Virus record (IMG/VR): IMGVR_UViG_2850711898_000002
DNA from: an uncultured virus (IMG/VR IMGVR_UViG_2850711898_000002)
Taxonomy: Duplodnaviria > Heunggongvirae > Uroviricota > Caudoviricetes
Direction: 5' to 3' (one strand)
DNA length: 64,000 nucleotides
In this document: in pieces, positions 1 through 64,000 of the stretch
Layout: each line of letters opens with the position of its first letter
Numbering within the stretch: position 1 is the first letter of the stretch
Notes under the pieces: model-generated
Seen by the model: the letters and a program-made list of their open reading frames with translations, nothing else
The model's database searches: none
What the model was told of the DNA's origin: nothing
Made by a program: the position numbers and the translations under genes

Positions 1-1463
1 AACTAGCCGAACCACTTGTGGCGATGGCGTCTATTAAATCAAGAAAATTAGAGGACTTTGAAAATATGCCAAAAGCAATGAAAGACATGTTGTTTAAGCC
101 ACAAGGCAACGCTGGCGCATCCGCACCACAAGCAACACCAACTCCTGCACAACCAGCACCAACTGAACCGGTAAATCAAGCGCCGACAGCTCCGGTAGAT
201 AACACCGCACAAGTGCAGGCTGAATTAAATAAACGTAACGCCGACATTAAAGCGGTATTTGCACCGTTTGGTACTACGCACAATGATTTGTTAGTGGAGT
301 GTTTAGGTGATTTATCAATTACCGCAGATCAAGCCAAAGACAAATTATTAGCAAAACTTGGTGCAGGCACAACCCCAAGTGCAGCAGTAACGCCTTATGC
401 CGATAACGGTAACATTGTTGGTGATAGCGTGAAACAATCCTTATTGGCTCGTGCAGGTATCGACAAAGACAAAGTAAATGCTAAAGACAACGCCTACAAT
501 GCGATGACATTGCGTGAGCTTGCTCGTGCATCATTGGTTGATCGAGGTATTAGTGTATCGGGTCAAAATGCAATGAGCATGGTTGGTTTGGCATTTACTC
601 ACTCAAGCTCTGACTTTGGTCAGATCTTAATTGATGTAGCGCACAAATCCTTGCTTAAAGGTTGGGAAACCGCAGCGGAAAACTTTGATCAGTTTACATC
701 TCGTGGCACATTAACCGACTTCCGCGCGGCGAAACGTGTTGGATTAGGTGACTTTGGTTACTTACCGCAAGTTGGTGAGGGTGAGGAGTACACCTACGGC
801 ACAATCGGCGATGAGGGCGCTAGCGTTGCATTAGCGACTTACGGGCAATTATTTAGTATTACCCGTCAAGCAATCATCAATGACGATATGCACTTGTTGA
901 CAAAAATTCCTGAAAAAATGGGACAAGCGGCACGTGCAACCATCGCTAAATTAGTGTTTGCGTTATTAACTGGTAACGCGATTGCACAAGATGGCAAAAA
1001 ATTATTTGATGGCTCGCACAAAAACTCATTTGATAATGCTGCATTAGATGTGGCCAATATTGATAAAGCAATTCAAATGATGAATGGCTTTGTCAATACT
1101 CGTGGTGAACCATTAGCGATTGAGCCTGATTTTATGTTGTTACCAACCTCACTTTATACTCGTGCTAAACAAGTTCTAGGTTCAGCAAGTGTGGAGGGGG
1201 CTGATATCAATTCTGGCATTATCAATCCAATCCGCGACATTGTGCCGACAGTTAAATCCGCACGTTTACAAGTCGCCAATCCAAAATCTTGGTACTTAAT
1301 CAACAAAGAGGCTATTGAAGTTTCTTACCTTGACGGCATTGATACGCCATACATGGAGCAACAACAAGGCTTCACTGTTGATGGTGTATCTACTAAGGTG
1401 CGCATTGATGCAGGTGTTAACGTGATTGATTACCGAGGCGTTGTAAAAGTTACCAATAAGTAA
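1..1463 (+). CDS. ClpP-like prohead protease/major capsid fusion, 5'-partial
   Basis: Frame is open to the window start; Pro/Ala linker followed by capsid domain (HSSSDF, EGEEYTYGT, ITRQAIINDD, VRIDAGV). Confidence 0.85.
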   Translation, partial: LAEPLVAMASIKSRKLEDFENMPKAMKDMLFKPQGNAGASAPQATPTPAQPAPTEPVNQAPTAPVDNTAQVQAELNKRNADIKAVFAPFGTTHNDLLVECLGDLSITADQAKDKLLAKLGAGTTPSAAVTPYADNGNIVGDSVKQSLLARAGIDKDKVNAKDNAYNAMTLRELARASLVDRGISVSGQNAMSMVGLAFTHSSSDFGQILIDVAHKSLLKGWETAAENFDQFTSRGTLTDFRAAKRVGLGDFGYLPQVGEGEEYTYGTIGDEGASVALATYGQLFSITRQAIINDDMHLLTKIPEKMGQAARATIAKLVFALLTGNAIAQDGKKLFDGSHKNSFDNAALDVANIDKAIQMMNGFVNTRGEPLAIEPDFMLLPTSLYTRAKQVLGSASVEGADINSGIINPIRDIVPTVKSARLQVANPKSWYLINKEAIEVSYLDGIDTPYMEQQQGFTVDGVSTKVRIDAGVNVIDYRGVVKVTNK

Positions 1464-1484
1464 CTTAACATCCCATAAATAACG

Positions 1485-1515
1485 ACCGCACTTTTAATCG
1501 AAGTGCGGTTTTTTA
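1485..1515 (+). terminator. Intrinsic terminator formed by an inverted USS pair
   Basis: ACCGCACTT (1485-1493) and AAGTGCGGT (1501-1509) followed by a T run. Confidence 0.75.
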
Positions 1516-1541
1516 TTATCACAATTAAAGGATCATTAAAT

Positions 1542-1865
1542 ATGTCTAAAAATTACTTACAAGACGGAAACACCGTGCGTTTCACTTCTACTGCGGCAGT
1601 AAAAAGTGGCGATGTGGTGATGTTAGAAAATCTTGCTGTAATCGCAGTATCTCACGTTGCACAAAATGAAACAGGCGTTGGCTTAACCACTGGTGTTTTC
1701 ACGGTGAAAGCAAAAGCGGAAGATGACATTAAACAAGGTGCAATTGTTTACTGGTCAGCAACCGATGGTGCAACCATTACCGCAGGTAGTAACAAGCGTT
1801 TAGGTATTGCTTGGCATGCTAGTGGCGTATCGATGGGCACTGTAGATGTCAAGATCAACACTTAG
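1542..1865 (+). CDS. DUF2190-like capsid cement/decoration protein
   Basis: MSKNYLQDG start with AAGGA RBS; follows capsid gene. Confidence 0.75.
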   Translation: MSKNYLQDGNTVRFTSTAAVKSGDVVMLENLAVIAVSHVAQNETGVGLTTGVFTVKAKAEDDIKQGAIVYWSATDGATITAGSNKRLGIAWHASGVSMGTVDVKINT

Positions 1866-2157
1866 TCCGTTTGATGACGCACTCGCACAGGCGGACAAAG
1901 TCATATCAGATGTGATGATGTCCGTCTATGTTATCAACGGCAAAAAATACAAAGCTGTGCTTGATGAAAGCCCAAAACTAATGAGTGGCAATTACACCGA
2001 TGATTACTTAATTAATGGCACGACGCGTACTCTCACTCTTTTTAAAGCATCAGGATATAAGCCAAAACTTGGAGATATCATTATTTCTTCAACAGAGGAA
2101 TATGTTGTGCGAGGGTTTAGTTTTGAAGATGGGAAGATCGTGCTGCAATTGGAGTAA
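1846..2157 (+). CDS. Head-tail joining protein
   Basis: Position and size; SPFDDALAQAD N-terminus. Confidence 0.6.
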   Translation: MSRSTLSPFDDALAQADKVISDVMMSVYVINGKKYKAVLDESPKLMSGNYTDDYLINGTTRTLTLFKASGYKPKLGDIIISSTEEYVVRGFSFEDGKIVLQLE

Positions 2158-2159
2158 AT

Positions 2160-2690
2160 ATGGCGGTGAAAATTGAAGGGATGGCAGCATTACAAGCTAA
2201 TATCCAAAAACTGGCTAATCAAGTCGCGCCTAAAGCGGCAGCAAAAGCGATTAATAAGGTGGCGAGAAGTGCAATCAAAAATGGAACAAAAAATGTATCC
2301 AAAGAGATTCATGTGCCAGCTAAATTAATCCGTAAGCGAACTCGATTATCCCAAAAAGCAACAGCGAATCGACCAGTTGCAAAAATACGAGTTGATAGAA
2401 GAAATTTACCGTTAATTCGATTATTGGAAAACCCTAGACGAACCATGCGAGCGAGTAAAGGGCAAATTAGAATAGGCAAATATCAAATACAACGCGGTTT
2501 TATTCAAACTCTAGCAAATGGTCGTAAACACGTTATGCAGCGACAAGGTAAAGAGCGGTATTCAATTGATGTTGTTAAGATTCCGTTATCTAGACCATTA
2601 ACAACGGCTTTCCATAATGAGTTAAAAGATTATTCAAGTCAGATCAAAGTCGAACTGACAAGAGAGTTGAGTGACATTTTAAAAAAATAG
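2160..2690 (+). CDS. Minor tail protein Z-like
   Basis: Basic protein with AINKVA and RYSIDVVKIPL motifs. Confidence 0.8.
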   Translation: MAVKIEGMAALQANIQKLANQVAPKAAAKAINKVARSAIKNGTKNVSKEIHVPAKLIRKRTRLSQKATANRPVAKIRVDRRNLPLIRLLENPRRTMRASKGQIRIGKYQIQRGFIQTLANGRKHVMQRQGKERYSIDVVKIPLSRPLTTAFHNELKDYSSQIKVELTRELSDILKK

Positions 2691-2698
2691 AGGATTAA

Positions 2699-3109
2699 AT
2701 GCTAATTCATAAGAAGATTCGGCATCAAGTGTCGGATATGCTCAAAAGCAGTATAAAGGGTGTTGAGAATATTTATTCTGGGCGCCCTTTATTTATTGAT
2801 ATTGACCAAGAAAAAACAGCTATTGCAGTTTTTCTTGATGAGATTTCGTGCGAAGAGGTAGATCTCTGTCATCACGAATATACCGCAGCATTAAATATCG
2901 CAATTTATCTGAAAACAGCTTTAGGCGACGACGCATTAGATGATATTGCAGACAAAATCAAAGAGCGATTAAGCGTAGCTATATCTAATGATGAATTATC
3001 GGAAAACATTTCCGAAATGGCTCTTATTAGCTACGAATACGAGCAAGATACGACGAATCGCACTTGGTTCGTTTCTAACCTTAAATATCAAATTAAGTAT
3101 GAGGACTAG
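2699..3109 (+). CDS. Tail terminator, minor tail protein U-like
   Basis: HKKIR..GRP..AVFLDE pattern; synteny. Confidence 0.75.
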   Translation: MLIHKKIRHQVSDMLKSSIKGVENIYSGRPLFIDIDQEKTAIAVFLDEISCEEVDLCHHEYTAALNIAIYLKTALGDDALDDIADKIKERLSVAISNDELSENISEMALISYEYEQDTTNRTWFVSNLKYQIKYED

Positions 3110-3111
3110 AT

Positions 3112-3762
3112 ATGCCTACACAAACTACACCTTTTCAAGGCACTAAATTTTATTTAGGCACTGGTCTAACCGAAGGCAAAGCAGTCACAGCCGTAACGGT
3201 TAAGCCTAATGCAACCATTACATCAGCAGGGCATGGTGCCAAAGTAGGGGATTTTATTAAGCTAACTGGTCTAGGTGCGCTTGATGGATATTATCCTGTA
3301 AAAGCCGTTACCAACGACTTAATTACACTTGCAGATGAAGTAGATTGGACAAGCCAAGATGCGCCAGCCAGTTACGCAGCAGTTAAAGTTTCTACCGTGA
3401 AATGGTCATCTAATTTCTGTGCGATTAAACAGATTGAGGGTGATGGCGACACATTAGGTGAAGAAGATATTACAACCATGTGTTCTGAAGGTACAGAAAC
3501 AGAAGCAGGTGAGATTGAGTATGGCTCAATTAAATTAACCTTCTTCTATGCACCAGCTACCGCAATGCAAGCTGACTTGCGCAAGAAGTTTTATGCGAAA
3601 GAAACCTTCCCTTGGATGATGATATTGAAAAATGCTCAAGGTTCTCTTTACGGCACAGGATTTATCCAAACCTCACCAAATTTCAGTGGTGAAGTAAAAG
3701 GTAAATTTGAATCTGGTGTAACGATTAAAAAAGCAAAACGCGATTATCACTTACCAGCATAG
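3112..3762 (+). CDS. Tail tube protein
   Basis: Position before chaperones; EEDITTMCS motif. Confidence 0.75.
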   Translation: MPTQTTPFQGTKFYLGTGLTEGKAVTAVTVKPNATITSAGHGAKVGDFIKLTGLGALDGYYPVKAVTNDLITLADEVDWTSQDAPASYAAVKVSTVKWSSNFCAIKQIEGDGDTLGEEDITTMCSEGTETEAGEIEYGSIKLTFFYAPATAMQADLRKKFYAKETFPWMMILKNAQGSLYGTGFIQTSPNFSGEVKGKFESGVTIKKAKRDYHLPA

Positions 3763-3804
3763 CCGCAAAGTGCGGTGAATTTTGACTGCACTTTATAAAA
3801 ACTA

Positions 3805-3838
3805 AAACCCCGAAAGCAGCGAACTCTCGGGGTTTTTC
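3805..3838 (+). terminator. Hairpin AAAACCCCGA...TCGGGGTTTTT
   Basis: GC stem flanked by A and T runs after the tube gene. Confidence 0.6.
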
Positions 3839-3920
3839 ATTCCAATTAAACCATACTTAAAAGGAATAAACTTCATTGGAAATTATAACTAACTTTCTTC
3901 CTTTATTCAAGGAGCAAGCT

Positions 3921-4037
3921 ATGCAATATGGGTTATGGGAAACGACCTTAGCTTATTTAGTGTTAGGCGTATGTTTCATCATCGCTTGGCGACTCCCAAA
4001 TATTATTAATTCAATTAAAAACAAAGGTGATAAATAA
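3921..4037 (+). CDS. 38-aa hydrophobic peptide (MQYGLWETTLAYLVLGVCFIIAWRLPNIINSIKNKGDK)
   Basis: AAGGAG RBS; TAATG overlap with next gene; not in the ORF track. Confidence 0.55.
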   Translation: MQYGLWETTLAYLVLGVCFIIAWRLPNIINSIKNKGDK

Positions 4038-4444
4038 TGAATCTACGTGAAAAACTTTTAGCCAATAAGCCTAAAATTACCCCAATCATTATTAATGGCG
4101 AGAATTATTATATCCGTGAAATTACTGTTGGTGAAATGAATCGTGTGCTTTATGGGCAACAACAAGAATTGGTGCACATTGCAGAGAGTCAAGGTATTGA
4201 ATTGAACTTCAATGATGAAAAACACCTTACTGAGCAACTTGCTAAAATTTATGACCCGAATCGATTAACGCGTACGCTTGCTATGCGGTTGTGCGATCAA
4301 GATGGTAAAAATCTTTTTGATATGGATAATCCTGATGATTTAACCGCACTTTCCAAATTAGATAAGGTTGTATTTGAGCAATTAACGCAAGCTATTGTGG
4401 AAGATGAACCAAAAAACTCTCAAGCCGAAGAAAGTTCCAAATAA
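4037..4444 (+). CDS. Tail assembly chaperone G
   Basis: Position; slippery A AAA AAC at 4411-4417. Confidence 0.8.
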   Translation: MNLREKLLANKPKITPIIINGENYYIREITVGEMNRVLYGQQQELVHIAESQGIELNFNDEKHLTEQLAKIYDPNRLTRTLAMRLCDQDGKNLFDMDNPDDLTALSKLDKVVFEQLTQAIVEDEPKNSQAEESSK

Positions 4445-4713
4445 ACCTCTCACTTTCTCTCGGCAAAACACTTGAAGAAATTGAGCAAATGCCAGAGCGT
4501 CATCTCCAAGAATACGAAATTTTTTATCAGGAACAGCCTTTTGGATTATGGCGAGAGGATTATCGTACTGCACAAGTTTCACATTTGCTTGCTATGATAA
4601 ATCGAGACCCTAAGTCTAAGCCTCCAGAGTTATCTGATTTTATGCCGTTTTACCAAGAAAAAATGGATGATGAAGATGATGACGGAGTGGCTGATTATTT
4701 AGCAAATCGTTAA
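4417..4713 (+). CDS. Tail assembly chaperone GT extension (-1 frame)
   Basis: Open -1 frame from the slippery site: LSLSLGKTLEEIEQMPE...DFMPFY. Confidence 0.75.
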   Translation, partial: LSSRRKFQINLSLSLGKTLEEIEQMPERHLQEYEIFYQEQPFGLWREDYRTAQVSHLLAMINRDPKSKPPELSDFMPFYQEKMDDEDDDGVADYLANR

Positions 4714-4721
4714 ATTATCTA

Positions 4722-4758
4722 TTGCTTCTGAATCTTATATAGATTAAAATCTATATAA
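4722..4758 (+). promoter_or_regulatory. TA promoter (TTGCTT-17-TAAAAT) with overlapping 11-bp inverted-repeat operator
   Basis: TTATATAGATT-AA-AATCTATATAA at 4735-4758. Confidence 0.7.
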
Positions 4759-4781
4759 ATAATAAGAAAGGTAATAGCTGT

Positions 4782-5165
4782 ATGAAACAAGAATGGGAAG
4801 TAATTTTACAAGACCCACTTTTGAACTGGTTAGAAACGCTGGCAGAAGATGACGTATTAAAAATCTATGCGGCGTTGGAATTATTATCAACAGAAGGTCC
4901 ACAATTAAGCAGACCTTATGCGGATACGCTGCAAGGCTCTAAATATACCAATTTAAAAGAATTGCGAGTACAGTCTAAATTATCGGTATTCCGTTTATTT
5001 TATATTTTCGACCCTGTCAGACAAGCGATTGTTTTATGTGGCGGAGATAAAAAAGGCAAGAAAGAAAAACTCTTTTACAAAGAGATGATTGCCCTAGCGG
5101 AACAAACCTATGATGATTACCTTTCTGAATTAACTAAGGAGCAAGAAAATGAGCGTGAAATTTAA
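4782..5165 (+). CDS. RelE/HigB-family (Gp49-like) toxin
   Basis: GPQLSRPYADTL, LKELRV, FDPVRQAIVLCGGDK. Confidence 0.88.
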   Translation: MKQEWEVILQDPLLNWLETLAEDDVLKIYAALELLSTEGPQLSRPYADTLQGSKYTNLKELRVQSKLSVFRLFYIFDPVRQAIVLCGGDKKGKKEKLFYKEMIALAEQTYDDYLSELTKEQENEREI

Positions 5166-5451
5166 AGATCTGATGAATAATCTTCCAGCTGAAAAGCAAG
5201 CGAAAGTGAAAGCTATGGCAGACGATATGCGAATGGAGTTACAACTTTACCGTATTCGTGAAGAATTAGAGCTTTCACAAAAGCAAATGGCAGAAGCATT
5301 AAGTATTTCTCAGCCGTCAGTTGTCGCCCTTGAAAAACGTGGCAATGACATTAAATTATCATCAGTTAAACGTTACATTGAAGCAATGGGTGGTGTGTTA
5401 AATTTATCGGTTGAATTACCCACAGGAAAAACAGTTACTTTCAACTTATAG
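5149..5451 (+). CDS. XRE/HTH antitoxin (HigA-like)
   Basis: LSQKQMAEALSISQPSVVALEK HTH; overlaps toxin gene. Confidence 0.85.
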   Translation: MSVKFKDLMNNLPAEKQAKVKAMADDMRMELQLYRIREELELSQKQMAEALSISQPSVVALEKRGNDIKLSSVKRYIEAMGGVLNLSVELPTGKTVTFNL

Positions 5452-5463
5452 AAGGTGGTAAGT

Positions 5464-5703
5464 ATGTTGCGTGATTTTATTCAATTTACAGCAAAATGCT
5501 TTTTTATACTGCTTATTGCATTAGGGACATTATTCCTTTTATTTGCTGTTGATTTTATTTATATTCTCGCTTTTATTGGTGTATATGTTGCTATTTTCGC
5601 AACTTGTCTTGTTGTAGCTATTATTAAAGAAAATAACCGTATTAAGAAACTAAGGATAGTTGAACAAGATAAGAATCGTGTGAAATATGTTATTATTAAT
5701 TAA
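5464..5703 (+). CDS. Small two-TM membrane moron protein
   Basis: Long hydrophobic stretch; followed by a terminator. Confidence 0.6.
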   Translation: MLRDFIQFTAKCFFILLIALGTLFLLFAVDFIYILAFIGVYVAIFATCLVVAIIKENNRIKKLRIVEQDKNRVKYVIIN

Positions 5704-5717
5704 ATTATAAGTTTCTA

Positions 5718-5743
5718 AAAGCTCGCTTCGGCGGGCTTTTTTT
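5718..5743 (+). terminator. Intrinsic terminator
   Basis: AAGCTCGC-TTCG-GCGGGCTT followed by a T run. Confidence 0.8.
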
Positions 5744-5754
5744 ATGAGGTGAAT

Positions 5755-5830
5755 ATGTCAAGTTTAGGTTCGTTAAATATTCTTTTGAGTTTGGACTCAA
5801 TTCAGTTTAATCAGGCGCTTGATAAATCGA
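5755..5830 (+). pseudogene. Relic N-terminus of a displaced tape measure gene
   Basis: GAGG RBS, then MSSLGSLNILLSLDSIQFNQALDKS, resembling the TMP start MSGLLGQLNIQLTLDQARFQQNLEKA. Confidence 0.7.
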
Positions 5831-5941
5831 TCTACGAAAGCAAAACCGCCACAGTTATCAAATTTTATGCCATTTTATCAAGAAAATATGGTAGAAAATG
5901 ACGATGACGACGGTGCATCGGAATATTTGGCGAATCGATGA
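5820..5941 (+). pseudogene. Second, divergent copy of the GT chaperone C-terminus
   Basis: INRSTKAKPPQLSNFMPFYQENMVENDDDDGASEYLANR* versus INRDPKSKPPELSDFMPFYQEKMDDEDDDGVADYLANR*. Confidence 0.8.
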
Positions 5942-5949
5942 TATTTCTA

Positions 5950-5978
5950 TTGAAATCTATATGGGTATATCGTACGAT
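5950..5978 (+). promoter_or_regulatory. Moron promoter TTGAAA-17-TACGAT
   Basis: Near-consensus sigma70 boxes upstream of 6005. Confidence 0.55.
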
Positions 5979-6004
5979 GATAAAAAAATAACCAAGGAGA
6001 GAAT

Positions 6005-6253
6005 ATGAAATGGCTTATTGATAGTTTTTTTGATTTTTTGTTTGATTCTATGGGTATTATTTTTGTTATTGCTTTAATTATTGGTTTTGCTGGTTTTTGT
6101 GGTTATTTGAATACCCCTTCTTTCCCTTGGGGAGCAGTATTCGCTTTTGCAGTATCGTTGATTCCTTTGATTTACTGCATTCGAATTGTTTTAGATAAAA
6201 AACTGACGCGGGAAGATAAATGGAATAAACTTTTTGGCATTCAGTCCAAATAA
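6005..6253 (+). CDS. Small two-TM membrane moron protein
   Basis: AAGGAG RBS; hydrophobic; own promoter and terminator. Confidence 0.65.
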   Translation: MKWLIDSFFDFLFDSMGIIFVIALIIGFAGFCGYLNTPSFPWGAVFAFAVSLIPLIYCIRIVLDKKLTREDKWNKLFGIQSK

Positions 6254-6288
6254 TAAAGTTCTGTTTGATGATTAAGTTACATTTTTGA

Positions 6289-6314
6289 AAAGGCTCACTT
6301 CGGTGGGCCTTTTT
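6289..6314 (+). terminator. Intrinsic terminator
   Basis: AAGGCTCAC-TTCG-GTGGGCCTT followed by a T run. Confidence 0.8.
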
Positions 6315-6331
6315 ATTTTAAAGGATAAAGT

Positions 6332-9300
6332 ATGTCTGGTTTATTAGGTCAATTAAATATTCAGTTAACGTTAGATCAGGCGCGCTTTCAACAAAATTTA
6401 GAAAAAGCGCAAAATAGAGCGAAACAATTTTCAGTTCGCTCATCTCAGTATCTCAATAATATTGAGAAAGCGGCACAAAATTTAAATAATTTCACTCGAG
6501 GTACTTTTTGGGCTGGTTTTGCTGGTGGAAGAATTGCTCAACTAAAAAATTATGCCGATGGCTACACTGAAATTCAAAATAAACTTCGTTTAGTTGAAAG
6601 CGCATCAATTAACAGTGTGCGCGGTTTAGAATCTGTTTTTGATATTTCACTTAAAACAAACCAAAGTATCCAAGCGACATCAGGTGTATATCAACGCTTT
6701 GCTCAAAATGCAGAAGCCTTAAAAATTAGCCAAGCACAGGTCGCAAGTTTGACAGAAACTGTATCAAAAGCTGTTGCAATTTCTGGTGCAAGCGCAAAAT
6801 CTGCACAAGCGGCACTAATGCAATTTGGACAGGCTCTCGGTAGTGGCGTTTTTCGTGGTGATGAATTTAATTCTGTTATGGAGCAAACACCAGGATTGGC
6901 AAAGGCGATAGCAGACGGCTTAGGAGTCACAACTAGCGAACTTCGCAATATGGCGAAAGAAGGGAAATTGACTACAGATGTACTTATTCCAGCATTAGAG
7001 AGAGCAAAAAGTAGCGTTGATAGTCAATTTGGCTCACGCATTTTAACAATTTCTGCTGCACTAGAAAATTTAAGTACGGCAACAGTTAAATGGGTGGGTG
7101 AAACAGACAATGCGATAGGTGTCAGCCGAACTGCAGCCGAAATCATTAATGGATTTAGTCATCATTTAACCGTGGCAGCGACCGTAATGGGTACATTCGG
7201 CGCGGCGGTCGGTGCAACAAAGCTTAACAGATTTATTGCCGAAAGTCGTAAACAAGCGCTTGTCGCATCAGAAGTGGCGCAAGCTGAAGTAAAACGAACA
7301 GCAGCATTGCGTGCAGAAGCTCAAGCGGAAATGAGCGTGATCCAACTTAAAATCACACATGCACGAACAGAAGCGGAATTACTTGCGGCTAAAACATTGG
7401 CAGAAGCACAGGCAAAAAAATTAACCATTGCGATTAATGCGGAAGCAGCCGCGAATAAAAACCTTGCCATTGCAAAACGCAATACCAGTACAGCAGGGCG
7501 CTTATTAGGTAGTGCATTAGGATTAGTTGGTGGCCCGATTGGTGCGTTGGCGGTTGGGCTTTCTTTGGGAGCTGGCTATTTGTTAGAGTGGCGACAAGAA
7601 GCAGAAAGAGCCAAAGAAACGGCACTAGCTTACTCAGATAATCTTGAGCAAGTGGCGCACTCTTTAGAGAAAATGAACAGTGTGCAGCTTCGTGCAGAGC
7701 AAGCCAAACTTGAAGAAAACATTATCGCCAGAAAACAACAAATTGAAGAACTAAAAAAACGTTATGACAATTTAACGGCAGCCATAAAAACCTATCAAGT
7801 GCAAAGTGAAAACAACGAAGGTTTCTCATTAGTAAATTACGCTGAGAAAATTGCTTCTGCAATGCGAGAACAAGCCAAAATCACCGCAGATTTGGAAGAA
7901 AAACAACGCCTACTCAATGATGCAATGGGGGTGAGTGAAACTATTTCATCACAGTTGGCAACAACAACTGAAAATGAAACTAATGCGGTTTTAAGCAATC
8001 TTGGGTTTGAGTTATTGCGCACCGATAAAAACGTACAAACATTTAATTCATCAATGCTCATTGTGGCGAATAATGCCACTAATGTTCAGCCACCATTAGC
8101 GGGAATGATGAGTAAGTTGTTAAATGTAGGCGATGCAGCAAGAGAGGGCGCAGATGGGTTATTGATTTTTAATCAAGCCTATCGTGACGCATTATCTGGA
8201 AAATCTCCGCAAGCCTTAAATATTGATGATAAAACCCAAGCTTTTATAGACCGCACAAAATTGCAGAATGAAATTAATAATGCTAAATCCAAAAAAGATT
8301 GGGTTGCATTAAATATTCGTCGAGATTTGGGTAGTGCAGGGATTACCGTCAAAAATGATGGTTATATGGCGGCTTACAATGCTTTGGATGAAAAATATTC
8401 AAAGCAGTGGGACGATAAACAAAACAGAACACAAAGAAAATCTGCCAAATCAGGTGAAAATGCTCGTGATAGTTGGCTTAATTTCTACGATGAAATTCGC
8501 AAGAAAAACAGCTCTAGTCTAGGCGAAATTGAGTTAGAGCAAGCGCGAATGTTCCAACGGTTGGAAGAACACAATAAAAAAGGTGTGGTGTCGTATCAAG
8601 AATATGAAACCGCAAAAACGGCTATTGCTGAACGCTTTGCTCGCCAACGTTTAGAGCTTGCTGGCAAATATGCGCCAGAAAAATTGTTGAAAGCTAATCG
8701 TGATGATGAACTAAAATCTATTCAGGAATTATACGAGAAAGGACAGATCAACCAAAGTGAAGCGGCGAAAGCCTCGAATCGAGTGCAGTTTGACTATGCG
8801 CAACAGATGTCACAAAGTGCGGTCGATCCATTGGCACAATTTCGCGCTCAGTTCGATCCGAATCAAGAATTGCAAAATCGTCAAGCGCAAGAATTGGCAC
8901 AACTGCAAGCTTTCAATGAGACAAAACTACTTACTGAAGAAGAATATCAGACCCGTCGCCAGCAGATTATCGACAAATTTAAAAATGAACAATACCAACA
9001 AGAAATGGGCAAATATGCACAAGGTTTGGGGGAATTGGGCGGTGCCTTTGGTGATCTTGCCTCAATGGTGGAGCAATCGGCAGGGAAACAATCAGCAGCC
9101 TATAAGGCAATGTTTGCAGTTTCAAAAGCCTTTGCCATTGCAGAAGCAACGGTGAAATTATCACAAGCTGTTAGCCAAGCACTAGCCGATCCAACCGCAT
9201 TTACCCCTGCTCAAAAATTTGCAAATATGGCAGCGGTTGCGGCGGCTGGTGCTAATGTTATTTCTCAGATTACCAGTGTTGGTTTTGCGACTGGTGGTTA

Positions 9301-9673
9301 TACAGGTGATGGTGGGAAATACACGCCTGCTGGTATTGTACATAAGGGCGAATACGTCATAACAAAAGAAGCCACTGCTCGTTTGGGTCGTGGCTTTTTA
9401 GATCATCTTAATTACGGTTCTGTGCGTCGTGGTTTTGCTAATGGTGGTGGAGTCGGTGTACCAAGATTGCCCACTATGGCTTATCAACCTAAATCATCAG
9501 GGAATATAGCGGTTAAGGTGATTAATAACGGTGAACCTATGGATGCAACGGTAAGCCAACAATCAAGAAATGGACAACTTGAAATCACCGTGGAATTAGT
9601 GCGACAAATTGCGCAAGCGGAAGCGGGGACAATGTTGCAGAAGAATATGCGCCCTGGCGGATTGTTATCTTAG
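6332..9673 (+). CDS. Tape measure protein
   Basis: 1113 aa, Ala-rich; LMQFGQALGSGVFRGDEFNSVME; GFATGGYTG...HKGEYV. Confidence 0.93.
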   Translation: MSGLLGQLNIQLTLDQARFQQNLEKAQNRAKQFSVRSSQYLNNIEKAAQNLNNFTRGTFWAGFAGGRIAQLKNYADGYTEIQNKLRLVESASINSVRGLESVFDISLKTNQSIQATSGVYQRFAQNAEALKISQAQVASLTETVSKAVAISGASAKSAQAALMQFGQALGSGVFRGDEFNSVMEQTPGLAKAIADGLGVTTSELRNMAKEGKLTTDVLIPALERAKSSVDSQFGSRILTISAALENLSTATVKWVGETDNAIGVSRTAAEIINGFSHHLTVAATVMGTFGAAVGATKLNRFIAESRKQALVASEVAQAEVKRTAALRAEAQAEMSVIQLKITHARTEAELLAAKTLAEAQAKKLTIAINAEAAANKNLAIAKRNTSTAGRLLGSALGLVGGPIGALAVGLSLGAGYLLEWRQEAERAKETALAYSDNLEQVAHSLEKMNSVQLRAEQAKLEENIIARKQQIEELKKRYDNLTAAIKTYQVQSENNEGFSLVNYAEKIASAMREQAKITADLEEKQRLLNDAMGVSETISSQLATTTENETNAVLSNLGFELLRTDKNVQTFNSSMLIVANNATNVQPPLAGMMSKLLNVGDAAREGADGLLIFNQAYRDALSGKSPQALNIDDKTQAFIDRTKLQNEINNAKSKKDWVALNIRRDLGSAGITVKNDGYMAAYNALDEKYSKQWDDKQNRTQRKSAKSGENARDSWLNFYDEIRKKNSSSLGEIELEQARMFQRLEEHNKKGVVSYQEYETAKTAIAERFARQRLELAGKYAPEKLLKANRDDELKSIQELYEKGQINQSEAAKASNRVQFDYAQQMSQSAVDPLAQFRAQFDPNQELQNRQAQELAQLQAFNETKLLTEEEYQTRRQQIIDKFKNEQYQQEMGKYAQGLGELGGAFGDLASMVEQSAGKQSAAYKAMFAVSKAFAIAEATVKLSQAVSQALADPTAFTPAQKFANMAAVAAAGANVISQITSVGFATGGYTGDGGKYTPAGIVHKGEYVITKEATARLGRGFLDHLNYGSVRRGFANGGGVGVPRLPTMAYQPKSSGNIAVKVINNGEPMDATVSQQSRNGQLEITVELVRQIAQAEAGTMLQKNMRPGGLLS

Positions 9674-9681
9674 GAGTAAAC

Positions 9682-10017
9682 ATGGCATTAAAAACATTAT
9701 CTTGGTGTCCTCAGCCTAAATACACTGTAGAGGAAGAACCTAGACGAAAAGTGCTTAATTTTGGCGATGGTTATCAACAGCGGATGGCAGATGGCATTAA
9801 CTCGCTTTTGCGCAAATATTCAGTCACCTACAAACTCAAACACGAAGAAGCAGAGAAATTCAGAAATTTTATGAAAGAACACGGTGGTGTTCATCCATTT
9901 TATTTTAGGGATTCTGCACTTAATGGCGAGTTAGTGAAAGTGATATGTCCTAAGTTTCCTCGTCAAGTTGGCAAGGTTTACACAATATTTACTTGTGAGT
10001 TTGAAGAAGTTGTTTAA
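9682..10017 (+). CDS. Minor tail protein M-like
   Basis: FGDGYQQR..DGIN motif. Confidence 0.88.
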   Translation: MALKTLSWCPQPKYTVEEEPRRKVLNFGDGYQQRMADGINSLLRKYSVTYKLKHEEAEKFRNFMKEHGGVHPFYFRDSALNGELVKVICPKFPRQVGKVYTIFTCEFEEVV

Positions 10018-10068
10018 TCACAATGATAAAACCGCACTTTTTATGTGCGGTTTTTATTGGAGAATAAT

Positions 10069-10719
10069 ATGAATATTTACGGACAACTGCAACAATACGC
10101 CTCTCATGGTTGGATAGAATTATTTGAACTCGATCTCACTAAATTTGGCGATATTGTTTATCGTTTCCACGATGGATTAAGTCCATTAGGTCAAGCTATT
10201 GTGTGGCAAGGGCTGGAATATACACCTTATCCAGTCAAAGCTGAGGGATTTGCAGTTGATGGGTTAAATCCTGTTAGACCAAGGATTACATTTTCCAATT
10301 TAGGTGGGGCGATTACATTAGTCTTGGCAAAATTAAAAGGCATTGAGGGCGCTCGACTTACTCGCAAACGAACGAAAATAATCTATCTTGATGCGGTAAA
10401 TTTTGAAAACGGCAATTTGACTGCCGACCCAAACGCACATTTACCCGATGATATATTTTATATATCGCAAAAAACATCGGAAGACCATTTAACGGTTAGT
10501 TTCGAGTTATTACCCGCTACTGATTTAGAGGGGGTTAAATTACCCCGTAGGCAGATTGTGGCTCAATATTGCACTCATAAATATAAGGGGCAGTTTTGCG
10601 GATATACAGGCGATAAAGCAACTTGCTCTAAAACGCTTGCTGACTGTAAAGCACATTTTGGTGAGCACTCAGAACTACCTTTTGGTGGTTTCCCAAGTGC
10701 GGCATATATGAGGATTTAA
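10069..10719 (+). CDS. Minor tail protein L-like
   Basis: IELFELD, C-terminal Cys cluster, LPFGGFP. Confidence 0.88.
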   Translation: MNIYGQLQQYASHGWIELFELDLTKFGDIVYRFHDGLSPLGQAIVWQGLEYTPYPVKAEGFAVDGLNPVRPRITFSNLGGAITLVLAKLKGIEGARLTRKRTKIIYLDAVNFENGNLTADPNAHLPDDIFYISQKTSEDHLTVSFELLPATDLEGVKLPRRQIVAQYCTHKYKGQFCGYTGDKATCSKTLADCKAHFGEHSELPFGGFPSAAYMRI

Positions 10720-10720
10720 A

Positions 10721-11428
10721 ATGAAACATATTGATGATGCAATAGCACACGCCAAACAAAGTTATCCGCACGAAAGTTGCGGTTTTTTTGTGCTTAAAAA
10801 TGGCAAATTGCAGTATGTCGCCTGTACCAATTTAGCGGCAGAAACAGAAGATGAGTTTTTGATTGGCGTAGAAGATTATGCCAGAGCGGAAGGAGTGGGG
10901 GAAATTAGAACCGTTGTTCATTCCCATCCAGACGAGAGCTGTTTACCAAGCATTGCAGATCAAGATGCACATAAAATAAGTGGATTAGAATGGTGCATTA
11001 TTGGACTAGAAGGCGATGAGGTATCTACGCATTTTATGCCTGCACTTACAGAGGTGCCTGATTTGTATGGGCGTAAGTTTATCCATGGCATGACTGACTG
11101 CTACGGATTTGTGCGTGATTGGTATCGCCAAGAACTGGGTATTAATCTCCCAAACTACAATCGCATAGATGGCTGGTGGGATAATGGTGGCAATCTCTAT
11201 GTTGATAACTTTGAGGACGCGGGATTTTATCCAGTCAAAGACTTAAAAATAGGCGACATGATTGTGATGCAAATTAACGCAAATGTACCTAATCATGCTG
11301 GTGTTTATCTTGGTGATGGTTTAATTGGCCATCACCTATACGGACGACTATCAAGTAAGGATGTATATGGACAATTCTACCGCGAACGAACAACGCACAT
11401 CATGCGACATAAGGAAAATACGCCTTAA
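10721..11428 (+). CDS. Tail tip protein K (JAB + NlpC/P60)
   Basis: YPHESCG, VHSHP, DCYG, NHAGVY. Confidence 0.9.
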   Translation: MKHIDDAIAHAKQSYPHESCGFFVLKNGKLQYVACTNLAAETEDEFLIGVEDYARAEGVGEIRTVVHSHPDESCLPSIADQDAHKISGLEWCIIGLEGDEVSTHFMPALTEVPDLYGRKFIHGMTDCYGFVRDWYRQELGINLPNYNRIDGWWDNGGNLYVDNFEDAGFYPVKDLKIGDMIVMQINANVPNHAGVYLGDGLIGHHLYGRLSSKDVYGQFYRERTTHIMRHKENTP

Positions 11429-12086
11429 AGGCGAGTTAGGCAAACGCTTTGGTAAAGTCCATAAGCTGGCAGTAAAAACACCAGCGGAAGCCATCCGAGC
11501 CTTATGTGTTTTAAAAAGAGGATTTAAAGAGTTTCTCTTAGAATCTGAAAAACACGGAATAGTTTATCGGTTCTTGGTGCAGAGAGAAGAGCTGACAACA
11601 TCATCTGATGAATTTCAAATGTGGTATGGCGCTCAAGCCGAATTTCATCTTATTCCTATCATTAGGGGTTCTAAGCGGGGTGGATTCTTTCAGCTCATAG
11701 CGGGGGCTGCGATGATTGGTCTTGCATTTTGGAACCCTTTAGGATGGGCTACTATAGGCGGTACAGGCTTTTTAAGCAGCGCGGCAACCTTGCCACTTAC
11801 GATTGGTGCATCACTTGTACTTGGCGGCATCAGCCAATTACTCGTCCCTGTGCCAAAAGTAAGCGGGCCACAAGAACGTCCAGAGAATAAGCCGTCTTAT
11901 TTATTTAATGGTGCAGTAAATACAACCGAGCAGGGACAACCTATTCCATTATTATATGGGGAATTAATAGTTGGATCTGCTGTTGTATCGGCAGGTCTTA
12001 CCGATAAAGAAATTCCTATCAGAACAAACTCTACATCAAACAATGAGACTAGAGGAAAACTTAAATTTAAACGAGTTTCGGGGTGA
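11361..12086 (+). CDS. Tail assembly protein I-like (start uncertain)
   Basis: IRLKGELGKRFG, NTTEQGQPIPLLYGE. Confidence 0.85.
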   Translation: MYMDNSTANEQRTSCDIRKIRLKGELGKRFGKVHKLAVKTPAEAIRALCVLKRGFKEFLLESEKHGIVYRFLVQREELTTSSDEFQMWYGAQAEFHLIPIIRGSKRGGFFQLIAGAAMIGLAFWNPLGWATIGGTGFLSSAATLPLTIGASLVLGGISQLLVPVPKVSGPQERPENKPSYLFNGAVNTTEQGQPIPLLYGELIVGSAVVSAGLTDKEIPIRTNSTSNNETRGKLKFKRVSG

Positions 12087-12089
12087 TAA

Positions 12090-13488
12090 ATGCAGATAGT
12101 TGGTAGAAAAGGCGGTGGGAAAGGCGGTAGAGCACCAGTTGAAGCGCCCGACTCGCTAAAATCTTGCTCTTATGCAAAATTTATTGATGTTATTTCTTGT
12201 GGCGAAATTGAAGGACCGGTAAATGGACTGAACTCAGTTTACTTTGGTGATGTACAGTTACAAGATGAAAAAGGCAAATTCAATTTTAATAATGTTGCTA
12301 TTGAGTGGCGACCTGGAAGTGTGAGACAAGCACCGTCAGAAATTTGCCAAACCAATGAAGTGACAACAGATGTTAATACCGAAGTAAAAAAAGACAAACC
12401 TATCACCCGCTCTATTATTGCACCAGAAGCAGATATTGTTAGAGTAACTATTACTGTGCCTGGATTAAGTCATCAAAATAAAAGTAATGGTGATATTAAT
12501 GGAACAAAAGTTGAGTTAAAAGTTGAATATCAAGCTAACGGTAGCCACTGGATAGATGCAGGCAATATCGTTATCGAGGGTAAAACCACATCATCATATA
12601 ATCGCGAACATAGCTTTAGATTAACAGGCGAAGCTCCCTGGAATATAAAAGTGACACGGTTAACTGATGATTCAGATAGCCAGGCTTTACAAAACAAAAC
12701 CATTTTTTCAAAAATCACAACGGTTTTTGAGGAAAAATTAACTTATCCTGGCGTGGCATATGTCGGCGTGCAAATAGACGCTGAGCAATTTAGCTCAATA
12801 CCATCTCGTGGGTATCATTGCCGTGGCATCAAACTAAAAGTGCCCTCAAACTACAATCCAGAAACTCGAGAATATAGCGGTGATTGGGATGGTACATTTA
12901 TTGTCAAATACTCAAATAACCCTGTTTGGATTTATTTTGATTTACTCACTAACGAGGAATATGGGGCAGGGGAATACATCAAAGAAGATATGCTAGATAA
13001 ATGGTCGATGTACCAAATAGCGAAATATTGCGACGAATTAGTCCCTGATGGATTTGGTGGCCGTGAACCTCGCTTTACCTGCAATGTTTACATCCAAACC
13101 AAACAAGAAGCCTTTAAGCTGTTACGAGATTTAACATCGGTATTTAGAGCAATGAGTTATTGGAGTAGCGGTACTCAAATGCTCGTCCAAGACTCACCCA
13201 AAGAGCCTATTTATCAGTTTAATAATACCAATGTTATCGGCGGTAAATTCAGCCGCTCAGGCTCGAATATTAAAACTCGTCACAATGTTGTATTAGTGAC
13301 GTGGAACGACCCGAAAAAGTACTTTAAACAATCTGTAGAGTACATCGAGGACTCGGAGGCGATTGTTAAGATGGGGTACATATCCCAAACGGAAGTTGTG
13401 GCGTTCGGCTGTACATCGAGAGGGCAAGCGAGACGACTAGGGAAATGGCTACTTTATACTGAGCAATACGAAAGCGAAGTTATTACGT
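12090..13488 (+). pseudogene. Host-specificity/tip attachment protein J, truncated after ~466 aa
   Basis: GRKGGGKG, GEIEGPV, EPRFTCN, GCTSRGQARR; J-like sequence stops at ESEVIT where ICE sequence begins. Confidence 0.88.
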
Positions 13489-14820
13489 GTTGCAGAAGAT
13501 GTAGATGAAAGTAGTTTGAATTATGCTGAGATTAAGGCACTTGCTACTGGTGATCCAAAGATAAAAGAAAAGATGGATTTGGATAATGAAGTTACGAAAC
13601 TTAAAATGCTTGAAGCAAACTACAAGTCCAATCGATATAGATTAGAGGATAAGGTTGCAAAGATATATCCTGAAGAAATAGCAAGGACTGAAAAGCTAAT
13701 TAAAGCAGTGCAAAATGATATTGAAAATGTTGAGCCACAAGGAAGTGGTGAAAATAAATTTACTTCTATAACTATTAATGGCGAGATAATTCGAGATAAA
13801 AAGATCGCTGGAGAAAAGCTCTTAGAAGCGATTAAAGGCGTAAAAATTAATGAAAGTAAGGTCATAGGACAGTACCGAAATATGGATTTAGAGGTAAGCT
13901 ATAACTTCTTTACCAATGAGCATAATTTCAATTTAAAAGGTGCTGCAAACCATTCGGGAGAGCTTGGTACAAGTGCAGATGGTAATATTACAAGATTAGA
14001 TAATGCTATTGATAAAATGCCTGAAAGGTTAAATCGTCTTGAAGAAAAACTCATTAGCACAAAGGAACAACTGGAAAATGCCAAAGAGGAACTGAAAAAG
14101 CCTTTTGAAAAAGCAGATGAGCTAAAGACAAAAGTATTAAGACTTGCAGAATTAAACAAGCTACTTGATATGGGAGAAGTAGAAGAAAAAGAAAATCCTA
14201 ATCCATTACTTGAAGATGTAAAGAGGGCTATTGTAGATTTTTGCAAAAGGGAATATGAAGATGATAGTTATACCTATGAAAAATTTAGTAATCTATTTCC
14301 TGACCTTGCCCATATTGGAATTGCATATACTACTACACCAGATGAAAAGCATGAAATTCAATATGAAATTAGCTTAGAAGATTTTACAGCTACTCAATAT
14401 ATCAATGGAGAACCAATCACAAAGATTGATTATCTCAAAGACCTTGGAAGTGAAGAAAAGGCATTGGAATTTCTAAAACAAGAAATGGAATATGGAGACT
14501 TTGGAGAGTTTGTATCTATTGATGATAATGACCTTAAAAAAGCATTAGGTCTTGAAAGAGATGACAATGGTAATATCTATGATCCGCTTGCAAAAGATTT
14601 GGATAATGATGGTGTGCCAGATAGATACGATAATGACTTTAGAGACAGTGACTACTTTGAAACTACTTATGATGTAGAGGATAATATTCACACAAGGGCA
14701 GAAAGCAAAGAAAAGGTATCTGAAAAGCAGTCTATCTTAGGACAGATTAAGTCATATCAGTCAGAAGAAAAACAAGCAGAAACACGAGAAAATAAATCAA
14801 AAGAACATGATGAACGTTAA
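13486..14820 (+). pseudogene. C-terminal remnant of the large ICE SNF2-like helicase/methylase
   Basis: RVAEDVDESSLNYAEIKALATGDPKIKEKMDLD in frame from 13486; N-terminal part missing. Confidence 0.8.
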
Positions 14821-14872
14821 GGGGCTTTTTACAAGCTCCTTTTTACTTTTGTAGAAACTATGGAGGTATATT

Positions 14873-15465
14873 ATGAACTACAAAGAAATGAGAAATACAC
14901 TAGAACAAATGTCAAACGAAAATCACGAAGATTTTGCAAAGGCACTAATTAGTTTTGAAAAGGGAATCAATGATAAAGATGCCTTGGACAAGTTATACCA
15001 GGAATATATGGATAATGATAGTATGAGCTTACTCAATGATAAGTTTGATTATTTGATTGATGAACTTAGAGAAAATGGACAGATTAAAGATAGTGTAGCA
15101 ATTGAAAAAGAAGACAATGATCTGGTGAATATTGTTGGAATATCGTAGGTGAGGTTGAAACAATTGAAAGAGAAAATAAGAATGGAGAAGCCTTTAAAGT
15201 AGTTAATTTCTCGGTTGTGTCAAAAGATGATGAGGGAAATAAGATTTACACTAATTGCTCAGCTTATGGGGATAGGGGAGATATTCCAAAGAACTTTAAG
15301 CAAGGAGACTTTGTAAAGCTTTTTGGACAGGTGAGATCATCCATTGACGATAACGGAAAGGAACATACTAATGTTAGAATACTATCGTCTAAGCTTTTAA
15401 AAGCAAAAGAACAGATGAAGAAGCAAGAAGAAAAGAAAGAATCTTCAAAGGAAACGGAGAGATAG
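14873..15465 (+). pseudogene. ICE SSB/OB-fold-like protein, frameshifted near 15140
   Basis: Restoring one A in GGAAT joins NIVG to NIVGEVETIERENKNGEAFKVVNFSVVSKDDEG. Confidence 0.6.
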
Positions 15466-15471
15466 AATATG

Positions 15472-15503
15472 TCGGTGTGGTCTTAGGGCTGCACCGATTT
15501 TTT
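15472..15503 (+). terminator. Intrinsic terminator
   Basis: TCGGTGTGG...CTGCACCGA followed by a T run. Confidence 0.65.
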
Positions 15504-15611
15504 ATTGCAAAATTAGTTCGAGAAAAAAGAAGATAATACTATTAAAAGTTCTATTATTATGCTATAATAGAAACGATGTGATATTAGGATGGATAAGACT
15601 GGAGGATAATC

Positions 15612-15842
15612 ATGTCAAAACTAAGCTATAAAAAATTATTTAAGAAATTAATAGATATAGAAATGAAAAATACTGAGCTTATGAAAAAAGCCAAAGTAAG
15701 TAAAAGTACATTCTACAAAATAAAAAATGGCGAAAATGTTACTACTGATGTATTGCTAAGGATATGTGATGTATTGGAATGCGATATTTCGGAAATTGTA
15801 GAGTGTGTAAGTATTGAAGATGGAGGAAAAACGGGTGTCTAA
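15612..15842 (+). CDS. Cro/C1-type HTH regulator, possible RM controller
   Basis: LSYKKLFKKLID...ICDVLECDISEIVE. Confidence 0.85.
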   Translation: MSKLSYKKLFKKLIDIEMKNTELMKKAKVSKSTFYKIKNGENVTTDVLLRICDVLECDISEIVECVSIEDGGKTGV

Positions 15843-16896
15843 GTTTACAGTTATAGATTTATTTTCAGGAGCTGGTGGGCTATCCAAAGGATTTTTAGAC
15901 GCTGGTTTTGATGTTATTTTAGGAATTGATTTTGATGATAGTGCATTGAAAACTTTTGAAAATAATCATGGCAAAGCTAAAGCATTAAAATTGGATTTAT
16001 TTAATCTTGATAATATTAATTATATAATTTCAGAGTTTGGTAGAGAACATAATACACTTGATGTATTAGTTGGTGGGCCGCCTTGTCAAGGCTTTTCTTT
16101 AGCTGGTAAAAGAGAAGAAGATGATAAAAGAAATATGTTATATAAAGCGATGGTTAAATTGGCGGAAAGAATGAAGCCAAGAGCTGTTGTATTAGAAAAT
16201 GTTCCTGGAATGCTAACACTTTATGATGGTGCTGGCAAAAAAAGAATATTTAATGATTTTGAAAAGCTTGGTTATAAAATGTCAGTGAAAGTTTTATATG
16301 CACCTGAATATGGTGTTCCACAAATACGTAAAAGAGCTTTTTTTGTAGGGCTATTGAATTCTAAGGAAGAGTTTACATTTCCAGAGCCTATTCTTTCCTC
16401 AGAAAATTTTGTTGCTTGTGAAGATGCAATAGGAGACTTACCATCTTTAGAAGGTATTTATGGCGATGAGATACAGGAATATGAATGTAGTCCACAAACA
16501 AAATATCAAGCTGAAATGAGAAAAAATTCAACTAAATTATATAACAATATAGGAACAATTCATTCGGCAAAAACAGTGAAGATGATTTCTCTTGTGCCAG
16601 AAGGGAAAAATTATAAAGCTTTACCAGAAGAATATAGAAATATGTATAAATATAATGAAGCATTAACACGATATCATAGCAAGAAACCTTCATTAACTAT
16701 AAATACTGGGCATAGATCACATTTTCACTACAAATATAATAGAATACCGACGGTAAGAGAGAGTGCGAGGTTACAGTCTTTCCCAGACGATTTTATTTTT
16801 TATGGGAATAAATCCGAACAATATAAGCAAGTTGGGAATGCAGTACCACCTAAATTGGGGTATGCTATTGCAAAAAAACTCAAGGAATATTTATAG
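15835..16896 (+). CDS. C5-cytosine DNA methyltransferase M1
   Basis: DLFSGAGG, GGPPCQGFS, ENV, GVPQ.R.R, QVGNAV. Confidence 0.95.
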   Translation: MSKFTVIDLFSGAGGLSKGFLDAGFDVILGIDFDDSALKTFENNHGKAKALKLDLFNLDNINYIISEFGREHNTLDVLVGGPPCQGFSLAGKREEDDKRNMLYKAMVKLAERMKPRAVVLENVPGMLTLYDGAGKKRIFNDFEKLGYKMSVKVLYAPEYGVPQIRKRAFFVGLLNSKEEFTFPEPILSSENFVACEDAIGDLPSLEGIYGDEIQEYECSPQTKYQAEMRKNSTKLYNNIGTIHSAKTVKMISLVPEGKNYKALPEEYRNMYKYNEALTRYHSKKPSLTINTGHRSHFHYKYNRIPTVRESARLQSFPDDFIFYGNKSEQYKQVGNAVPPKLGYAIAKKLKEYL

Positions 16897-16914
16897 AGAA
16901 AGGCTAACAGTAGT

Positions 16915-18138
16915 ATGCAAAAATATAAATTTATAGACTTATTCGCTGGTTGTGGTGGACTGGAAGATGGATTTATGCAAACTGGTGATTATGAGTGCAT
17001 ATCGTCAGTTGAATGGCTGAAGCCACAAGTAGATACGCTAAGGTATAGATTAAAAAATAAATATAATATATTAGATGCGGATGAATCTGTACTACACTTT
17101 GATATACAGAGAGAAGATGAACTATTTAATGGTTGGAGTAACGATGAGAACTTTGGTTCCTCTTTGGGGCTAGATCATTATGTTAAAAAATCAAATGGTG
17201 TAGACTTAATTATAGGCGGACCACCTTGTCAAGCTTATTCAATTGCAGGTAGAGTTAGGGACGAAAATGGAATGCGAAACGATTATAGAAATTATCTTTT
17301 CGAACATTATCTATCCGTTGTAAAAAGATATAAGCCCAAAGTATTTGTATTTGAAAATGTACCTGGAATATTAAGTGCAAAGCCAAATGACAAAAAGATA
17401 ACTGAAATAATTGAAGAAGAGTTTAAAAAAAGCGGATATGTAATCAGCAATAAGATACAGAAGTATGGGGTTGTTGATGCTTCTAAATATGGAGTACCTC
17501 AAAGGCGAAAAAGGGTGATTTTACTTGGCGTTAGAAAGGATTTGGATTCTTTAGACTCTATATATGATAAGATTGATGATTTTTATAATGTAATTCTACC
17601 TAAATATCAACAGAAAGAGGTGACGGTGGGAGAAGCAATAGATGATCTGCCTAAAATCAGTCCTATCTGGGATGAGGAAAAAAGAACGAATAAAAAAGCA
17701 TATACTTATCAAGAAGGGATAAATTGGCATATACCTCGTTACCATAATTTGAGAGATATGGATATTTACAAAATGTTGGCTGAAGATATTGAGACTGGTG
17801 AAAAGAAATATACCAACGCTGCGGCTATTACTAAAATATATGAACAAAAAGTTGGATCTAAGTCATCGATACATAGATACCATGTTTTGAGAAAGGATGA
17901 GCCTAGTACGACAATCATTGCTCATTTATATAAGGATGGTAATAGATTTATCCACTACGATTCATCCCAAGCTAGAAGTATTACACCACGTGAAGCAGCA
18001 CGACTTCAATCATTTGACGATGATTTTAACTTTATTGGGTCGCAAGGAAGTGTATATCAAATGATTGGTAATGCTGTACCACCCAAATTAGCTTTAGCAA
18101 TAGGTAAAGCTGTAAAAGAGTTTTTAGATAATCTATAG
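16915..18138 (+). CDS. C5-cytosine DNA methyltransferase M2
   Basis: DLFAGCGG, GGPPCQAYS, FENV, MIGNAV. Confidence 0.95.
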   Translation: MQKYKFIDLFAGCGGLEDGFMQTGDYECISSVEWLKPQVDTLRYRLKNKYNILDADESVLHFDIQREDELFNGWSNDENFGSSLGLDHYVKKSNGVDLIIGGPPCQAYSIAGRVRDENGMRNDYRNYLFEHYLSVVKRYKPKVFVFENVPGILSAKPNDKKITEIIEEEFKKSGYVISNKIQKYGVVDASKYGVPQRRKRVILLGVRKDLDSLDSIYDKIDDFYNVILPKYQQKEVTVGEAIDDLPKISPIWDEEKRTNKKAYTYQEGINWHIPRYHNLRDMDIYKMLAEDIETGEKKYTNAAAITKIYEQKVGSKSSIHRYHVLRKDEPSTTIIAHLYKDGNRFIHYDSSQARSITPREAARLQSFDDDFNFIGSQGSVYQMIGNAVPPKLALAIGKAVKEFLDNL

Positions 18139-18151
18139 AGAGGAGATTAAC

Positions 18152-19864
18152 ATGTTCCATTATTTATATACAAATGATATGAGGGTATCTAATTTAGAAG
18201 AAAAAGCTACATCATTTGCAAAAATGTTCTTAACAGATTCAGTTCCATCAGCTAGTGAAGATAAATCTACAAATAATAATGCTAATACAATTGGATTTTA
18301 TTTAAACCTTATCAATAAAGGCAACAGTGCGAAACTAGCAGCTAAGGGTGATGTTAGAAGTGTTGTGCTTAATTTTATTAAAACATTTCAATTTCCAAAT
18401 CCAAGGACAAAAGAAAGTTTTGAAAACGCAGTTAGTGATGGCATTAAATTAGCTCCGATGCGTGAAATTATTAAAATACTTTTTATTTACTACCAAATGA
18501 ACTCTGGAGAAGTTTATTTAACAAAAGATGAAATAGTAAACTTTATTTTTTACAATAAAAATATAGCTTTGCAAATTGATGCCAATAGGATTCAACTGAT
18601 AAAACAAATTGAGGAATATAGGACGACTAAAAATTTGCCTTCAAATATTGCTCCAACTAGTGAAAGAATTTGGAAGCATCAGGATAGGCAAATTAATGAA
18701 TTATTGAGCGTTATTGAATGGTCAGAATTTATTGAGGTTAAGTCTGACAAGGTATTTTTTATAGTACCTACAAAAGATGATAGTAAGTATAAGTCTGAAC
18801 TATTGGATATTATCGTGTTTGATAAGTTTTGGAATTTCAATGTTCAAGACAATATTTCAGATTTAAAATCTAGTTATTTTGAATATTGTGATGAACAGAT
18901 AAGCGTCGAAAATATTGAATTTGAGAATTACAATGACATTCAATGTAACAAGCTAAACAGAAATATTCAAAATATATACTTTGGAGCACCTGGAACAGGA
19001 AAAAGTTATGGAGTGGATAAGTTAATAAGAAATTGCTATCCGGACATTGAGAATAAAGATAATCCATTTGTTTTTAAAACAACCATTTATTCAGACTATT
19101 CATATTACAACTTTATAGGAAATATTATGCCGACATCAAAAAATGGTGAAATCAGATATGACTTTAAGGCGGGTATTTTTTCACAAGCACTCGCAATGGC
19201 ATTTGAATATAGTGACAAGGAAATCTTTTTAATTGTTGAAGAAATGTCAAGAGGCAACATTGCAAGTATATTCGGTGATATTTTTCAATTATTAGATAGA
19301 GACGAGAACGGAGTTAGCGAATACTCAATTAATAATGATTTGATAATTCAACATTTTGATGAAAAAGGTATTAATATCGGTAAAAAAATATTCTTACCAA
19401 GGAATTTTCATATAATAGGAATAGTTAATACAAGTGACCAAAATGTAAACGTAATAGATACAGCGTTTAAAAGAAGATTTGGATTTGTATATGTTGATGT
19501 AAGTCCTGTTGGAATAATCATGAACGAATATGTGTTTACTCTAGCAAATAAGGAATTTGAATGGAATAAATTGTACATGTCATTAAATGAACTTATAACT
19601 ACAAAATTAGAACTTAGTGAAGATAAACAAATTGGACAGTTCTTCATTAAATTTAATAATTATAGTAATGATGAACAAAAATTTGCTGCAATACAAAATA
19701 AACTATTGCATTACCTATGGGATGATGTACAAGGTGCAGTTATTTCTGATGAGTATAAGATATTTAATAAAGAATACAAAACATTCTCTTCCCTATATAA
19801 AGATTTTGGTGAGAAACTTAATGTATTTAGTGAAGAACTAATTGATTTATATGATAAACAATAA
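18152..19864 (+). CDS. McrB-like AAA+ GTPase subunit (LlaJI R1-like)
   Basis: GAPGTGKS, IVEEMSRGN, NTSD McrB signature, DTAFKRRF. Confidence 0.85.
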   Translation: MFHYLYTNDMRVSNLEEKATSFAKMFLTDSVPSASEDKSTNNNANTIGFYLNLINKGNSAKLAAKGDVRSVVLNFIKTFQFPNPRTKESFENAVSDGIKLAPMREIIKILFIYYQMNSGEVYLTKDEIVNFIFYNKNIALQIDANRIQLIKQIEEYRTTKNLPSNIAPTSERIWKHQDRQINELLSVIEWSEFIEVKSDKVFFIVPTKDDSKYKSELLDIIVFDKFWNFNVQDNISDLKSSYFEYCDEQISVENIEFENYNDIQCNKLNRNIQNIYFGAPGTGKSYGVDKLIRNCYPDIENKDNPFVFKTTIYSDYSYYNFIGNIMPTSKNGEIRYDFKAGIFSQALAMAFEYSDKEIFLIVEEMSRGNIASIFGDIFQLLDRDENGVSEYSINNDLIIQHFDEKGINIGKKIFLPRNFHIIGIVNTSDQNVNVIDTAFKRRFGFVYVDVSPVGIIMNEYVFTLANKEFEWNKLYMSLNELITTKLELSEDKQIGQFFIKFNNYSNDEQKFAAIQNKLLHYLWDDVQGAVISDEYKIFNKEYKTFSSLYKDFGEKLNVFSEELIDLYDKQ

Positions 19865-19879
19865 TTGTAGAGGTGCGAA

Positions 19880-21103
19880 ATGAGTCAACAGGAAATTCGG
19901 GTAGTAAATGATGGTCAAACTGTTGATAAAGACTTCGTAAACTCTTGGGAGATATTTGATTATTGTGATCAATACAATGGAAGTCTTACAATATCTTTTG
20001 TCGGAGCAATTATAAAAAATGATAAAATTTTATTTTCATTTCCAAAACATTATAAAGTCGATGATGATGAACACAATCAAGTTTCTTGTATGAAACAAAT
20101 ACTTTATATTTTATCGAAATCAAAAGCAAGTTATGGTAGTTTTGATAAGGGAATAAAAGGAGAATTTCCGATAAAAGCATATTTAGGCATTTTGATGCAT
20201 TATAAGAAATATGGTTTATATTTATCTAATGAACAATATTATGAAAATGGATATGCTGGAAACATAGATTGGAATAGAACAGTAAATAAATCAAACAAAA
20301 TCATTCAGAAAAAAGGTGTAATATTTTTCCCATTCACTATTAAGAGGACTAGGGATAAAAGTGTATTTATTAGCGAATGTATGAATTACGTTTTATCAGA
20401 TGCAAGCAGATATAAGAAGTTTATAAATACTATTATGCCGTATGAATATATTAATAAAAACAATATATTCAACAACTTAAGGTATGTACTTAATGTACTT
20501 AATGTACTTAATGAACTAAAAAGGATTAGAAATCTATATTTTAAAGATATAGAAAAAAGGCTTATTAACAATTTGATTGAATATATAGAGTGGAAAAGCA
20601 CAACTAGAGATAATGTCAGACTTATAACATTGAAATTTGAAAATTATTGGGAAGTAATGATAAATGAATATCTCAACGATGGTTTTTGTGGAATAGAAGA
20701 AGATCAAATTATTTGGGGAGAAAACAAACAAAATAAATTTTCTAAGCCAGAAATGGAATATGTGGAAAGCGTAGAAAAAAGATTGCAACATAGAGGTAGA
20801 AGTCCGTATAAAATACAGTACGATCATATATTTATTGATGTTGATAATAGAAAAATTGTTCTTTTTGATTCAAAGTATTTTAACGCGGAAGTGGATCAAT
20901 TGAATTATAAACAATTATTTTATCATTATAATTTAAAGCAGAAGTACCCTCAATTTCTTATATATAATGGATTGCTTTTACCAACAGAAAAAGACTACTA
21001 TACAAAAATTCATGTAGATAGAACCGATCTCGATGGTGTTAAGATTGTAGAACATTATATTAACTTGAATTCAGTGCTGGATCATTATTCTGGGAAAATA
21101 TAA
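19880..21103 (+). CDS. LlaJI-family (McrC-like) restriction endonuclease subunit
   Basis: FPKHY, IDWNRT, FENYWEVM, D..DSKY..KQ..Y. Confidence 0.78.
   Translation: MSQQEIRVVNDGQTVDKDFVNSWEIFDYCDQYNGSLTISFVGAIIKNDKILFSFPKHYKVDDDEHNQVSCMKQILYILSKSKASYGSFDKGIKGEFPIKAYLGILMHYKKYGLYLSNEQYYENGYAGNIDWNRTVNKSNKIIQKKGVIFFPFTIKRTRDKSVFISECMNYVLSDASRYKKFINTIMPYEYINKNNIFNNLRYVLNVLNVLNELKRIRNLYFKDIEKRLINNLIEYIEWKSTTRDNVRLITLKFENYWEVMINEYLNDGFCGIEEDQIIWGENKQNKFSKPEMEYVESVEKRLQHRGRSPYKIQYDHIFIDVDNRKIVLFDSKYFNAEVDQLNYKQLFYHYNLKQKYPQFLIYNGLLLPTEKDYYTKIHVDRTDLDGVKIVEHYINLNSVLDHYSGKI
20484..20510 (+). repeat. ATGTACTTA x3 in-frame tandem repeat
   Basis: Encodes VLNVLNVLN. Confidence 0.9.
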
Positions 21104-21227
21104 TGCAATGTATCGCATACATTTTATGGTTTAGATGAAGACAGGAATAAACTTGTACTCTATATAGTTCTTAATGTTTATATTTACTAAAGTGAAGTTT
21201 TCTACATTATCTGAGAGAGGTGATAAA

Positions 21228-22850
21228 GTGGCAATTAAAAAATTAAAAATTAAGAATTTTAAATGTTTTTCAGACTGGTTTACTGTAGATTTTACAAGTG
21301 GAATTAATATATTGGTTGGCAATAATGGCACTGGTAAATCAACAATTTTAGAGGCTGTCAATTTAGTTTTGACTGGGACATATCATGGAAAAAATATTAG
21401 AAATGAACTATCTCAGTATCTTTTTAATAAAGCCGTAGTGGACGAATATTTGACCAAAGTTAATAATGGAGAAAAAATTGATCCTCCAGAGATAATTGTT
21501 GAAGCATACTTTGATGCTGATATTCCAAGTTTCTTAGGTGATGGAAATTCTGATAAAAGCAGTGATATACCAGGTATTACTTTATCAGTGAATTTTGATG
21601 AAAGATATGCCCAAGAGTATAGCATTCTTTGTCAAAATGAGATGACCTCACTACCAATTGAATATTACACAGTAAATTGGATGTCTTTTGCTAGAGAAAA
21701 TATAACTACAAGAAGTATACCTGTTAAATCTGCAATGATTGATACTACTAGTTATACACCTACAAATGGATCGGATATATACATATCAAGAATAGTGAAG
21801 AATCTGCTGGATGACAGTGAGGTTATTAATATATCACAAGCCCATAGGCTAATGAAAGAGCAATTTTCTAGAGATGAGAATACTGCTAATATTAACAGAA
21901 AATTAACTGAAACATCAAATAATGAATTGACAATTTCTGTGGACTTTGGTACGAAGACCTCGTGGGAAAGTAGCTTGGTAACTCAATTGAATGAAATTCC
22001 ATATAATAACATTGGAAAAGGAACTCAATGTATTATTAAAACACAATTGGCACTAAGCGATCACAAAATAGAAAATAGACAAATCATACTTTTAGAAGAA
22101 CCTGAATGCCATTTGTCGTATTCTAATTTAAATATTCTGCTAGATAAAGTTAATGAATCGGTAAAAGAAAAACAGATAATAGTTACCACACACAGTAGTT
22201 TTGTATCAAATAAATTGGGACTTGAAAATTTAATTTTACTAAATCAAGGAAAAACATTACGATTAGCTGAGTTATCAAATGAAACAAATTTATTTTTCAA
22301 AAGAATAGCTGGATATGATACATTACGATTATTATTATCAAAAAAAGCGATTTTAGTCGAAGGTGATTCGGATGAATTAATTGTTCAAAGAGCATATATG
22401 GATTCTCATGCTGGTAAATTACCTATTAGCGATGGAATAGATATAATATCAGTCGGAATATCTTTTTTAAGATTCTTGGAAATTGCAAAAATACTAGAAT
22501 TGTGTGTATCAGTGATAACCGATAATGATGGAAATATTGAAGCACTAAATAGAAAATATAGTGATTATTTAGGTGATAATGGTTGTGAGAATATAAATAT
22601 ATGTTTTGATGATAGTGCATATGAATATGATGGTTCTTTGGGAAATTACAACTATAATACTTTGGAACCGTGTATATATAGATCTAATTCTATGTCTATT
22701 TTAAACGAGATATTGAATAAATCATATGAAAATCTCGATGATTTACTTAGATATATGAAGAGCAATAAAACAGAAGTTGCCTTAAAGATTTTTGAAAGTG
22801 ATAAAGCTATAGAATTTCCTCAATATATCAAGGATGGTATTTCGATATGA
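21228..22850 (+). CDS. gajA: OLD-family ABC-ATPase/TOPRIM nuclease, Gabija GajA
   Basis: GNNGTGKST, LLEEPECHL, TTHS, LVEGDSD, TDND; followed by a UvrD gene. Confidence 0.8.
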   Translation: MAIKKLKIKNFKCFSDWFTVDFTSGINILVGNNGTGKSTILEAVNLVLTGTYHGKNIRNELSQYLFNKAVVDEYLTKVNNGEKIDPPEIIVEAYFDADIPSFLGDGNSDKSSDIPGITLSVNFDERYAQEYSILCQNEMTSLPIEYYTVNWMSFARENITTRSIPVKSAMIDTTSYTPTNGSDIYISRIVKNLLDDSEVINISQAHRLMKEQFSRDENTANINRKLTETSNNELTISVDFGTKTSWESSLVTQLNEIPYNNIGKGTQCIIKTQLALSDHKIENRQIILLEEPECHLSYSNLNILLDKVNESVKEKQIIVTTHSSFVSNKLGLENLILLNQGKTLRLAELSNETNLFFKRIAGYDTLRLLLSKKAILVEGDSDELIVQRAYMDSHAGKLPISDGIDIISVGISFLRFLEIAKILELCVSVITDNDGNIEALNRKYSDYLGDNGCENINICFDDSAYEYDGSLGNYNYNTLEPCIYRSNSMSILNEILNKSYENLDDLLRYMKSNKTEVALKIFESDKAIEFPQYIKDGISI

Positions 22851-23914
22851 GTGGGAAATTATACATAGCGGCTGCAGGTTCAGGTAAAACAACAAAAATC
22901 ATTGAAGATTCTCTTAATACTAATAAAAAAACATTAATTTTAACATATACCATTACAAATGAAAAACAGATAATTAACCGAATCAAGAAAAAAGTCGGCA
23001 TAATTCCTTCTAATATTACAGTTTCAACATGGTTTTCATTTTTGCTAAAGGATGGAATTAGACCATATCAAGGAAGTCGTTTTAAAGAAAGAATTGAAGG
23101 AATTATATTTGTAAATGGGCAGAATAATAATTATGTAAAGAAAACATCTAATAAATATTTTGCTAAAGATAACAAAATTTATACCGATAAGCTATCGGAA
23201 TGTGTGATAGAGTTAAACGTTAATTGTAATGGAAAAGTTTTTGAAAGAATTAGTAGAATGTATGATTGTATCTATGTTGACGAGGTTCAAGATATGGTGG
23301 GATATGATTTGGAGATATTAAAGTGTTTAATATCTTCAAAAACTGAAGTGATAATGGTCGGCGATCCCAGACAATGCACATATTAGACTCACTCATCAAA
23401 AAAATATAAAAAATATAGCTGTGGGAAAATTGATGAGTTTTTAAAAAATGAGTGTAAAAAATTAGATATAAAAATTGATGAAACTACACTTAATTGCACG
23501 TATAGAAATAATGATATTATATGCAAATTTGCGAATAGTCTGTACCCAGAGAGAGCATCTACAAATTTTATGCGTAAAGCCGAAGATGGTTCAGAGGGTG
23601 TTATGATAATTGATAAAGCAGATGTAGAGAAGTATTTGCTGAAGTTTAATGCAGTGCAATTGAGGGAAAATAAAAAGACATCCGTAAATAATGAATATTC
23701 ATATTATAACTTTGGAGAATCAAAAGGGTTAGAATTCAAACGAGTACTTATATATCCGACTCAACCTATGTGGGATTGGATTATTGACAATAACACATCC
23801 CTAAAAGAACAAAGTAAGGCTAGATTATATGTTGCTGTTACACGTGCTAAGAATAGTGTTGTTATTGTACGTAAAGATGCACGGCTTTGCAGTCTACCAG
23901 TGGTGAATTTATAA
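22847..23914 (+). pseudogene. gajB: UvrD-like helicase GajB with an in-frame TAG at 23384-23386
   Basis: AAAGSGKT, DEVQD, GDPRQ, then same frame ESKGLEF, LYVAVTRA. Confidence 0.8.
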
Positions 23915-23941
23915 CTTTTATTTTGAGGAGATGAAATTTAA

Positions 23942-24403
23942 ATGGATAATGATATAAAATTTGAAATTTCTGTTCCATCGGATGAAGAGGGATATGTTTT
24001 ATTAAAATGTCCAAGTTGTGGTGAAAAATTTATGTTGACGGCGGAAGATATTGAGGATGAAAGCACAGTTGATATTTGGTGTCCTAATTGTGGTTTAACA
24101 CATGATAATTATTTAGACGATGATATTTATGAATTGGCAGAACGAATTGTTGAAAATCAAGTTGCAGAAATGTTAAATGATTTTTCAAATAGTCTTGAAA
24201 AAAAATTTAGGAATAGCAAAAATATTAAGTTTGAACAAGGAAAAGAGATTAAAAAAGAAGCGGAACTTTCGATAGGGAGAAAAACGGGAGATTATGAAGA
24301 AAAGAAATATTTATGCTGTTTTAAAACTGCAAAAATAAGTAGTATAAAAAATTTTGAAGGTAGTTATTGCCCATTTTGTGGAGAGATGATTGATGGAGAT
24401 TAG
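23942..24403 (+). CDS. Zinc-ribbon protein
   Basis: CPSC, CPNC, CC, CPFC. Confidence 0.75.
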   Translation: MDNDIKFEISVPSDEEGYVLLKCPSCGEKFMLTAEDIEDESTVDIWCPNCGLTHDNYLDDDIYELAERIVENQVAEMLNDFSNSLEKKFRNSKNIKFEQGKEIKKEAELSIGRKTGDYEEKKYLCCFKTAKISSIKNFEGSYCPFCGEMIDGD

Positions 24404-25199
24404 TAAAAAAGAACTTAGAAAAATTAGTAGGAAATTTAGAACATTGGCTTCAAATGTCATAAATTCACATTATGAAGAACAGAATGCCAATTTGGAAGAA
24501 ATGATAAATTTTGTAGAACAGACATCATTGATAATGGAATACTTGAATAGCCTAGAATATAATGTTGAAGGTTTAGAAAATATTCTAAATGAAGTGAATT
24601 CGTCCTATGGAAATAAATCTTTAAGTCTTGGAAATGATAGTTATAAAAGAACTTATTTGTTATATAGAGCATTTTCTTACATAACAAAAAATAGTCTTCA
24701 TACATATAACTTTGGGTGGTATTATGCTAACAGTCGTAAATATCAAGATATGGCAAAAGCGTTTGGAGATAGAATTGTTTACCCTTTTGTAGTGGGTATT
24801 GAAAATTACATAAAAGATATTTCTACAGATATGGGATATGACGAAAATAATGCCATGTATAATATTAATGTTAATAGTTCTGGAGTACAAGTGAATATTG
24901 CAGAGCATGGTAGTACAATTGAAGCTAACCAAGAAAATAAGTTTAATGGCGAAGATGTAGTTAAAGCGATTAACAATGTGGAAGAGCTTATTAAAGGTAT
25001 GAAGGATGATGACTCGAAAGAAATACTTTATCAGAATTTAGATGGTATAAAAAATGAAATTAAGCAACAACATCCGAAAAGAGAAGTGTTAACTACTTGT
25101 TTGAAAAGTATGCATTTTATTGCTACTTCCGTGGCTTTAATTCCTGATTTATCTTTAGGAATAAAAATGGTAGCTTCATTAATGGGGCTTTCGATTTAA
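24390..25199 (+). CDS. Hypothetical 269-aa protein
   Basis: Long ORF overlapping the upstream gene; GGAG RBS. Confidence 0.7.
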   Translation: MMEISKKELRKISRKFRTLASNVINSHYEEQNANLEEMINFVEQTSLIMEYLNSLEYNVEGLENILNEVNSSYGNKSLSLGNDSYKRTYLLYRAFSYITKNSLHTYNFGWYYANSRKYQDMAKAFGDRIVYPFVVGIENYIKDISTDMGYDENNAMYNINVNSSGVQVNIAEHGSTIEANQENKFNGEDVVKAINNVEELIKGMKDDDSKEILYQNLDGIKNEIKQQHPKREVLTTCLKSMHFIATSVALIPDLSLGIKMVASLMGLSI

Positions 25200-25233
25200 T
25201 AAGATAAAATAAGAAATCGATATAGTGATAGCA

Positions 25234-26565
25234 TTACCTCTCAATCTCTTTACCCATATACTTCTCATAATTTTTTCTGATTTGATACAGTTCTTTCATA
25301 TCGGATTTTGCAGAAGAATACTCTTGCATTAGGGTATTCTTTTTTTCATGTAATGAATCAAGCTCTTTCAAAATATCCTTGGAATTTGGAAGTTTTGAGT
25401 AAGAGTTTTTTAGGTCTGAAAGGGCGTTTTGATATAGTGTTATTTCTGATTTATGTTCTTTCCAAAAAGCCTTATCAGACGGATCTTTCTTATATTCCAG
25501 ATAGATTTGGCGATACAATTTTACGGTATGAACTTGTTCCATAGTATTTGATAGAACTGAAATTTTGTTATCAATAACTTTGATTTGATCCTGTATATTT
25601 TGTCTATTTAATGCACTTCCCTTAATGGATTCATCAAGCTGGGAGATAGACTTAAATCCTTTTTCACGCATCAAAAGTACAGTATCGGCAGCAGTTTTCA
25701 AATTATGTTTTGTAGCCCAATACTCATAGCCTTTGCTTGATTTTATCTTTTCGTTATTTGCAGTATCTATAATATTTCCTACACGTTTTTTAACAGTATG
25801 TGTTCTTTGATTAGTATTACCTAAGATACGCTCTTTTAATCTATCCTCAGCATAATCTTCTCCAATTGTCTTAGCTCGTGTAAATCTTTCTTTGTCTTTG
25901 TGTTTAAATGCAATGTGCTTTCCATACTTGATTTCATAATTAAGGGCAGCTATTCTCTTTATAAAATCATCCCAATCGTCGGATTGTTTAATAGCTCTAT
26001 CTATATCAAATTGAAGCCTACTTTTCCAAGAAGCACCTTTCTTAAATTGGTCGTTTTCATACCATGACTTACCATTAGCCTTATATTTATTTCTATAAGT
26101 TTCATAGAACTCATCAATAACAGATAGATTATTTTCTTTGCACAATTTATCGCTTTGATACCTAATTTGATAATAGCTTCTCTTGTTAGACTGGTAGCAC
26201 TTGCCAGTAATCATATTTACATTATTGAAGATGATATGGTTATGGATATGACCTTTGTCTCTATGGGTAGTAAGCACGAACTCGTACTGATCCTTAAGTA
26301 TTCTCTTACAAAGTTCCATTCCGATTTGATGTGCTATTTCTGGCGTAGCTTCACCAGGCATAAATGATTGAATTAGGTGTCTTGCAAGTACAGTTCCATT
26401 AACTTTATTATCTTCTCTAGTCTTCATAAAAGCAGTATGGGCAGTTGAAGCAAAGCACTTATTTGTGCTTACCAATATCTTTTCATCTGTCTTTTCTTCA
26501 TTTGTTATATAAGCAATAGCAAGATTAAGAGTAGATTTAATTGGATGTATCTTTGTAATTGCCAC
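25234..26565 (-). CDS. MOBP-type relaxase
   Basis: MAITKIHPIK, RHLIQSF, THRDKGHIHNHIIFN. Confidence 0.92.
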   Translation of the reverse strand: MAITKIHPIKSTLNLAIAYITNEEKTDEKILVSTNKCFASTAHTAFMKTREDNKVNGTVLARHLIQSFMPGEATPEIAHQIGMELCKRILKDQYEFVLTTHRDKGHIHNHIIFNNVNMITGKCYQSNKRSYYQIRYQSDKLCKENNLSVIDEFYETYRNKYKANGKSWYENDQFKKGASWKSRLQFDIDRAIKQSDDWDDFIKRIAALNYEIKYGKHIAFKHKDKERFTRAKTIGEDYAEDRLKERILGNTNQRTHTVKKRVGNIIDTANNEKIKSSKGYEYWATKHNLKTAADTVLLMREKGFKSISQLDESIKGSALNRQNIQDQIKVIDNKISVLSNTMEQVHTVKLYRQIYLEYKKDPSDKAFWKEHKSEITLYQNALSDLKNSYSKLPNSKDILKELDSLHEKKNTLMQEYSSAKSDMKELYQIRKNYEKYMGKEIER

Positions 26566-26925
26566 TTATATGTCATTTCCTTTGTTGGTAGTTTTATTGA
26601 GCAGTAGGGAATGTATTTGCCATATTTCTTTTGATAGATGTTCAATTTGGGACTGCATATCTTTGATGTCATCGCTATAGATAACACCAGTAGAATTAAC
26701 TCGTTTAGCAATTTGATTGACGCTACTTGCATACCTAAAAAGCAATCCTTGTATTTCCCTAAAGGGCTGTAAATCAACAACATAAATATCAGATTCAGAT
26801 ACTACTTTTCTTAGAAAGTGGTTCATCGTCTTACACTTTGCCATTTTCATTTTCTTTTCAAAAAGTGCTTTTTCTTCTTCTGTTAAGTTTATTTTTAGCT
26901 GAACATTTCTAATTCTATTTGCCAT
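26566..26925 (-). CDS. mobC: Relaxosome protein MobC
   Basis: RHH-like N-terminus, SVNQIAKRVN; directly upstream of the relaxase. Confidence 0.85.
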   Translation of the reverse strand: MANRIRNVQLKINLTEEEKALFEKKMKMAKCKTMNHFLRKVVSESDIYVVDLQPFREIQGLLFRYASSVNQIAKRVNSTGVIYSDDIKDMQSQIEHLSKEIWQIHSLLLNKTTNKGNDI

Positions 26926-26949
26926 TTCTGTTACTTCCTTTCAAAAAAG

Positions 26950-27070
26950 TTGTGGTCTTAGGGTACTCCCTAACAAGCTAAAATTGATAAAAAAAGAAGC
27001 AACTCCAAGAGGGCTGCTTCATCGATTTTTCGTAAGTGGGTACACGCTTACTGTGCTTGCTACATAAGAA
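26950..27070. other. Candidate oriT
   Basis: Upstream of mobC; hairpins TTAGGG-TACT-CCCTAA, GAAGCA...TGCTTC and GTAAG-TGGGTACACG-CTTAC. Confidence 0.5.
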
Positions 27071-27155
27071 TGATTTGTAAAGCAAGCGTTAAGCGAGATA
27101 CGAGTTTGTGTCTTAATTATACCAAGTATAGAAGTTAATGTCAGCGTATTTAAGA

Positions 27156-27238
27156 AACTATTTCTAAAAAAATTGAAATAGTTATTGAGTTAAGTCCTAT
27201 GATGATGTTATAATTATTTTGAAAAAATTTGAAATAGG
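27156..27238 (+). promoter_or_regulatory. ArsR operator inverted repeats and promoter
   Basis: AACTATTTC-n10-GAAATAGTT at 27156-27183, a similar site near 27212-27237, and TGTTATAAT extended -10. Confidence 0.5.
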
Positions 27239-27257
27239 TCATGGAAAGGCTAAGCTA

Positions 27258-27518
27258 ATGAATTATTATGCTAAGTTTAAAGCTTTATCCGATTCGATAA
27301 GACTGGATATATTAAATGAATTGAATAAAGGGGAACTATCTGCAGGGGATATTGCAGATAAATTTGCTCTGCCGAATTCAAAAGTTTCGTATCATTTAGC
27401 GATACTAAAAAAAGTAGATATGGTTACAGAAAGAAAATATAAGAATTTTATTTTTTATAGCCTAAATCTGAATGGTATTCAGGAAGCTTCAACTTGGTTT
27501 GATAGATTCCAAAAATAA
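27258..27518 (+). CDS. ArsR/SdpR-like repressor
   Basis: FKALSDSIRLDIL, SAGDIA, SYHLAIL, FIFYSLN. Confidence 0.85.
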   Translation: MNYYAKFKALSDSIRLDILNELNKGELSAGDIADKFALPNSKVSYHLAILKKVDMVTERKYKNFIFYSLNLNGIQEASTWFDRFQK

Positions 27519-27811
27519 AATTCGCATAAATAAGCTTTCTAAAATTAGCAATTACAAGGAGATGAAGATTTAACTGTTAATTAGGAGGATGATGTGCATG
27601 ATATGGGTTACGCACGATTTAATAAAAGGGATTCATAATTTTTTGTGCGGAAAATTTTCCTTATTGCATTTATCCTTTACCTAATTCTAAACTTAATAAA
27701 TTAAATAGTAGAACTGTTTTTGTTCATTTGCGAGGACTCGGTGTGCCATCATGCCGTAGTCCTCCTTTTTTGTTTTCAAACAAGATTTTGAAACGAAAAG
27801 GAGGACAAAAA

Positions 27812-28225
27812 ATGAATAAAGAATACTTCTTGTTTGTAAACGGAAAGAAGATCAAAGTTAGCGAGGAGATCTATAAAGTCTATTGGCAAGAGAAAAATCA
27901 TGAGAATTACTTGAAGCAGATAGATCGAAAAAATCATCTGCTTTTATTTTCTTCTTTTGACCATGATGGACATTTTGAAGATAGCATCGTTGACGAGGGA
28001 TTTGATGTAGATAAGATTGTTCAGACACAAATGATGATAGAGGCAGTACGAGATGCGCTATCAAAATTAAATGATGAAGAAAGAGAAATCATTGATAGAC
28101 TTTATTTCAATGATGAAACCATTCGCTCAGTAGCTGAAACTAAAAAAATATCTCATCCAGCTCTCATAAAGAGAAGAAATAAGATATTGGACACGTTAAG
28201 AGAATTGTTGAAAGACTTTAGGTAA
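27812..28225 (+). CDS. Sigma-70 region 4-type ICE regulator
   Basis: VSEEIYKVY, LSKLNDEEREII, HTH; AGGAGG RBS. Confidence 0.8.
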   Translation: MNKEYFLFVNGKKIKVSEEIYKVYWQEKNHENYLKQIDRKNHLLLFSSFDHDGHFEDSIVDEGFDVDKIVQTQMMIEAVRDALSKLNDEEREIIDRLYFNDETIRSVAETKKISHPALIKRRNKILDTLRELLKDFR

Positions 28226-28389
28226 TATTAACTTAAAGGAGCTAGAAAGATAAAATCTATCGGCTCCTTTTAATTTGCTAGAATGGAAAAATATGTTTAA
28301 AAATGATATAATTATATCATATATTCATAAAATAAATTTTAAAAATACAGAGTTTTAATTTGTATTATTTATAAAAGAGGGGGGATAAT

Positions 28390-30926
28390 ATGGCTATTAA
28401 TTTTTCGAAATTGAAGTCTTCATCTAACCAAGCATCTATAGAACCAAGAGATATTTTTATGGCATTGCCTGCAAAGGATAAAAGCTATGGGTATCCTCGT
28501 GATGTTCAAACAGAAGTTTGGAAACAGTGGTTTGATAAACGAAATGAAAAAAACACAATAATAAAAATGAACACTGGAAGTGGAAAAACTGTTGTGGGGT
28601 TAACGATTTTACAGAGTTGTTTAAACGAAGGAAAAGGTCCTGCAGTGTATATTGTTCCAGATAATTTTTTAATAAAGCAAGTTTGTGGCGAAGCAATAAA
28701 GCTAGGGATTAGGGTTGCTTATGATAATGAAGGTGTGAAAGGTGAAGAAGATTATTATTTCAAGCATAATAAAGCAATTTTAGTAACAAATATACACAAA
28801 TTAATTAATGGTAAAAGCGTGTTTGGGTTACGCTCGAGTAATAATGTTAAAATTGGTAGTATCATAATCGATGATGTACACGCTTGTTTAGATACAATAG
28901 AAAGACAACACACAATAACTATTGAATCTAATCATGATTTATATAAAAAAATAATTTCATATGTATCTAACTATGCAGAAGTCAAGGAAAGCCAAAATTT
29001 TTGTGATATAAAAGACAGAAATGATCCGAGATACAGTTACTTGGTTCCATTTTGGATTTGGCAAAAAGAATGTCAAAATATATATAATAGTATTTCTGAT
29101 GAAGATTACAAGGATGAAGCATTTGTATTGTTTAATCTTCCATTGATGCGTGATAATTGGAAAACAGCTAATTGTGTTATTTCTGCTCGTAGGGTTGAAA
29201 TAACATTAAAAGGTACTCCTATAAATAAAATAACTAGTTTTGAAGAAGCCCAACGTAGGATATTTATGAGTGCGACACTAGCGGATGATAGTGTATTTGT
29301 ATCTAGTATTGGATTAAAAGAAAAAGAGCTTTCAAATATCATTACACCTGAAAAGGCAAATGATATTGGTGAAAGGCTCATAATTTTTCCTAAACATTTA
29401 AATGCTAAGATAACAGATGAAGAGATAAAAAATGAAATTTATAATATTGCTAAGCAACATAATGTTGTAGTTATTGTACCATCTTTTGATAGAGCTAATT
29501 TTTGGAATGATATAAGTCCCAGTCAAATTCTTTCATCAAATGCAGATAATATACAAAGTGGTGTTGATAAATTAAAGAGTGGAGAATTCACGGGAATTAC
29601 AATTCTAGTAAACAAGTATGATGGAATTGATTTACCAGATGATGCTTGCCGAATTCTTGTTGTTGATGGATTACCAAGTATACGGAGTGAGTATGATTTA
29701 GCAATACAAGGGATGAATCCAAATGACAACAGATTGTGCAGAGAACAAATTCAGAAAATTGAACAGGGAATGGGTAGAGGGGTTAGATCAAATAATGATT
29801 TCTGCTCAATAGTATTAATGGGAGAAAAACTAGCGGATGTAATTGTAAATCAACATGGTAAAGAATTTTTTAGTTCAGCAACACTAGAACAATGGAATCT
29901 TTCTCAGCAACTATGGGAACAACTAATGGAATCGACACAAAGTCCTACTATAAAAAATATTTTTGATTTGACTAATTATATGTTTGAGCGTAACCCAGAG
30001 TGGATTTCTGCTAGTAAATCTAATTTATCTAATGTTGTGTACAATAAATCTGGTAATGTAGATTCTTTGATTCTTGCGACGCGGAAGGCTTTTGAAAAAG
30101 AATGCTTAGAAAATTATGAAGAAAGTTTTTCGATTATAGAGCAAGAAAAGAATAAAACAAATGATAACAAAACTAAAGGGTTATTGATGCAATATATGGC
30201 TGAATATAAGAACTTCAGCAATCCAGCTGTGGCACAGGAAATATTACTTTCAGCAAGAAACCTTAATTCTATGGTTTTAAAACCAATTAAGGGAATCCAA
30301 TTTTCAAAATTAACTAGTACAAATAATGGACAATCTAGCTCTATTATAAAATATATTGAAGAAAATGAATTAAATGCCAATGAATATATTCTACATGTAT
30401 CGGCTATATTGGAAGATTTAAACTTTTCAGATAATCCTGCGAAACGATTTGAAAAAGCACTTAATGATGTAGCATCAGTTATAGGTATTGCATCCTCTCG
30501 CCCAGAAGTTCAGTTTGGAGGAGAAGCTCCTGATAACTTACTAGCATTTTCAAATTCTGAATATGTAATTATTGAATGTAAGAATAGAACGACAACAGAA
30601 TTAATTTCAAAAGATGACTGTGAGCAGTTACTTAGTTCGATACAATGGTTTAAGAATCATTATATTCTTGGAGAAAATATATTCCAATTATGATTCATAA
30701 TAGTGATACTTTCCGAACTGAGGCATCACCTAGTCCAGACATGAGAATTATGACACCTGAATTATTGGACGAATTCTCACGAGCAATAAGAGGGTTTGCA
30801 GAAGGGGTTGTCAAAAATGGAGTCTATGGGAATAACAAAGAAGTTGAAAAATTATTAAATTCATTCGGGCTAAATGGTTATCAGATAATTAATCAATATA
30901 CAAAGCCATTTAGTAAAAATAAATAA
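28390..30926 (+). pseudogene. SF2 helicase with C-terminal PD-(D/E)xK nuclease (Hna-like), frameshifted near 30675
   Basis: TGSGKT, IDDVH, MSAT, DGIDLP, QGMGRGVR, PD...IECK; one missing A in GAAAATAT separates the last ~80 aa. Confidence 0.7.
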
Positions 30927-30937
30927 CTTTTAAATTT

Positions 30938-30970
30938 TGCATCTATAAAATTTTATAGGTGCATTTTTTA
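30938..30970 (+). terminator. Intrinsic terminator
   Basis: TGCATCTATAAAA/TTTTATAGGTGCA followed by a T run. Confidence 0.7.
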
Positions 30971-31434
30971 AAAAATTTCATAAATCTGGTTACCAAGAGG
31001 GATAAATTTTCACTATTAAAGTGTAGGGGGAAATTTATCCTTTTTGCTTTTGAGGTAGAAGAGAAAATCTATTCCGTTATTAAGCAAAGAATCCTACATA
31101 GCAGAAAGCTAATTGATCTTTGACAACTGAATAGACCAAGGTGGGACGTTATCCATTTGTGGAGAATTATGACCTACGCCAAGACTTTTCTGCTGATAGA
31201 GTTGGTTTAAATGAATACTGGTAAGTGCCAAGGATAAAAGAAAAAGAGCGATAAATAGGAATACATAAAGGATAGGTGTGGCAATCTATCTCTGTGATGC
31301 GAATGGTGATAATGATACTTCAATAGTTTAAGCCGGCTCGTCTTAATAAGGGGCGGTGGTGAGATTCCAATGTAGCAGCCAATGCACCTACCAATGTCAT
31401 AAAACTTATTACAAATAATAGTGAGGTTAAGACT

Positions 31435-31590
31435 ATGAATAAGAAAAAAGAAGTTAAAAAAGATAAGGATAAGAAGCAAATAGCCGATGATTATTCTAAG
31501 AAAATAACCTACTCTACAAGCGAAAGTGAAAAGCTTGATTTACTGGATATTGTTGAGATGTATCTATGTAAATCCTGTGTCAGAATTTGA
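31435..31590 (+). CDS. 51-aa ICE protein upstream of the recombinases
   Basis: GAGG RBS; MNKKKEVKK...LDLLDIVEMYLCKSCVRI. Confidence 0.55.
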   Translation: MNKKKEVKKDKDKKQIADDYSKKITYSTSESEKLDLLDIVEMYLCKSCVRI

Positions 31591-31688
31591 GGGGCTGACA
31601 AAGAGAAATAGGGTGCGGTAAAATATAGGTGGTAGAAGTGATCTTCCGAAATGACTATTTGCCAAAATATCATTTTAGGAGGATTGTT

Positions 31689-33393
31689 ATGAGAAATACT
31701 GCGTGTATGTATCTTCGTCTTTCAAGAGAAGATGGAGACAGTAACGAAAGCAACTCTATTTTAAATCAAAGACAAATAATCAAATCTTACGCTAAAGAAA
31801 AGAACATAGATCTATCTTATGAATATGTAGATGATGGATATAGTGGTTCTAATTTTGAGCGTCCAAATTTTAAGAATATGATTAATGACCTGAATAAAGG
31901 AAAGTTTTCTATCATTATGGTAAAAGACTTATCTCGTTTTGGCAGAGATTATATCGAGTCAGGAAAGTACTTACAAAAGATATTTCCTGAAAAAGGTATT
32001 CGCTTTATATCTGTAAATGATAACTATGATAGTGATAATGCGGATGTTAGCGATACACATTTAATACTTCCGATTAGAAATTTTATCAATGACAGTTACT
32101 GTCGAGATATTTCTATGAAAGTGAAATCATCAAAAGAAGTGAAAAGGAAGAATGGAGAATTTATTGGTTCATTTGCTCCTTTTGGATACAAGAAAGATGA
32201 TAAGAATAAACATCAGCTTGTAGTTGATAGAAAAGTCGCTCATATTATTGAGCGAATATTTAATATGAAAATAGAGGGTTATTCCTCAAAGGCTATTGCC
32301 GACTTTCTAAACAGTATTGGAACAGTTACACCATCAAAGCATAAGGAAAATAATGGTGATAACTTCAATACTGGTTTTGTTGTGAAAAAAGCAAAGTGGG
32401 ATGCTAAAATGGTAAACCGTATTATTTCAAATAAGGTTTATATTGGTGTCCTAGAACAAGGAAAAACAGCAAAGTTAAATTATAAATCAAAGCATGAAGT
32501 AGATGTTTCAAAAGAAGACTGGATTGCCATAGAAAATGCTCATGAAAGTATAGTCTCAAAATCTATCTTTGCACTTGCAAATAAAATGCTACTTCGTGAT
32601 GTAAAAGGATCTAAGGATAAGCCACAAATCCTATCTGGAATGCTTTACTGCAAAGATTGTGGAAGTCCGATGATTAGGCGAAAGGTAAGAAATACAGTTT
32701 TCTATATTTGCTCCGAGTATAACAATTCAGGTGACTGTTCAAGGCATAGCATCAAAGAAGATTATGTTATAGGTGCAACAATTCACGCACTAAATGACTA
32801 TCTATCTAAGTACAATGAGCTACTTAAGAAAGTTAGCGAAATAGATGTTTCAAAATTTACTGTGAAAGTTGATTTTGAGTCATTATATGCAGAAAAAAGA
32901 AAATATGAAAGACTTAGACAATCTCTTTATATGGATTTAGAAGAAGAGCTTATTACAACTGAAGAATTTGAGCGATTTAGAAGAAGAGCTTATTACAACT
33001 GAAGAATTTGAGCGATTTAGAAAAAATTATCTTATCAAGATTAGAGAAATCGAGAAACAAATTATTACAAAGCAAAATATCGTAGAAGAATTAAAGATGA
33101 AGATAAACGATAAAGGTAGTTTCGTTTCTGAGATAGTTCCTAATCCTGAAAGTGATGAATTAAATCTACTATCTTTAGTCTCTTTTATAGACCGTATTGA
33201 GATTGGAGAGGATAATGCGATTAACTTTGTTTTCAACAATATTGGAACAGCGAATCCGCTTCAAGCGATTGTAGATAGTAATAAGGTTGAAGCAAAGGAC
33301 ACACATAAAGCAAGACTAATATCAATGGGCAAGTTATTTGGTGAGCATTTAGAAAGAACTGAACCTAAGCTTGCAGTTGGAGGTGTTTGTTAA
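31689..33393 (+). pseudogene. Large serine recombinase 1, frameshifted by a 40-bp duplication
   Basis: YLRLSRED, DDGYSG, KDLSRFGR, CKDC Zn ribbon. Confidence 0.88.
32934..33022 (+). repeat. 40-bp tandem duplication bounded by GATTTAGAA
   Basis: GATTTAGAAGAAGAGCTTATTACAACTGAAGAATTTGAGC at 32934 and 32974; GATTTAGAA again at 33014. Confidence 0.95.
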
Positions 33394-35058
33394 TGGCAAG
33401 GACTTCCAAAAGATATATAAGAAAAAGTGAAGAACAAGCACAAAAAATATTTTATAAAGCTGGAATATATACAAGATTATCCAGTGAAAGAAAAGAAGAA
33501 TGGCGTAAGAAATCATCGTCAATTGAAACACAGATACTTTGTTGTAAAGAATATGCTTTAAAGGAAAATATCAAAGTCGTAAATATCTACACAGACTATG
33601 AGTATAGTGGAACAAACTTTGAAAGACCACAGTTTCAAGAGATGATGCAAGATATTCGTGAAAGAAGAATTAATTGTATTATCATAAGGGACTTATCAAG
33701 ACTTGGAAGAGAATATCTTGAGATGGGAAGACTCATAGACAAGGTATTTCTGTTCTTGGGAGTGAGGTTTATTTCTGTTAATGATAAGGTTGATACCGTT
33801 AAGGATTTAAATTCTAAGAAATCATTTGAAAACTCTTAAGAATATCATCAACGATATGTATGCTAAAGATATTTCGGTAAAGATAAAGACAAGTAAGCAC
33901 AATAGGGCAAGAAATGGATATTTTATTGGCTCCGTTCCTCCCTATGGATATAAGGTAGTGAAATTAAAAGAAGGACAGAAATTAGAAATTGATGAGAATA
34001 TTAGGTTCATCGTTGAAGAAATGTTCCGATTGACACTTGAGGGGAAAAGCCAATATGAGGTTGCAAAACACTTTAATACAAAGGGTTATGCGACGGGAAT
34101 GGTCTATTACAAAACAGGTAGAATTTATAGACAAGATGGCGATCCACAGTGGAATAAAGGCACTATTTCCAAAATGCTTACTAACAGAGCTTACACAGGA
34201 ACTTTAGTGCAAGGTGTTAAGCAACAAAATCTTGCAAAAGGAATGAAGCGACAATTTGTAGATGAAAGTCAGCATATTATTTATGAAAATGCTCATGAAC
34301 CAATCATTTCAAAAGAAGACTTTGAAAAAGTGCTGCAAGGGCGAGCAAATAGACTAAAGAACAATGCTTTTGGTGCAAAAATGCATAATTTTAAAAGAGA
34401 TTATGAGAATAGATATAAGGGTTTGATTTTCAATAATGCAACAGGTAAGGAACTTTATCGAAGAACCAGAATTTACGGGACAAACCATGATAGGCTTTAT
34501 TACTCTTTTCAAAACGATACTTGCACAGGCAAGATAGATAACGAAGTAAGAGTATTTATTATGGAAAGAGAGCTTGATAAGGCAATGTCTGAAAAGGTAG
34601 CAGAGTTTATTACTAAGGCTACAAGCAAGGCAAAGCTAATAGAAAGAGTGTCTGCTAGGTTTTTTGAAAGTATAGATAAGCTAAACGAAGATATTTCAAA
34701 GCTTAAAATTAAGACGGAGAAGGAAGAATTCCTAATTCAAAAAGCTTATGAAGAATATAGCTTAGGCAAGATTGATAGGGAAGTATATAGCCTTAAAAGA
34801 GAGATTGCTCTTAGCCATATTGCAACAATCAATAATGAAGTTATTGCTATTGAAAAGGTTGTAAAAGACCTTGAAAGGGATAAGAAAACGTCTATTAAGT
34901 GGATTAAGAACGTATTTTCGGCAAAAAAGGTTGAAAAATTACCATCTGATTTAATTCATAGCTTAGTGGAAAAGATAATTGTCTATGGCAATCATAACTT
35001 TGAAATAATCTTTAAATTTAATATGGACAGTTTGATGGGAGGTGTTAATTTTGAGTAA
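33393..35058 (+). pseudogene. Large serine recombinase 2, frameshifted near 33830
   Basis: YTRLS, RDLSRLGR, then TLKNIINDMYAKDIS in another frame. Confidence 0.85.
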
Positions 35059-35482
35059 AATTGCACTTTATATCAGATTATCTGTGGAAGATCAGATGAA
35101 GAAAGATGAGAGTGAAAGCATCATCAATCAAAGGTATTTCCTGAATGACTTTCTGGATAGAAATGATGAATTTAAAAGCTTCCAAAGAGAAGAATATATT
35201 GATGACGGATATACCGGAACAAATGAGAAAAGACCATCTTTTCAAAGAATGCTTGAGGAAGTTAAGAATGGTAAAATCAATGCCATCATTGTAAAAGACT
35301 TATCGAGGTTTATGAGAGATTATATTTTGCTTGGTGATTATCTGGAGAATATTTTTCCTTTTCTTGGTATTAGGTTCATTGCTATTAATGATGGCTATGA
35401 TAGTGCAAAGGAAAAAGGGAATGGAACAGACCTTGATATTCAGTTTAAAGGTTTGTTATATGACTTCTATACAAAAGATATT
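35051..35482 (+). pseudogene. Large serine recombinase 3, truncated after the catalytic domain
   Basis: YIRLSVED, KDLSRF; ends at LYDFYTKDI. Confidence 0.85.
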
Positions 35483-35491
35483 ATGGGGTAG

Positions 35492-35660
35492 TGACAATAT
35501 TTGCATAAGGAAAAAGAAAAAAATTGGTGGGAAAAAATTGGCTGAAGCCCCTGTTTATGGGGCTTTGGCGTTTTTAGGGGGGAAATTTATGCAAAAATGG
35601 AAAATGGTGGGGATTGGGGGAAAATGGTCGAAAATTGGGTTTTATTTTGCATAAAAATTG
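35492..35660. other. Candidate Mu left end (TG) with three transposase-binding-like motifs
   Basis: TTTGCATAA at 35500 (+), 35587 (inverted) and 35646 (+); TG at 35492. Confidence 0.55.
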
Positions 35661-35828
35661 GCGGTGAATTGTTAGGTTTTAAACATTTTTAAAAATTTAA
35701 AGTTCATTTTAAAGTTAGTTTAAAACGGCTTTAAACTGAATAGGTCATTGAGTTTTGCTACTAAGAATTTACCTTAAATTTCTAACCAGAGACGATAACT
35801 TAGAAGCTAACTTACAAGCTCACTAAAT

Positions 35829-35866
35829 AAAAAAGGCGGTTTCATGGGGCGAAATCGCCTTTTTTT
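35829..35866. terminator. Bidirectional terminator
   Basis: AAAAAAGGCGGTTTC...GAAATCGCCTTTTTTT. Confidence 0.7.
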
Positions 35867-36074
35867 GTTAGTTTTTGGGGCGATTTTGGTGCGTTTAGAT
35901 GAAATCTAGCGGTTTGTTGTGTGTGAGATTATGGGTAGAATTTGCGAAAATGCGCCATTATTTGGTGATATTTGAAAGGAACACAGGCTTCCTTGCCTTT
36001 GTGCTTTAAAATATTAAGAAAGTGCTTGTAATGCGGTTTCTTTGGATGTTACCGACATTGATGTCGGCGACATA

Positions 36075-36779
36075 TTAGAAGTCACGATAGCCACGCACGA
36101 TTTGCCCTATCACAATCAAGTTATTGGCTTGTTCTGCGTTGAGTTCTATTGGTGCGTATTCTGTGTTTTGGCTGATGAGTGTGATGCCGTTGTAGGTAAT
36201 TTGCACTTTCTTCACTAGCATTGCACCTTCATTACTTAATACAAAGATTTTTCCGTCTTTTAATTTCTTTTTCGACCGATCTACAATAATCTCTTCGCCG
36301 TCTTTTAGCGTTGGGTACATACTATCGCCACTTACTAAGAACATCGCACAGTCTTCCGCTTTTAAGCGACGTGAATCGAGCCAAGCCTTTTCTACTTTGG
36401 TGGTTTGATAAGGTTTATATTCATCGTTAAAACCACCGCCACCGGCTGAAATACGTACTTCTCGGCAATCTTCAATCACAGAAAACGTTTCGTCATTACT
36501 TGCTTGTAAATTCGGATCAGGCTTTATCACTTGCGTAATAAATTCAGATCTTTCTTCCTTTTCTCCCGTTAATAAATAATTAGCAGACATATCAAGGACT
36601 CTCGCTAACTCAATAATCTTTGAGGCGTTTGGTTCCCTTTCATTTTGCTCCCACATTTGCAAAGTAGAAACTGTGATACCTAATTCCCTGCAAACATCTG
36701 GTCTTGCCAAACTAAGCTCGTTTCTACGTTCTTTTATACGATCTCCAATTAAAGAGATCTTTTTCAACTTCTCAACCAT
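36075..36779 (-). CDS. CI-like repressor (HTH + S24 peptidase)
   Basis: HTH, SAGGG cleavage site, GDSMYP, LVKK; divergent from ner. Confidence 0.9.
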   Translation of the reverse strand: MVEKLKKISLIGDRIKERRNELSLARPDVCRELGITVSTLQMWEQNEREPNASKIIELARVLDMSANYLLTGEKEERSEFITQVIKPDPNLQASNDETFSVIEDCREVRISAGGGGFNDEYKPYQTTKVEKAWLDSRRLKAEDCAMFLVSGDSMYPTLKDGEEIIVDRSKKKLKDGKIFVLSNEGAMLVKKVQITYNGITLISQNTEYAPIELNAEQANNLIVIGQIVRGYRDF

Positions 36780-36974
36780 AACTTGAAAATTCCTATGTTT
36801 TTTTAATCTCTTTTTCAACTTTAAAACAATCTTAATCAAATCAATAAGATAGTTTAAAAGAGCCTGAAAGAGTGTTTAAATATAAGCAAACAACTTGAAA
36901 AATATTGTTTTCAAGCTGGAAGAGAGTTTAAACAGGTTTATTATTCTTTTCAGATTAACGAAGGAAGTTATCTG

Positions 36975-37238
36975 ATGAGAGCAATAAACGAGGCTAAAAA
37001 ATCCGCTTTAGATTGGCATCGTGAAGATATTAAAGCGGCTTTAGCGAAAAAAGGTTGGTCATTGCGCCAACTATCTTTACAAAACGGCTATTCAAATGCT
37101 GACACATTAAAAAATGCATTAGATAGACCGTGGTTAAAAGGGGAACGTTTGATTGCTGAAGCAATTGGCGTTCCACCAGAAGAAATTTGGGCTAGTCGTT
37201 ATGCACAACGAAACCATAAAAAATATGCAAATAGATAG
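36975..37238 (+). CDS. ner: Ner-like DNA-binding protein
   Basis: DWHREDIKAAL, ALDRPWLKGE, PEEIWASRY. Confidence 0.9.
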   Translation: MRAINEAKKSALDWHREDIKAALAKKGWSLRQLSLQNGYSNADTLKNALDRPWLKGERLIAEAIGVPPEEIWASRYAQRNHKKYANR

Positions 37239-37251
37239 TTTTGAGATTCTT

Positions 37252-39227
37252 ATGAGCGAAAACAACTTGAAAACACACTATTCAGCAATTGAATTATTAA
37301 GTTTTAGTTTAGCTTGTTTACCTAATTCAGTGCAAGGAATTAATTATCAAGCAAGAAAAAATAACTGGCAAAGTAGAAAAAGAGTTGGGAAAGGTGGTGG
37401 AAAAGAATATGCCTTGGCATCTTTACCGCAAGAAATTCAAACTGATATTCGCACTAAATTTGCAGTTTCTATCGTGAAAGCCAAACCCAAATCCCTCCCC
37501 GCCGATCTCCGTCAGGTGGAATTAAAAACTTTAACGGAAAAACAACGTGAAGTAGCAGGGGCAAGAATGGCGTTAGTTGCCCAAGTGGCACAGCTTGAAC
37601 AAGCCCAACCTCGTTACAAGGCGATTAAGTTTTTTTGTGAACAAATCAAGCGTGGTGGCATTTCTTCTGATTTGATGAGATTGGTGGAAACCGCCAATAA
37701 CAAGAAAGGAAAAAATCGCACTTTATCTGACCGCACTTTGAATCAATGGGTGTTGGATTATGAAAAGGCAGATACCCCTGAAGAACGATTAAAAGCCCTC
37801 GCCCCAATGCAACGGGAGGCGAAAAAGGCTGAAGAAATTGTGTGGCTGCCTGACTTTTTGGCGATATATCGCCAAACCAATGGCATCAATGTGGCAGAAG
37901 CCTATCACTATTTTTCAGCTGAATGGGATGCACGTTTTGCAGACGAGCCGTTACGTTTAGAGATGAAACCGAGTATTGACCAAGTCCGCGCTGCATTAGC
38001 GAAATTGCCAAAACACATTAAGGAAATTGGTCGTAAGACGGGTTCTGAACTTCGCGCCCTTAACACTTATGTGAAACGCGATTGGAGCGTGTTACAGGTA
38101 AATGATGTGTGGGTGATGGCCATGCGATGAAATTGAAAGTCGCCCATCCTGAACACGGTCGCCCATTTATTCCTGAAGTAACGTTGATTATGGATGCCGC
38201 GTGCCGTTTTATTGTGGGTTGGTCGGCAAGTTTGGCGGAAAACGTTCTCGCAGTGGCAGATGCCTTGCGTTATGGCGTGGAACGCTACGGCATACCTGCA
38301 ATTTATTACTCCGATAACGGTGGTGGCGAGAAAAACTGGATGCTTGATGGTGATATTACGGGGATGTTGCCACGTTTGGGGATTAATCACCAAACAGGGA
38401 TTCCAGGCAATCCACAAGGCCGTGGGATTATTGAGCGGGTGCATCAAACGATTTTATACAAAATCGGTCGCCAGTTTGAGACTTACCACGGCACAGGGGC
38501 GGATAAAGACAGGGTGCGACAAGTCAGCACAGCAGTGATTTCACTGGATAAAGCAAAACGTAAAGGTGCGACACAGCTAACGCCAAAACAACAATGGGCA
38601 GTGGGTAAATTGCCAAGCTGGAATCAGTTTTTAGATGCGGTTCAAGCTGGGGTTGATTGGTACAACAACGAGCATGTGCATAGTGAAATTGGTATGACAC
38701 CTGTACAAAAACGCCGTCAGTTGATGGAAAAAATGAACCCTGATGATTTGGTCTTTGTTACGCCAGTGGAAGCAAGGGATTTATTCCGCCCAAGTACATT
38801 ACGTGTGGCACAACGTGGTTGGTTACAACTTTTCAATAATTATTACTTTAGTGCGAAATTGCTCGATGTTGATGGGCAAAAGGTGCAAGTGATGTTTGAT
38901 ATTCACGATCCAAGCCAAGTGATTGTGAGAAAGCAAGACGGCACTTTTGTGTGTTATGCCGAATTAGATGGCAATAAACGTGATGCCTTCCCAATGCCGT
39001 ATGTTGAGAAAACACGCCAAGAGCGTCATGCACGCCGAGCGAAATTGAAACAAGAACAGCTTGATGAGATTAATGCGGAACTTAACCCGATTATTACGAT
39101 TGAGCATCAGCAAGGTTTTGAATTGTTACGCACAAAACCGAAAGCCAAACAGGAAGTTACCCCAATTTTCTTAACCAAAGCGGACAAAGAAGCGTGGGAA
39201 CAAAGAAAAAAGTTAGTGAATGAGTAA
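37252..39227 (+). pseudogene. Mu transposase A, frameshifted near 38110
   Basis: Mu DNA-binding N-terminus; DDE core (DGH, YSDNG, GIIER); NDVWV and GDGH lie in different frames. Confidence 0.88.
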
Positions 39228-39238
39228 GGAGAGCAGCA

Positions 39239-40120
39239 ATGAAAGCACAAGAATTAAAAGCGTTTATGGATGCGCACAAGATGAGCCAAAAACAAGTGGC
39301 AACCTTGTTTGATGTGTCCATTACAACAGTGAGCCAATATTTAAACGGTAAATACCCGACTGATACCAAGTGGCTCGATGAAAAAGTGGATGAGTTGTTA
39401 GCACGCCATAAGGCGAAAGTGGTTGAAGCGAAATACAACAATGCATTTGTTCCCACTCAAACAGCAAAGCGCGGTATGGAAATTATGCACTTTGCCCACG
39501 CAGAGGGCGAAATTAATGTGATTTACGGTGCGGCAGGCTTAGGCAAGACGCAGATGCTAAAACAATATGCGAAAGAACATAGTTCAGCCATTTTAATTGA
39601 GGTTGATCCAAGCTGCACACCGAAAGTGTTACTACGCAAGATTGCAGAAAATGTTGGTTCAACCAGCCGAGGGGTAAACAACGATGTACTTTCAGGAATT
39701 GTGGAAAAAGTAAATGGTGCGGAACGTTTGTTAATGATTGATGAAACCGAGTTACTTTCTACCCGCTCTTTAGAATTTATCCGACGCATTCACGATTTAA
39801 CGAATTGTGGCGTGATTTTAGCGGGTATGCCTCGCTTGTTGGTGAATTTAAAAGGGAAAAATAACGAACTAGCACAGCTTTATAGTCGAGTGGGATTTGC
39901 TTGTGACCTTGGTAATGCCCTACCTGATGACGATTTAGCCATGTTAGCGGAAAGTGCACTTAATACAAGTGAATTTAATGCCCCTTTATTGAAGGCCTGT
40001 AAAGGCAACGCACGCCGATTAAGTAAGTTAATGCGAGGTGTTGTGCGTTCGGCAGAGATTAACGAAACCGAAATTAGCGCAGAGATGATTGAACAATACA
40101 GCAAAATGTTAATTAGTTAA
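39239..40120 (+). CDS. MuB-like AAA transposition ATPase
   Basis: HTH, GAAGLGKT, LMIDE, LYSRV. Confidence 0.9.
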   Translation: MKAQELKAFMDAHKMSQKQVATLFDVSITTVSQYLNGKYPTDTKWLDEKVDELLARHKAKVVEAKYNNAFVPTQTAKRGMEIMHFAHAEGEINVIYGAAGLGKTQMLKQYAKEHSSAILIEVDPSCTPKVLLRKIAENVGSTSRGVNNDVLSGIVEKVNGAERLLMIDETELLSTRSLEFIRRIHDLTNCGVILAGMPRLLVNLKGKNNELAQLYSRVGFACDLGNALPDDDLAMLAESALNTSEFNAPLLKACKGNARRLSKLMRGVVRSAEINETEISAEMIEQYSKMLIS

Positions 40121-40124
40121 GGAG

Positions 40125-40427
40125 ATGACCATGTTACAAGCAAGAAAAAACAAACAATTAAACAAAAACAATGCCGTGATGTTGGCTTATTTAGAACAAG
40201 TAGAAAAAGCCGTGAGACGCTTAAATGAAATGGGGCTTACGGTGATTAATGTGCACTTTGAGAAGATAAGACCGACTGTGCGTGTGATGAATAATGCGGT
40301 AACAGAACAGTTAGAGAAAGACCAACGAGCTTATGTGTATCACGTGGGGCGTGATGTGGGTCGATACCAAGAAGCGCAATTTACGGTGGAAGGTATCCGA
40401 GTGGTTTGGCGAAAATATTTGAACTAG
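40125..40427 (+). CDS. Phage early hypothetical protein
   Basis: AAGGAG RBS; operon position. Confidence 0.7.
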   Translation: MTMLQARKNKQLNKNNAVMLAYLEQVEKAVRRLNEMGLTVINVHFEKIRPTVRVMNNAVTEQLEKDQRAYVYHVGRDVGRYQEAQFTVEGIRVVWRKYLN

Positions 40428-40435
40428 GAGGAGGA

Positions 40436-40627
40436 ATGGCAACGCGTCGGCAAATTTATGCGGTCTATCGTGGCGAAGAGAATTTGGGTGACGGGACTGC
40501 GGAAGAATTAGCAAAGAAACTCAATGTGAGCGAAAAAACGATTTACAGCTCGGCAACAGTCGCCCGATGTAAACGTGATAAAGGTAAGCGACTTGTGGTG
40601 ATTAAGTTAGATAAAGAGGAACTCTAA
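40436..40627 (+). CDS. Small HTH-like phage protein
   Basis: GGAGG RBS; YAVYRGEE..GTAEELAKKL. Confidence 0.65.
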   Translation: MATRRQIYAVYRGEENLGDGTAEELAKKLNVSEKTIYSSATVARCKRDKGKRLVVIKLDKEEL

Positions 40628-41245
40628 ATGAAGGTGATGATTGAGGGGAAAGAATACTGGCGTGATGCAAGAGGAAATTTAACGCCAGCTGAATTGGTGA
40701 AAGACATCGACAAAGCACGTGATGTGCTTGTGCGTGAATGGGTGGAAAAAGGCGTGTCCTTAAATAAGGAGATGCGCAATTTTAAAGATGGCATTTTCGG
40801 CGATATTCAGGCGTTTATTGAACTTTCGGCTGAAAAATACAATGCAAAAGTGGGCAGTAGTAAAGGCAATATCACGCTTTATAGCTACGACGGCAAATAC
40901 AAAATCCAACGTGCGATTAATGACCATTTGCAATTTGATGAACGTATCCAGGCTGCAAAAGTGTTGATAGATGAGTGCTTGAATGAATGGAGTGAAGGCT
41001 CTCGCCCTGAATTAAAAGCGTTAATTGAACGTGCGTTTAATGTGGACAAGGAAGGAAATCTCAACACTTCACGGATTTTGGGATTACGTCGTGTTGATAT
41101 TCAAGATCCACGCTGGCAAAACGCGATGCAGGCAATTAGCGAAAGCGTGCAAGTGGTGAGTAGTAAGGCTTATGTGCGACTTTATGAGCGTGTAGGCGAA
41201 AGCGATCAGTATGTGCCGATTGTGTTAGATGTAGCGGGGGCGTAG
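40628..41245 (+). CDS. DUF3164-like Mu early protein
   Basis: YWRDARG, KGNITLYSYDG, FDERIQAAK. Confidence 0.8.
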   Translation: MKVMIEGKEYWRDARGNLTPAELVKDIDKARDVLVREWVEKGVSLNKEMRNFKDGIFGDIQAFIELSAEKYNAKVGSSKGNITLYSYDGKYKIQRAINDHLQFDERIQAAKVLIDECLNEWSEGSRPELKALIERAFNVDKEGNLNTSRILGLRRVDIQDPRWQNAMQAISESVQVVSSKAYVRLYERVGESDQYVPIVLDVAGA

Positions 41246-41326
41246 ATGAGTGAGTCTGGCATCGTTGTAATTTGTCTTTTTGCACTATATGCGTGGTTAG
41301 CATATTTGATGTTTAAGAATTTATAA
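41246..41326 (+). CDS. 26-aa hydrophobic peptide
   Basis: MSESGIVVICLFALYAWLAYLMFKNL starts right after the upstream stop. Confidence 0.45.
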   Translation: MSESGIVVICLFALYAWLAYLMFKNL

Positions 41327-41328
41327 AA

Positions 41329-41407
41329 CTTATTTAAATGCCCTTTAAATCTCCCCTAACTCCTCTTTACAAAAGAGGGGGATGGGATGAGGGGCATTCA
41401 TAATAGG
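41329..41407. repeat. Intergenic nested hairpin, copy 1
   Basis: AAATCTCCCCT..CCTCTTTACAAAAGAGGGGGA inside an outer stem. Confidence 0.75.
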
Positions 41408-41429
41408 TTTTAACAACAAAGGAGCAAAA

Positions 41430-41639
41430 ATGAAAAAACTGGAAAATTACCGAGATTTTAGCCAACACGCTGCTGAAATGGAACGTACTGGCGCATGGAA
41501 ACAAGCAGAAAGTGCTTGGGAAAAAGCAGCAACGGTGGCTCGTCGTCGAGAAAATCAAGAATGGGCGGAAAATCGTCGTTTATTTTGCGCACATTATGTG
41601 CGTTATCCAGCGAGAAGACCGGAGGTCAATCATGGCTAA
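41430..41639 (+). CDS. ANR-family small regulator-like protein
   Basis: AAEMER.G.WKQA..AW..A....N..WA..R..FC. Confidence 0.65.
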   Translation: MKKLENYRDFSQHAAEMERTGAWKQAESAWEKAATVARRRENQEWAENRRLFCAHYVRYPARRPEVNHG

Positions 41640-41796
41640 GTTTGTGGCGCGCTTTTATTGTTTGGTTGAAGCAGTTGTGGAAGCTGAAAGCAATGAGCAA
41701 GTGTTGGAATTGTGTGATTTGAATGTGTGTGATGTGAATAAACTACCGCATACGATTACGGAAATTGATGATGTGGTTGAGATGGAGGAAGTATGA
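41632..41796 (+). CDS. Hypothetical protein
   Basis: GGAGG RBS; overlapping operon genes. Confidence 0.6.
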   Translation: MAKFVARFYCLVEAVVEAESNEQVLELCDLNVCDVNKLPHTITEIDDVVEMEEV

Positions 41797-42047
41797 GTGA
41801 ATTAACAAAAAATGATTTAAAAATAGGTCGCTTTTACTCAGCTAAACGACCGCAACGTTTCGGTTTTTTCCGCTTACTTAACGACAGAGAGATTATTTGG
41901 TTAAGCGATACCCACGTGAAATATGATAGCCCAAGTGTGAAATTTGGCGCGAAATACCCGATAGTGACTATCGAAAGATTTTTGAAATGGGTAAAAGAAG
42001 ATGTAACAGAGCAAATGCCGAAAGATGAATGGAGACGAGCAGGATGA
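41793..42047 (+). CDS. Hypothetical protein
   Basis: ATGA coupling; GGAGG RBS. Confidence 0.65.
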   Translation: MSELTKNDLKIGRFYSAKRPQRFGFFRLLNDREIIWLSDTHVKYDSPSVKFGAKYPIVTIERFLKWVKEDVTEQMPKDEWRRAG

Positions 42048-42214
42048 CAGAACAAGAAAAAGTGCGGTTGGATGAAATATTGCAACAAGCAGCAATGCAG
42101 CTTGTTAAAGCACAAACCTATCTTCGCACAGGGCAAGCTCAATATGCTGCTGTTTATGTGGGAAATGTACAGAATTTGTTGCCGGGGTTGAGAATGAGAT
42201 TGGGGAAAGTATGA
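42044..42214 (+). CDS. Hypothetical protein
   Basis: ATGA coupling. Confidence 0.6.
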   Translation: MTEQEKVRLDEILQQAAMQLVKAQTYLRTGQAQYAAVYVGNVQNLLPGLRMRLGKV

Positions 42215-42672
42215 AAGTGCTAGATGAACATATCCTTGAGTATATTTGGGACGAAACATTAGACCGTATTGCACAAGGAACCTTAGTAAATTATATCGGT
42301 GGCAGCGTTGGCACATATAGTGACGAGCATGCGACGAAAGATGCGGAAAGCTTTGCAATATTGCACGTAAGCCAACTGATTGCTGGCTCTGGATTAAGCG
42401 AAAGTCAGTTTAGACGACGGGTTAAAAAACTTATGGCACAAGGTGTTTTATTACAACGCATTGGGCCAAATAGCTTTGTGATTAACTCGGATGTGGTTAA
42501 AGACGCAGCGGTACACGCCGCACGATGTTGGCGCGCAATCGGTGTGCCGTATGGTATGGACGATAGCGGTAAAGCCTTTAAAACCTTACCTATTAACGCT
42601 CTGCCGAGAAGCATTTTTGAGTTAAAGACCAATTGTTATCGGATTTTGAGAAGCCAATATCCCACTTATTAA
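42211..42672 (+). CDS. Hypothetical protein, winged-HTH-like
   Basis: GLSESQFRRRVKKL; ATGA coupling. Confidence 0.6.
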   Translation: MKVLDEHILEYIWDETLDRIAQGTLVNYIGGSVGTYSDEHATKDAESFAILHVSQLIAGSGLSESQFRRRVKKLMAQGVLLQRIGPNSFVINSDVVKDAAVHAARCWRAIGVPYGMDDSGKAFKTLPINALPRSIFELKTNCYRILRSQYPTY

Positions 42673-42682
42673 AGGAGCAAAT

Positions 42683-43237
42683 ATGAGACCTGAATTTAGA
42701 TATTTTAAATGCGCATTAAGCGTTGAGCCTATTAAATCATTAGATGAGCAATGGCGAAAAGATAGAGAGCTCAGAGATAAAAAACTTGATGCTATTATTT
42801 TTGACACTATCCCATTTTATGAATGTTGGAGAGGAAGTGAACGTAATATATTTGGAATTGTTTGTAGTTTAGATAGCGATGAATTTGCCAAAATCAAAGA
42901 TGATAAAACCTATAAATTTGAAATGCTTTCCGGTGAGAAAGTGAATATTACCGGCAACAATCGCACCAAAGCCGGCAAAGCGTTTAACGCTAAAATCCAA
43001 ACCATTAGACAAATACTCACGGAATATCCAAGTTTCAATGATTTTATGCTTAGAAAACTAAAACTAGCTTGCTGGGTGTTTGGAGAACGTACTGGTTACG
43101 TATCCGTATGTGGTGTTGCAAGTGGACACTTTATTGTGTCAATACCAGTTAAATCAGAGGGCTTTGATGGGGATGACTTCCCGGCAATTCCGGAATGTTT
43201 AACAGAAATAAAACAAAGTGAATTTTTAGCATTATAG
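42683..43237 (+). CDS. Hypothetical phage early protein
   Basis: AAGGAG RBS; ends EIKQSEFLAL. Confidence 0.65.
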   Translation: MRPEFRYFKCALSVEPIKSLDEQWRKDRELRDKKLDAIIFDTIPFYECWRGSERNIFGIVCSLDSDEFAKIKDDKTYKFEMLSGEKVNITGNNRTKAGKAFNAKIQTIRQILTEYPSFNDFMLRKLKLACWVFGERTGYVSVCGVASGHFIVSIPVKSEGFDGDDFPAIPECLTEIKQSEFLAL

Positions 43238-43249
43238 GGGAAGTAGATA

Positions 43250-43498
43250 ATGAGTGAACAAATTTACGAATTTAAGAATGTGACCGATATTTTAGTGCTT
43301 GATGAAAAACAGTTTGAGCGATTTTTAGCTGATTTTAAAGAATGGTTCCGCTTTCAAAAGCAAGCACGAGCGGAAGCCGAAAAGCTTAGAGAACTTGGAT
43401 TGAATATTACTCTAGCAGATGTGATTCGTTGGAAAGATGATGACATGATTGGAGTGGGGAAAATTACGATTGATGTGCAAAAGGCACGAGATTATTAA
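43250..43498 (+). CDS. Hypothetical protein
   Basis: Operon position. Confidence 0.6.
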   Translation: MSEQIYEFKNVTDILVLDEKQFERFLADFKEWFRFQKQARAEAEKLRELGLNITLADVIRWKDDDMIGVGKITIDVQKARDY

Positions 43499-43502
43499 AA
43501 CC

Positions 43503-43574
43503 CATTTACAGCCCATTCAAATCTCCCCTAGCCCCTCTTTACAAAAGAGGGGGATTTAAGTGGGCTGAATAATG
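43503..43574. repeat. Intergenic nested hairpin, copy 2
   Basis: ATTTACAGCCCA-[AAATCTCCCCT..CCCCTCTTTACAAAAGAGGGGGATTT]-TGGGCTGAATAAT. Confidence 0.75.
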
Positions 43575-43603
43575 TGTTTTAAATCAAGTTTGAGGGAACA
43601 ATA

Positions 43604-44152
43604 ATGAAACTATGTCGTTGCCCTATTTGCCACAGTGACATTCATTTGGATGCGTTGTTGGAAGATGATGCGGGGCGTGAGATGTTGGGGTTAATATCCA
43701 ATTTGGGTGGCCGTAATGCGCGTGCGTTGGTGAGTTATATTGGTCTGTTTCGCCCTGAAAGATCGGCGTTATCTAATGGTCGGGCATTGAGATTAATGAA
43801 AGATGTGTTGGAGATGTATCAACCCAGTCCGCTACTCGCCCATGCGTTGAATGAAACGGTGCAAGCCGTGATGAAAAACCGTCGGGAAACCCGCAATATT
43901 CAGGCTCTAGCGAATCATAACTATTTGAAGAAAGTGTATGAGGGGGCGAAACCGTTGTTTGCGGTGGTGCGTAATGAAGGCAAGGCTGAAATGCAAAGTG
44001 TTGCGGCGCAAGAAGAGGATAAACGTATGGCAGCCATTCAATATATTGAACGTTACGCCGCTATTGGGCAGTTGCAATTTGTGGAAAATATGCCTGAGTT
44101 TGCGGTTTGGAAAGCCTGGAAAGCGGAACAGGAGAAAGGCTATGTTGCGTAA
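43604..44152 (+). CDS. Mu-like conserved protein with CxxC N-terminus
   Basis: CRCPICHSDIHLDAL, YIGLFRP, NHNYLKKV. Confidence 0.75.
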   Translation: MKLCRCPICHSDIHLDALLEDDAGREMLGLISNLGGRNARALVSYIGLFRPERSALSNGRALRLMKDVLEMYQPSPLLAHALNETVQAVMKNRRETRNIQALANHNYLKKVYEGAKPLFAVVRNEGKAEMQSVAAQEEDKRMAAIQYIERYAAIGQLQFVENMPEFAVWKAWKAEQEKGYVA

Positions 44153-44546
44153 AAATTTAATCACTAAAATCCATATTGGAAAAAGCCAATTAGGTCTTGA
44201 TGATGAAACCTATCGTCAATTATTGGTAAGCACAACGGGGAAAACAAGTTGTACTGAAATGACGGAAAATGAATTGCAACAGGTGTTAAATGTTATGGTG
44301 CAAAAGGGGTTTAAATCCAGTAGTCATTTTTGGGGAAATCGTGCGGCACCACGTGAAGATAAGAAAATTTATTTAGCAAAAATTACCGCACTTTTAGCAA
44401 AACATGGTTTACCGAAAGAATATGCTGATGGTATTGCGAAACGTTCGTTTAAAGTGGATTTTGTGCATTGGTTGCAGCCGTGGCAGTTGAAAAAGGTGGT
44501 GCAGATGTTGGCGGTGTATAGCCATAAACGCAGCAAGGATGTATAG
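44142..44546 (+). CDS. gemA: GemA/gp16-like protein
   Basis: LITKIHIGKSQLGLDDETYRQLL..TGKTSC. Confidence 0.85.
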   Translation: MLRKNLITKIHIGKSQLGLDDETYRQLLVSTTGKTSCTEMTENELQQVLNVMVQKGFKSSSHFWGNRAAPREDKKIYLAKITALLAKHGLPKEYADGIAKRSFKVDFVHWLQPWQLKKVVQMLAVYSHKRSKDV

Positions 44547-44647
44547 AATTTATTTACAGCCCTAAACAATAGGGCTGAATAATAAGTTTTATAACTTATA
44601 AAAATCTTATAAACTCTGACTACTTATTGTAATTTGGAAAAGTTTAT

Positions 44648-45235
44648 ATGACTGAGGATTGTGTTAAAAGAGCGCTTTTTTATGGTTTCCTAAAAGGTAA
44701 AACTCATGAAGAGTTGCATCAATTAGCATTTGAAGATATAGCCCAAACAACTAATTTGACAAATGATTTAGCAAGAAAGGTTTGTGATTTTTTATGGGCT
44801 AATTGGCTAAAACCTATAGACTTAAAGCTAATGTTATGTCAACTTTACGAAATAATAGGAGAATTTGATTGGAAATGGTTCGATGAATGGGATTTGTATT
44901 TTTCTGAAAAAGGGCAATACCCTTATACTTGGGCTAAGTATCGTAAGAAAAGAAAAATCACAATAGGAGAAGTAAAAGTTGCATTATTTTATCATTCCAT
45001 ATATTCAAAATTTGCCATATTAAGGCAGTATGAAAGTCATTACAGCATATTAGAAAATTGCGCATGGTCTACTGCAAGATACAATCTTAGATTGTCTTTG
45101 CTGGATGATGAAGTGGAAGCTGAAATAATCGACTTAATACAACCTATTAAAGACAACCAATTACTAATACTTCCACCATATATTCCAGCAGGCAGGGTAA
45201 GTATCATATATGAAAGGATTAGAAATAAGTCATAA
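44648..45235 (+). CDS. AT-rich moron, hypothetical protein
   Basis: 195-aa ORF, lower GC than flanks. Confidence 0.65.
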   Translation: MTEDCVKRALFYGFLKGKTHEELHQLAFEDIAQTTNLTNDLARKVCDFLWANWLKPIDLKLMLCQLYEIIGEFDWKWFDEWDLYFSEKGQYPYTWAKYRKKRKITIGEVKVALFYHSIYSKFAILRQYESHYSILENCAWSTARYNLRLSLLDDEVEAEIIDLIQPIKDNQLLILPPYIPAGRVSIIYERIRNKS

Positions 45236-45265
45236 AATAGTAAATTTATAGAGTAAATAATGAGT

Positions 45266-45294
45266 AAAATCCCAAGGGAAACCTTGGGATTTTT
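45266..45294. terminator. Bidirectional terminator
   Basis: AAAATCCCAAGG-GAAA-CCTTGGGATTTTT between convergent genes. Confidence 0.8.
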
Positions 45295-45295
45295 G

Positions 45296-45844
45296 TTATA
45301 TATCGTTTTTAAGTTGGGACTCTTGTTTAATTCTCTTATTGTTATGGTACTCAGATAACTTTTTTGTAGTTGGTGTATCTGTGTACATTATTTTATAGTT
45401 ATCTTTAAGATCTTCATCTATATAAATTTGAAATGATACATCTCCATTGTTAAAGCCATAAGTGATTAATGTTTTAGGCGATATTTCTTTAAAGGCTTCA
45501 TCTGGGGGCGTAGAAGTCAAGACATATTTATCTTTTAGTCCTTTAAGTACATCCTTTGCCATATCACCAGGAACATCAATAACAACTCGAACCAATTTTT
45601 TATCAGGAGAATAAACAAGAGTTATATCAGTATGTTTCCCATTAAATTTATACTTATCACAAGTATAATAACCAGCAATAATATCTAACAGTTTGTAGTT
45701 TTCTTTACTCCATTTACATTTATAAATCTCTTTGGCTTTATTAATGTCCATTCCAAATTCAAAATCTTTGTAACCGCTTATGGCAAAACTAGATGTAGAA
45801 ATGGCTAATACAATGCCTACTAAGGCGAGTTTAACTAATTTCAT
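45296..45844 (-). CDS. Secreted/periplasmic moron protein
   Basis: Signal peptide MKLVKLALVGIVLAISTSSFA; AAGGA RBS. Confidence 0.75.
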   Translation of the reverse strand: MKLVKLALVGIVLAISTSSFAISGYKDFEFGMDINKAKEIYKCKWSKENYKLLDIIAGYYTCDKYKFNGKHTDITLVYSPDKKLVRVVIDVPGDMAKDVLKGLKDKYVLTSTPPDEAFKEISPKTLITYGFNNGDVSFQIYIDEDLKDNYKIMYTDTPTTKKLSEYHNNKRIKQESQLKNDI

Positions 45845-45967
45845 AGTGATTTCCTTTAGGGTGTCAATTTGCTTCATCATAACAATTTTTCAAAAAAATT
45901 TCTGCAAAACACCGCCTTTTTAAAATTTCCGTGTGAGAATTGCGTAAAACAATTTGCGGAGGTGTTT

Positions 45968-46396
45968 ATGGTTGAATCTTTGGAAGATGTGGCTGAATTA
46001 CTGCCTGAAACGGTGCAGCAGATGGTGGATTTGGTGGGCTTTGCTGCGGTGGAGAAAATTATTACAAATTTTGGTGGGGCTACCTTTCGATTTACTGATG
46101 GGGTGCATTATTTTCCTAAGCTTAAAGCATTAATTGGTTTGGAAAGTGCGGTGAAATTACGAGAGGTTTTTCGTGGGGAGTGGCTGTATATTCCTCGTTG
46201 TCAAACGGCATTGCGTGTGTTGCGTAATTATCGTTTTAAAGCCGATTATGATTATCTTACCCAGCATTTAAATAAATCAGGGCGTATGGCTATGCTTGAG
46301 CTTTGTCCGAAATATCAACTTTCTGATCGGAGTGGTTGGGAGATTTTGGCACAGGTGCGCCATCCTGAAGAACCCCATAATCTTGCCTTGTTTTAG
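45968..46396 (+). CDS. Mor/C-family transcription activator
   Basis: LLPETVQQMVDLVG, FGG, LYIPRC, KYQLSDR. Confidence 0.85.
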   Translation: MVESLEDVAELLPETVQQMVDLVGFAAVEKIITNFGGATFRFTDGVHYFPKLKALIGLESAVKLREVFRGEWLYIPRCQTALRVLRNYRFKADYDYLTQHLNKSGRMAMLELCPKYQLSDRSGWEILAQVRHPEEPHNLALF

Positions 46397-46397
46397 T

Positions 46398-46442
46398 GCT
46401 GAAACCGCTCCTCTCTTCTCTTTACTCTGATTTTAAGACAAT
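46398..46442 (+). promoter_or_regulatory. Candidate activator-dependent late promoter (lysis)
   Basis: GCTGAAACCGCTCCTCTCTT, with a -10-like GACAAT starting 39 nt after the motif start. Confidence 0.5.
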
Positions 46443-46476
46443 ACCCTTAATCATTAATAGATTAAGGGTGTTTTTT

Positions 46477-46983
46477 ATGTCTACTTTAACTTTTCTAGAT
46501 ATTTTTAACCGCTTAATTGGGCATGAGGGCGGTTATGTTAATGACCCTCGCGACCCAGGCGGGGAAACCAATTGGGGGATTACTAAACGCACAGCTCAGG
46601 CAAATGGTTATCAAGGCAGTATGCGAGCAATGACGCGTGATCAGGCTTTTAAAATCTACTACTCCGCCTTTTGGTTACGTTATCAATGCGACAAGATGCC
46701 CGAAGCGGTGGCTTTCCAGTTTTTTGATGCAGCGGTAAATCATGGATTAGGCAATGCAAGCCGTATGTTGCAACGTGCGGTTGGTGTGTTAGATGACGGC
46801 ATTATCGGTAAATACTCTCTTGAGGCCATCAATCGCAATCCAATCTCTGACACGTTGATGGTGTTAAACGGCGAACGCCTTAATTTTTACACCCGATTAA
46901 AGAACTTTGACCGATACGGCAAAGGCTGGGTGAATCGTGTGGCACAAAACTTAAGATATGGAGCACAAGACAATGAAGTTTAA
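46477..46983 (+). CDS. GH108 endolysin
   Basis: HEGGYVNDPRDPGGETNWGIT, FDAAVNHG, GWVNR. Confidence 0.92.
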   Translation: MSTLTFLDIFNRLIGHEGGYVNDPRDPGGETNWGITKRTAQANGYQGSMRAMTRDQAFKIYYSAFWLRYQCDKMPEAVAFQFFDAAVNHGLGNASRMLQRAVGVLDDGIIGKYSLEAINRNPISDTLMVLNGERLNFYTRLKNFDRYGKGWVNRVAQNLRYGAQDNEV

Positions 46984-47140
46984 GTTTTCAGACATTTTAA
47001 CATGGGTTTTTGATTGGTTCGGCTTGAGAGGAAAACAAACCAAATATCGACCTCACTTTTATAGCAAAAATGCGTGGAGTTATGTCGGCAACGGCAAGAT
47101 GACACCGGCAATTGAATTAATGTTGAGACTTTGTTCATGA
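46973..47140 (+). CDS. Small hypothetical protein of the lysis cassette
   Basis: GGAG RBS; overlaps both neighbours. Confidence 0.5.
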   Translation: MKFKFSDILTWVFDWFGLRGKQTKYRPHFYSKNAWSYVGNGKMTPAIELMLRLCS

Positions 47141-47427
47141 AAAAGTTTTTTGAACTCTTCACCAATGACAACGGGCGCGCCAGCACCACAGGTTTTATTC
47201 AGTTTTTCGGCTTTTTGGTGATGGCGGGTGTGCTGATTTATGCGGTCTATCTTGACCGTTCTACGGTGACAGATTTGTTCTTTTATTTTGCTTGTTTTTG
47301 TGGTGGTTCTGCCGCAACCAAAGGGGCGGTGATGGCTTTTCAAGCCAAACAAACCAAGCCAGAAGAACAGATTACCGGTGAAACCTATGTGGAGCCGGAA
47401 CAAACGGATAGACCAAGGGGGATTTGA
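47137..47427 (+). CDS. Two-TM DUF2644-like putative holin
   Basis: ELFTNDNGRASTTGFIQFFG. Confidence 0.65.
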   Translation: MKKFFELFTNDNGRASTTGFIQFFGFLVMAGVLIYAVYLDRSTVTDLFFYFACFCGGSAATKGAVMAFQAKQTKPEEQITGETYVEPEQTDRPRGI

Positions 47428-47684
47428 TGACGCTACAGATGATTTTAATCGGCTCAGGTACTGCTCTGGCTATTTGGGGTTATGTGGTATTTAAGCTCAA
47501 ACGTGCAGGGCGTGAAATTGACCGATTATTGAAAGATAACGAGCAATTGGTGCGTGAAAAGGCCGTCTCTGATACACAGGTGAAACATTATGAAACAAGA
47601 AAACAATATGAAGAAAACAGTCGCAATGCTGACCGTGACACTCTTATTGATGGGTTGCACAAGTCAGGGGATCTCCGTGATTAA
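47427..47684 (+). CDS. DUF2681-like putative inner-membrane spanin
   Basis: N-terminal TM followed by coiled coil. Confidence 0.6.
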   Translation: MTLQMILIGSGTALAIWGYVVFKLKRAGREIDRLLKDNEQLVREKAVSDTQVKHYETRKQYEENSRNADRDTLIDGLHKSGDLRD

Positions 47685-47814
47685 TGCAAGTTGTGCGGGT
47701 TTTTCGCTGATTTCCGCAAGCCGTCAAGACACGACGGAAACCTTGCGTCAAATTAAAGTGCATAATGACACATGGCGGGCAGTTTGTGGGGGCGAAAATG
47801 GAACTACACATTAA
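47608..47814 (+). CDS. Lipoprotein, putative outer-membrane spanin
   Basis: MKKTVAMLTVTLLLMGC lipobox; overlaps previous gene. Confidence 0.65.
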   Translation: MKKTVAMLTVTLLLMGCTSQGISVINASCAGFSLISASRQDTTETLRQIKVHNDTWRAVCGGENGTTH

Positions 47815-48052
47815 CGGCATCATGGTATTTAACGCGTTAGTGTCCATTGCGGTGTTTTTTATCGGGCTTTGGTTTAAGCGGTTGGATGGTGAATTTAAGC
47901 AGTTACATGACGAGGTTGACCAAGTGAAACGGGATTATCTCTCAAAAGAAGTGGCTGGCATCGTCAACAAAAACGTGATGGAAAAACTAGATGCCATCAC
48001 CAAGCAGCTAAACTCTATTACTGAAAAACTTGACAGAAAGGCGGATAAATAA
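47798..48052 (+). CDS. Membrane-anchored coiled-coil protein (gp25-like position)
   Basis: TM plus coiled coil ending KLDRKADK. Confidence 0.6.
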   Translation: MELHINGIMVFNALVSIAVFFIGLWFKRLDGEFKQLHDEVDQVKRDYLSKEVAGIVNKNVMEKLDAITKQLNSITEKLDRKADK

Positions 48053-48318
48053 TGTCGGCAAGAGAACAAAAGCGGTTGGAACAGAAAGCCGAACAAGCCA
48101 AAACTAACCAAAAGTTAGACCAAATTTTAGATTTAACTCGTGAAGTTAGTCGCAAAATCGACAAGCTGGACGACCGCGTGGACGATATTGAAGCCCGTTT
48201 AAAAATGTTGGAAACCCGCATGGATAAATTGGGCATTAAATCCGTCATAGCGGGCGGTTTAGGCGGTTTGGTGGTCTCAGTTGGCTTTGAGCTCATCAAA
48301 GCAAAATTCGGGGGTTAA
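48052..48318 (+). CDS. Coiled-coil protein with C-terminal TM
   Basis: TAATG coupling. Confidence 0.6.
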   Translation: MSAREQKRLEQKAEQAKTNQKLDQILDLTREVSRKIDKLDDRVDDIEARLKMLETRMDKLGIKSVIAGGLGGLVVSVGFELIKAKFGG

Positions 48319-48319
48319 G

Positions 48320-48823
48320 ATGGCGCATGATGATAAAACCAAAGTAAGCGTGCGTCGTTATTATGTGTTTGATTGCTTAACACTGGAAATTGCCGCTGAA
48401 AAAGCAGGGGTATCTTACAACACGGCACGCCGCTGGAAACGTGAAGCCGAAGCCAAAGGCGATAATTGGGATAAAGTGCGTGATGCAAATACGATGGCTA
48501 GTGGCAAAGTAGAAGATGTGGCGCGCGGCATGCTGACTGCGTTTGTGCTTTATTTTGAAAACACAATGGATGAGATTAAGCACGCGGAAGCATTGCCTGT
48601 GAGTGAAAAAGCGAAGTTGATTCAGGGGCTGGGCGATAGCTATTCGAAAATGGTGGCAAGCAGTAAGCGATTATTGCCTGAAGTGTCGGAAATGGCGACG
48701 GCAATAAAGACCATCACGATGTTTGGAGATTATATACAAGCCAATAAGCCTGAGTTGATTAATGAGTTTGCGGACTTATTGGAAGGGTTTGGGGCGTTGT
48801 TGAATAAGGAATTTAAGGCGTGA
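48320..48823 (+). CDS. DUF1804 / gp27-like terminase small subunit
   Basis: HTH, TARRWK, GDNWDK. Confidence 0.8.
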   Translation: MAHDDKTKVSVRRYYVFDCLTLEIAAEKAGVSYNTARRWKREAEAKGDNWDKVRDANTMASGKVEDVARGMLTAFVLYFENTMDEIKHAEALPVSEKAKLIQGLGDSYSKMVASSKRLLPEVSEMATAIKTITMFGDYIQANKPELINEFADLLEGFGALLNKEFKA

Positions 48824-48829
48824 TAGTTA

Positions 48830-48941
48830 CCGTGGGTAGGTATACCCACGGCTAATTATAGTCATAGTGGTTCCCCTTTGGGGAACGCTAACCTACCCCA
48901 TCGGGGTGCATTATGCGTAAACCAGGGTATACCTACCCTGG
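48830..48941. repeat. REPIN-like inverted pair of double hairpins
   Basis: GGGTAGGTATACCC at 48834-48847 and its reverse complement at 48925-48938. Confidence 0.7.
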
Positions 48942-48958
48942 GTAAACAGCGGAGATAT

Positions 48959-50605
48959 ATGAAAAATAAAGAATTATTAGCAGAATTAAAAGCCTATTCG
49001 GACAGCTTGCGACAAAAGGTCGAGGCAAAGTTTGAGGGGTGGGACGATTCTCTTGCTGCCATTAGTGAGCGACGCAAAAAGGTGCTAGATCCTGTTTCGG
49101 GCTATGACTTTTTTGTGTCGAATTACTTTCCGCATTATGTGCGTTCTCGCTCTCGTTCGCAGTTGCATAACTATCTTTTTGAGCAGTTGCCACAAGTATT
49201 ACAACAGCCATCATCAGTGCATTTAGCCATTGCTGCGCCACGTGGTGAAGCTAAATCGACCTTGGTTTCCCAGCTCTTTACACTTTACTGTCTTGTGACA
49301 CAGAAAAAACGCTATGCGTTGATTGTGATGGATAGTATCGACCAAGCCTATCCAATGTTGGAAGCCATTAAAGTAGAGTTGGAATTTAACCAACGTTTGC
49401 GCATTGATTTCCCTGAAATAGCAGGACAAGGGCGTGTTTGGCAAGCGGCAACCATTATCACGAAAGCTAACCAGAAAGTGCAGGTAGCGGGCTCTGGCAA
49501 GAAATTGCGTGGTTTACGCCATGGGGCGTATCGTCCTGATTTGGTGGTACTGGATGATATTGAAAATGACGAACAAGTGCGTAGCCCTGAACAGCGTGAC
49601 AAATTACACGATTGGTTGAAGAAAACTGTCCTTCCGTTGGGCGCAGCTGGGGATAAGTTAGATGTAGTGTATATCGGGACTATTCTCCATTACGACAGTG
49701 TTTTAAACCGCACTTTATCGAGTAAAGCGTGGAAGACAGCCAAGTTTAAAGCCTTAATTCGTCAGCCTGATGATATGAGCCTATGGGATAAGTGGGAAGA
49801 CTTCTACTTAAACGAAGGCGAAGCGGTAGCTGATGCTTTCTATACGCAAAATCAAGCGGCAATGGATAAAGGTGCGGTAGTAAGCTGGGCTGCTCGCCCG
49901 ATTTTAACCTTGATGAAGATTCGCGCTCGTGATGGGCATGCCACCTTTGATTCTGAATATCAAAATGACCCGTTAAGCAGTGATGATGCGATGTTTGCCA
50001 ATAGTTTGACTTATTGGACGGAATTGCCAGCAAATTTAATTTATTTCGGTGCGCTTGACCCATCCTTAGGAAAAGCAGGGGCAAGCAGAGACCCCTCTGC
50101 CATTTTAGTGGGCGGATATCATTGAGAAACAGGCAAGTTATATGTGGTGGAAGCGCAAGTGAAGAAACGTTTGCCTGATTTAATTATTGAAGATGTGATC
50201 CGTATGCAGAAGCAATACCACTGTCAGCGTTGGTTTGTTGAAACAGTGCAATTCCAAGAGTTTTTAAAAGATGAATTAGTGAAACGCTCTGCGCAACGTG
50301 GCATTCCTGTTCCAGCGACGGCGACGAAGCCAAATACAGACAAAATGTTGCGTATTGAGAGCCTACAACCCCACATGGCGAATAGTTTAATTTTGTTGCA
50401 TAGCTCGCAAACTACACTGATTTCCCAGTTACGCCATTTCCCGAAAGCAGACCATGATGATGGCCCAGATGCGCTAGAAATGTTGTGGCGTAATGCAGTG
50501 GGCAGCTCGGCAGCGATTGAGTGGATTGGGTTAAATCAACTGAATGAGATTGAATCAGATGAATACGAAGATGAAGACGATCTTTATTCAATATGGAAAC
50601 ATTAA
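48959..50605 (+). pseudogene. Terminase large subunit gp28 with an in-frame TGA at 50123-50125
   Basis: APRGEAKST, LDDIE, DPSLG, HDDGPDA, all in one frame. Confidence 0.88.
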
Positions 50606-50616
50606 AGGCGGATTAA

Positions 50617-52239
50617 ATGGGATTTATTGATAAGGTTAAAAACCTTTTAAAAGGTAATGAAACAGAGCCAACACAAACCGATGATGCAGAAGTAACTGCA
50701 ACGGGGCGTGTATTAGATGATCACCCCTCTGCAAAAATTACGCCTTCAAAATTAAAGCAGATTTTAGAGGATGCCGAAAACGGCGATATTCAGGCGCAGC
50801 ATCAACTTTTCATGGATATTGAAGAGCAAGATAGCAGCATTGCCGCCAATATGATGACACGTAAGCGTTCAGTTTTAACGCTAGATTGGCGTATTGTTGA
50901 ACCACGTAATGCAACCCCTGCAGAAGAAAAATTGCAAGCAGAAATTGATGAGTTATTTTATCAATATCCCAATCTTGAAGACTTGTTTATCAATTTAATG
51001 GATGCCGTGGGACACGGTTTTTCGGCGTTGGAAATTCAATGGGCGCAGGTGGATGGCAAATGGGTTCCAAAAGGCTTTAGACCTTGTCCGCAGTCTTGGT
51101 TTAAATTGGATAAAGACGATAGTTTATTATTACGCACGCCAGCGAATCAAATGGGCGAGCCTTTACGTCCTTTTGGCTGGGTGGTACATCGCCATAAATC
51201 TCGTTCGACACAGTTAGCTCGTGATGGCTTATATCGCACATTGGCATGGCTTTATATGTATAAGCATTATTCTGTGCGTGATTTTGCCGAGTTTTTAGAG
51301 CTTTATGGTATGCCGATTCGCATTGGTAAATATGGTGCTGGCGCCACTAATGCGGAGAAACGCACTTTACTGCGTGCGTTGGCTGAAATTGGGCATAACG
51401 CGGCAGGCATTATGCCTGAATCGATGCAGATTGAACTGCATAATGTCGCTAATGCAGGTGCTGCATCGGGTAATAATCCATTTTTACAAATGGTTGATTG
51501 GTGCGAGAAATCTATTGCTCGGTTGATTTTGGGGCAAACCTTAACATCGGGGGCGGATGGTAAAAGCTCCACCAATGCGTTAGGTAATGTGCATAATGAA
51601 GTGCATCGTGATTTGATGATTAGCGATGCGAAACAGATTGCGCAAACCATTACTCAACAAATCATTTTGCCGTATTTGCAAATTAATGTTGATCCGAATA
51701 TTGCGCCACATCGTATCCCTTATTTTGAGTTTGACACAAAAGAATATGAAGATTTATCGGTCTTTGCAGAAGCCATCCCTAAACTTACCGGCATTGGCGT
51801 GCAGATTTCTGAAAGTTGGGTGCGGGATAAATTAGGAATTCCTGAACCGCAGGAAGGCGAACTGATTTTAAGCACACCGCAAGGCGAGAAAACGGACGAA
51901 AAAACGACCGCACTTTCTGCCGTGTTTAATCACGGCAAAGGCTGTACTTGCGGTTGTCGTGCTGCTGCGTTGTCGGCGCAGAATGGTAAAAAGGACGAAC
52001 AAGATGAATTAGACGGTTTGATTGATGATGCACTGGCAAATGCGGATTTTAATCAACAACTTGATCCTATGATGAAACAAATTGTAGGGGTGGTCATGGC
52101 AAGTGAAAGCTATGACGAAGCACAGGAAAAACTGATCGCACTTTATCCTGATTTAACCAGTGAAAGCCATCAAGCCTATTTGGCAAGTGCGGTATTTTTA
52201 GCTGATTTATTAGGAGCAGCCAATGCCGAGCGCACCTAA
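50617..52239 (+). CDS. Portal protein gp29 (DUF935)
   Basis: ELYGMPIRIGKY, ILGQTLTS, ALGNVHNEV. Confidence 0.92.
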   Translation: MGFIDKVKNLLKGNETEPTQTDDAEVTATGRVLDDHPSAKITPSKLKQILEDAENGDIQAQHQLFMDIEEQDSSIAANMMTRKRSVLTLDWRIVEPRNATPAEEKLQAEIDELFYQYPNLEDLFINLMDAVGHGFSALEIQWAQVDGKWVPKGFRPCPQSWFKLDKDDSLLLRTPANQMGEPLRPFGWVVHRHKSRSTQLARDGLYRTLAWLYMYKHYSVRDFAEFLELYGMPIRIGKYGAGATNAEKRTLLRALAEIGHNAAGIMPESMQIELHNVANAGAASGNNPFLQMVDWCEKSIARLILGQTLTSGADGKSSTNALGNVHNEVHRDLMISDAKQIAQTITQQIILPYLQINVDPNIAPHRIPYFEFDTKEYEDLSVFAEAIPKLTGIGVQISESWVRDKLGIPEPQEGELILSTPQGEKTDEKTTALSAVFNHGKGCTCGCRAAALSAQNGKKDEQDELDGLIDDALANADFNQQLDPMMKQIVGVVMASESYDEAQEKLIALYPDLTSESHQAYLASAVFLADLLGAANAERT

Positions 52240-53524
52240 GTTTGCCATTGGCGTAGAACCCAAACAAGCCATTGAGTTTTTGCGCCAAAAGAAAATGCTT
52301 GCCAGCAAGGTGTTAGTAAAAGAAATGCAGGATAGCGCATTGGCACGTGCCACGACAATTGCGCGCTTAACAAGTCTTGATATGACAAAGGATATTTACC
52401 AATCTTTAGAAACCGCTATGCGTGAGGGCAAAGGCTTTCACGCTTGGAAAAAAGAACTGGTGAGTGAATTTGAACGTAAAGGCTGGATTTTTGGGAAAGA
52501 TCCGTCTATTCGTGGTATTGATGGGCATTTACTGGCAGATCCAAAAACAGGGGAATATTTTGGCACGCCGCGTCGGTTAAATACGATTTATCGTGTCAAT
52601 ATGCAGTCAGCTTATTCGGCTGCACGTTATCAACGCTTGCGTGATAACGTGGATAATCGCCCTTATTGGCAATATTCCGCCGTGGGGGATGCACGTACTC
52701 GCCCTGCCCATTTAGCATTGAGCGGTAAGGTGTATCGTTATGATGATCCGTTTTGGGCGACATTCTATCCGCCTAATGGGTTTAATTGTCGCTGTACGGT
52801 GATTGCGTTAGGCGATAGAGATTTGAAACGCCGTGGGATTGATAAGCCTGACGATAGTTCTGAATTTTTGGTGGAAGTAGAACGCCCTGTGGATAAGCAA
52901 GGTAATCGTGAAAAGACGGTAGGGTTTAAATTACCTGATGGCACGGTACGTGTGACGGATAAAGGCTTTGATTACAATGTGGGGAGATTAAACTACAAGC
53001 CTAATTTAGATCTTTATCCTGAAAAACTGGCGCATGCGTTTGCGAAGGTTGAGATGAAAGGTGGGGAGTTTAAGCACGATTTTGAATTTTTGGCAAAGCA
53101 TGTGGCGGAGATGAAACAAACGCTCAGCCCTGAAGGAAAAAAACTCACTGCTGATCAAATGTTACAGGTGCGTGATAGCCTTACCAAAAATTTTAAATTT
53201 GCAGCAGGTGTCTTGAGTGCGGAAAGTAAGGATTTTTTGAAAAGCAAAACTGGCACAGTGTGGCTTTCTGATGATACTTTAATTAAGCAATTTAATAGCC
53301 GTGATGGGCAAGATTTTGGGATTGATGAGTATGAGGCGTTGCCAGATATCATCAATGCTCCAGATAAAATTGTAGTCGATGAACTAGGATACCAATTTTA
53401 TAAGGATGTTAAGGGTAAGAAACTGCTTGCAGTATTGAAAGTTTTAAGCAAAGAACCAGAAATTTTTGTTCAGTCGTTTAGATTAGTGAGTGATAAGCAA
53501 TGGAGAAAGGCATTTAAAGAGTAA
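52223..53524 (+). CDS. MuF minor head protein with a C-terminal putative PBECR2-like (RNase-fold) extension
   Basis: RLNTIYRVN, RTRPAH, PPNGFNCRC; ~150-aa extension ending VWLSDDTLIKQ..EYEALPDII..IFVQSFR. Confidence 0.82.
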   Translation: MPSAPKFAIGVEPKQAIEFLRQKKMLASKVLVKEMQDSALARATTIARLTSLDMTKDIYQSLETAMREGKGFHAWKKELVSEFERKGWIFGKDPSIRGIDGHLLADPKTGEYFGTPRRLNTIYRVNMQSAYSAARYQRLRDNVDNRPYWQYSAVGDARTRPAHLALSGKVYRYDDPFWATFYPPNGFNCRCTVIALGDRDLKRRGIDKPDDSSEFLVEVERPVDKQGNREKTVGFKLPDGTVRVTDKGFDYNVGRLNYKPNLDLYPEKLAHAFAKVEMKGGEFKHDFEFLAKHVAEMKQTLSPEGKKLTADQMLQVRDSLTKNFKFAAGVLSAESKDFLKSKTGTVWLSDDTLIKQFNSRDGQDFGIDEYEALPDIINAPDKIVVDELGYQFYKDVKGKKLLAVLKVLSKEPEIFVQSFRLVSDKQWRKAFKE

Positions 53525-53620
53525 GCCACTAGGCGGGGCTCGAACCCACCGCACACAGTCCAAGGTACTATTCAACCTATCGCTTGCGATCCTCGAGATT
53601 CATCGCTTTTCTAGTGGCTT
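53523..53620 (-). ncRNA. Candidate tRNA-like small RNA
   Basis: Acceptor-like stem, D-like arm and GTGGG-TTCGAGC-CCCGC T-arm; predicted own sigma70 promoter. Confidence 0.55.
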
Positions 53621-53624
53621 GACG

Positions 53625-53653
53625 ACTATACCCCCTTAAATTTAAAAAATCAA
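53625..53653 (-). promoter_or_regulatory. Minus-strand sigma70 promoter TTGATT-17-TATAGT
   Basis: Plus-strand AATCAA at 53648-53653 and ACTATA at 53625-53630. Confidence 0.6.
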
Positions 53654-53658
53654 CGATT

Positions 53659-54075
53659 ATGATAGACATTGAAATCAATAATGCGCAAGAAGTTACCGCC
53701 TTGCTTGAACGATTAGCGCAAGCCACAGCACATCGTGCGCCTTTAATGCGTAGCATTGCAGGCACAATGGAATCGGCTGTCACGCAGAACTTTGAAGTGG
53801 GTGGTCGTCCTGAGTGGAAGAAATTAAAGCTTCGCCAAGGTACGCCTTTGGTGGATACTGAAAACTTGATGGCGAGCATCACTTCTGAATATAATAACAA
53901 TGAAGCCATTGCGGGGACGAATGAGCCTTACGCAGCTATCCATCAATTCGGGGGTAAAGCTGGACGAGGTCGTAAAGTAGAGATTCCGGCACGTCCTTTT
54001 TTGGCTTTAACACCTCAAGATGAGGCAGATATTTTGGAAGATATACAAGACTACTTCCAACGCTTAATTAAATAA
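53659..54075 (+). CDS. Virion morphogenesis protein G (gp31)
   Basis: GTNEPYAAIHQFGG, IPARPFL. Confidence 0.9.
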   Translation: MIDIEINNAQEVTALLERLAQATAHRAPLMRSIAGTMESAVTQNFEVGGRPEWKKLKLRQGTPLVDTENLMASITSEYNNNEAIAGTNEPYAAIHQFGGKAGRGRKVEIPARPFLALTPQDEADILEDIQDYFQRLIK

Positions 54076-54276
54076 ATCAGAAAATCGCTCTAAATCGCAC
54101 GTAGGGCGATTTTTTACTTTTATGGTATAAGATTTCATCTTTAAATTTTTAAAACAATTTAAAACGGTTTTAAAGCGTTTTAAAATGGGTTTGGGTTGTT
54201 TTCAATCATTCAATCTTTCACGTCTTTAATGTGAGGCTTGTTCCTCATTGTCTAAAATTTCAAATTATTTGGTTGC

Positions 54277-54321
54277 GCTGAAGCCAGTCATCTCTTGTTA
54301 TCTTGTTCAATTCGATATTCT
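54277..54321 (+). promoter_or_regulatory. Candidate activator-dependent late promoter (I)
   Basis: GCTGAAGCCAGTCATCTCTT, with TATTCT starting 39 nt after the motif start. Confidence 0.5.
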
Positions 54322-54354
54322 GAAACCCTAGATTAAGTTTTTAAGAGGTTTCAG

Positions 54355-55392
54355 ATGAAATTAACAGTTGCCGCTTGTAGTTTTGAAATTAACAAGGCGA
54401 AGTATGGTCGTATCCAACTTTTACCTTATGGCAAATTTCGCGCCGCAGACGGCAGACCAACCGATGTGGAGGCATGGTATGTAACAGATACAAATGGCGC
54501 GGATGTGGTGGCGTTGGCAAATAATCAACGCAATCCCCTTCCTATTGACTATGAACACCAAATTATTCACTCCCTAAAAAACGGCAAAGAAGCACCGAGT
54601 GCGGGCTGGATGGAATATTTCTATTTTACCCCACAAGGGATTTTTGCTGATGTGCGTTGGACTGATAAAGCCGCGGACTATATCAAAAATGGCGAATATC
54701 GTTATATCTCGGCTGTGTTTGCTTACGACACAGAGGGCTATGTTCGCAAGATCTTTCATGCTGCATTAACCAATACGCCTGCTTTAGATGGCATGGAGGA
54801 AGCAATGGTGGCAGCCAGCGTGAATTTGTTACAAGAGGACAATCCAATGAATAAAAAATTATTGGCAGCATTATGCACACTGTTTGTTTTAAAAGCAGAT
54901 GCGAGTGAAGCTGACATTACGGAGAAAGTGACCGCACTTTCGGCAGCTAAAGGCGATAGCTCTGTGGACGTGTTAGATGTTTACGCAAAATTAGCTGAAA
55001 AAGAACAATCAGTGGCAGCGTTATCCACACAAGTGGGCAACCCTGATCCTGCTAAATTTGTGCCAGTCGAACAGGTAGCCGCATTACAGGCTGATTTTAA
55101 TGCGCTTAAAACATCTGTAGAAGCGGACAAGAAAGCGGCATTAATCACAGCAGCATTATCGCAAGGCAAACTGGCTCCTGCATTAAAAGATTGGGCGCAA
55201 AGTTTATCTGTTGAAGCATTAAGTGCTTATTTAGAAAAAGCACCTGCAATGGCCGCATTAAGTGGTGAGCCGCAAGCAAAAGGCGACCCAGAGCAGAAAG
55301 TGGCAGCGTTAAGTGCTGCAGAGAGTGCCGCAGCAAAAGCGTTAGGCTTAAGCGAAAAAGATTATATGGCAACCTATAAGGAGCAAAAATAA
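54355..55392 (+). CDS. Prohead protease I (gp32); internal in-frame scaffold start at 54847
   Basis: IDYEHQ, APSAGW, EYRYISAVF, ALTNTPAL; GAGGA RBS before ATG 54847. Confidence 0.9.
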   Translation: MKLTVAACSFEINKAKYGRIQLLPYGKFRAADGRPTDVEAWYVTDTNGADVVALANNQRNPLPIDYEHQIIHSLKNGKEAPSAGWMEYFYFTPQGIFADVRWTDKAADYIKNGEYRYISAVFAYDTEGYVRKIFHAALTNTPALDGMEEAMVAASVNLLQEDNPMNKKLLAALCTLFVLKADASEADITEKVTALSAAKGDSSVDVLDVYAKLAEKEQSVAALSTQVGNPDPAKFVPVEQVAALQADFNALKTSVEADKKAALITAALSQGKLAPALKDWAQSLSVEALSAYLEKAPAMAALSGEPQAKGDPEQKVAALSAAESAAAKALGLSEKDYMATYKEQK

Positions 55393-56315
55393 TGGATAAA
55401 TTCAAAAAATCGGAACTTTTAAAAGCCCTTGATGAAGCCTTTAAAAAAGACTTTGCAAGCGGTTTAAACGTGATTAATCCTCAATGGTCAGAAATTGCTA
55501 TGAAAATTGCAAGTTCTACCGAAACCAATACTTACGGTTGGTTAGGGCATTTCCCAAAATTGCAAGAATGGGTGGGTAAACGTCGTTTACGCAAAATGCA
55601 AGCGCAAGGTATGCAAGTATCGAATAAGTTGTTTGAAAGCACTGTTGCTATCCCACGCACCAATATTGAAGACGACCAGGTCGGCTTATTTAGTCCGATG
55701 GTAAAACAAATGGGACAAAGTGCGGCGGAATTACCTGATGATTTAGTATTTGGCTTAATTAAACAAGGTAAAAGCACCCTTTGCTATGACGGGCAGAATT
55801 TCTTTGATGACGATCATCCTGTTTTTGCGGAAGTCGATGGCACAGGCAATCAAACCACGCAAAGTAATATTACCAAAGGCAGTGCAGCAGGAAAACCAGC
55901 GTTTTATTTGTTGGATACGACGAATGCCGTGAAGCCGTTTATTTGGCAAGAACGCTTAACCCCTGAAATTGAGACGAAATTTGATCCGTCTAAATCCGAT
56001 ACGGTATTTATGGAAGATACCTATATTTGGGGCGTGCGTGCGCGTGGTAATGCAGGTTTTGCATTCTGGCAACTTGCTCACCGTGTGGAAGACAGCGAAT
56101 TAACTGAAGATGTCTTAATGGGCGTGTTGGAGAAAATGAAATCCTTAAAAGGCGATGGTGGTAAATTATTGAGCATTCGACCGAATGTGTTATTGGTGCC
56201 GCCTTCTCTTGAGTATACCGCAAAAAAATTAGTGGAAGCCGACATTATCAACGGCACCAGCAATGTGTTGAAAGGGACGCTTAAAGTGATGGTGTCTTCA
56301 CAGATTGTGGAGTAA
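55392..56315 (+). CDS. Major head protein T (gp34)
   Basis: TYGWLG..P.L.EWVG, IEDDQ, CYDGQNFFD. Confidence 0.92.
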   Translation: MDKFKKSELLKALDEAFKKDFASGLNVINPQWSEIAMKIASSTETNTYGWLGHFPKLQEWVGKRRLRKMQAQGMQVSNKLFESTVAIPRTNIEDDQVGLFSPMVKQMGQSAAELPDDLVFGLIKQGKSTLCYDGQNFFDDDHPVFAEVDGTGNQTTQSNITKGSAAGKPAFYLLDTTNAVKPFIWQERLTPEIETKFDPSKSDTVFMEDTYIWGVRARGNAGFAFWQLAHRVEDSELTEDVLMGVLEKMKSLKGDGGKLLSIRPNVLLVPPSLEYTAKKLVEADIINGTSNVLKGTLKVMVSSQIVE

Positions 56316-56378
56316 TCCGTCTCTTTCCTTGCCTTCCCTCGCTTGCGAGGGAAAGCAAGAAATGACTAGGAGGAAGCT

Positions 56379-56684
56379 ATGGCAAAGAAACAGCAAAACA
56401 AGACAGACGATGAAGTGAAAACCGATTCTGCGGAAAACACCACAGAAACCGACCGCACTTTAGACGAGTTGGATGAGACGCCCAAAGGTAGTGATGCGAT
56501 TCATCCCATTGCCTATGCGGTGACGTTACGTGCAATTCATCCGCAAGCCTCTTATGGTCGCTGCGGCTATCGTTTTAACAAAGAAAGTGCGGTGGAAATT
56601 CCAGTTGAAAACTTGACGGGTGAGCAAGTCATTATGCTTGCTGAAGATCCCTGGTTAGAACTTATTCCTATCTGCGAAAAATAA
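56379..56684 (+). CDS. gp35-like protein
   Basis: YGRCGYRF, LAEDPWL. Confidence 0.7.
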   Translation: MAKKQQNKTDDEVKTDSAENTTETDRTLDELDETPKGSDAIHPIAYAVTLRAIHPQASYGRCGYRFNKESAVEIPVENLTGEQVIMLAEDPWLELIPICEK

Positions 56685-56690
56685 GGATGA

Positions 56691-57125
56691 GTGATGCATT
56701 ACGCCAGTGCAGAAGATTTTGTGTTACGCGTAGGGGAAGTGCAAGCCATTGAACTGACCGACCGTGATTTGACTGGGCAAGTTAATGACAATTTGCTTGA
56801 TGTTGCATTGTCTGACAGCTCAAGCCAAATTGATGGTTATTTGGCAGCACGTTATACCCTCCCTCTTGTGAGTGTGCCACAAAACTTGGTGCGACTTTGT
56901 TGTGATTTGGCACGTTATCGTTTAGCGAGTATGTCTCGTGTGACGATTCCAGAAGAAATTATTACACGCTATAAATTAAGTTTAAAAGAACTTGAGGATA
57001 TCAGTGTGGGTAAGATTTCACTGGGGTTGCCACCTACAGAGAATAATGATGCCAACGAACACGACAATAGCGTGATTTTTACCAATCCGAAAAACAGGAT
57101 TTTTGCGCGTGATCACTCAAATTGA
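56691..57125 (+). CDS. gp36 (DUF1320) head completion protein
   Basis: IDGYLAARYTLPL, CCDLARYRL. Confidence 0.85.
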   Translation: MMHYASAEDFVLRVGEVQAIELTDRDLTGQVNDNLLDVALSDSSSQIDGYLAARYTLPLVSVPQNLVRLCCDLARYRLASMSRVTIPEEIITRYKLSLKELEDISVGKISLGLPPTENNDANEHDNSVIFTNPKNRIFARDHSN

Positions 57126-57771
57126 AAATGCCCTTGTAGAACGCCTACAGCGTGGCTTAGGGCGTTTAGTCAATACCGTTAAAAGCTATGGTGGCGAGCT
57201 CGATGATGAAAGTCTTGGAACATCACGTTTGCCGATGTGTTTAGTCACTTTTGGGGGCGCACGTATCGAACGTATGGGCACCAATTTGAAACGACATCAA
57301 TCCACAGCAAACTTTGTCATTATCGTGGCAGTAAATAGCTTGCGTAGCAATATTGCTGCACGACAAGGCGGAGCGGATAAACGAGAGGTGGGCGTTAATC
57401 AGTTGATTACAGCAGTACGCCGTTTGTTAGATGCGCAAACCTTAGGGCAATTAGTCAAGCCACTGAAACCGACTAGGGTGCGCACGCTTTTTAATAATGC
57501 CACTTTTAAAGGCGGTGCGATAACGGCTTATGCGATTGAGTATGACGCAGTCTATGAGGATTTAAGCCCGTTAGAAGATGGCCGTTATCCTGAAATGACA
57601 CAGGATAGCAAAAATCCTGATTATCTGTTTACGCATTATCATGGTGAGCTATCGCCACCAGATCCGATGTTAGAACGTATTGGTAACAACATTTATGACC
57701 CAATAAGCGGTGCCAAAGTGCCGTTTGAGGTGGAGACACAAAATGAAAGTGAAAGCAGCAATAGGCATTAA
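57109..57771 (+). CDS. gp37 (DUF1834) tail completion protein
   Basis: ITQIENAL, VKSYGGELDD. Confidence 0.8.
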   Translation: MITQIENALVERLQRGLGRLVNTVKSYGGELDDESLGTSRLPMCLVTFGGARIERMGTNLKRHQSTANFVIIVAVNSLRSNIAARQGGADKREVGVNQLITAVRRLLDAQTLGQLVKPLKPTRVRTLFNNATFKGGAITAYAIEYDAVYEDLSPLEDGRYPEMTQDSKNPDYLFTHYHGELSPPDPMLERIGNNIYDPISGAKVPFEVETQNESESSNRH

Positions 57772-57925
57772 GGTGCCGATGGAACATCAGCCTTATACCT
57801 ATATTGAACAAGTACCGGTAGAGGTAGAGCCGTCGATTTATTATCAACGTCGTATTAATGATGGCGATTTGATTGTAATCACAGAAACACGTTCTCGTAA
57901 AGAAAAGGAGAAAGACAATGGCTGA
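57743..57925 (+). CDS. gp38 (DUF2635)
   Basis: KVPME..YYQRRINDGDL. Confidence 0.8.
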   Translation: MKVKAAIGIKVPMEHQPYTYIEQVPVEVEPSIYYQRRINDGDLIVITETRSRKEKEKDNG

Positions 57926-59333
57926 AATGAATATTGATTTTGATAATATCCCGACGAGTCTTCGTAAACCGGGTGTTTATACAGAATACAACTCACGCAA
58001 TGCAGTGAGTACTTTGCCAACAAATGAGCAAAACGTCTTAATTGTGGCACCAATGTTAAATGCAACAAAAGCATTTAGCGCACCGACACCGATTTATTCA
58101 GATGTGGATGCGAAAAATACATTTGGTGCTGGGTCTTGGGCTCACTTAATGGCGCGTATTGCTATCCAAAATAATGCCATAATCCGTTTAACGGTGATTG
58201 GTTTAAAAGAGAGTGATTCAGGTGTGGCGGCAACTGGCACCATTACGCTAACAGGCACAGCAAGCAATGCAGGGGTGCTTAAAGTTATCATTGGTGGTCT
58301 TGATTATGCGGTGGCAATTGCTAAATCGGAAACCGCTGCCAACATTGCCACCCGTTTAAATGCAGTGATTAATGCAGGGGAATATTGTCCTGTCAGTGCG
58401 ACAGTCAATGAAGGTACTGTTACGCTTACTGCGAAATGTAAAGGCGAAATTGGCAATGAGATTAGTGTCAATGCCACATTAAGCGTAAATGATATGGCAG
58501 TGAATGTTTCTGCCCTTGCAAATGGTGCCGAAAATGCCGATTTAGCAGCGGCATTAGCATCTGTAGCTGGTCAGCATTATCACGTGATTATCTCCCCTTT
58601 TGCGGATGATAAAAATGCGAAAGCCTTGCGCGAACATTTAGAGTCGGTCGCAAGTCCTGTTGAGAAAAAACCAGGTGTTGGCGTATTAGGTTTTAATGGC
58701 ACATTGGCAAGCGGAACTACTTATACCGAAAAGATCAATGCGAATCGCATTACAGTGGGTTGGTATAAAGGGGCGGTGGAATCTAATGCCTTAATCGCTG
58801 CGGGATATGGGGCGGTTATTGCTGGCGAAGAAGACCCAGCTAAACCGTTAAATACGCTTGAGATTAAAGGTTTAACCCCTGTTGATGCCACTCAAACACC
58901 GTTAAAAACCGAAGTCAATCAGGCGTTATTCCACGGTTTAACCCCTATTACAGTGGTAAATAATCGTGTGCAAATTATGCGTGCAATTACGACTTATACC
59001 AAGTCACCTGCGAATGTAGATGATCCTGCGTGGTTAGACTTAACCACAATTCGCACACTTGATTATACGCGTAAAGCCATTGAACAGCGTATTGAGTTAC
59101 GTTTCCCTCGTGCGAAATTATCTAATCGCACCCCACCAAAAGTGCGGTCGGAAATCCTTGATGTGCTCTATCGTTTAGAGCAACAAGAGATTTTAGAAAA
59201 TGTGGATGCGAACAAGGGTAAATTGCTTGTTGTTCGCAATGGCAAAGATCCAAATCGTTTAGATACGGCAATCCCAGCTGATGTGGTAAATGGCTTACAC
59301 GTTGTCGCTAACCGAATTGATTTAATTTTATAG
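57918..59333 (+). CDS. Tail sheath protein L
   Basis: FDNIPTSLRKPGVYTEY, FGAGS, DVVNGLHV. Confidence 0.92.
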   Translation: MAEMNIDFDNIPTSLRKPGVYTEYNSRNAVSTLPTNEQNVLIVAPMLNATKAFSAPTPIYSDVDAKNTFGAGSWAHLMARIAIQNNAIIRLTVIGLKESDSGVAATGTITLTGTASNAGVLKVIIGGLDYAVAIAKSETAANIATRLNAVINAGEYCPVSATVNEGTVTLTAKCKGEIGNEISVNATLSVNDMAVNVSALANGAENADLAAALASVAGQHYHVIISPFADDKNAKALREHLESVASPVEKKPGVGVLGFNGTLASGTTYTEKINANRITVGWYKGAVESNALIAAGYGAVIAGEEDPAKPLNTLEIKGLTPVDATQTPLKTEVNQALFHGLTPITVVNNRVQIMRAITTYTKSPANVDDPAWLDLTTIRTLDYTRKAIEQRIELRFPRAKLSNRTPPKVRSEILDVLYRLEQQEILENVDANKGKLLVVRNGKDPNRLDTAIPADVVNGLHVVANRIDLIL

Positions 59334-59342
59334 GGGGCGTAA

Positions 59343-59714
59343 ATGGAAAAATATGCTGGAATGGCGGTGTTAGAAGTAAATGGCGTTGAATTTGAAATTA
59401 CCGATTTAAATGTCACAAAACAAACTGGGCGTAAATTAGTCAAAACCATGAACTCTGAAGGTCGTGCACGTGGTTTTGCCAAAGGCATTACGACCTGGGA
59501 GCTGTCAGTGACTGCTGCTCTGCCGATTGATGGTTCAGAGATTGATTGGGCTGGTATCAGTGATGCGAAAATCACGGTCTATCCGCTTAATCAAGAAGAT
59601 AAGCGTATGTCTTACCTTGGTTGCTTTACTACCCAAGTAGGCGAGAAATACACGGTGGATAACGAAGCCGTTATTGATATCCAGATGAATGCGCTTAAAG
59701 AGGTAAAAGAATAA
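59343..59714 (+). CDS. Tail tube protein M
   Basis: Follows the sheath gene; size. Confidence 0.8.
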   Translation: MEKYAGMAVLEVNGVEFEITDLNVTKQTGRKLVKTMNSEGRARGFAKGITTWELSVTAALPIDGSEIDWAGISDAKITVYPLNQEDKRMSYLGCFTTQVGEKYTVDNEAVIDIQMNALKEVKE

Positions 59715-60055
59715 TGCGTTTACTTCTTGGTATCTCTTATGAAGACAAGCGTTATTTTGACTTTGGCGTGCGATTACTAACCTTGGGTGGCGAATGTGCT
59801 GCCCTTGAGAAAGTCGCCGAGCTTGGTTTAGATGAGAAAGAAAACCTCACGAAAGCGGAGCAAATGCTCGTGGACTTGGCTTATTTATCTGAACAGCTTG
59901 ATATTATCGGTCTTGCGCAAGATAAGCTCACGCCACAGTTTTTACTGGATAACCTTGCCACGGATGATTATGTGCTGATTACGCAAGCTATCGCAGAACT
60001 GCGAAAAAAGCACATCGACGCTGGGGAAAACCCGAGCAAAGCCGAAACCGAATAA
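59714..60055 (+). CDS. Tail assembly chaperone
   Basis: Position; slippery A AAA AAG at 60004-60010. Confidence 0.7.
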   Translation: MRLLLGISYEDKRYFDFGVRLLTLGGECAALEKVAELGLDEKENLTKAEQMLVDLAYLSEQLDIIGLAQDKLTPQFLLDNLATDDYVLITQAIAELRKKHIDAGENPSKAETE

Positions 60056-60276
60056 AACAACATTACGGTGTGTTTGATGCCGAGAAAAATTACCGAAGTG
60101 CGGTTATTTTATTGGCTAAATTTGGGTTTACTGCTGAAGAAGTACGAGCAATGTGTCACGCTGAAGTTGCTGCGTGGGTGGCAAGTTGGCAACATTCGCA
60201 AGGTATTAAAACTCAGTCAGAAAAAGGCAACACGGTGCATTACAACCTTATGCGTCGTAAAACTAAGGGGGCGTAA
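60010..60276 (+). CDS. -1 frame extension of the tail chaperone
   Basis: Open -1 frame from the slippery site to the stop at 60276. Confidence 0.6.
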   Translation, partial: AHRRWGKPEQSRNRIKQHYGVFDAEKNYRSAVILLAKFGFTAEEVRAMCHAEVAAWVASWQHSQGIKTQSEKGNTVHYNLMRRKTKGA

Positions 60277-60322
60277 GCCCCTTTTTTTGTGGATTTAAAA
60301 TGAGTTTAAAGAGGGTTTAAAA

Positions 60323-62611
60323 ATGGCTGAGTTGAATTTAGCGTTGAAGCTGAAAGCGCAAGACCAAGCAAGCCGTGTATTTCGACGAGCGCAATCGCAG
60401 ATTACGCAAAGCACACGTGCTATGGCACAAGCGCGTGAAAGGTTAGGCGTGCGAAGTGAACATAAAATCCAACAAGAAATTAATCATACCATTGCCGCTT
60501 ATAACCGATTAAAACGTAGTGGCACAGCCACTAGTCGCGAATTAGCGCGTGCGGCTGAAGCGACGCGCTCAAAAATTGCTGGGCTTAATGCGGAAATGGG
60601 GAAAACCACGTGGGGGCAACGATTAGGCAATGTTGGTCGAAATATTGCGGGTGCAACGGTAGGTGTTGCCGCTGGTGCAGCGGTTGCTGTACCCAAAATT
60701 AGAAAGGCGGCAGATTATGATCTTGAAGTGGCAAAAATTGCAAATACAGCTTATTCAGGTGCAAGTATAGAAGAAAAGACAAAAGGTAAAGAAAAAATCC
60801 ATGGCGCAATTAAAGCGTCGCTAAATTATGGCGGCACAAAAGAAGATGCATTAGGGGCTGTTGGACGTTTAATTGGTGAAGGCAATGTTTCAGTTGAGGA
60901 CGCATTAAAACTTTTGCCAACGATTCAAATGAACGCTACTGCAACTGGGGCAAGCACTGATGATATTGCCGCATTAGTCAATTCATTGCTGAATTTCGGC
61001 ATTAAAGTTGATGATATTCAACAAGCACTTGATTATGCCAGTGCGTCGGGTAAAGCGGGCGGTTTTGAATTAAAAGATATGGCGCGTTATGCCCCTGAAT
61101 TTCTTTCAGCCGCAGGCAATGCTGGCTTGGGGGGATTGGAAGACTTAAAACAGGTGTTTAAAGGTGCGCAACAAGTTTATAAGGTTTCAGGCGGTACGGG
61201 ACAAAGCTCAACTAACTTAGTCAATTTCTTTTCAAAACTGCGTTCTAGTGATACAGCAAAAAAATTTGAAAAATTAGAAGTTTATGATCCCAAAACTAAG
61301 AAAACCCATGGTATTGATTTTGAAAAATCCATGACTAACGAAATGAAAACAGGCAAAAATGCGATTGAAGCCTTTATGAGCATAATTGATCAGGTGCTTG
61401 CAAGCGATAGAACGTATCAAAAACTGCTAAAAAAACTTAATAACGCAAAAGACGATAAAGAAGCGCAAGCTATTGCAGAGCGTATAGCGAAATATGTGGA
61501 AACCACAAAACTTGCTGAAGTGATGCCAGATATTCAAGCAGGCACGGCAATGTTTGCAATGCGTCGTGATAAAAATACGGCTCAAAATGTAGATGAGCAA
61601 TATGCCATTGCTGAAAAAGGCAACTTCAACAAAGAAGATTTTGATTTTATGCGCCAACAAAATTCAGTTCGTTTTCAGATTGCTAAAAACAAACAGGAAA
61701 TGAATTCAATTGAAAACTGGAATGGTGCAAATGATAGATTAGGAAATGCCGCAGACTGGTTAAGTGAAAATATAGAAGAATTTCCAAATTTAACCAAAGC
61801 CGTTGTTGGTGCGACTGACGCGTTACAAATTTTCAGTGCAGGACTTGCTGGGTTTTCTCTAGTTAATTTATTAACGGGCGGGAAAATGGGGGGCGGTGCT
61901 TTAGGTAAAGTGACCCAAGGCGCAGCAACAACATCAGCGATTGCGAATGGAGCTGGCAAATTACTCAATATAGGCGGAAAAGTCGCTACTGCAACTGGTG
62001 CAGCAATGGTTGTAGGTGGTTTAATGATTGCTGGAGAACAACTTACAACGGAAGAAGCGAAGACTGAAGAAAAAGCCGAAGCCAAAACTGCGCAAGAAAA
62101 GCAGTTAGAAAACCAATTTTATGCCAATGCTTACGGTGGCAATAAACCGACCACAACCCATTACGCACCGCAAGGTTTCGGTTATAACAAAAATTCAGTC
62201 TGGGGGACGGCTTCTCGCTCGGGCGAAGTGGCTGAAATTGCACGTAAAGATGAAGTGGCAAAGGTGCGTTTAGAGCGTGGCACATTGAATCAAGCCGAAT
62301 ACAACGAGCGTATGCGTCAAAGTGCGGTGAAAATTGCGGAAATTCGCAATCAGGGGAAAGGCTATTCAGGTTTATCTGTAGCGGCTAATGACACCGACTC
62401 CGCTTTAAGTCGCACACTGGGTGATTTATCTAGCTTGGCTAACTATCAAGCTGATTTTCAGCATTTTGGGCAAACCATTAGCGACGGATTAAAAACCGCC
62501 ATTGAAAGCCAAAATTTCACGATTCAAAACGAAATCAAGGTGGATTTAGACGGACGGATTGTGGCTGAACAAACGTCTCAGTATCAATATCAAGACTTAA
62601 AACGGGGGTAA
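60323..62611 (+). CDS. Tape measure protein gp42
   Basis: LGVRSEHKIQQEI, GKAGGFELKDMA, VDLDGR. Confidence 0.88.
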   Translation: MAELNLALKLKAQDQASRVFRRAQSQITQSTRAMAQARERLGVRSEHKIQQEINHTIAAYNRLKRSGTATSRELARAAEATRSKIAGLNAEMGKTTWGQRLGNVGRNIAGATVGVAAGAAVAVPKIRKAADYDLEVAKIANTAYSGASIEEKTKGKEKIHGAIKASLNYGGTKEDALGAVGRLIGEGNVSVEDALKLLPTIQMNATATGASTDDIAALVNSLLNFGIKVDDIQQALDYASASGKAGGFELKDMARYAPEFLSAAGNAGLGGLEDLKQVFKGAQQVYKVSGGTGQSSTNLVNFFSKLRSSDTAKKFEKLEVYDPKTKKTHGIDFEKSMTNEMKTGKNAIEAFMSIIDQVLASDRTYQKLLKKLNNAKDDKEAQAIAERIAKYVETTKLAEVMPDIQAGTAMFAMRRDKNTAQNVDEQYAIAEKGNFNKEDFDFMRQQNSVRFQIAKNKQEMNSIENWNGANDRLGNAADWLSENIEEFPNLTKAVVGATDALQIFSAGLAGFSLVNLLTGGKMGGGALGKVTQGAATTSAIANGAGKLLNIGGKVATATGAAMVVGGLMIAGEQLTTEEAKTEEKAEAKTAQEKQLENQFYANAYGGNKPTTTHYAPQGFGYNKNSVWGTASRSGEVAEIARKDEVAKVRLERGTLNQAEYNERMRQSAVKIAEIRNQGKGYSGLSVAANDTDSALSRTLGDLSSLANYQADFQHFGQTISDGLKTAIESQNFTIQNEIKVDLDGRIVAEQTSQYQYQDLKRG

Positions 62612-62614
62612 AAG

Positions 62615-63952
62615 ATGGCTGGTTGGACAATGCCTGTGCAACGTGCGAGTTTTCGTGGCGTGCGTTTTGATGTGCTTTCGGTGGATGATGATGTCTATCG
62701 CTCAACCATTGAGCATACTTATCCTTTCGTCAATGGCGCGGACGTGGAAGATTTGGGATTAAATCCATTAACCGTGCGTATGCAAGCCGTATTTTATGGG
62801 ACAGGCTATTACACGGACTTTAAGAAATTTTTAAGCGTGTTACAAAAATCAGGGGCGGCAACATTAGTGCATCCGATTCGTGGGCGTTTGCAAAATATGA
62901 TTTGCACCGGGGCGAGTTTTCATCACGAAGCAGAAATGATTGATTATGTGGCGTTAGATTTGACTTTTATTGAATCTACGCCAGCTAAACCGATTTTTGT
63001 CTTTAATTATTCCCTATTGGCAAAAATAGATGCCTTACTGACTGAATTAGAAAATTTTGTTGATGATGTGATGGCATTGTATGGCGAATTTATGGAGATT
63101 GTTGCCTTTGCCGCTAATACAAAATCACGTTTGTTGGGTGTTTATGGCGCATTATTTGGCTGTTTTGAGCAAGTGCGCGGGTTATTTGATTTTGACAAAA
63201 CCAAGTATGGTGTGTCGCCTGTCGTGACACAAGATAACTTTAAAGCAAAATATAGCCGTGCTGTGCGTGATTTGGTAACCATGATTGATTCTGGGTTGCG
63301 CCAAATTGCTGCACGCAAGGACTTAACCCTGCGTGCAAAATTTGATGAGGTACTCCGCACAATACGTCAAATCAAGCATATTCCTGCTGATTTAGTGAGT
63401 GGTAAGAATATTAAATCTGCCAAAGAACAAGCGGCGTTGAAATCATTAACGACCTCTTTTAGTAAGGACGATACTGAATCTGTGCATTTAATGATGCAGT
63501 TAGCCTCTAGTGTTGCTTTGTTGCGTATTGCCACTGAATTGGTAGAGGACGATGATTTATTGCCACAGGATATTGAGTACATCACGACTCAAGTGCGGTC
63601 ACAAATTATGGATAATTTACAATTGTTACGCAAACAAGCAGACGATGAACATCGTGGGGAAAATATCACGGTATTAACCACGCCTAATACGAGTTTTTAT
63701 ACGGCTGCGCACAATACGGCAGAGCAATTACGCAATAAAGCGCATAAGTTTACTCAACTTGCCCTTGCGGCAATTAATCGTAAACCGCCTTTAATGGTGC
63801 GTGAGGTGCCATTTAGCGGTACTGTGCAACAAATTGCACATGCATTTTATCAGGATTACAAACGTGCAGATGAATTATTAAGATTGAATCCGCAGATCCG
63901 TTATCCGAATTTTGTTGAGCGTGGGGAGTGGTTAAACAGCTATGTCAAATAA
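62615..63952 (+). CDS. DNA circularisation protein N (gp43)
   Basis: ASFRGVRFDV, VEDLG, LVHP, RADELLRLNP. Confidence 0.9.
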   Translation: MAGWTMPVQRASFRGVRFDVLSVDDDVYRSTIEHTYPFVNGADVEDLGLNPLTVRMQAVFYGTGYYTDFKKFLSVLQKSGAATLVHPIRGRLQNMICTGASFHHEAEMIDYVALDLTFIESTPAKPIFVFNYSLLAKIDALLTELENFVDDVMALYGEFMEIVAFAANTKSRLLGVYGALFGCFEQVRGLFDFDKTKYGVSPVVTQDNFKAKYSRAVRDLVTMIDSGLRQIAARKDLTLRAKFDEVLRTIRQIKHIPADLVSGKNIKSAKEQAALKSLTTSFSKDDTESVHLMMQLASSVALLRIATELVEDDDLLPQDIEYITTQVRSQIMDNLQLLRKQADDEHRGENITVLTTPNTSFYTAAHNTAEQLRNKAHKFTQLALAAINRKPPLMVREVPFSGTVQQIAHAFYQDYKRADELLRLNPQIRYPNFVERGEWLNSYVK

Positions 63953-64000
63953 TTACCCTTATGAAAATGATGTTACGCTGGAAGTGGACGGTAAAGCCCA
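63942..64000 (+). CDS. Baseplate hub gp44/P, 3'-partial
   Basis: MSNNYPYENDVTLEVDGK; Mu synteny. Confidence 0.6.
   Translation, partial: MSNNYPYENDVTLEVDGKA

Follow-up and report, generated by a model that had tools for sequence, protein, structure and literature searches.

The 64-kb window analysed here (the whole stretch of DNA, positions 1-64000) holds a block with genes of a Gram-positive conjugative element between two prophages, which raises the question of whether this DNA was really acquired across phyla by its host, most likely Haemophilus influenzae, or was joined to the host sequence in a chimeric assembly. The block could be placed to within a base or two at 13486-35483 (21,998 bp): identity to the phage J gene of the nearest genome (G001) stops at 13488, identity to conjugative-element relatives runs from 13486 to 35482, and a Mu-like prophage begins at 35484. 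A first-pass annotation had reported an abrupt shift to AT-rich sequence here, and GC in 1-kb windows is indeed 0.257-0.339 over 14001-36000, compared with 0.338-0.450 over 1-13000 on the left and mostly 0.40-0.46 over 37001-64000 on the right, where there is a single dip to 0.31-0.36 at 44-46 kb (in round figures, 0.26-0.34 in the block versus about 0.40-0.46 in the flanks). It had also noted that uptake sequences are many in the flanks and lacking in the block. The uptake sequence AAGTGCGGT occurs 20 times in the 64-kb window, versus 0.26 copies expected from shuffles, and the positions quoted for it (1501, 8815, 42060, 46144, 56585 and 63591) are all among the 20. In this whole-window count it is absent between 10039 and 37730, hence from the block, where 10.5 copies are expected from the flank density (20 per 42,002 bp) and the Poisson chance of finding none is 2.8e-5. 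The GGAGG ribosome-binding sites proposed as a further marker of the block turned out not to discriminate, since a Shine-Dalgarno core precedes 7 of the 19 block genes versus 12 of the 28 flank genes (counted with a 5-base core and provisional start codons).

By its gene content and order, the block corresponds to the rightmost 22 kb of a conjugative element of the ConjTn1549 family (Tn1806-type) with a serine-integrase triplet, a type of element that is typical of streptococci and of Gram-positive oral and urogenital anaerobes. Compared with complete relatives, it starts about 24.6 kb inside the element, with the last 444 codons of a giant SNF2/Eco57I-methylase gene (13486..14820; here and below, features lie on the plus strand unless noted) that matches the streptococcal copies and those of two other Pasteurellaceae genomes, G194 and G195, from 13486 onwards; the gene encodes 2783 aa in the complete relative G195, in which its domains were read. 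The 434-aa open reading frame that starts at 13516 has an exact match on 22 contigs, a count which, like the other contig counts given here, pools NCBI and Logan assemblies, so that one isolate may count twice. Next comes a broken gene for a DNA-binding protein (14873..15465), 219 aa long in relatives, which on comparison of indels with four relatives shows a 1-bp deletion near 15138 and is also shorter near 15401-15435. Its 91-aa N-terminal fragment has exact matches on 23 contigs, so the 1-bp deletion is common to a lineage of isolates, as are both edges of the block. The backbone continues with a Cro/C1-type HTH regulator (15612..15842; Pfam HTH_26; exact protein on 61 contigs), an open MOBP relaxase frame on the minus strand (25234-26565; PF03432, E=5.1e-36; exact on 24 contigs) adjoined by an open frame for a MobC/NikA-like accessory protein (26566-26925, minus strand; Pfam), an ArsR-family regulator (27258-27518; Pfam; exact on 26 contigs) and a sigma-70 region-4 protein (27812-28225; Pfam; exact on 20 contigs). 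A Rel-II/MOBP relaxase with its accessory protein is thus present, and "Tn1806-type" is the label given to this combination with a Rel-II pfam03432 relaxase in PMC13214566. Of 391 candidate stretches, 312 were confirmed as relatives of the relaxase; the best 80 of these 312 are nearly all from Firmicutes, the exceptions being a handful from other phyla and two records from Pasteurellaceae, and the closest among these 80 come from oral streptococci, at 91% protein identity.

Three consecutive serine integrase genes in the same orientation, collinear with those of relatives and all broken, end the block (31689-35483). Integrase 1, the internal one (31689..33393; Pfam Resolvase, Recombinase and Zn_ribbon_recom), is 554 aa long in relatives and is frameshifted here by a 40-bp tandem duplication at about 32946-32985 (indels against three relatives), a broken form found on 2 contigs. 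The middle one, integrase 2 (33393..35058; Pfam), is frameshifted by a 2-bp deletion at about 33831, again relative to three relatives, and its broken N-terminal piece is also on 2 contigs. The external integrase 3 (35051..35483; Pfam Resolvase) is cut by the Mu-like prophage and retains the first 144 of the 497 codons of a full-length relative. Every gene named in the first-pass annotation (relaxase, MobC, the sigma-region-4 regulator and the serine recombinase triplet) was recovered with Pfam, and its "Tn1549-like" label agrees with the classification of ConjTn1549 elements with an integrase triplet in PMC4701971. Its reading of the block as an ICE fragment holds for the ConjTn1549-family origin and needs correcting in that what is left is a remnant lacking any conjugation module: a VirD4-type coupling protein, a VirB4-type ATPase, a VirB6-like protein and a cell-wall hydrolase are all absent from the 64-kb window, and the window copy is for this reason a derivative and not a functional member of the ConjTn1549/Tn1806-type family.

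With all three integrases dead, the remnant cannot move, either by excision or by conjugation. Its open and conserved relaxase and MobC frames would fit a block that is still an integrative mobilisable element, movable by a helper, but we hold this to be very improbable: none of the three integrases is intact in this strain, with integrase 3 cut by Mu across the lineage, the element has lost its left terminus, the right one, which would lie beyond the window end, is separated from the block by a ~38-kb prophage, and the conjugation module seen in G195 is missing. We read the block as the immobilised remnant of a conjugative element residing in a chromosome and shaped by a Mu insertion and a microhomology deletion, and we put the probability of this reading at about 0.88.

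As the first-pass annotation had stated, both flanks are prophages (Pfam, PHROGs). The left one is a truncated lambda-like siphovirus prophage (1..13488) encoding in order a head protease/capsid fusion, a decoration protein, the major tail protein, the tape measure (6332-9673), minor tail proteins and the host-specificity protein J (12090-13488), the last cut after ~466 of ~1174 profile positions. It is 97% identical to G001 up to 13488-13491, beyond which the G001 J gene continues, and over 3 kb compared the sole indel is an in-frame one of 12 bp. When the window, G001 and five element relatives are set side by side, the left junction is a CGT (13486..13488) common to the phage J gene and to the giant helicase/methylase gene of the element; this is a 3-bp microhomology, and the edge looks as in an illegitimate-recombination join. 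The resulting fusion product ends in ...EVITCCRRC(R/T). A variant ending in ...EVITCCRRCT (P0004, 476 aa, named host specificity protein J of Haemophilus influenzae) is found on 16 other contigs and differs from the fusion protein of the window by a 4-aa indel and 6 substitutions, so that proteins of the left junction are on 16-22 contigs in other public assemblies; several of the assemblies with junction proteins bear the name Haemophilus influenzae.

On the right, a Mu-like myovirus prophage (35484..64000, from its left end inwards and continuing past the window end; Pfam, PHROGs) opens with the terminus TGGGGTAGTGACAAT, which adjoins three unrelated flanks, namely those in the window, in G001 and in the provirus G002. 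The right edge of the block is the exact Mu-like terminal base and lies inside the integrase 3 gene, whose open reading frame runs 3 codons into the phage end to a stop at 35489-35491; the 146-aa product of this junction has exact matches on 27 contigs. The prophage, which we presume to be akin to FluMu of Haemophilus, encodes an S24 repressor (36075-36839, minus strand), a Ner-like HTH protein (36975-37238), MuA (37252-39227) with Mu DNA-binding, rve core and Mu C-terminal domains, MuB (39239-40120) and a split terminase (48281-50125), as well as portal, protease, capsid, sheath, tape measure and baseplate hub proteins (Pfam, PHROGs), and with its 5'-TG end at unrelated sites it has the hallmarks of a Mu-like phage. 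It has in common with the Haemophilus Mu-like prophage G002 the repressor, the Ner-like protein, MuA, MuB, the head and contractile-tail genes and the 5'-TG terminus, and differs from it in that the window copy has a split large terminase and a MuA gene frameshifted by a 4-bp deletion at about 38116, where G002 has an open 667-aa frame. These two lesions suggest that this Mu-like prophage is probably defective too.

The change in composition, the lack of uptake sequences in the block and the fact that genes are cut at both edges are all features that a chimera or contamination, with streptococcal or anaerobe DNA misjoined to Haemophilus contigs, would produce. A misjoin of this kind would have had to hit the exact Mu terminus on the right and to recur in junction proteins present on 16, 22 and 27 contigs, one of them the variant with independent substitutions named Haemophilus influenzae. 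The window is moreover drawn from a 2,044,007-bp contig, and the joined sequences have no common repeat able to mislead an assembler. In addition, 20 runs from 12 studies (2012-2024) contain 0.77-0.90 of the sampled words of window positions 8501-18500, a test in which a run that lacks one of the two halves tops out at about 0.50, and thus contain both halves of the left-junction region. Neither viral_contigs nor metagenome_contigs contained the 40-base strings that span the two junctions. We consider the chance of an artefact to be negligible. Between the two possibilities that the first-pass annotation had left side by side, the recurring junction products, the 20 runs from 12 studies and the exact Mu terminus decide for a real cross-phylum acquisition, of a kind of conjugative element that is itself already known.

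Streptococcal elements with a ConjTn1549 module may carry a serine-integrase triplet that targets hsdM or traG, according to Ambroset et al. (2016, PMC4701971), and the window copy is like the elements described there in having three same-orientation serine recombinases at one end and a PF03432 relaxase with MobC. The backbone order is also shared: SNF2/methylase, HTH regulator, a cargo slot, relaxase, ArsR regulator, sigma-region-4 protein, a second cargo slot and integrases. Over 13486-15808, 25233-28227 and 30964-35482 the backbone is 89-95% identical to Streptococcus agalactiae CP138365.1 (L003), S. mitis L022 and others, with S. mitis L022 being the closest copy (94.8% in each of the two segments compared). 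VirD4- and VirB4-type conjugation genes are present in complete relatives, which are inserted in hsdM; unlike the streptococcal ConjTn1549 elements, the window copy is a fragment in a Gram-negative host, without a conjugation module, termini or a working integrase. Cargo differs as well, the S. agalactiae element carrying a HaeIII-type R-M system, an ABC transporter and a Tn916-like insert with erm(B), whereas the window has LlaJI, Gabija, PDC-M14 and PDC-S28 and no annotated resistance gene.

The first-pass annotation had called the block a defence island, rightly so given its cargo of a LlaJI-type R-M system, Gabija, PDC-M14 and PDC-S28. The predicted LlaJI-type R-M unit (15820..21103; Pfam, PADLOC, NCBIfam; all frames open) forms one operon of two m5C methyltransferases (15820-16896 and 16915-18138, both PF00145, the second exact on 25 contigs), a McrB-like ATPase subunit (18152-19864; AAA_5 E=4.7e-4 and NCBIfam McrB E=8e-18, both below curated cut-offs) and a LlaJI-family endonuclease subunit (19880-21103; PF09563 RE_LlaJI, E=4e-10), and its PADLOC match is REase_II (E=1.4e-90). 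Two indels, a 9-bp deletion at about 19511 and an 18-bp tandem duplication at about 20496, are both in frame and leave the unit open, and the module is 96% identical to that in the same slot of the Streptococcus bovimastitidis element L032. Downstream, gajA of Gabija is open and full length (21174-22850; PADLOC GajA, E=7.7e-199), and gajB (22847-23914) is interrupted by a single in-frame stop at 23384-23386, so that PADLOC finds GajB in two pieces, which match at full length if read through. GajA followed by an intact GajB is thus not what this strain encodes; the nonsense codon is found in this strain only, the 179-aa form being on 1 contig and an intact 355-aa GajB, named Haemophilus influenzae, on 20. 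The candidate defence pair PDC-M14 A/B (23942..25199; E=5.3e-56 and 7.7e-92 with PADLOC) is open, each exact protein being on 22 contigs, and Gabija and PDC-M14 together are 82% identical to the same slot in the Firmicutes element L082. The second slot holds a DEAD/ResIII helicase, the candidate defence gene PDC-S28 (28390..30926; PADLOC E=1.1e-271 plus a C-terminal piece), 845 aa in relatives and divided here by a frameshift near 30690 into 767 + 78 aa; the 767-aa form is on only 2 contigs. The LlaJI-type R-M, GajA, PDC-M14, relaxase and MobC frames are still open, and we infer that the remnant, if it is of any use to the host today, would act as a phage and foreign-DNA defence island.

Complete copies of the element are present in the Pasteurellaceae genomes G195 (49.5 kb) and G194 (43.3 kb). 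They have identical termini, a GC of about 0.32 and no uptake sequence, in hosts that use the same uptake sequence as that of the window, and they are 92-95% identical to the element of the window. Unlike the window copy, they are whole, with both termini, and interrupt hsdM (in G195, at N6_Mtase profile position 55/56) or a catalase gene (in G194); the conjugation module of the G195 copy is present and open. Since neither is closer to the window copy than the streptococcal copies are, they represent separate entries. The records of Necropsobacter massiliensis FF6 and Haemophilus sp. FF7 have the same match pattern and were left out of the carrier count. Among 20 representative genomes of the same genus, none carried the block and 5 had only ~30-base matches. 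The literature searched contained no account of such an element in Haemophilus or other Pasteurellaceae, though one may be published elsewhere.

We infer the entry route and the order of events as follows. The element would have arrived by conjugation from a bacterium sharing the niche and inserted itself, at a presumed original site, via its own integrases. A Mu-like phage would next have transposed into the outermost integrase gene, and a 3-bp-microhomology deletion may then have fused the J gene of the lambda-like prophage, at codon ~467, with the final 444 codons of the helicase/methylase gene, taking out at least 24.6 kb with the whole conjugation module. Further lesions, in integrase 1, integrase 2, gajB, PDC-S28 and MuA, would have followed in this strain.

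Haemophilus is naturally competent, and homology-facilitated illegitimate recombination is known in other competent bacteria. The element fragment and the Mu segment might thus have been imported together by transformation from another Haemophilus, the uptake-rich Mu part serving for uptake and as a homologous anchor, with the opposite end, made of element DNA, joining J illegitimately. The left join with only 3 bp of microhomology agrees with such an import, as does the distribution of uptake sequences (14 of the 20 in the window are in the Mu part and 0 in the block); a related Mu-like prophage is found elsewhere in the nearest genome and as G002, so anchors would be common. Import would still need an earlier Haemophilus-like cell with Mu in the element, and hence explains the spread and not the origin; a plain deletion gives the same junction in fewer steps, and no recipient-type "empty" arrangement was recovered. 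We regard it as unlikely and favour Mu insertion followed by a microhomology deletion. The nonsense, tandem-duplication and small-deletion lesions listed in the first-pass annotation are all present. They are not sequencing noise: the duplication spans 40 bp, the deletions are of 2 and 4 bp, and one lesion is a nonsense codon, in contrast to the single in-frame 12-bp indel that separates 3 kb of the left prophage from G001. Its description of the block as now decaying is right in that the lesions are real, and needs amending in that they are partly lineage-wide and partly private to this strain.

A broader reading can be offered only tentatively: a Gram-positive-type element family may naturally reach the Pasteurellaceae, with entries into at least three separate lineages and integration by its own integrases (once into hsdM, its canonical target), and the Haemophilus influenzae copy, fixed by Mu and the deletion, may have been kept across a lineage as a domesticated defence island whose LlaJI-type R-M, Gabija and PDC-M14 cargo would protect the host. 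The locus provides a clean, datable case of DNA from Gram-positive bacteria of the human airway and mouth entering a Gram-negative pathogen of the same niche, with both junctions accounted for at the base level. Together with the G194 and G195 copies, it shows that members of this family are able to insert into proteobacterial genomes with their own machinery; as streptococcal relatives carry erm(B) and other resistance genes, this route is relevant to the spread of resistance and of phage defence. It also illustrates how mobile elements inactivate one another: an integrase is destroyed by a transposable phage, the element ends up fused to a second prophage through a deletion, and the defence cargo remains.

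Across the AT-rich block (13486-35483), the GC content in 1-kb windows is 0.26-0.34 (14-36 kb), as against approximately 0.34-0.45 on its left and mostly 0.40-0.46 on its right, confirming the abrupt shift described in the first-pass annotation. The window holds 20 copies of the Haemophilus-type uptake sequence AAGTGCGGT, where 0.26 would be expected by chance, and a scan of its full length found none between 10039 and 37730. At the density of the flanks the block should hold 10.5 copies, with a Poisson chance of zero of 2.8e-5; the earlier observation that the motif is missing from the block and common in the flanks was borne out, every quoted position being real. The ribosome-binding sites, also put forward as a signal of the block, turned out to be non-discriminating, since the 5-base Shine-Dalgarno core was found at 7 of 19 block genes and 12 of 28 flank genes (provisional starts). 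Both flanks are indeed prophages: on the left a lambda-like siphovirus prophage, from head genes through the J host-specificity gene, and on the right a Mu-like myovirus prophage with repressor, Ner-like protein, MuA, MuB, head and contractile-tail genes. Neither the block nor the left prophage had a match in the phage collection, and the sole match of the Mu-like part was a Mannheimia phage (6%, 72%). The Mu-like prophage contains a second, smaller AT-rich dip (GC 0.31-0.36) at 44001-46000, with an opposite-strand ORF at 45296-45880, which may be a moron or cargo gene.

The block opens on the left with the final 444 codons of a giant SNF2/methylase gene. Next come a DNA-binding protein gene, now broken, and an HTH regulator, then a LlaJI-type restriction-modification unit (two m5C methyltransferases, a McrB-like subunit and a LlaJI-family subunit), the Gabija genes gajA and gajB, and the PDC-M14 pair. 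A PF03432 relaxase and MobC follow on the opposite strand, and after them an ArsR regulator, a sigma region-4 protein, the PDC-S28 helicase and, at the right end, three consecutive large serine recombinase genes. Its backbone segments (13486-15808, 25233-28227 and 30964-35482) share 89-95% identity with elements of Streptococcus agalactiae (CP138365.1), S. mitis and other streptococci. A relaxase scan with one genome per species confirmed 312 relatives out of 391 candidate stretches, and the best 80 of the 312 were nearly all from Firmicutes (streptococci, Peptostreptococcaceae, Lachnospiraceae, Peptoniphilaceae and similar), together with a few in Veillonella, Megasphaera, Treponema pectinovorum and an Atopobium MAG, and two Pasteurellaceae records. 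The cargo, too, is drawn from this mainly Firmicutes pool: the LlaJI unit shares 96% identity with the equivalent slot of an S. bovimastitidis element, and the Gabija, PDC-M14 and relaxase genes are 82% identical to a Eubacterium brachy locus. According to PMC4701971, streptococcal elements with a ConjTn1549 module can bear a serine-integrase triplet and insert in hsdM or traG with 2-8 bp repeats, and in PMC13214566 the combination of a Rel-II pfam03432 relaxase with a triplet serine integrase is labelled Tn1806-type. The label "Tn1549-like" given previously is therefore reasonable in the light of these published classes. The block shares the triplet with the streptococcal elements, whereas their conjugation module is missing from it.

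It had been left undecided whether this arrangement was a real cross-phylum acquisition or a chimeric assembly. Of the sampled words of window positions 8501-18500, 0.77-0.90 were present in 20 sequencing runs from 12 studies (2012-2024), 19 of them labelled as one organism and one as another; most runs were at 0.77 and two at 0.90. Phage and element sequence each make up half of these positions, so that a run with only one of the two could reach only about 0.50. Exact look-ups of junction-specific proteins in approximately 15 billion public proteins found 23 of 28 sequences. The element-side ORF of the left junction had an exact match on 22 contigs and the 146-aa integrase-3 product running into the Mu end on 27, while a 476-aa variant of the J fusion protein, named host specificity protein J of Haemophilus influenzae, was found on 16. 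This variant ends in EVITCCRRCT, as compared to EVITCCRRCR in the window, from which it differs by a 4-aa indel and six substitutions. Contig counts pool NCBI and Logan assemblies, so that one isolate may be counted twice; given the sequence differences and the 12 studies, the carriers of the junction are nevertheless independent. The window's own proteins sit on a 2,044,007-bp contig. Strings of 40 bases across the junctions gave no exact match in viral_contigs or metagenome_contigs, from which close records may be absent. Since runs contain both halves, junction proteins recur on 16-27 contigs and the window's proteins lie on a contig of this size, an assembly chimera is effectively excluded in favor of a real acquisition.

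The left junction could be mapped by comparison with both partners. The nearest genome (G001) is 97% identical to the window as far as 13488, beyond which its J gene runs on uninterrupted; the element relatives match the window from 13486, and upstream of this point their giant gene runs on. Both genes are cut, neither an element end nor a Mu end is found there, and CGT is the sole sequence common to both partners at the crossover, so that the junction is an illegitimate-recombination join and not an integration or a transposition. Integration into J by the element's own integrases was rejected, since the block does not begin at an element terminus but approximately 24.6 kb inward of it, and a Mu-mediated deletion was rejected because no Mu end lies at the junction. 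Near the N-terminus of J, a 12-bp in-frame deletion at 12122 trims a glycine run relative to both G001 and the 476-aa variant, and looks like repeat slippage.

At the right edge, identity with all element relatives ends at 35482, and from 35484 the sequence reads TGGGGTAGTGACAATATTTGC..., the left terminus of the Mu-like prophage. The identical terminus adjoins unrelated DNA in G001, where the flank beside it bears an uptake sequence, and in a complete 38.4-kb Mu-like provirus (G002), as would be expected if the phage had transposed into integrase 3 here. Only 144 of the 497 codons of this gene are left, and the frame enters the phage by three codons before a stop. The C-terminal two thirds of this integrase gave 68 matches among 3062 candidates, with none named Haemophilus among the matches listed.

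Among 236 Pasteurellaceae genomes, 42 had some match to the block; multi-kb backbone matches (92-93%) were confined to two, G194 and G195, and none of 20 genomes of the window's own genus had a match above approximately 30 bases. These two genomes carry complete copies of the element, 43.3 kb in G194 and 49.5 kb in G195, which are AT-rich, devoid of uptake sequences and identical at their termini, the element terminus reading ...CTCTCTTTTTG. The G195 copy interrupts hsdM at position 55/56 of the N6_Mtase profile, as expected from the published target of streptococcal triplet elements, whereas the G194 copy splits a catalase gene. The hsdM genes of G001 (approximately 862, 986 and 1363 kb) lie apart from its copies of the left prophage (approximately 684 kb) and of the Mu-like prophage (approximately 1016 kb). 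In the G195 copy, genes for a VirD4-type coupling protein, a VirB6-like protein, PrgI, a VirB4-like ATPase and a CHAP hydrolase are open, as are those for a topoisomerase and a 2783-aa SNF2/methylase protein. This copy also has a KilA-N protein at its left end and a SieB-like superinfection-exclusion gene within its conjugation module (stretch L015, 11785-12417). An IS200-like ORF lies between its right terminus and the 3' part of hsdM (stretch L017, 16600-19500), and the hsdM 3' segment and its neighbour appear duplicated, approximately 1.5 kb apart. Spread within the Pasteurellaceae as the source of the window copy is unsupported, since this copy is 92.6-93.7% identical to those of G194 and G195 as compared to 94.8% with that of S. 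mitis. The G194 and G195 copies are at least as far from each other as from streptococcal ones, and the three copies look like separate entries from a streptococcal-type pool.

Lesions were called relative to intact relatives, and the nonsense, duplication and small-deletion types previously noted in both the element and the Mu-like prophage were all observed. In the block, the DNA-binding gene has a 1-bp deletion (near 15138), gajB a single nonsense codon (23384-23386), integrase 1 a 40-bp tandem duplication (near 32946) and integrase 2 a 2-bp deletion (near 33831), while PDC-S28 is frameshifted near 30690 and integrase 3 is interrupted by the Mu insertion; the LlaJI subunit genes display in-frame changes only (a 9-bp deletion and an 18-bp duplication). 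In the Mu-like prophage, MuA (37252-39227) is frameshifted by a 4-bp deletion near 38116 as compared to an open 667-aa frame in G002, and the large terminase (48281-50125) appears split into 180 and 415 aa, as against a single 592-aa frame in G002, with a small cluster of changes near 48793-48800 in the alignment. Judged from sequence comparison, these lesions are not random assembly errors, because 3 kb of the left prophage differs from G001 by one in-frame 12-bp indel and nothing else. The contig look-ups allow old lesions to be told apart from recent ones. Among the broken or truncated forms, the two junction products and the 91-aa DNA-binding fragment were each on 16-27 contigs, as were the intact relaxase, PDC-M14A/B, second methyltransferase, ArsR and sigma proteins; the gajB form with the stop, the 767-aa PDC-S28, the MuA fragment and the two broken integrases were each on only 1-2. 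An intact 355-aa GajB, named Haemophilus influenzae, is present on 20 contigs. The MuA deletion is probably a recent, strain-private inactivation, because the broken N-terminal piece is on only 2 contigs. The exact LlaJI-type R1 and R2 subunits (18152-21103) were on 2 contigs only, versus 25 for the adjoining second methyltransferase, and R1 is the sole member of its 90% cluster; the restriction subunits may be different or broken in other carriers.

The block is a remnant without conjugation module, termini or working integrase, fixed between two defective prophages and common to a lineage. The element would have been acquired by conjugation, its donor sharing the niche, and integrated by means of its serine-integrase triplet. 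Mu would then have transposed into the outer integrase, and a deletion at a microhomology would have taken at least 24.6 kb of the element together with the distal portion of the lambda-like prophage, strain-private decay coming later. Alternatively, though less probably, the left join and the spread between strains could have come about through natural transformation anchored in the uptake-sequence-rich Mu part. The block would have a putative present role in defence: the LlaJI-type unit (methylation and restriction) and the PDC-M14 pair are predicted to act in this strain, and Gabija in relatives with an intact gajB. Conjugative elements that are defective or carry defence cargo are already known, as are Mu insertions; a literature search, supplements aside, found no description of such an element integrating in Haemophilus or other Pasteurellaceae. 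What is new is the host, most likely Haemophilus influenzae, the base-level account of the junctions, and the evidence for a Gram-positive-type element family integrating in the Pasteurellaceae.

Follow-up and report, generated by a model that had tools for sequence, protein, structure and literature searches.

What does a temperate phage place directly behind a MuF head protein that ends in an RNase-like domain? MuF proteins that bear an extension at the C-terminus are common in temperate phages of Proteobacteria, and the role of the extension had been left open. The Proteobacterial extension is called 'Ct_MAD', of unknown function, in the accessible part of Jamet et al. 2017 (PMC5576092) and PBECR/MuF-C in that of Iyer et al. 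2017 (PMC5512222); a partner for it is named in neither of these parts, the former makes no mention of an RNA partner, and none was found by literature search. The window analyzed here, i.e., the whole 64,000-nt stretch of DNA from an uncultured virus of the Caudoviricetes (IMG/VR IMGVR_UViG_2850711898_000002), encodes a 433-aa MuF in the ORF list (F, minor head/DNA-pilot protein; 52223..53524, plus strand; Pfam Phage_Mu_F at residues 57-194, E 7e-28), the first 200 aa of which are 76% identical to phage SuMu gp28. The next real gene past MuF is G (virion morphogenesis/tail completion; 53659..54075, plus strand; Pfam Phage_tail_S, E 1.3e-26). As the initial annotation of this DNA had remarked, no immunity-sized gene follows MuF; the MuF-G spacer consists of a small RNA gene, flanked on its other side by G, and the promoter of that RNA. 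Open reading frames listed at 53490-53639 (plus) and 53577-53909 (minus) are mechanical calls, one overlapping the RNA and the other antisense to G.

The minus-strand segment 53620-53523 is a real structured RNA gene under selection. This class A RNA forms a four-way junction of ~98 nt and scores 110.5 bits with our covariance model R1. Its four helices, in cloverleaf order and each backed by covariation, are acceptor-like (P1), D-like (P2), in the anticodon position (P3), and T-like (P4). In P1, the 5' arm (AAGCCACUAG, 53611..53620) pairs with the 3' arm (CUAGUGGCUU, 53523..53532), the last bases of which overlap the MuF stop codon (53522-53524), an abutment already described. P2 (53586..53606) consists of GCGAU, the 11-nt loop L2, and AUCGC; P3 (53563..53578) reads AGGU, UGAAUAGU, ACCU; and P4 (53533..53552), contiguous with the P1 3' arm, reads GCGG-U-GG, GUUCGAG, CCCCGC. 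The D-like and T-like loops are joined by a kissing helix between CUCGA of L2 (53593-53597) and UCGAG of L4 (53539-53543).

Support for this fold comes from the A2 alignment (32 sequences, 27 distinct homologues), which is not near-clonal, with identities of 75-90% and divergent copies down to 23 bits. Pairing is present in 94.0% of its cells versus 33-37% with the partners slid, a level reached by 0/500 shuffles, and 18 of the 30 pairs are changed on both sides. In P1, 9/10 pairs have double-sided changes and 95% of its cells are paired; for P3, 4/4 pairs covary; P4 has 2 covarying pairs, with pairing in 96% of its cells. No variation occurs in P2 among the 27 close sequences, whereas in divergent copies it is altered with compensation (GCGGU/GCCGC, GCAG/CUGC, GUGGU/UCCAC). 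The kissing helix occurs as CUCGA/UCGAG, CUCCC/GGGAG, and CUCGG/CCGAG; 3 of its pairs have double-sided changes. The minus-strand letters quoted in the initial annotation (53620 to 53521) match the sequence exactly, and the 10-bp outer stem and the GCGAT/ATCGC and AGGT/ACCT hairpins that it drew have pairing counterparts in homologues; the covariation check that it called for finds the fold kept, with compensatory changes in the helices and the loop-loop helix. Its T-arm register (GTGGG/CCCGC) fared differently, with 68% of cells paired and 0 double-sided changes, and is superseded by the supported P4, GCGG(U)GG/CCCCGC. The 'TTCGA' loop of that T-arm pairs with the D-like loop in a covarying Watson-Crick kiss.

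Class A RNA is tRNA-like in layout and not a recognizable tRNA. With tRNA (RF00005) it shares four helices in cloverleaf order, an acceptor-like stem contiguous with a T-like arm, and a stretch (GGGUUCGAGCCC) that resembles the T-arm; it differs in its 10-bp outer stem, its long junction linkers, the lack of a 7-nt anticodon loop and of CCA, and a D/T elbow built as a 5-6-bp Watson-Crick kiss. P3 is a 4-bp hairpin with an 8-9-nt loop, in place of which locus L014 has a GUAA tetraloop and other copies have long hairpins; it contains no 7-nt loop on a 5-bp stem, in keeping with the earlier statement that a standard anticodon arm is missing. No CCA is encoded, as had also been stated, the 3' flank being UUAC. 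ARAGORN called 0 tRNA genes in the window, agreeing with the expectation that this is no ordinary tRNA, and 53300-53900 had no match, tRNA included, when run against Rfam with cmscan at E<=10.

The promoter proposed earlier was recovered by a promoter scan at 53625..53653 on the minus strand, with a -35 TTGATT (53653-53648), a 17-nt spacer, and a -10 TATAGT (53630-53625). Its pattern (TTGnnn-16..18-TAnnnT, with its end 0-20 nt ahead of the RNA) is present in 50/55 distinct upstream regions of homologous copies, compared with 25/980 random 72-mers; three tandem copies that stand close together are without an individual promoter. Together with the covariation, this conservation upholds the claim of an RNA that is shaped like a tRNA, has a promoter to itself, and converges on MuF. 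The minus strand is favored by the counts of G.U versus A.C in pairs (23:7 in A2, 33:6 in alignment A3). RNA-seq coverage is thin, with 6 partial minus-strand reads in one run. In another, unstranded run, high-depth contigs cover 53461-53551, past the modeled 3' end into the 3' end of MuF; no terminator was found in a search after P1.

These contigs, which reach the MuF 3' end, would also suit a cis regulator, i.e., a convergent promoter or antisense transcript that damps late-operon read-through at the F-G junction, or a plus-strand complement that stabilizes the mRNA 3' end. The convergent layout, an overlap with the MuF stop codon of up to 13 nt, and the folding of the plus strand (-34.1 kcal/mol, z -3.1) are in keeping with such a role. 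Against it, the G.U versus A.C counts point to the minus strand, covariation of four helices and a kissing loop exceeds what antisense pairing needs, the overlap with MuF is of a few bases only, and both tandem arrays and intact orphan copies beside non-phage genes exist (see below). We thus regard cis regulation as very unlikely.

The extension on which the RNA converges had been assigned to PBECR2. Pfam instead gives PBECR3 (PF18812) for MuF residues 325-428 (53195..53506, plus strand; E 5e-17; 62.3 bits versus a curated cut-off of 30); the earlier observation as a whole thus stands in its sequence, stems, promoter, and layout, and is amended in its T-arm register and domain label. Structurally, the domain is best matched by RelE/BrnT/CdiA-CT-type RNase toxins, its neighbors including CdiA-CT toxins (7m5f, 6cp9, 6vek, 7vmc) and RelE-type toxins. 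According to the accessible part of Iyer et al. 2017 (PMC5512222), the PBECR active site comprises a His from the N-terminal helix together with a C-terminal Ser/Thr, and BECR toxins often cleave tRNA. A conserved C-terminal Ser (QSFR) is present in the domain. The HG-motif His is invariant in six HG-subfamily relatives outside Pasteurellaceae, and aligns to Asp in the SRDGQ of the window, with an Arg one position before (class A consensus 'nsR.gq'). The PBECR3 domain of this subfamily may therefore be inactive, in which case an antidote would perhaps be unnecessary; in an alignment that is uncertain by +/-1, it may alternatively have an Arg-type active site. Relative to colicin D/E5 and CdiA-CT/CdiI, BECR-fold tRNases with protein immunity, of a group whose substrates are often tRNAs (PMC5512222, accessible part), the Pfam PBECR3 match and the CdiA-CT and RelE-type structural neighbors are common ground; here, however, the HG-motif His is not conserved, the immunity partner would be RNA, and the phage head would be the means of delivery.

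RNA and domain occur together. The 116-nt element is present in 38/236 Pasteurellaceae genomes, mostly as one copy per genome, with copies in 22/50 genera, and IMG/VR contigs hold at least 46 copies confirmed by covariance model. A PBECR3-type MuF lies directly upstream in 29/31 fetched loci; conversely, R1 finds a copy in 30/30 plus 8/8 further PBECR3-type MuF loci examined (38/38), and in 45/47 loci the distance of the RNA 3' end to the MuF stop codon is -13 to +9 nt. Among 31 distinct loci, which are related prophages and hence not independent samples, RNA distance correlates with PBECR3 distance (Spearman 0.53, permutation p <= 0.001), in contrast to its correlation with G (0.08) or the MuF N-terminus (0.17); in the same loci, the values are 0.31 for PBECR3 versus the MuF N-terminus, 0.84 for MuF-mid versus the N-terminus, and 0.80 for the N-terminus versus G. 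The anticipated co-occurrence of the RNA with the nuclease-like extension is accordingly borne out, with a divergence that tracks the domain and not G. As in polymorphic toxins, the C-terminal domain and its downstream partner exchange together, independently of the N-terminal trunk (0.53; 0.31 versus 0.84). Judged from these distances, the RNA and the PBECR3 domain appear to be one exchangeable cassette; the correlation could also reflect recombination breakpoints and physical linkage, the RNA 3' arm overlapping the last MuF codons.

Such a distribution is hard to reconcile with a decaying, functionless phage tRNA gene, a chance inverted repeat, or a MITE. The terminal arms of the RNA gene are indeed 10-bp inverted repeats, and its layout is tRNA-like, yet draws no ARAGORN or Rfam match. 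Compensatory changes in four helices and the loop-loop helix, promoter conservation, and the number and generic spread of the copies nonetheless make decay scarcely credible; since copies are mostly single per genome and in the same slot, the element is not a dispersed repeat.

At least four RNA classes exist, each matching one class of MuF C-terminus. Outside Pasteurellaceae, the MuF-PBECR3 HG subfamily is accompanied by a different convergent RNA (class B), a hairpin of which has 5/5 covarying pairs, G.U versus A.C counts of 19:2, and, in locus L084, 18/19 positions matching the anticodon arm of the genomic tRNA-Met(CAT). Beside MuF-PBECR2 genes stands a third small RNA, which has an intrinsic terminator (8/8 loci), and the MuF_C-like C-termini examined in Pasteurellaceae have T-loop-bearing tRNA-like RNAs (12/12 and 12/12). 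Among the RNA classes, only class C RNAs match Rfam tRNA; against Rfam 15, classes A and B gave no relevant match, nor did the PBECR2-linked RNA or the class-3 tRNA-like RNAs. The match to a known RNA family that the initial annotation had named as counting against its reading is thus absent for class A RNA here and present, as RF00005 at >=29 bits, in 4/10 sister loci beside MuF_C-like genes (53.4, 44.3, 32.4, and 29.8 bits); ARAGORN called 1/12 sister RNAs, as tRNA-Ile(TAT). An R1 search of class B and class C loci found nothing, and classes A, B, and D have no detectable shared sequence, so a common function across classes is an assumption.

In loci whose MuF is without such a domain or directly adjoins G, the RNA was found to be missing, as had been predicted: PM105 and L123 (no PBECR match; F-G spacer none or very short) yielded no such RNA, nor did L125 (sub-threshold PBECR3 match, 2-nt spacer) or phage Mu, which has no spacer and an F with a weak MuF_C match (21 bits). 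In B3, the class B model, which was the search made, matches nothing in the 123-nt spacer present; in L083 (PBECR3, 78.8 bits), a spacer is likewise present and is not recognized by this model. Phage Mu and L083 both weigh against the reading favored below.

The tRNA scores of the sister RNAs, the diverse copies held by arrays, and the variable anticodon-position arm invite another explanation, namely that the RNA is a tRNA-like counter-defense decoy or tRNA substitute against host tRNA-cutting defenses, with the MuF flank as a permissive insertion slot. This would leave unexplained why RNA variants track PBECR3 and not G, why each PBECR family has an RNA class of its own, and why loci without the domain also lack the RNA, and we consider it quite unlikely.

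Some copies are found apart from MuF. Two orphans, L008 (112 bits) and L026 (99 bits), occupy chromosomal sites without a nearby MuF, have promoter-like sequences unlike the prophage ones, and adjoin genes that we take from their N-termini to be suhB-like and hslU-like and not phage genes; querying the orphan-bearing genomes with the MuF of the window found no PBECR3-type MuF. Arrays of 2-6 RNA copies also exist, in which 9/10 extra copies are closer to MuF-adjacent RNAs of other genomes than to the copy of their own locus. The orphans and mixed arrays are population features of an immunity-like kind.

They bear, too, on a cofactor or cargo role, whereby an RNA-binding, perhaps dead, BECR-like domain would place the RNA on MuF at the portal, to serve in assembling the head or to enter the next host along with the DNA. 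In the accessible part of Iyer et al. 2017 (PMC5512222), Mu gp30 is predicted to bind RNA through its inactive PBECR domain. The replaced HG-motif His, the jointly inherited cassette, and the annotation of MuF as a minor head and DNA-pilot protein agree with this role, and the covarying loop-loop complementarity is compatible with inter- as well as intramolecular pairing. In phage phi29, pRNA is a phage-encoded structured RNA with covarying loop-loop complementarity that associates with the portal vertex; class A RNA is of similar size and has such complementarity. Mu-like phages use a terminase, and the resemblance may serve as a lead only. Orphan genes without a PBECR3-type MuF and heterologous arrays fit protection better than assembly, however, and the promoter is independent of, and opposed to, late transcription; a cofactor or cargo function is in our estimation unlikely.

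We tentatively favor, with somewhat less than even confidence, an RNA that is the immunity factor or ligand of the PBECR3 domain, acting as a tRNA-shaped decoy. A tRNA-derived RNA of ~98 nt would be transcribed from its own sigma-70-type promoter towards the end of MuF; it adopts a cloverleaf-like junction, in which P1 runs straight into P4, a 5-6-bp Watson-Crick kiss replaces the D-loop/T-loop elbow contact, and the anticodon-position arm is a variable hairpin without an anticodon loop. As cognate ligand, it would occupy or neutralize the PBECR3 domain; since its promoter is independent of late transcription, it could do so in the producing cell and in lysogens. It would thereby fill the slot held by a protein immunity gene in other MuF toxins. 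For the class A subfamily, the fold, strand, promoter conservation, position, and co-inheritance of the RNA are observed, and we infer the binding, the inhibition, and the nuclease activity; of the earlier interpretation, the tRNA-shaped convergent RNA tied to the extension is retained, with its inhibitor role belonging to this inferred part.

Type III toxin-antitoxin systems (ToxIN, CptIN, TenpIN) offer the nearest logic, with an RNA that directly neutralizes a protein endoRNase; their RNAs are short pseudoknot repeats upstream of a ToxN-like toxin on the same strand, in units that can be tandem and co-transcribed. The three promoterless tandem copies recall those units. Here, in contrast, the RNA is a ~98-nt tRNA-derived junction, downstream, convergent, with its own promoter and usually single-copy (single in the window); the protein is of predicted BECR/RelE-like fold and fused to a virion protein, with no free ToxN-like toxin; and both processing of the RNA and neutralization by it are putative. 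With MuF polymorphic toxins, as described in the accessible part of Jamet et al. 2017 (PMC5576092), this system shares a conserved MuF N-terminus with a swappable C-terminal domain, a domain-specific partner immediately downstream, and orphan and arrayed partners; that partner is a protein immunity gene there and an opposite-strand RNA here, with no immunity ORF.

RNA genes that are annotated neither in Rfam nor in the SuMu, Pmp9, and RS1 records thus occupy the partner slot of the MuF extension, and inheritance of the RNA together with the RNase-like end domain of MuF suggests a hitherto undescribed kind of RNA antidote or partner. Were it an antidote or ligand, RNA-based neutralization would extend from type III systems to BECR-fold domains and polymorphic-toxin logic, the safe carriage of a tRNase-like head protein by phages would be explained, and RNA-protein specificity would become testable in a system that offers kissing loops with covariation, cassettes that have been swapped, and orphans. 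It is possible, if doubtful, that tRNA-like or anticodon-arm-mimic RNAs are general immunity factors of the PBECR domains on the injected MuF of Mu-like and related phages, variant-specific 'keys' swapped as a cassette, with lysogens amassing arrays of foreign keys and even phage-free chromosomes retaining orphan ones, against the nucleases that incoming phages bring. A polymorphic virion-delivered toxin would then, for the first time, have an RNA immunity system, and there would be a natural series from tRNA to protein-specific decoy in which a Watson-Crick kiss takes over as the elbow. Whatever its function, class A RNA is a clean natural tRNA-like scaffold in which the D-loop/T-loop contact is swapped for a covarying helix; further variants of this kissing helix are seen in the divergent copies.

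The RNA region is part of the late operon of a Mu-like prophage, which includes the genes for the portal (50617-52239), the minor head protein MuF (52223-53524), G (53659-54075), and protease I (from 54355). MuF and G are separated in the window by a 134-nt spacer, the minus-strand sequence of which had been quoted in the initial annotation and matches the window exactly. MuF carries a Phage_Mu_F domain (residues 57-194) and an RNase-like C-terminal domain (residues 325-428); the latter had been called PBECR2, and Pfam assigns it to PBECR3 instead (PF18812, 62.3 bits). In the window's PBECR3 subfamily, SRDGQ stands where an "HG" subfamily, found outside Pasteurellaceae, has (K/D)HG(N/D), and the C-terminal Ser is kept; any catalytic role of the domain is putative. 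A Foldseek search of the domain fold against the PDB returned no match at E<=0.001.

Within the F-G spacer, the class A RNA (~98 nt, minus strand, 53620-53523) comprises an acceptor-like helix (P1), a D-like helix (P2), an anticodon-position helix (P3), and a T-like helix (P4), together with a Watson-Crick "kiss" between the D-like and T-like loops (L2-L4). The corresponding 116-nt element was detected in phage SuMu and in 38 of 236 Pasteurellaceae genomes (22 of 50 genera), mostly as a single copy per genome. This copy number argues against a MITE or dispersed repeat, as does the occurrence of the exact 10-mer only twice in the window, i.e., as the two arms of P1. A structure of four helices and the kiss was scored on a MAFFT alignment of 32 copies (A2; 27 distinct), in which 94.0% of paired cells are complementary, versus 32.7-37.4% when partners are slid, and 18 of 30 pairs display changes on both sides; the observed values were reached by none of 500 shuffles. 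Both-side changes affect 9/10 pairs in P1, 4/4 in P3, 2/5 in P4, and 3/6 in the kiss (CUCGA/UCGAG, CUCCC/GGGAG, CUCGG/CCGAG), with P2 invariant among these sequences; in divergent copies found with the class A covariance model (R1), P2 changes are compensated and further kissing pairs are added. The T-arm register originally proposed, GTGGG/CCCGC, fared poorly (68% paired, no both-side changes), and its "TTCGA T-loop" instead pairs with the D-like loop as one side of the kiss. A rod-like nested minimum-free-energy fold was also rejected, as the inner AUCGCA/UGCGGU helix of that fold is disrupted in SuMu and the covariation supports the cloverleaf plus kiss. By the same kind of model, 17 of 63 matches from an IMG/VR pattern scan were attributable to chance. 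The element is thus established as a selected, tRNA-shaped RNA gene, and that it is a relic we regard as very improbable. It is not recognised as an ordinary tRNA or as a known family: ARAGORN reported no tRNA in the window, and Rfam 15 gave nothing relevant for the F-G region at E<=10.

The minus strand is favoured by the excess of G.U over A.C in paired positions (23:7 in A2; 33:6 in A3, the model-fitted alignment). The TTGATT-17-TATAGT promoter proposed at 53653..53625 on this strand was recovered by a promoter scan; the same scan yielded no terminator, including no plus-strand terminator of MuF. Among homologous copies, TTGnnn-16..18-TAnnnT with its end 0-20 nt upstream of the RNA was present in 50 of 55 distinct upstream regions, versus 25 of 980 random 72-mers; of the five regions lacking it, three belong to the second copy of a closely spaced tandem pair, implying co-transcription. 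A predicted promoter of its own, opposed to late transcription, is therefore an established feature of the class A RNA at the sequence level. In one RNA-seq run, sister to another of a library where plus-strand phage genes gave plus-strand reads, six partial reads mapped to 53565-53627, all on the minus strand. Contig-type runs, which carry neither strand nor transcript ends, reached a depth of 1737-5072 in short contigs at 53461-53551, versus 352 and 812 in the flanks, and these contigs extend past the modelled RNA 3' end. Two raw-read runs derive from a strain with a prophage >10% divergent across 53376-53564, leaving no readable depth there. On these thin data, a discrete class A transcript is putative and its modelled ends are provisional. 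At window position 53521, contigs of run X1 held both G (depth 3020) and A (depth 2510), suggesting two expressed locus copies or alleles in that strain.

Co-occurrence of the RNA with a PBECR-type extension, which the initial annotation had put forward, was borne out: a PBECR3-type MuF lay directly upstream of the RNA in 29 of 31 fetched loci and, reciprocally, an R1 copy was found in all 30 further PBECR3-type MuF loci and in eight of eight more, truncated genes included. Relative to the MuF stop codon, the RNA 3' end sits at -13 to +9 nt in 45 of 47 loci. At this position the RNA might act as a cis regulator, a reading we consider quite unlikely. Across pairwise distances for 31 distinct complete loci, which are mutually related, the RNA correlated with the PBECR3 domain (Spearman rho 0.53, permutation p <= 0.001, in part through physical linkage), versus 0.17 with the MuF N-terminus and 0.08 with G. 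The PBECR3 domain correlated with the MuF N-terminus at 0.31, and the N-terminus itself at 0.84 with the middle of MuF and 0.80 with G. This pattern would have domain and RNA travelling as one cassette within an otherwise co-inherited block, and such cassette behaviour of the RNA with a BECR-like domain is established from sequence comparison. In the SuMu record, a 66-aa hypothetical protein, gp29, is placed between the RNA and G (L002 2711-2911), without counterpart in the window.

The RNA also occurs outside this arrangement. Two orphan copies are intact (112 and 99 bits), one following a suhB-like gene, the other an hslU-like gene, with no MuF within 1.5 kb and with promoter-like sequences unlike those of the prophages; searched with the window MuF as query, neither genome yielded a PBECR3-type MuF. 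That the RNA is a tRNA decoy acting independently of PBECR we judge unlikely. Between MuF and G, five loci (L056 [G180] 691-1499, L052, L076, L021, and L029) hold 2-6 divergent tandem copies, of which some are a mere 1-9 nt apart without their own promoter, and are presumably co-transcribed and then processed. Of the ten extra array copies, nine are closer to MuF-adjacent RNAs of other genomes than to the one beside MuF in their own locus. Orphans and mixed arrays thus exist; it is suggestive, and nothing beyond that, that several decayed prophages retain the C-terminal part of MuF and the RNA alone.

Downstream of MuF-PBECR3 with the conserved HG motif, a different convergent RNA (class B) is present in Gamma-, Delta-, Zeta-, and Alphaproteobacterial contigs and in phage RS1; a search with alignment A6 yielded only six genome loci and 29 viral loci. 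One hairpin of the class B RNA closes on a 7-nt loop, which reads CUCAUAC in 15 of 26 rows and has CAU where an anticodon would sit in 21 of 26; all five pairs of this hairpin covary, and in one locus (L084) it agrees at 18 of 19 positions with the anticodon arm of a genomic tRNA-Met(CAT). The stop codon of MuF is overlapped by a second hairpin, and the long forms have an additional outer stem; G.U outnumbers A.C by 19:2, and in GC-rich genomes -10 boxes of TATAAT/TATACT type directly adjoin the start codon of G. The class B model (R2) matched 38 of 58 sources, most being seed members or duplicates of seed sequences, and every locus with a MuF PBECR3 of at least 30 bits except L083 (G001:C1:1457146-1460472). 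That locus, a third MuF-PBECR3 of HG type (78.8 bits) in the nearest relative's genome, keeps the class B ACGU-UUCGG-ACGU hairpin in its 143-nt spacer and lacks the 7-nt-loop hairpin. R2 gave no match in L123 (no PBECR3), L125 (27 bits, 2-nt spacer), PM105, and B3 (no PBECR3).

Other Pasteurellaceae MuF types are likewise accompanied by RNAs. Downstream of true Mu gp30 orthologues, in which MuF_C and PBECR3 matches are weak, 12 of 12 loci have a tRNA-like gene with a promoter; its T- and D-loops are canonical, it scores at least 29 bits against Rfam tRNA in 4/10, and ARAGORN calls it a tRNA in 1/12. The absence of R1 from all 12 "class-2" MuF loci is invalid as a negative control, because these loci carry a different tRNA-like RNA invisible to R1. 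Twenty further loci, all with a minus-strand promoter-like site, fall into two groups that differ in their minus-strand RNA. The PBECR2 group (L140-L143, L145, L148-L150; five Pfam-scanned at 100-115 bits, three assigned by near-identical C-termini) has an RNA with a TATAGT -10 box and a CGAGGAA/UUCCUCG body helix; it ends in an intrinsic terminator, the U-run of which overlaps the stop codon of MuF. The loop of this terminator pairs in sequence with a loop of the body, with covariation (CUGCCA/UGGCAG to CCGCCA/UGGCGG). The other group, 12 loci termed MuF_C-like for their C-termini (weak MuF_C match in six, no Pfam match in the rest), has an RNA with a T-loop. Phage Mu lacks an F-G spacer, and the MuF-RNA rule thus has exceptions.

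Class-for-class pairing of RNAs across PBECR families is thereby established. Homology between the classes was sought and gained no statistical support: R1 found nothing in class B loci, where an unfiltered search peaked at 10.7 bits (E 0.4), nor in class C, the tRNA-like RNAs beside the Mu gp30 orthologues, and Rfam gave no statistical match of class A to tRNA. From layout, position, and a tRNA-scoring sister class, we infer a tRNA origin for the class A RNA; position, orientation, promoter, and layout would extend this origin to all classes.

A selected RNA gene with its own opposed promoter, the cassette, the orphans and arrays, and the class-for-class pairing are together best fitted by an RNA ligand of the domain. 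We tentatively favour an immunity-like decoy for the PBECR3 domain; that the RNA serves the domain as cofactor, or is cargo, we consider rather unlikely. The passages of Iyer et al. 2017 (PMC5512222) that define PBECR domains foresee a role as RNase or in RNA binding, with no mention of a partner, passages of Jamet et al. 2017 (PMC5576092) on MuF leave the Proteobacterial extension unexplained, and a 2026 preprint (10.64898/2026.08.28.747851) places PBECR3, in the part concerned, in a colicin-like group. We found no published description of these MuF-adjacent RNAs in the literature, beyond which the supplements of PMC5512222 and PMC5576092 may list relevant gene neighbourhoods; the class A RNA is unannotated in the SuMu and Pmp9 records, as is the MuF-adjacent RNA in that of RS1.

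Elsewhere in the Mu-like loci, the 279-nt G-I spacer of the window (54076-54354) may hold the prophage's central strong gyrase site, as the phage Mu record annotates a "gyrase cut site" between G and I (L129 2725-2726). A further Mu-like prophage locus in a Pasteurellaceae genome matches Rfam sRNA-Xcc1 (RF02221; L062 5466-5551) with 73.5 bits, the gathering score being 53. The terminal part of the portal gene contains AAGTGCGGT (52184-52192), which matches the Haemophilus-type uptake signal sequence and is consistent with a Pasteurellaceae host.
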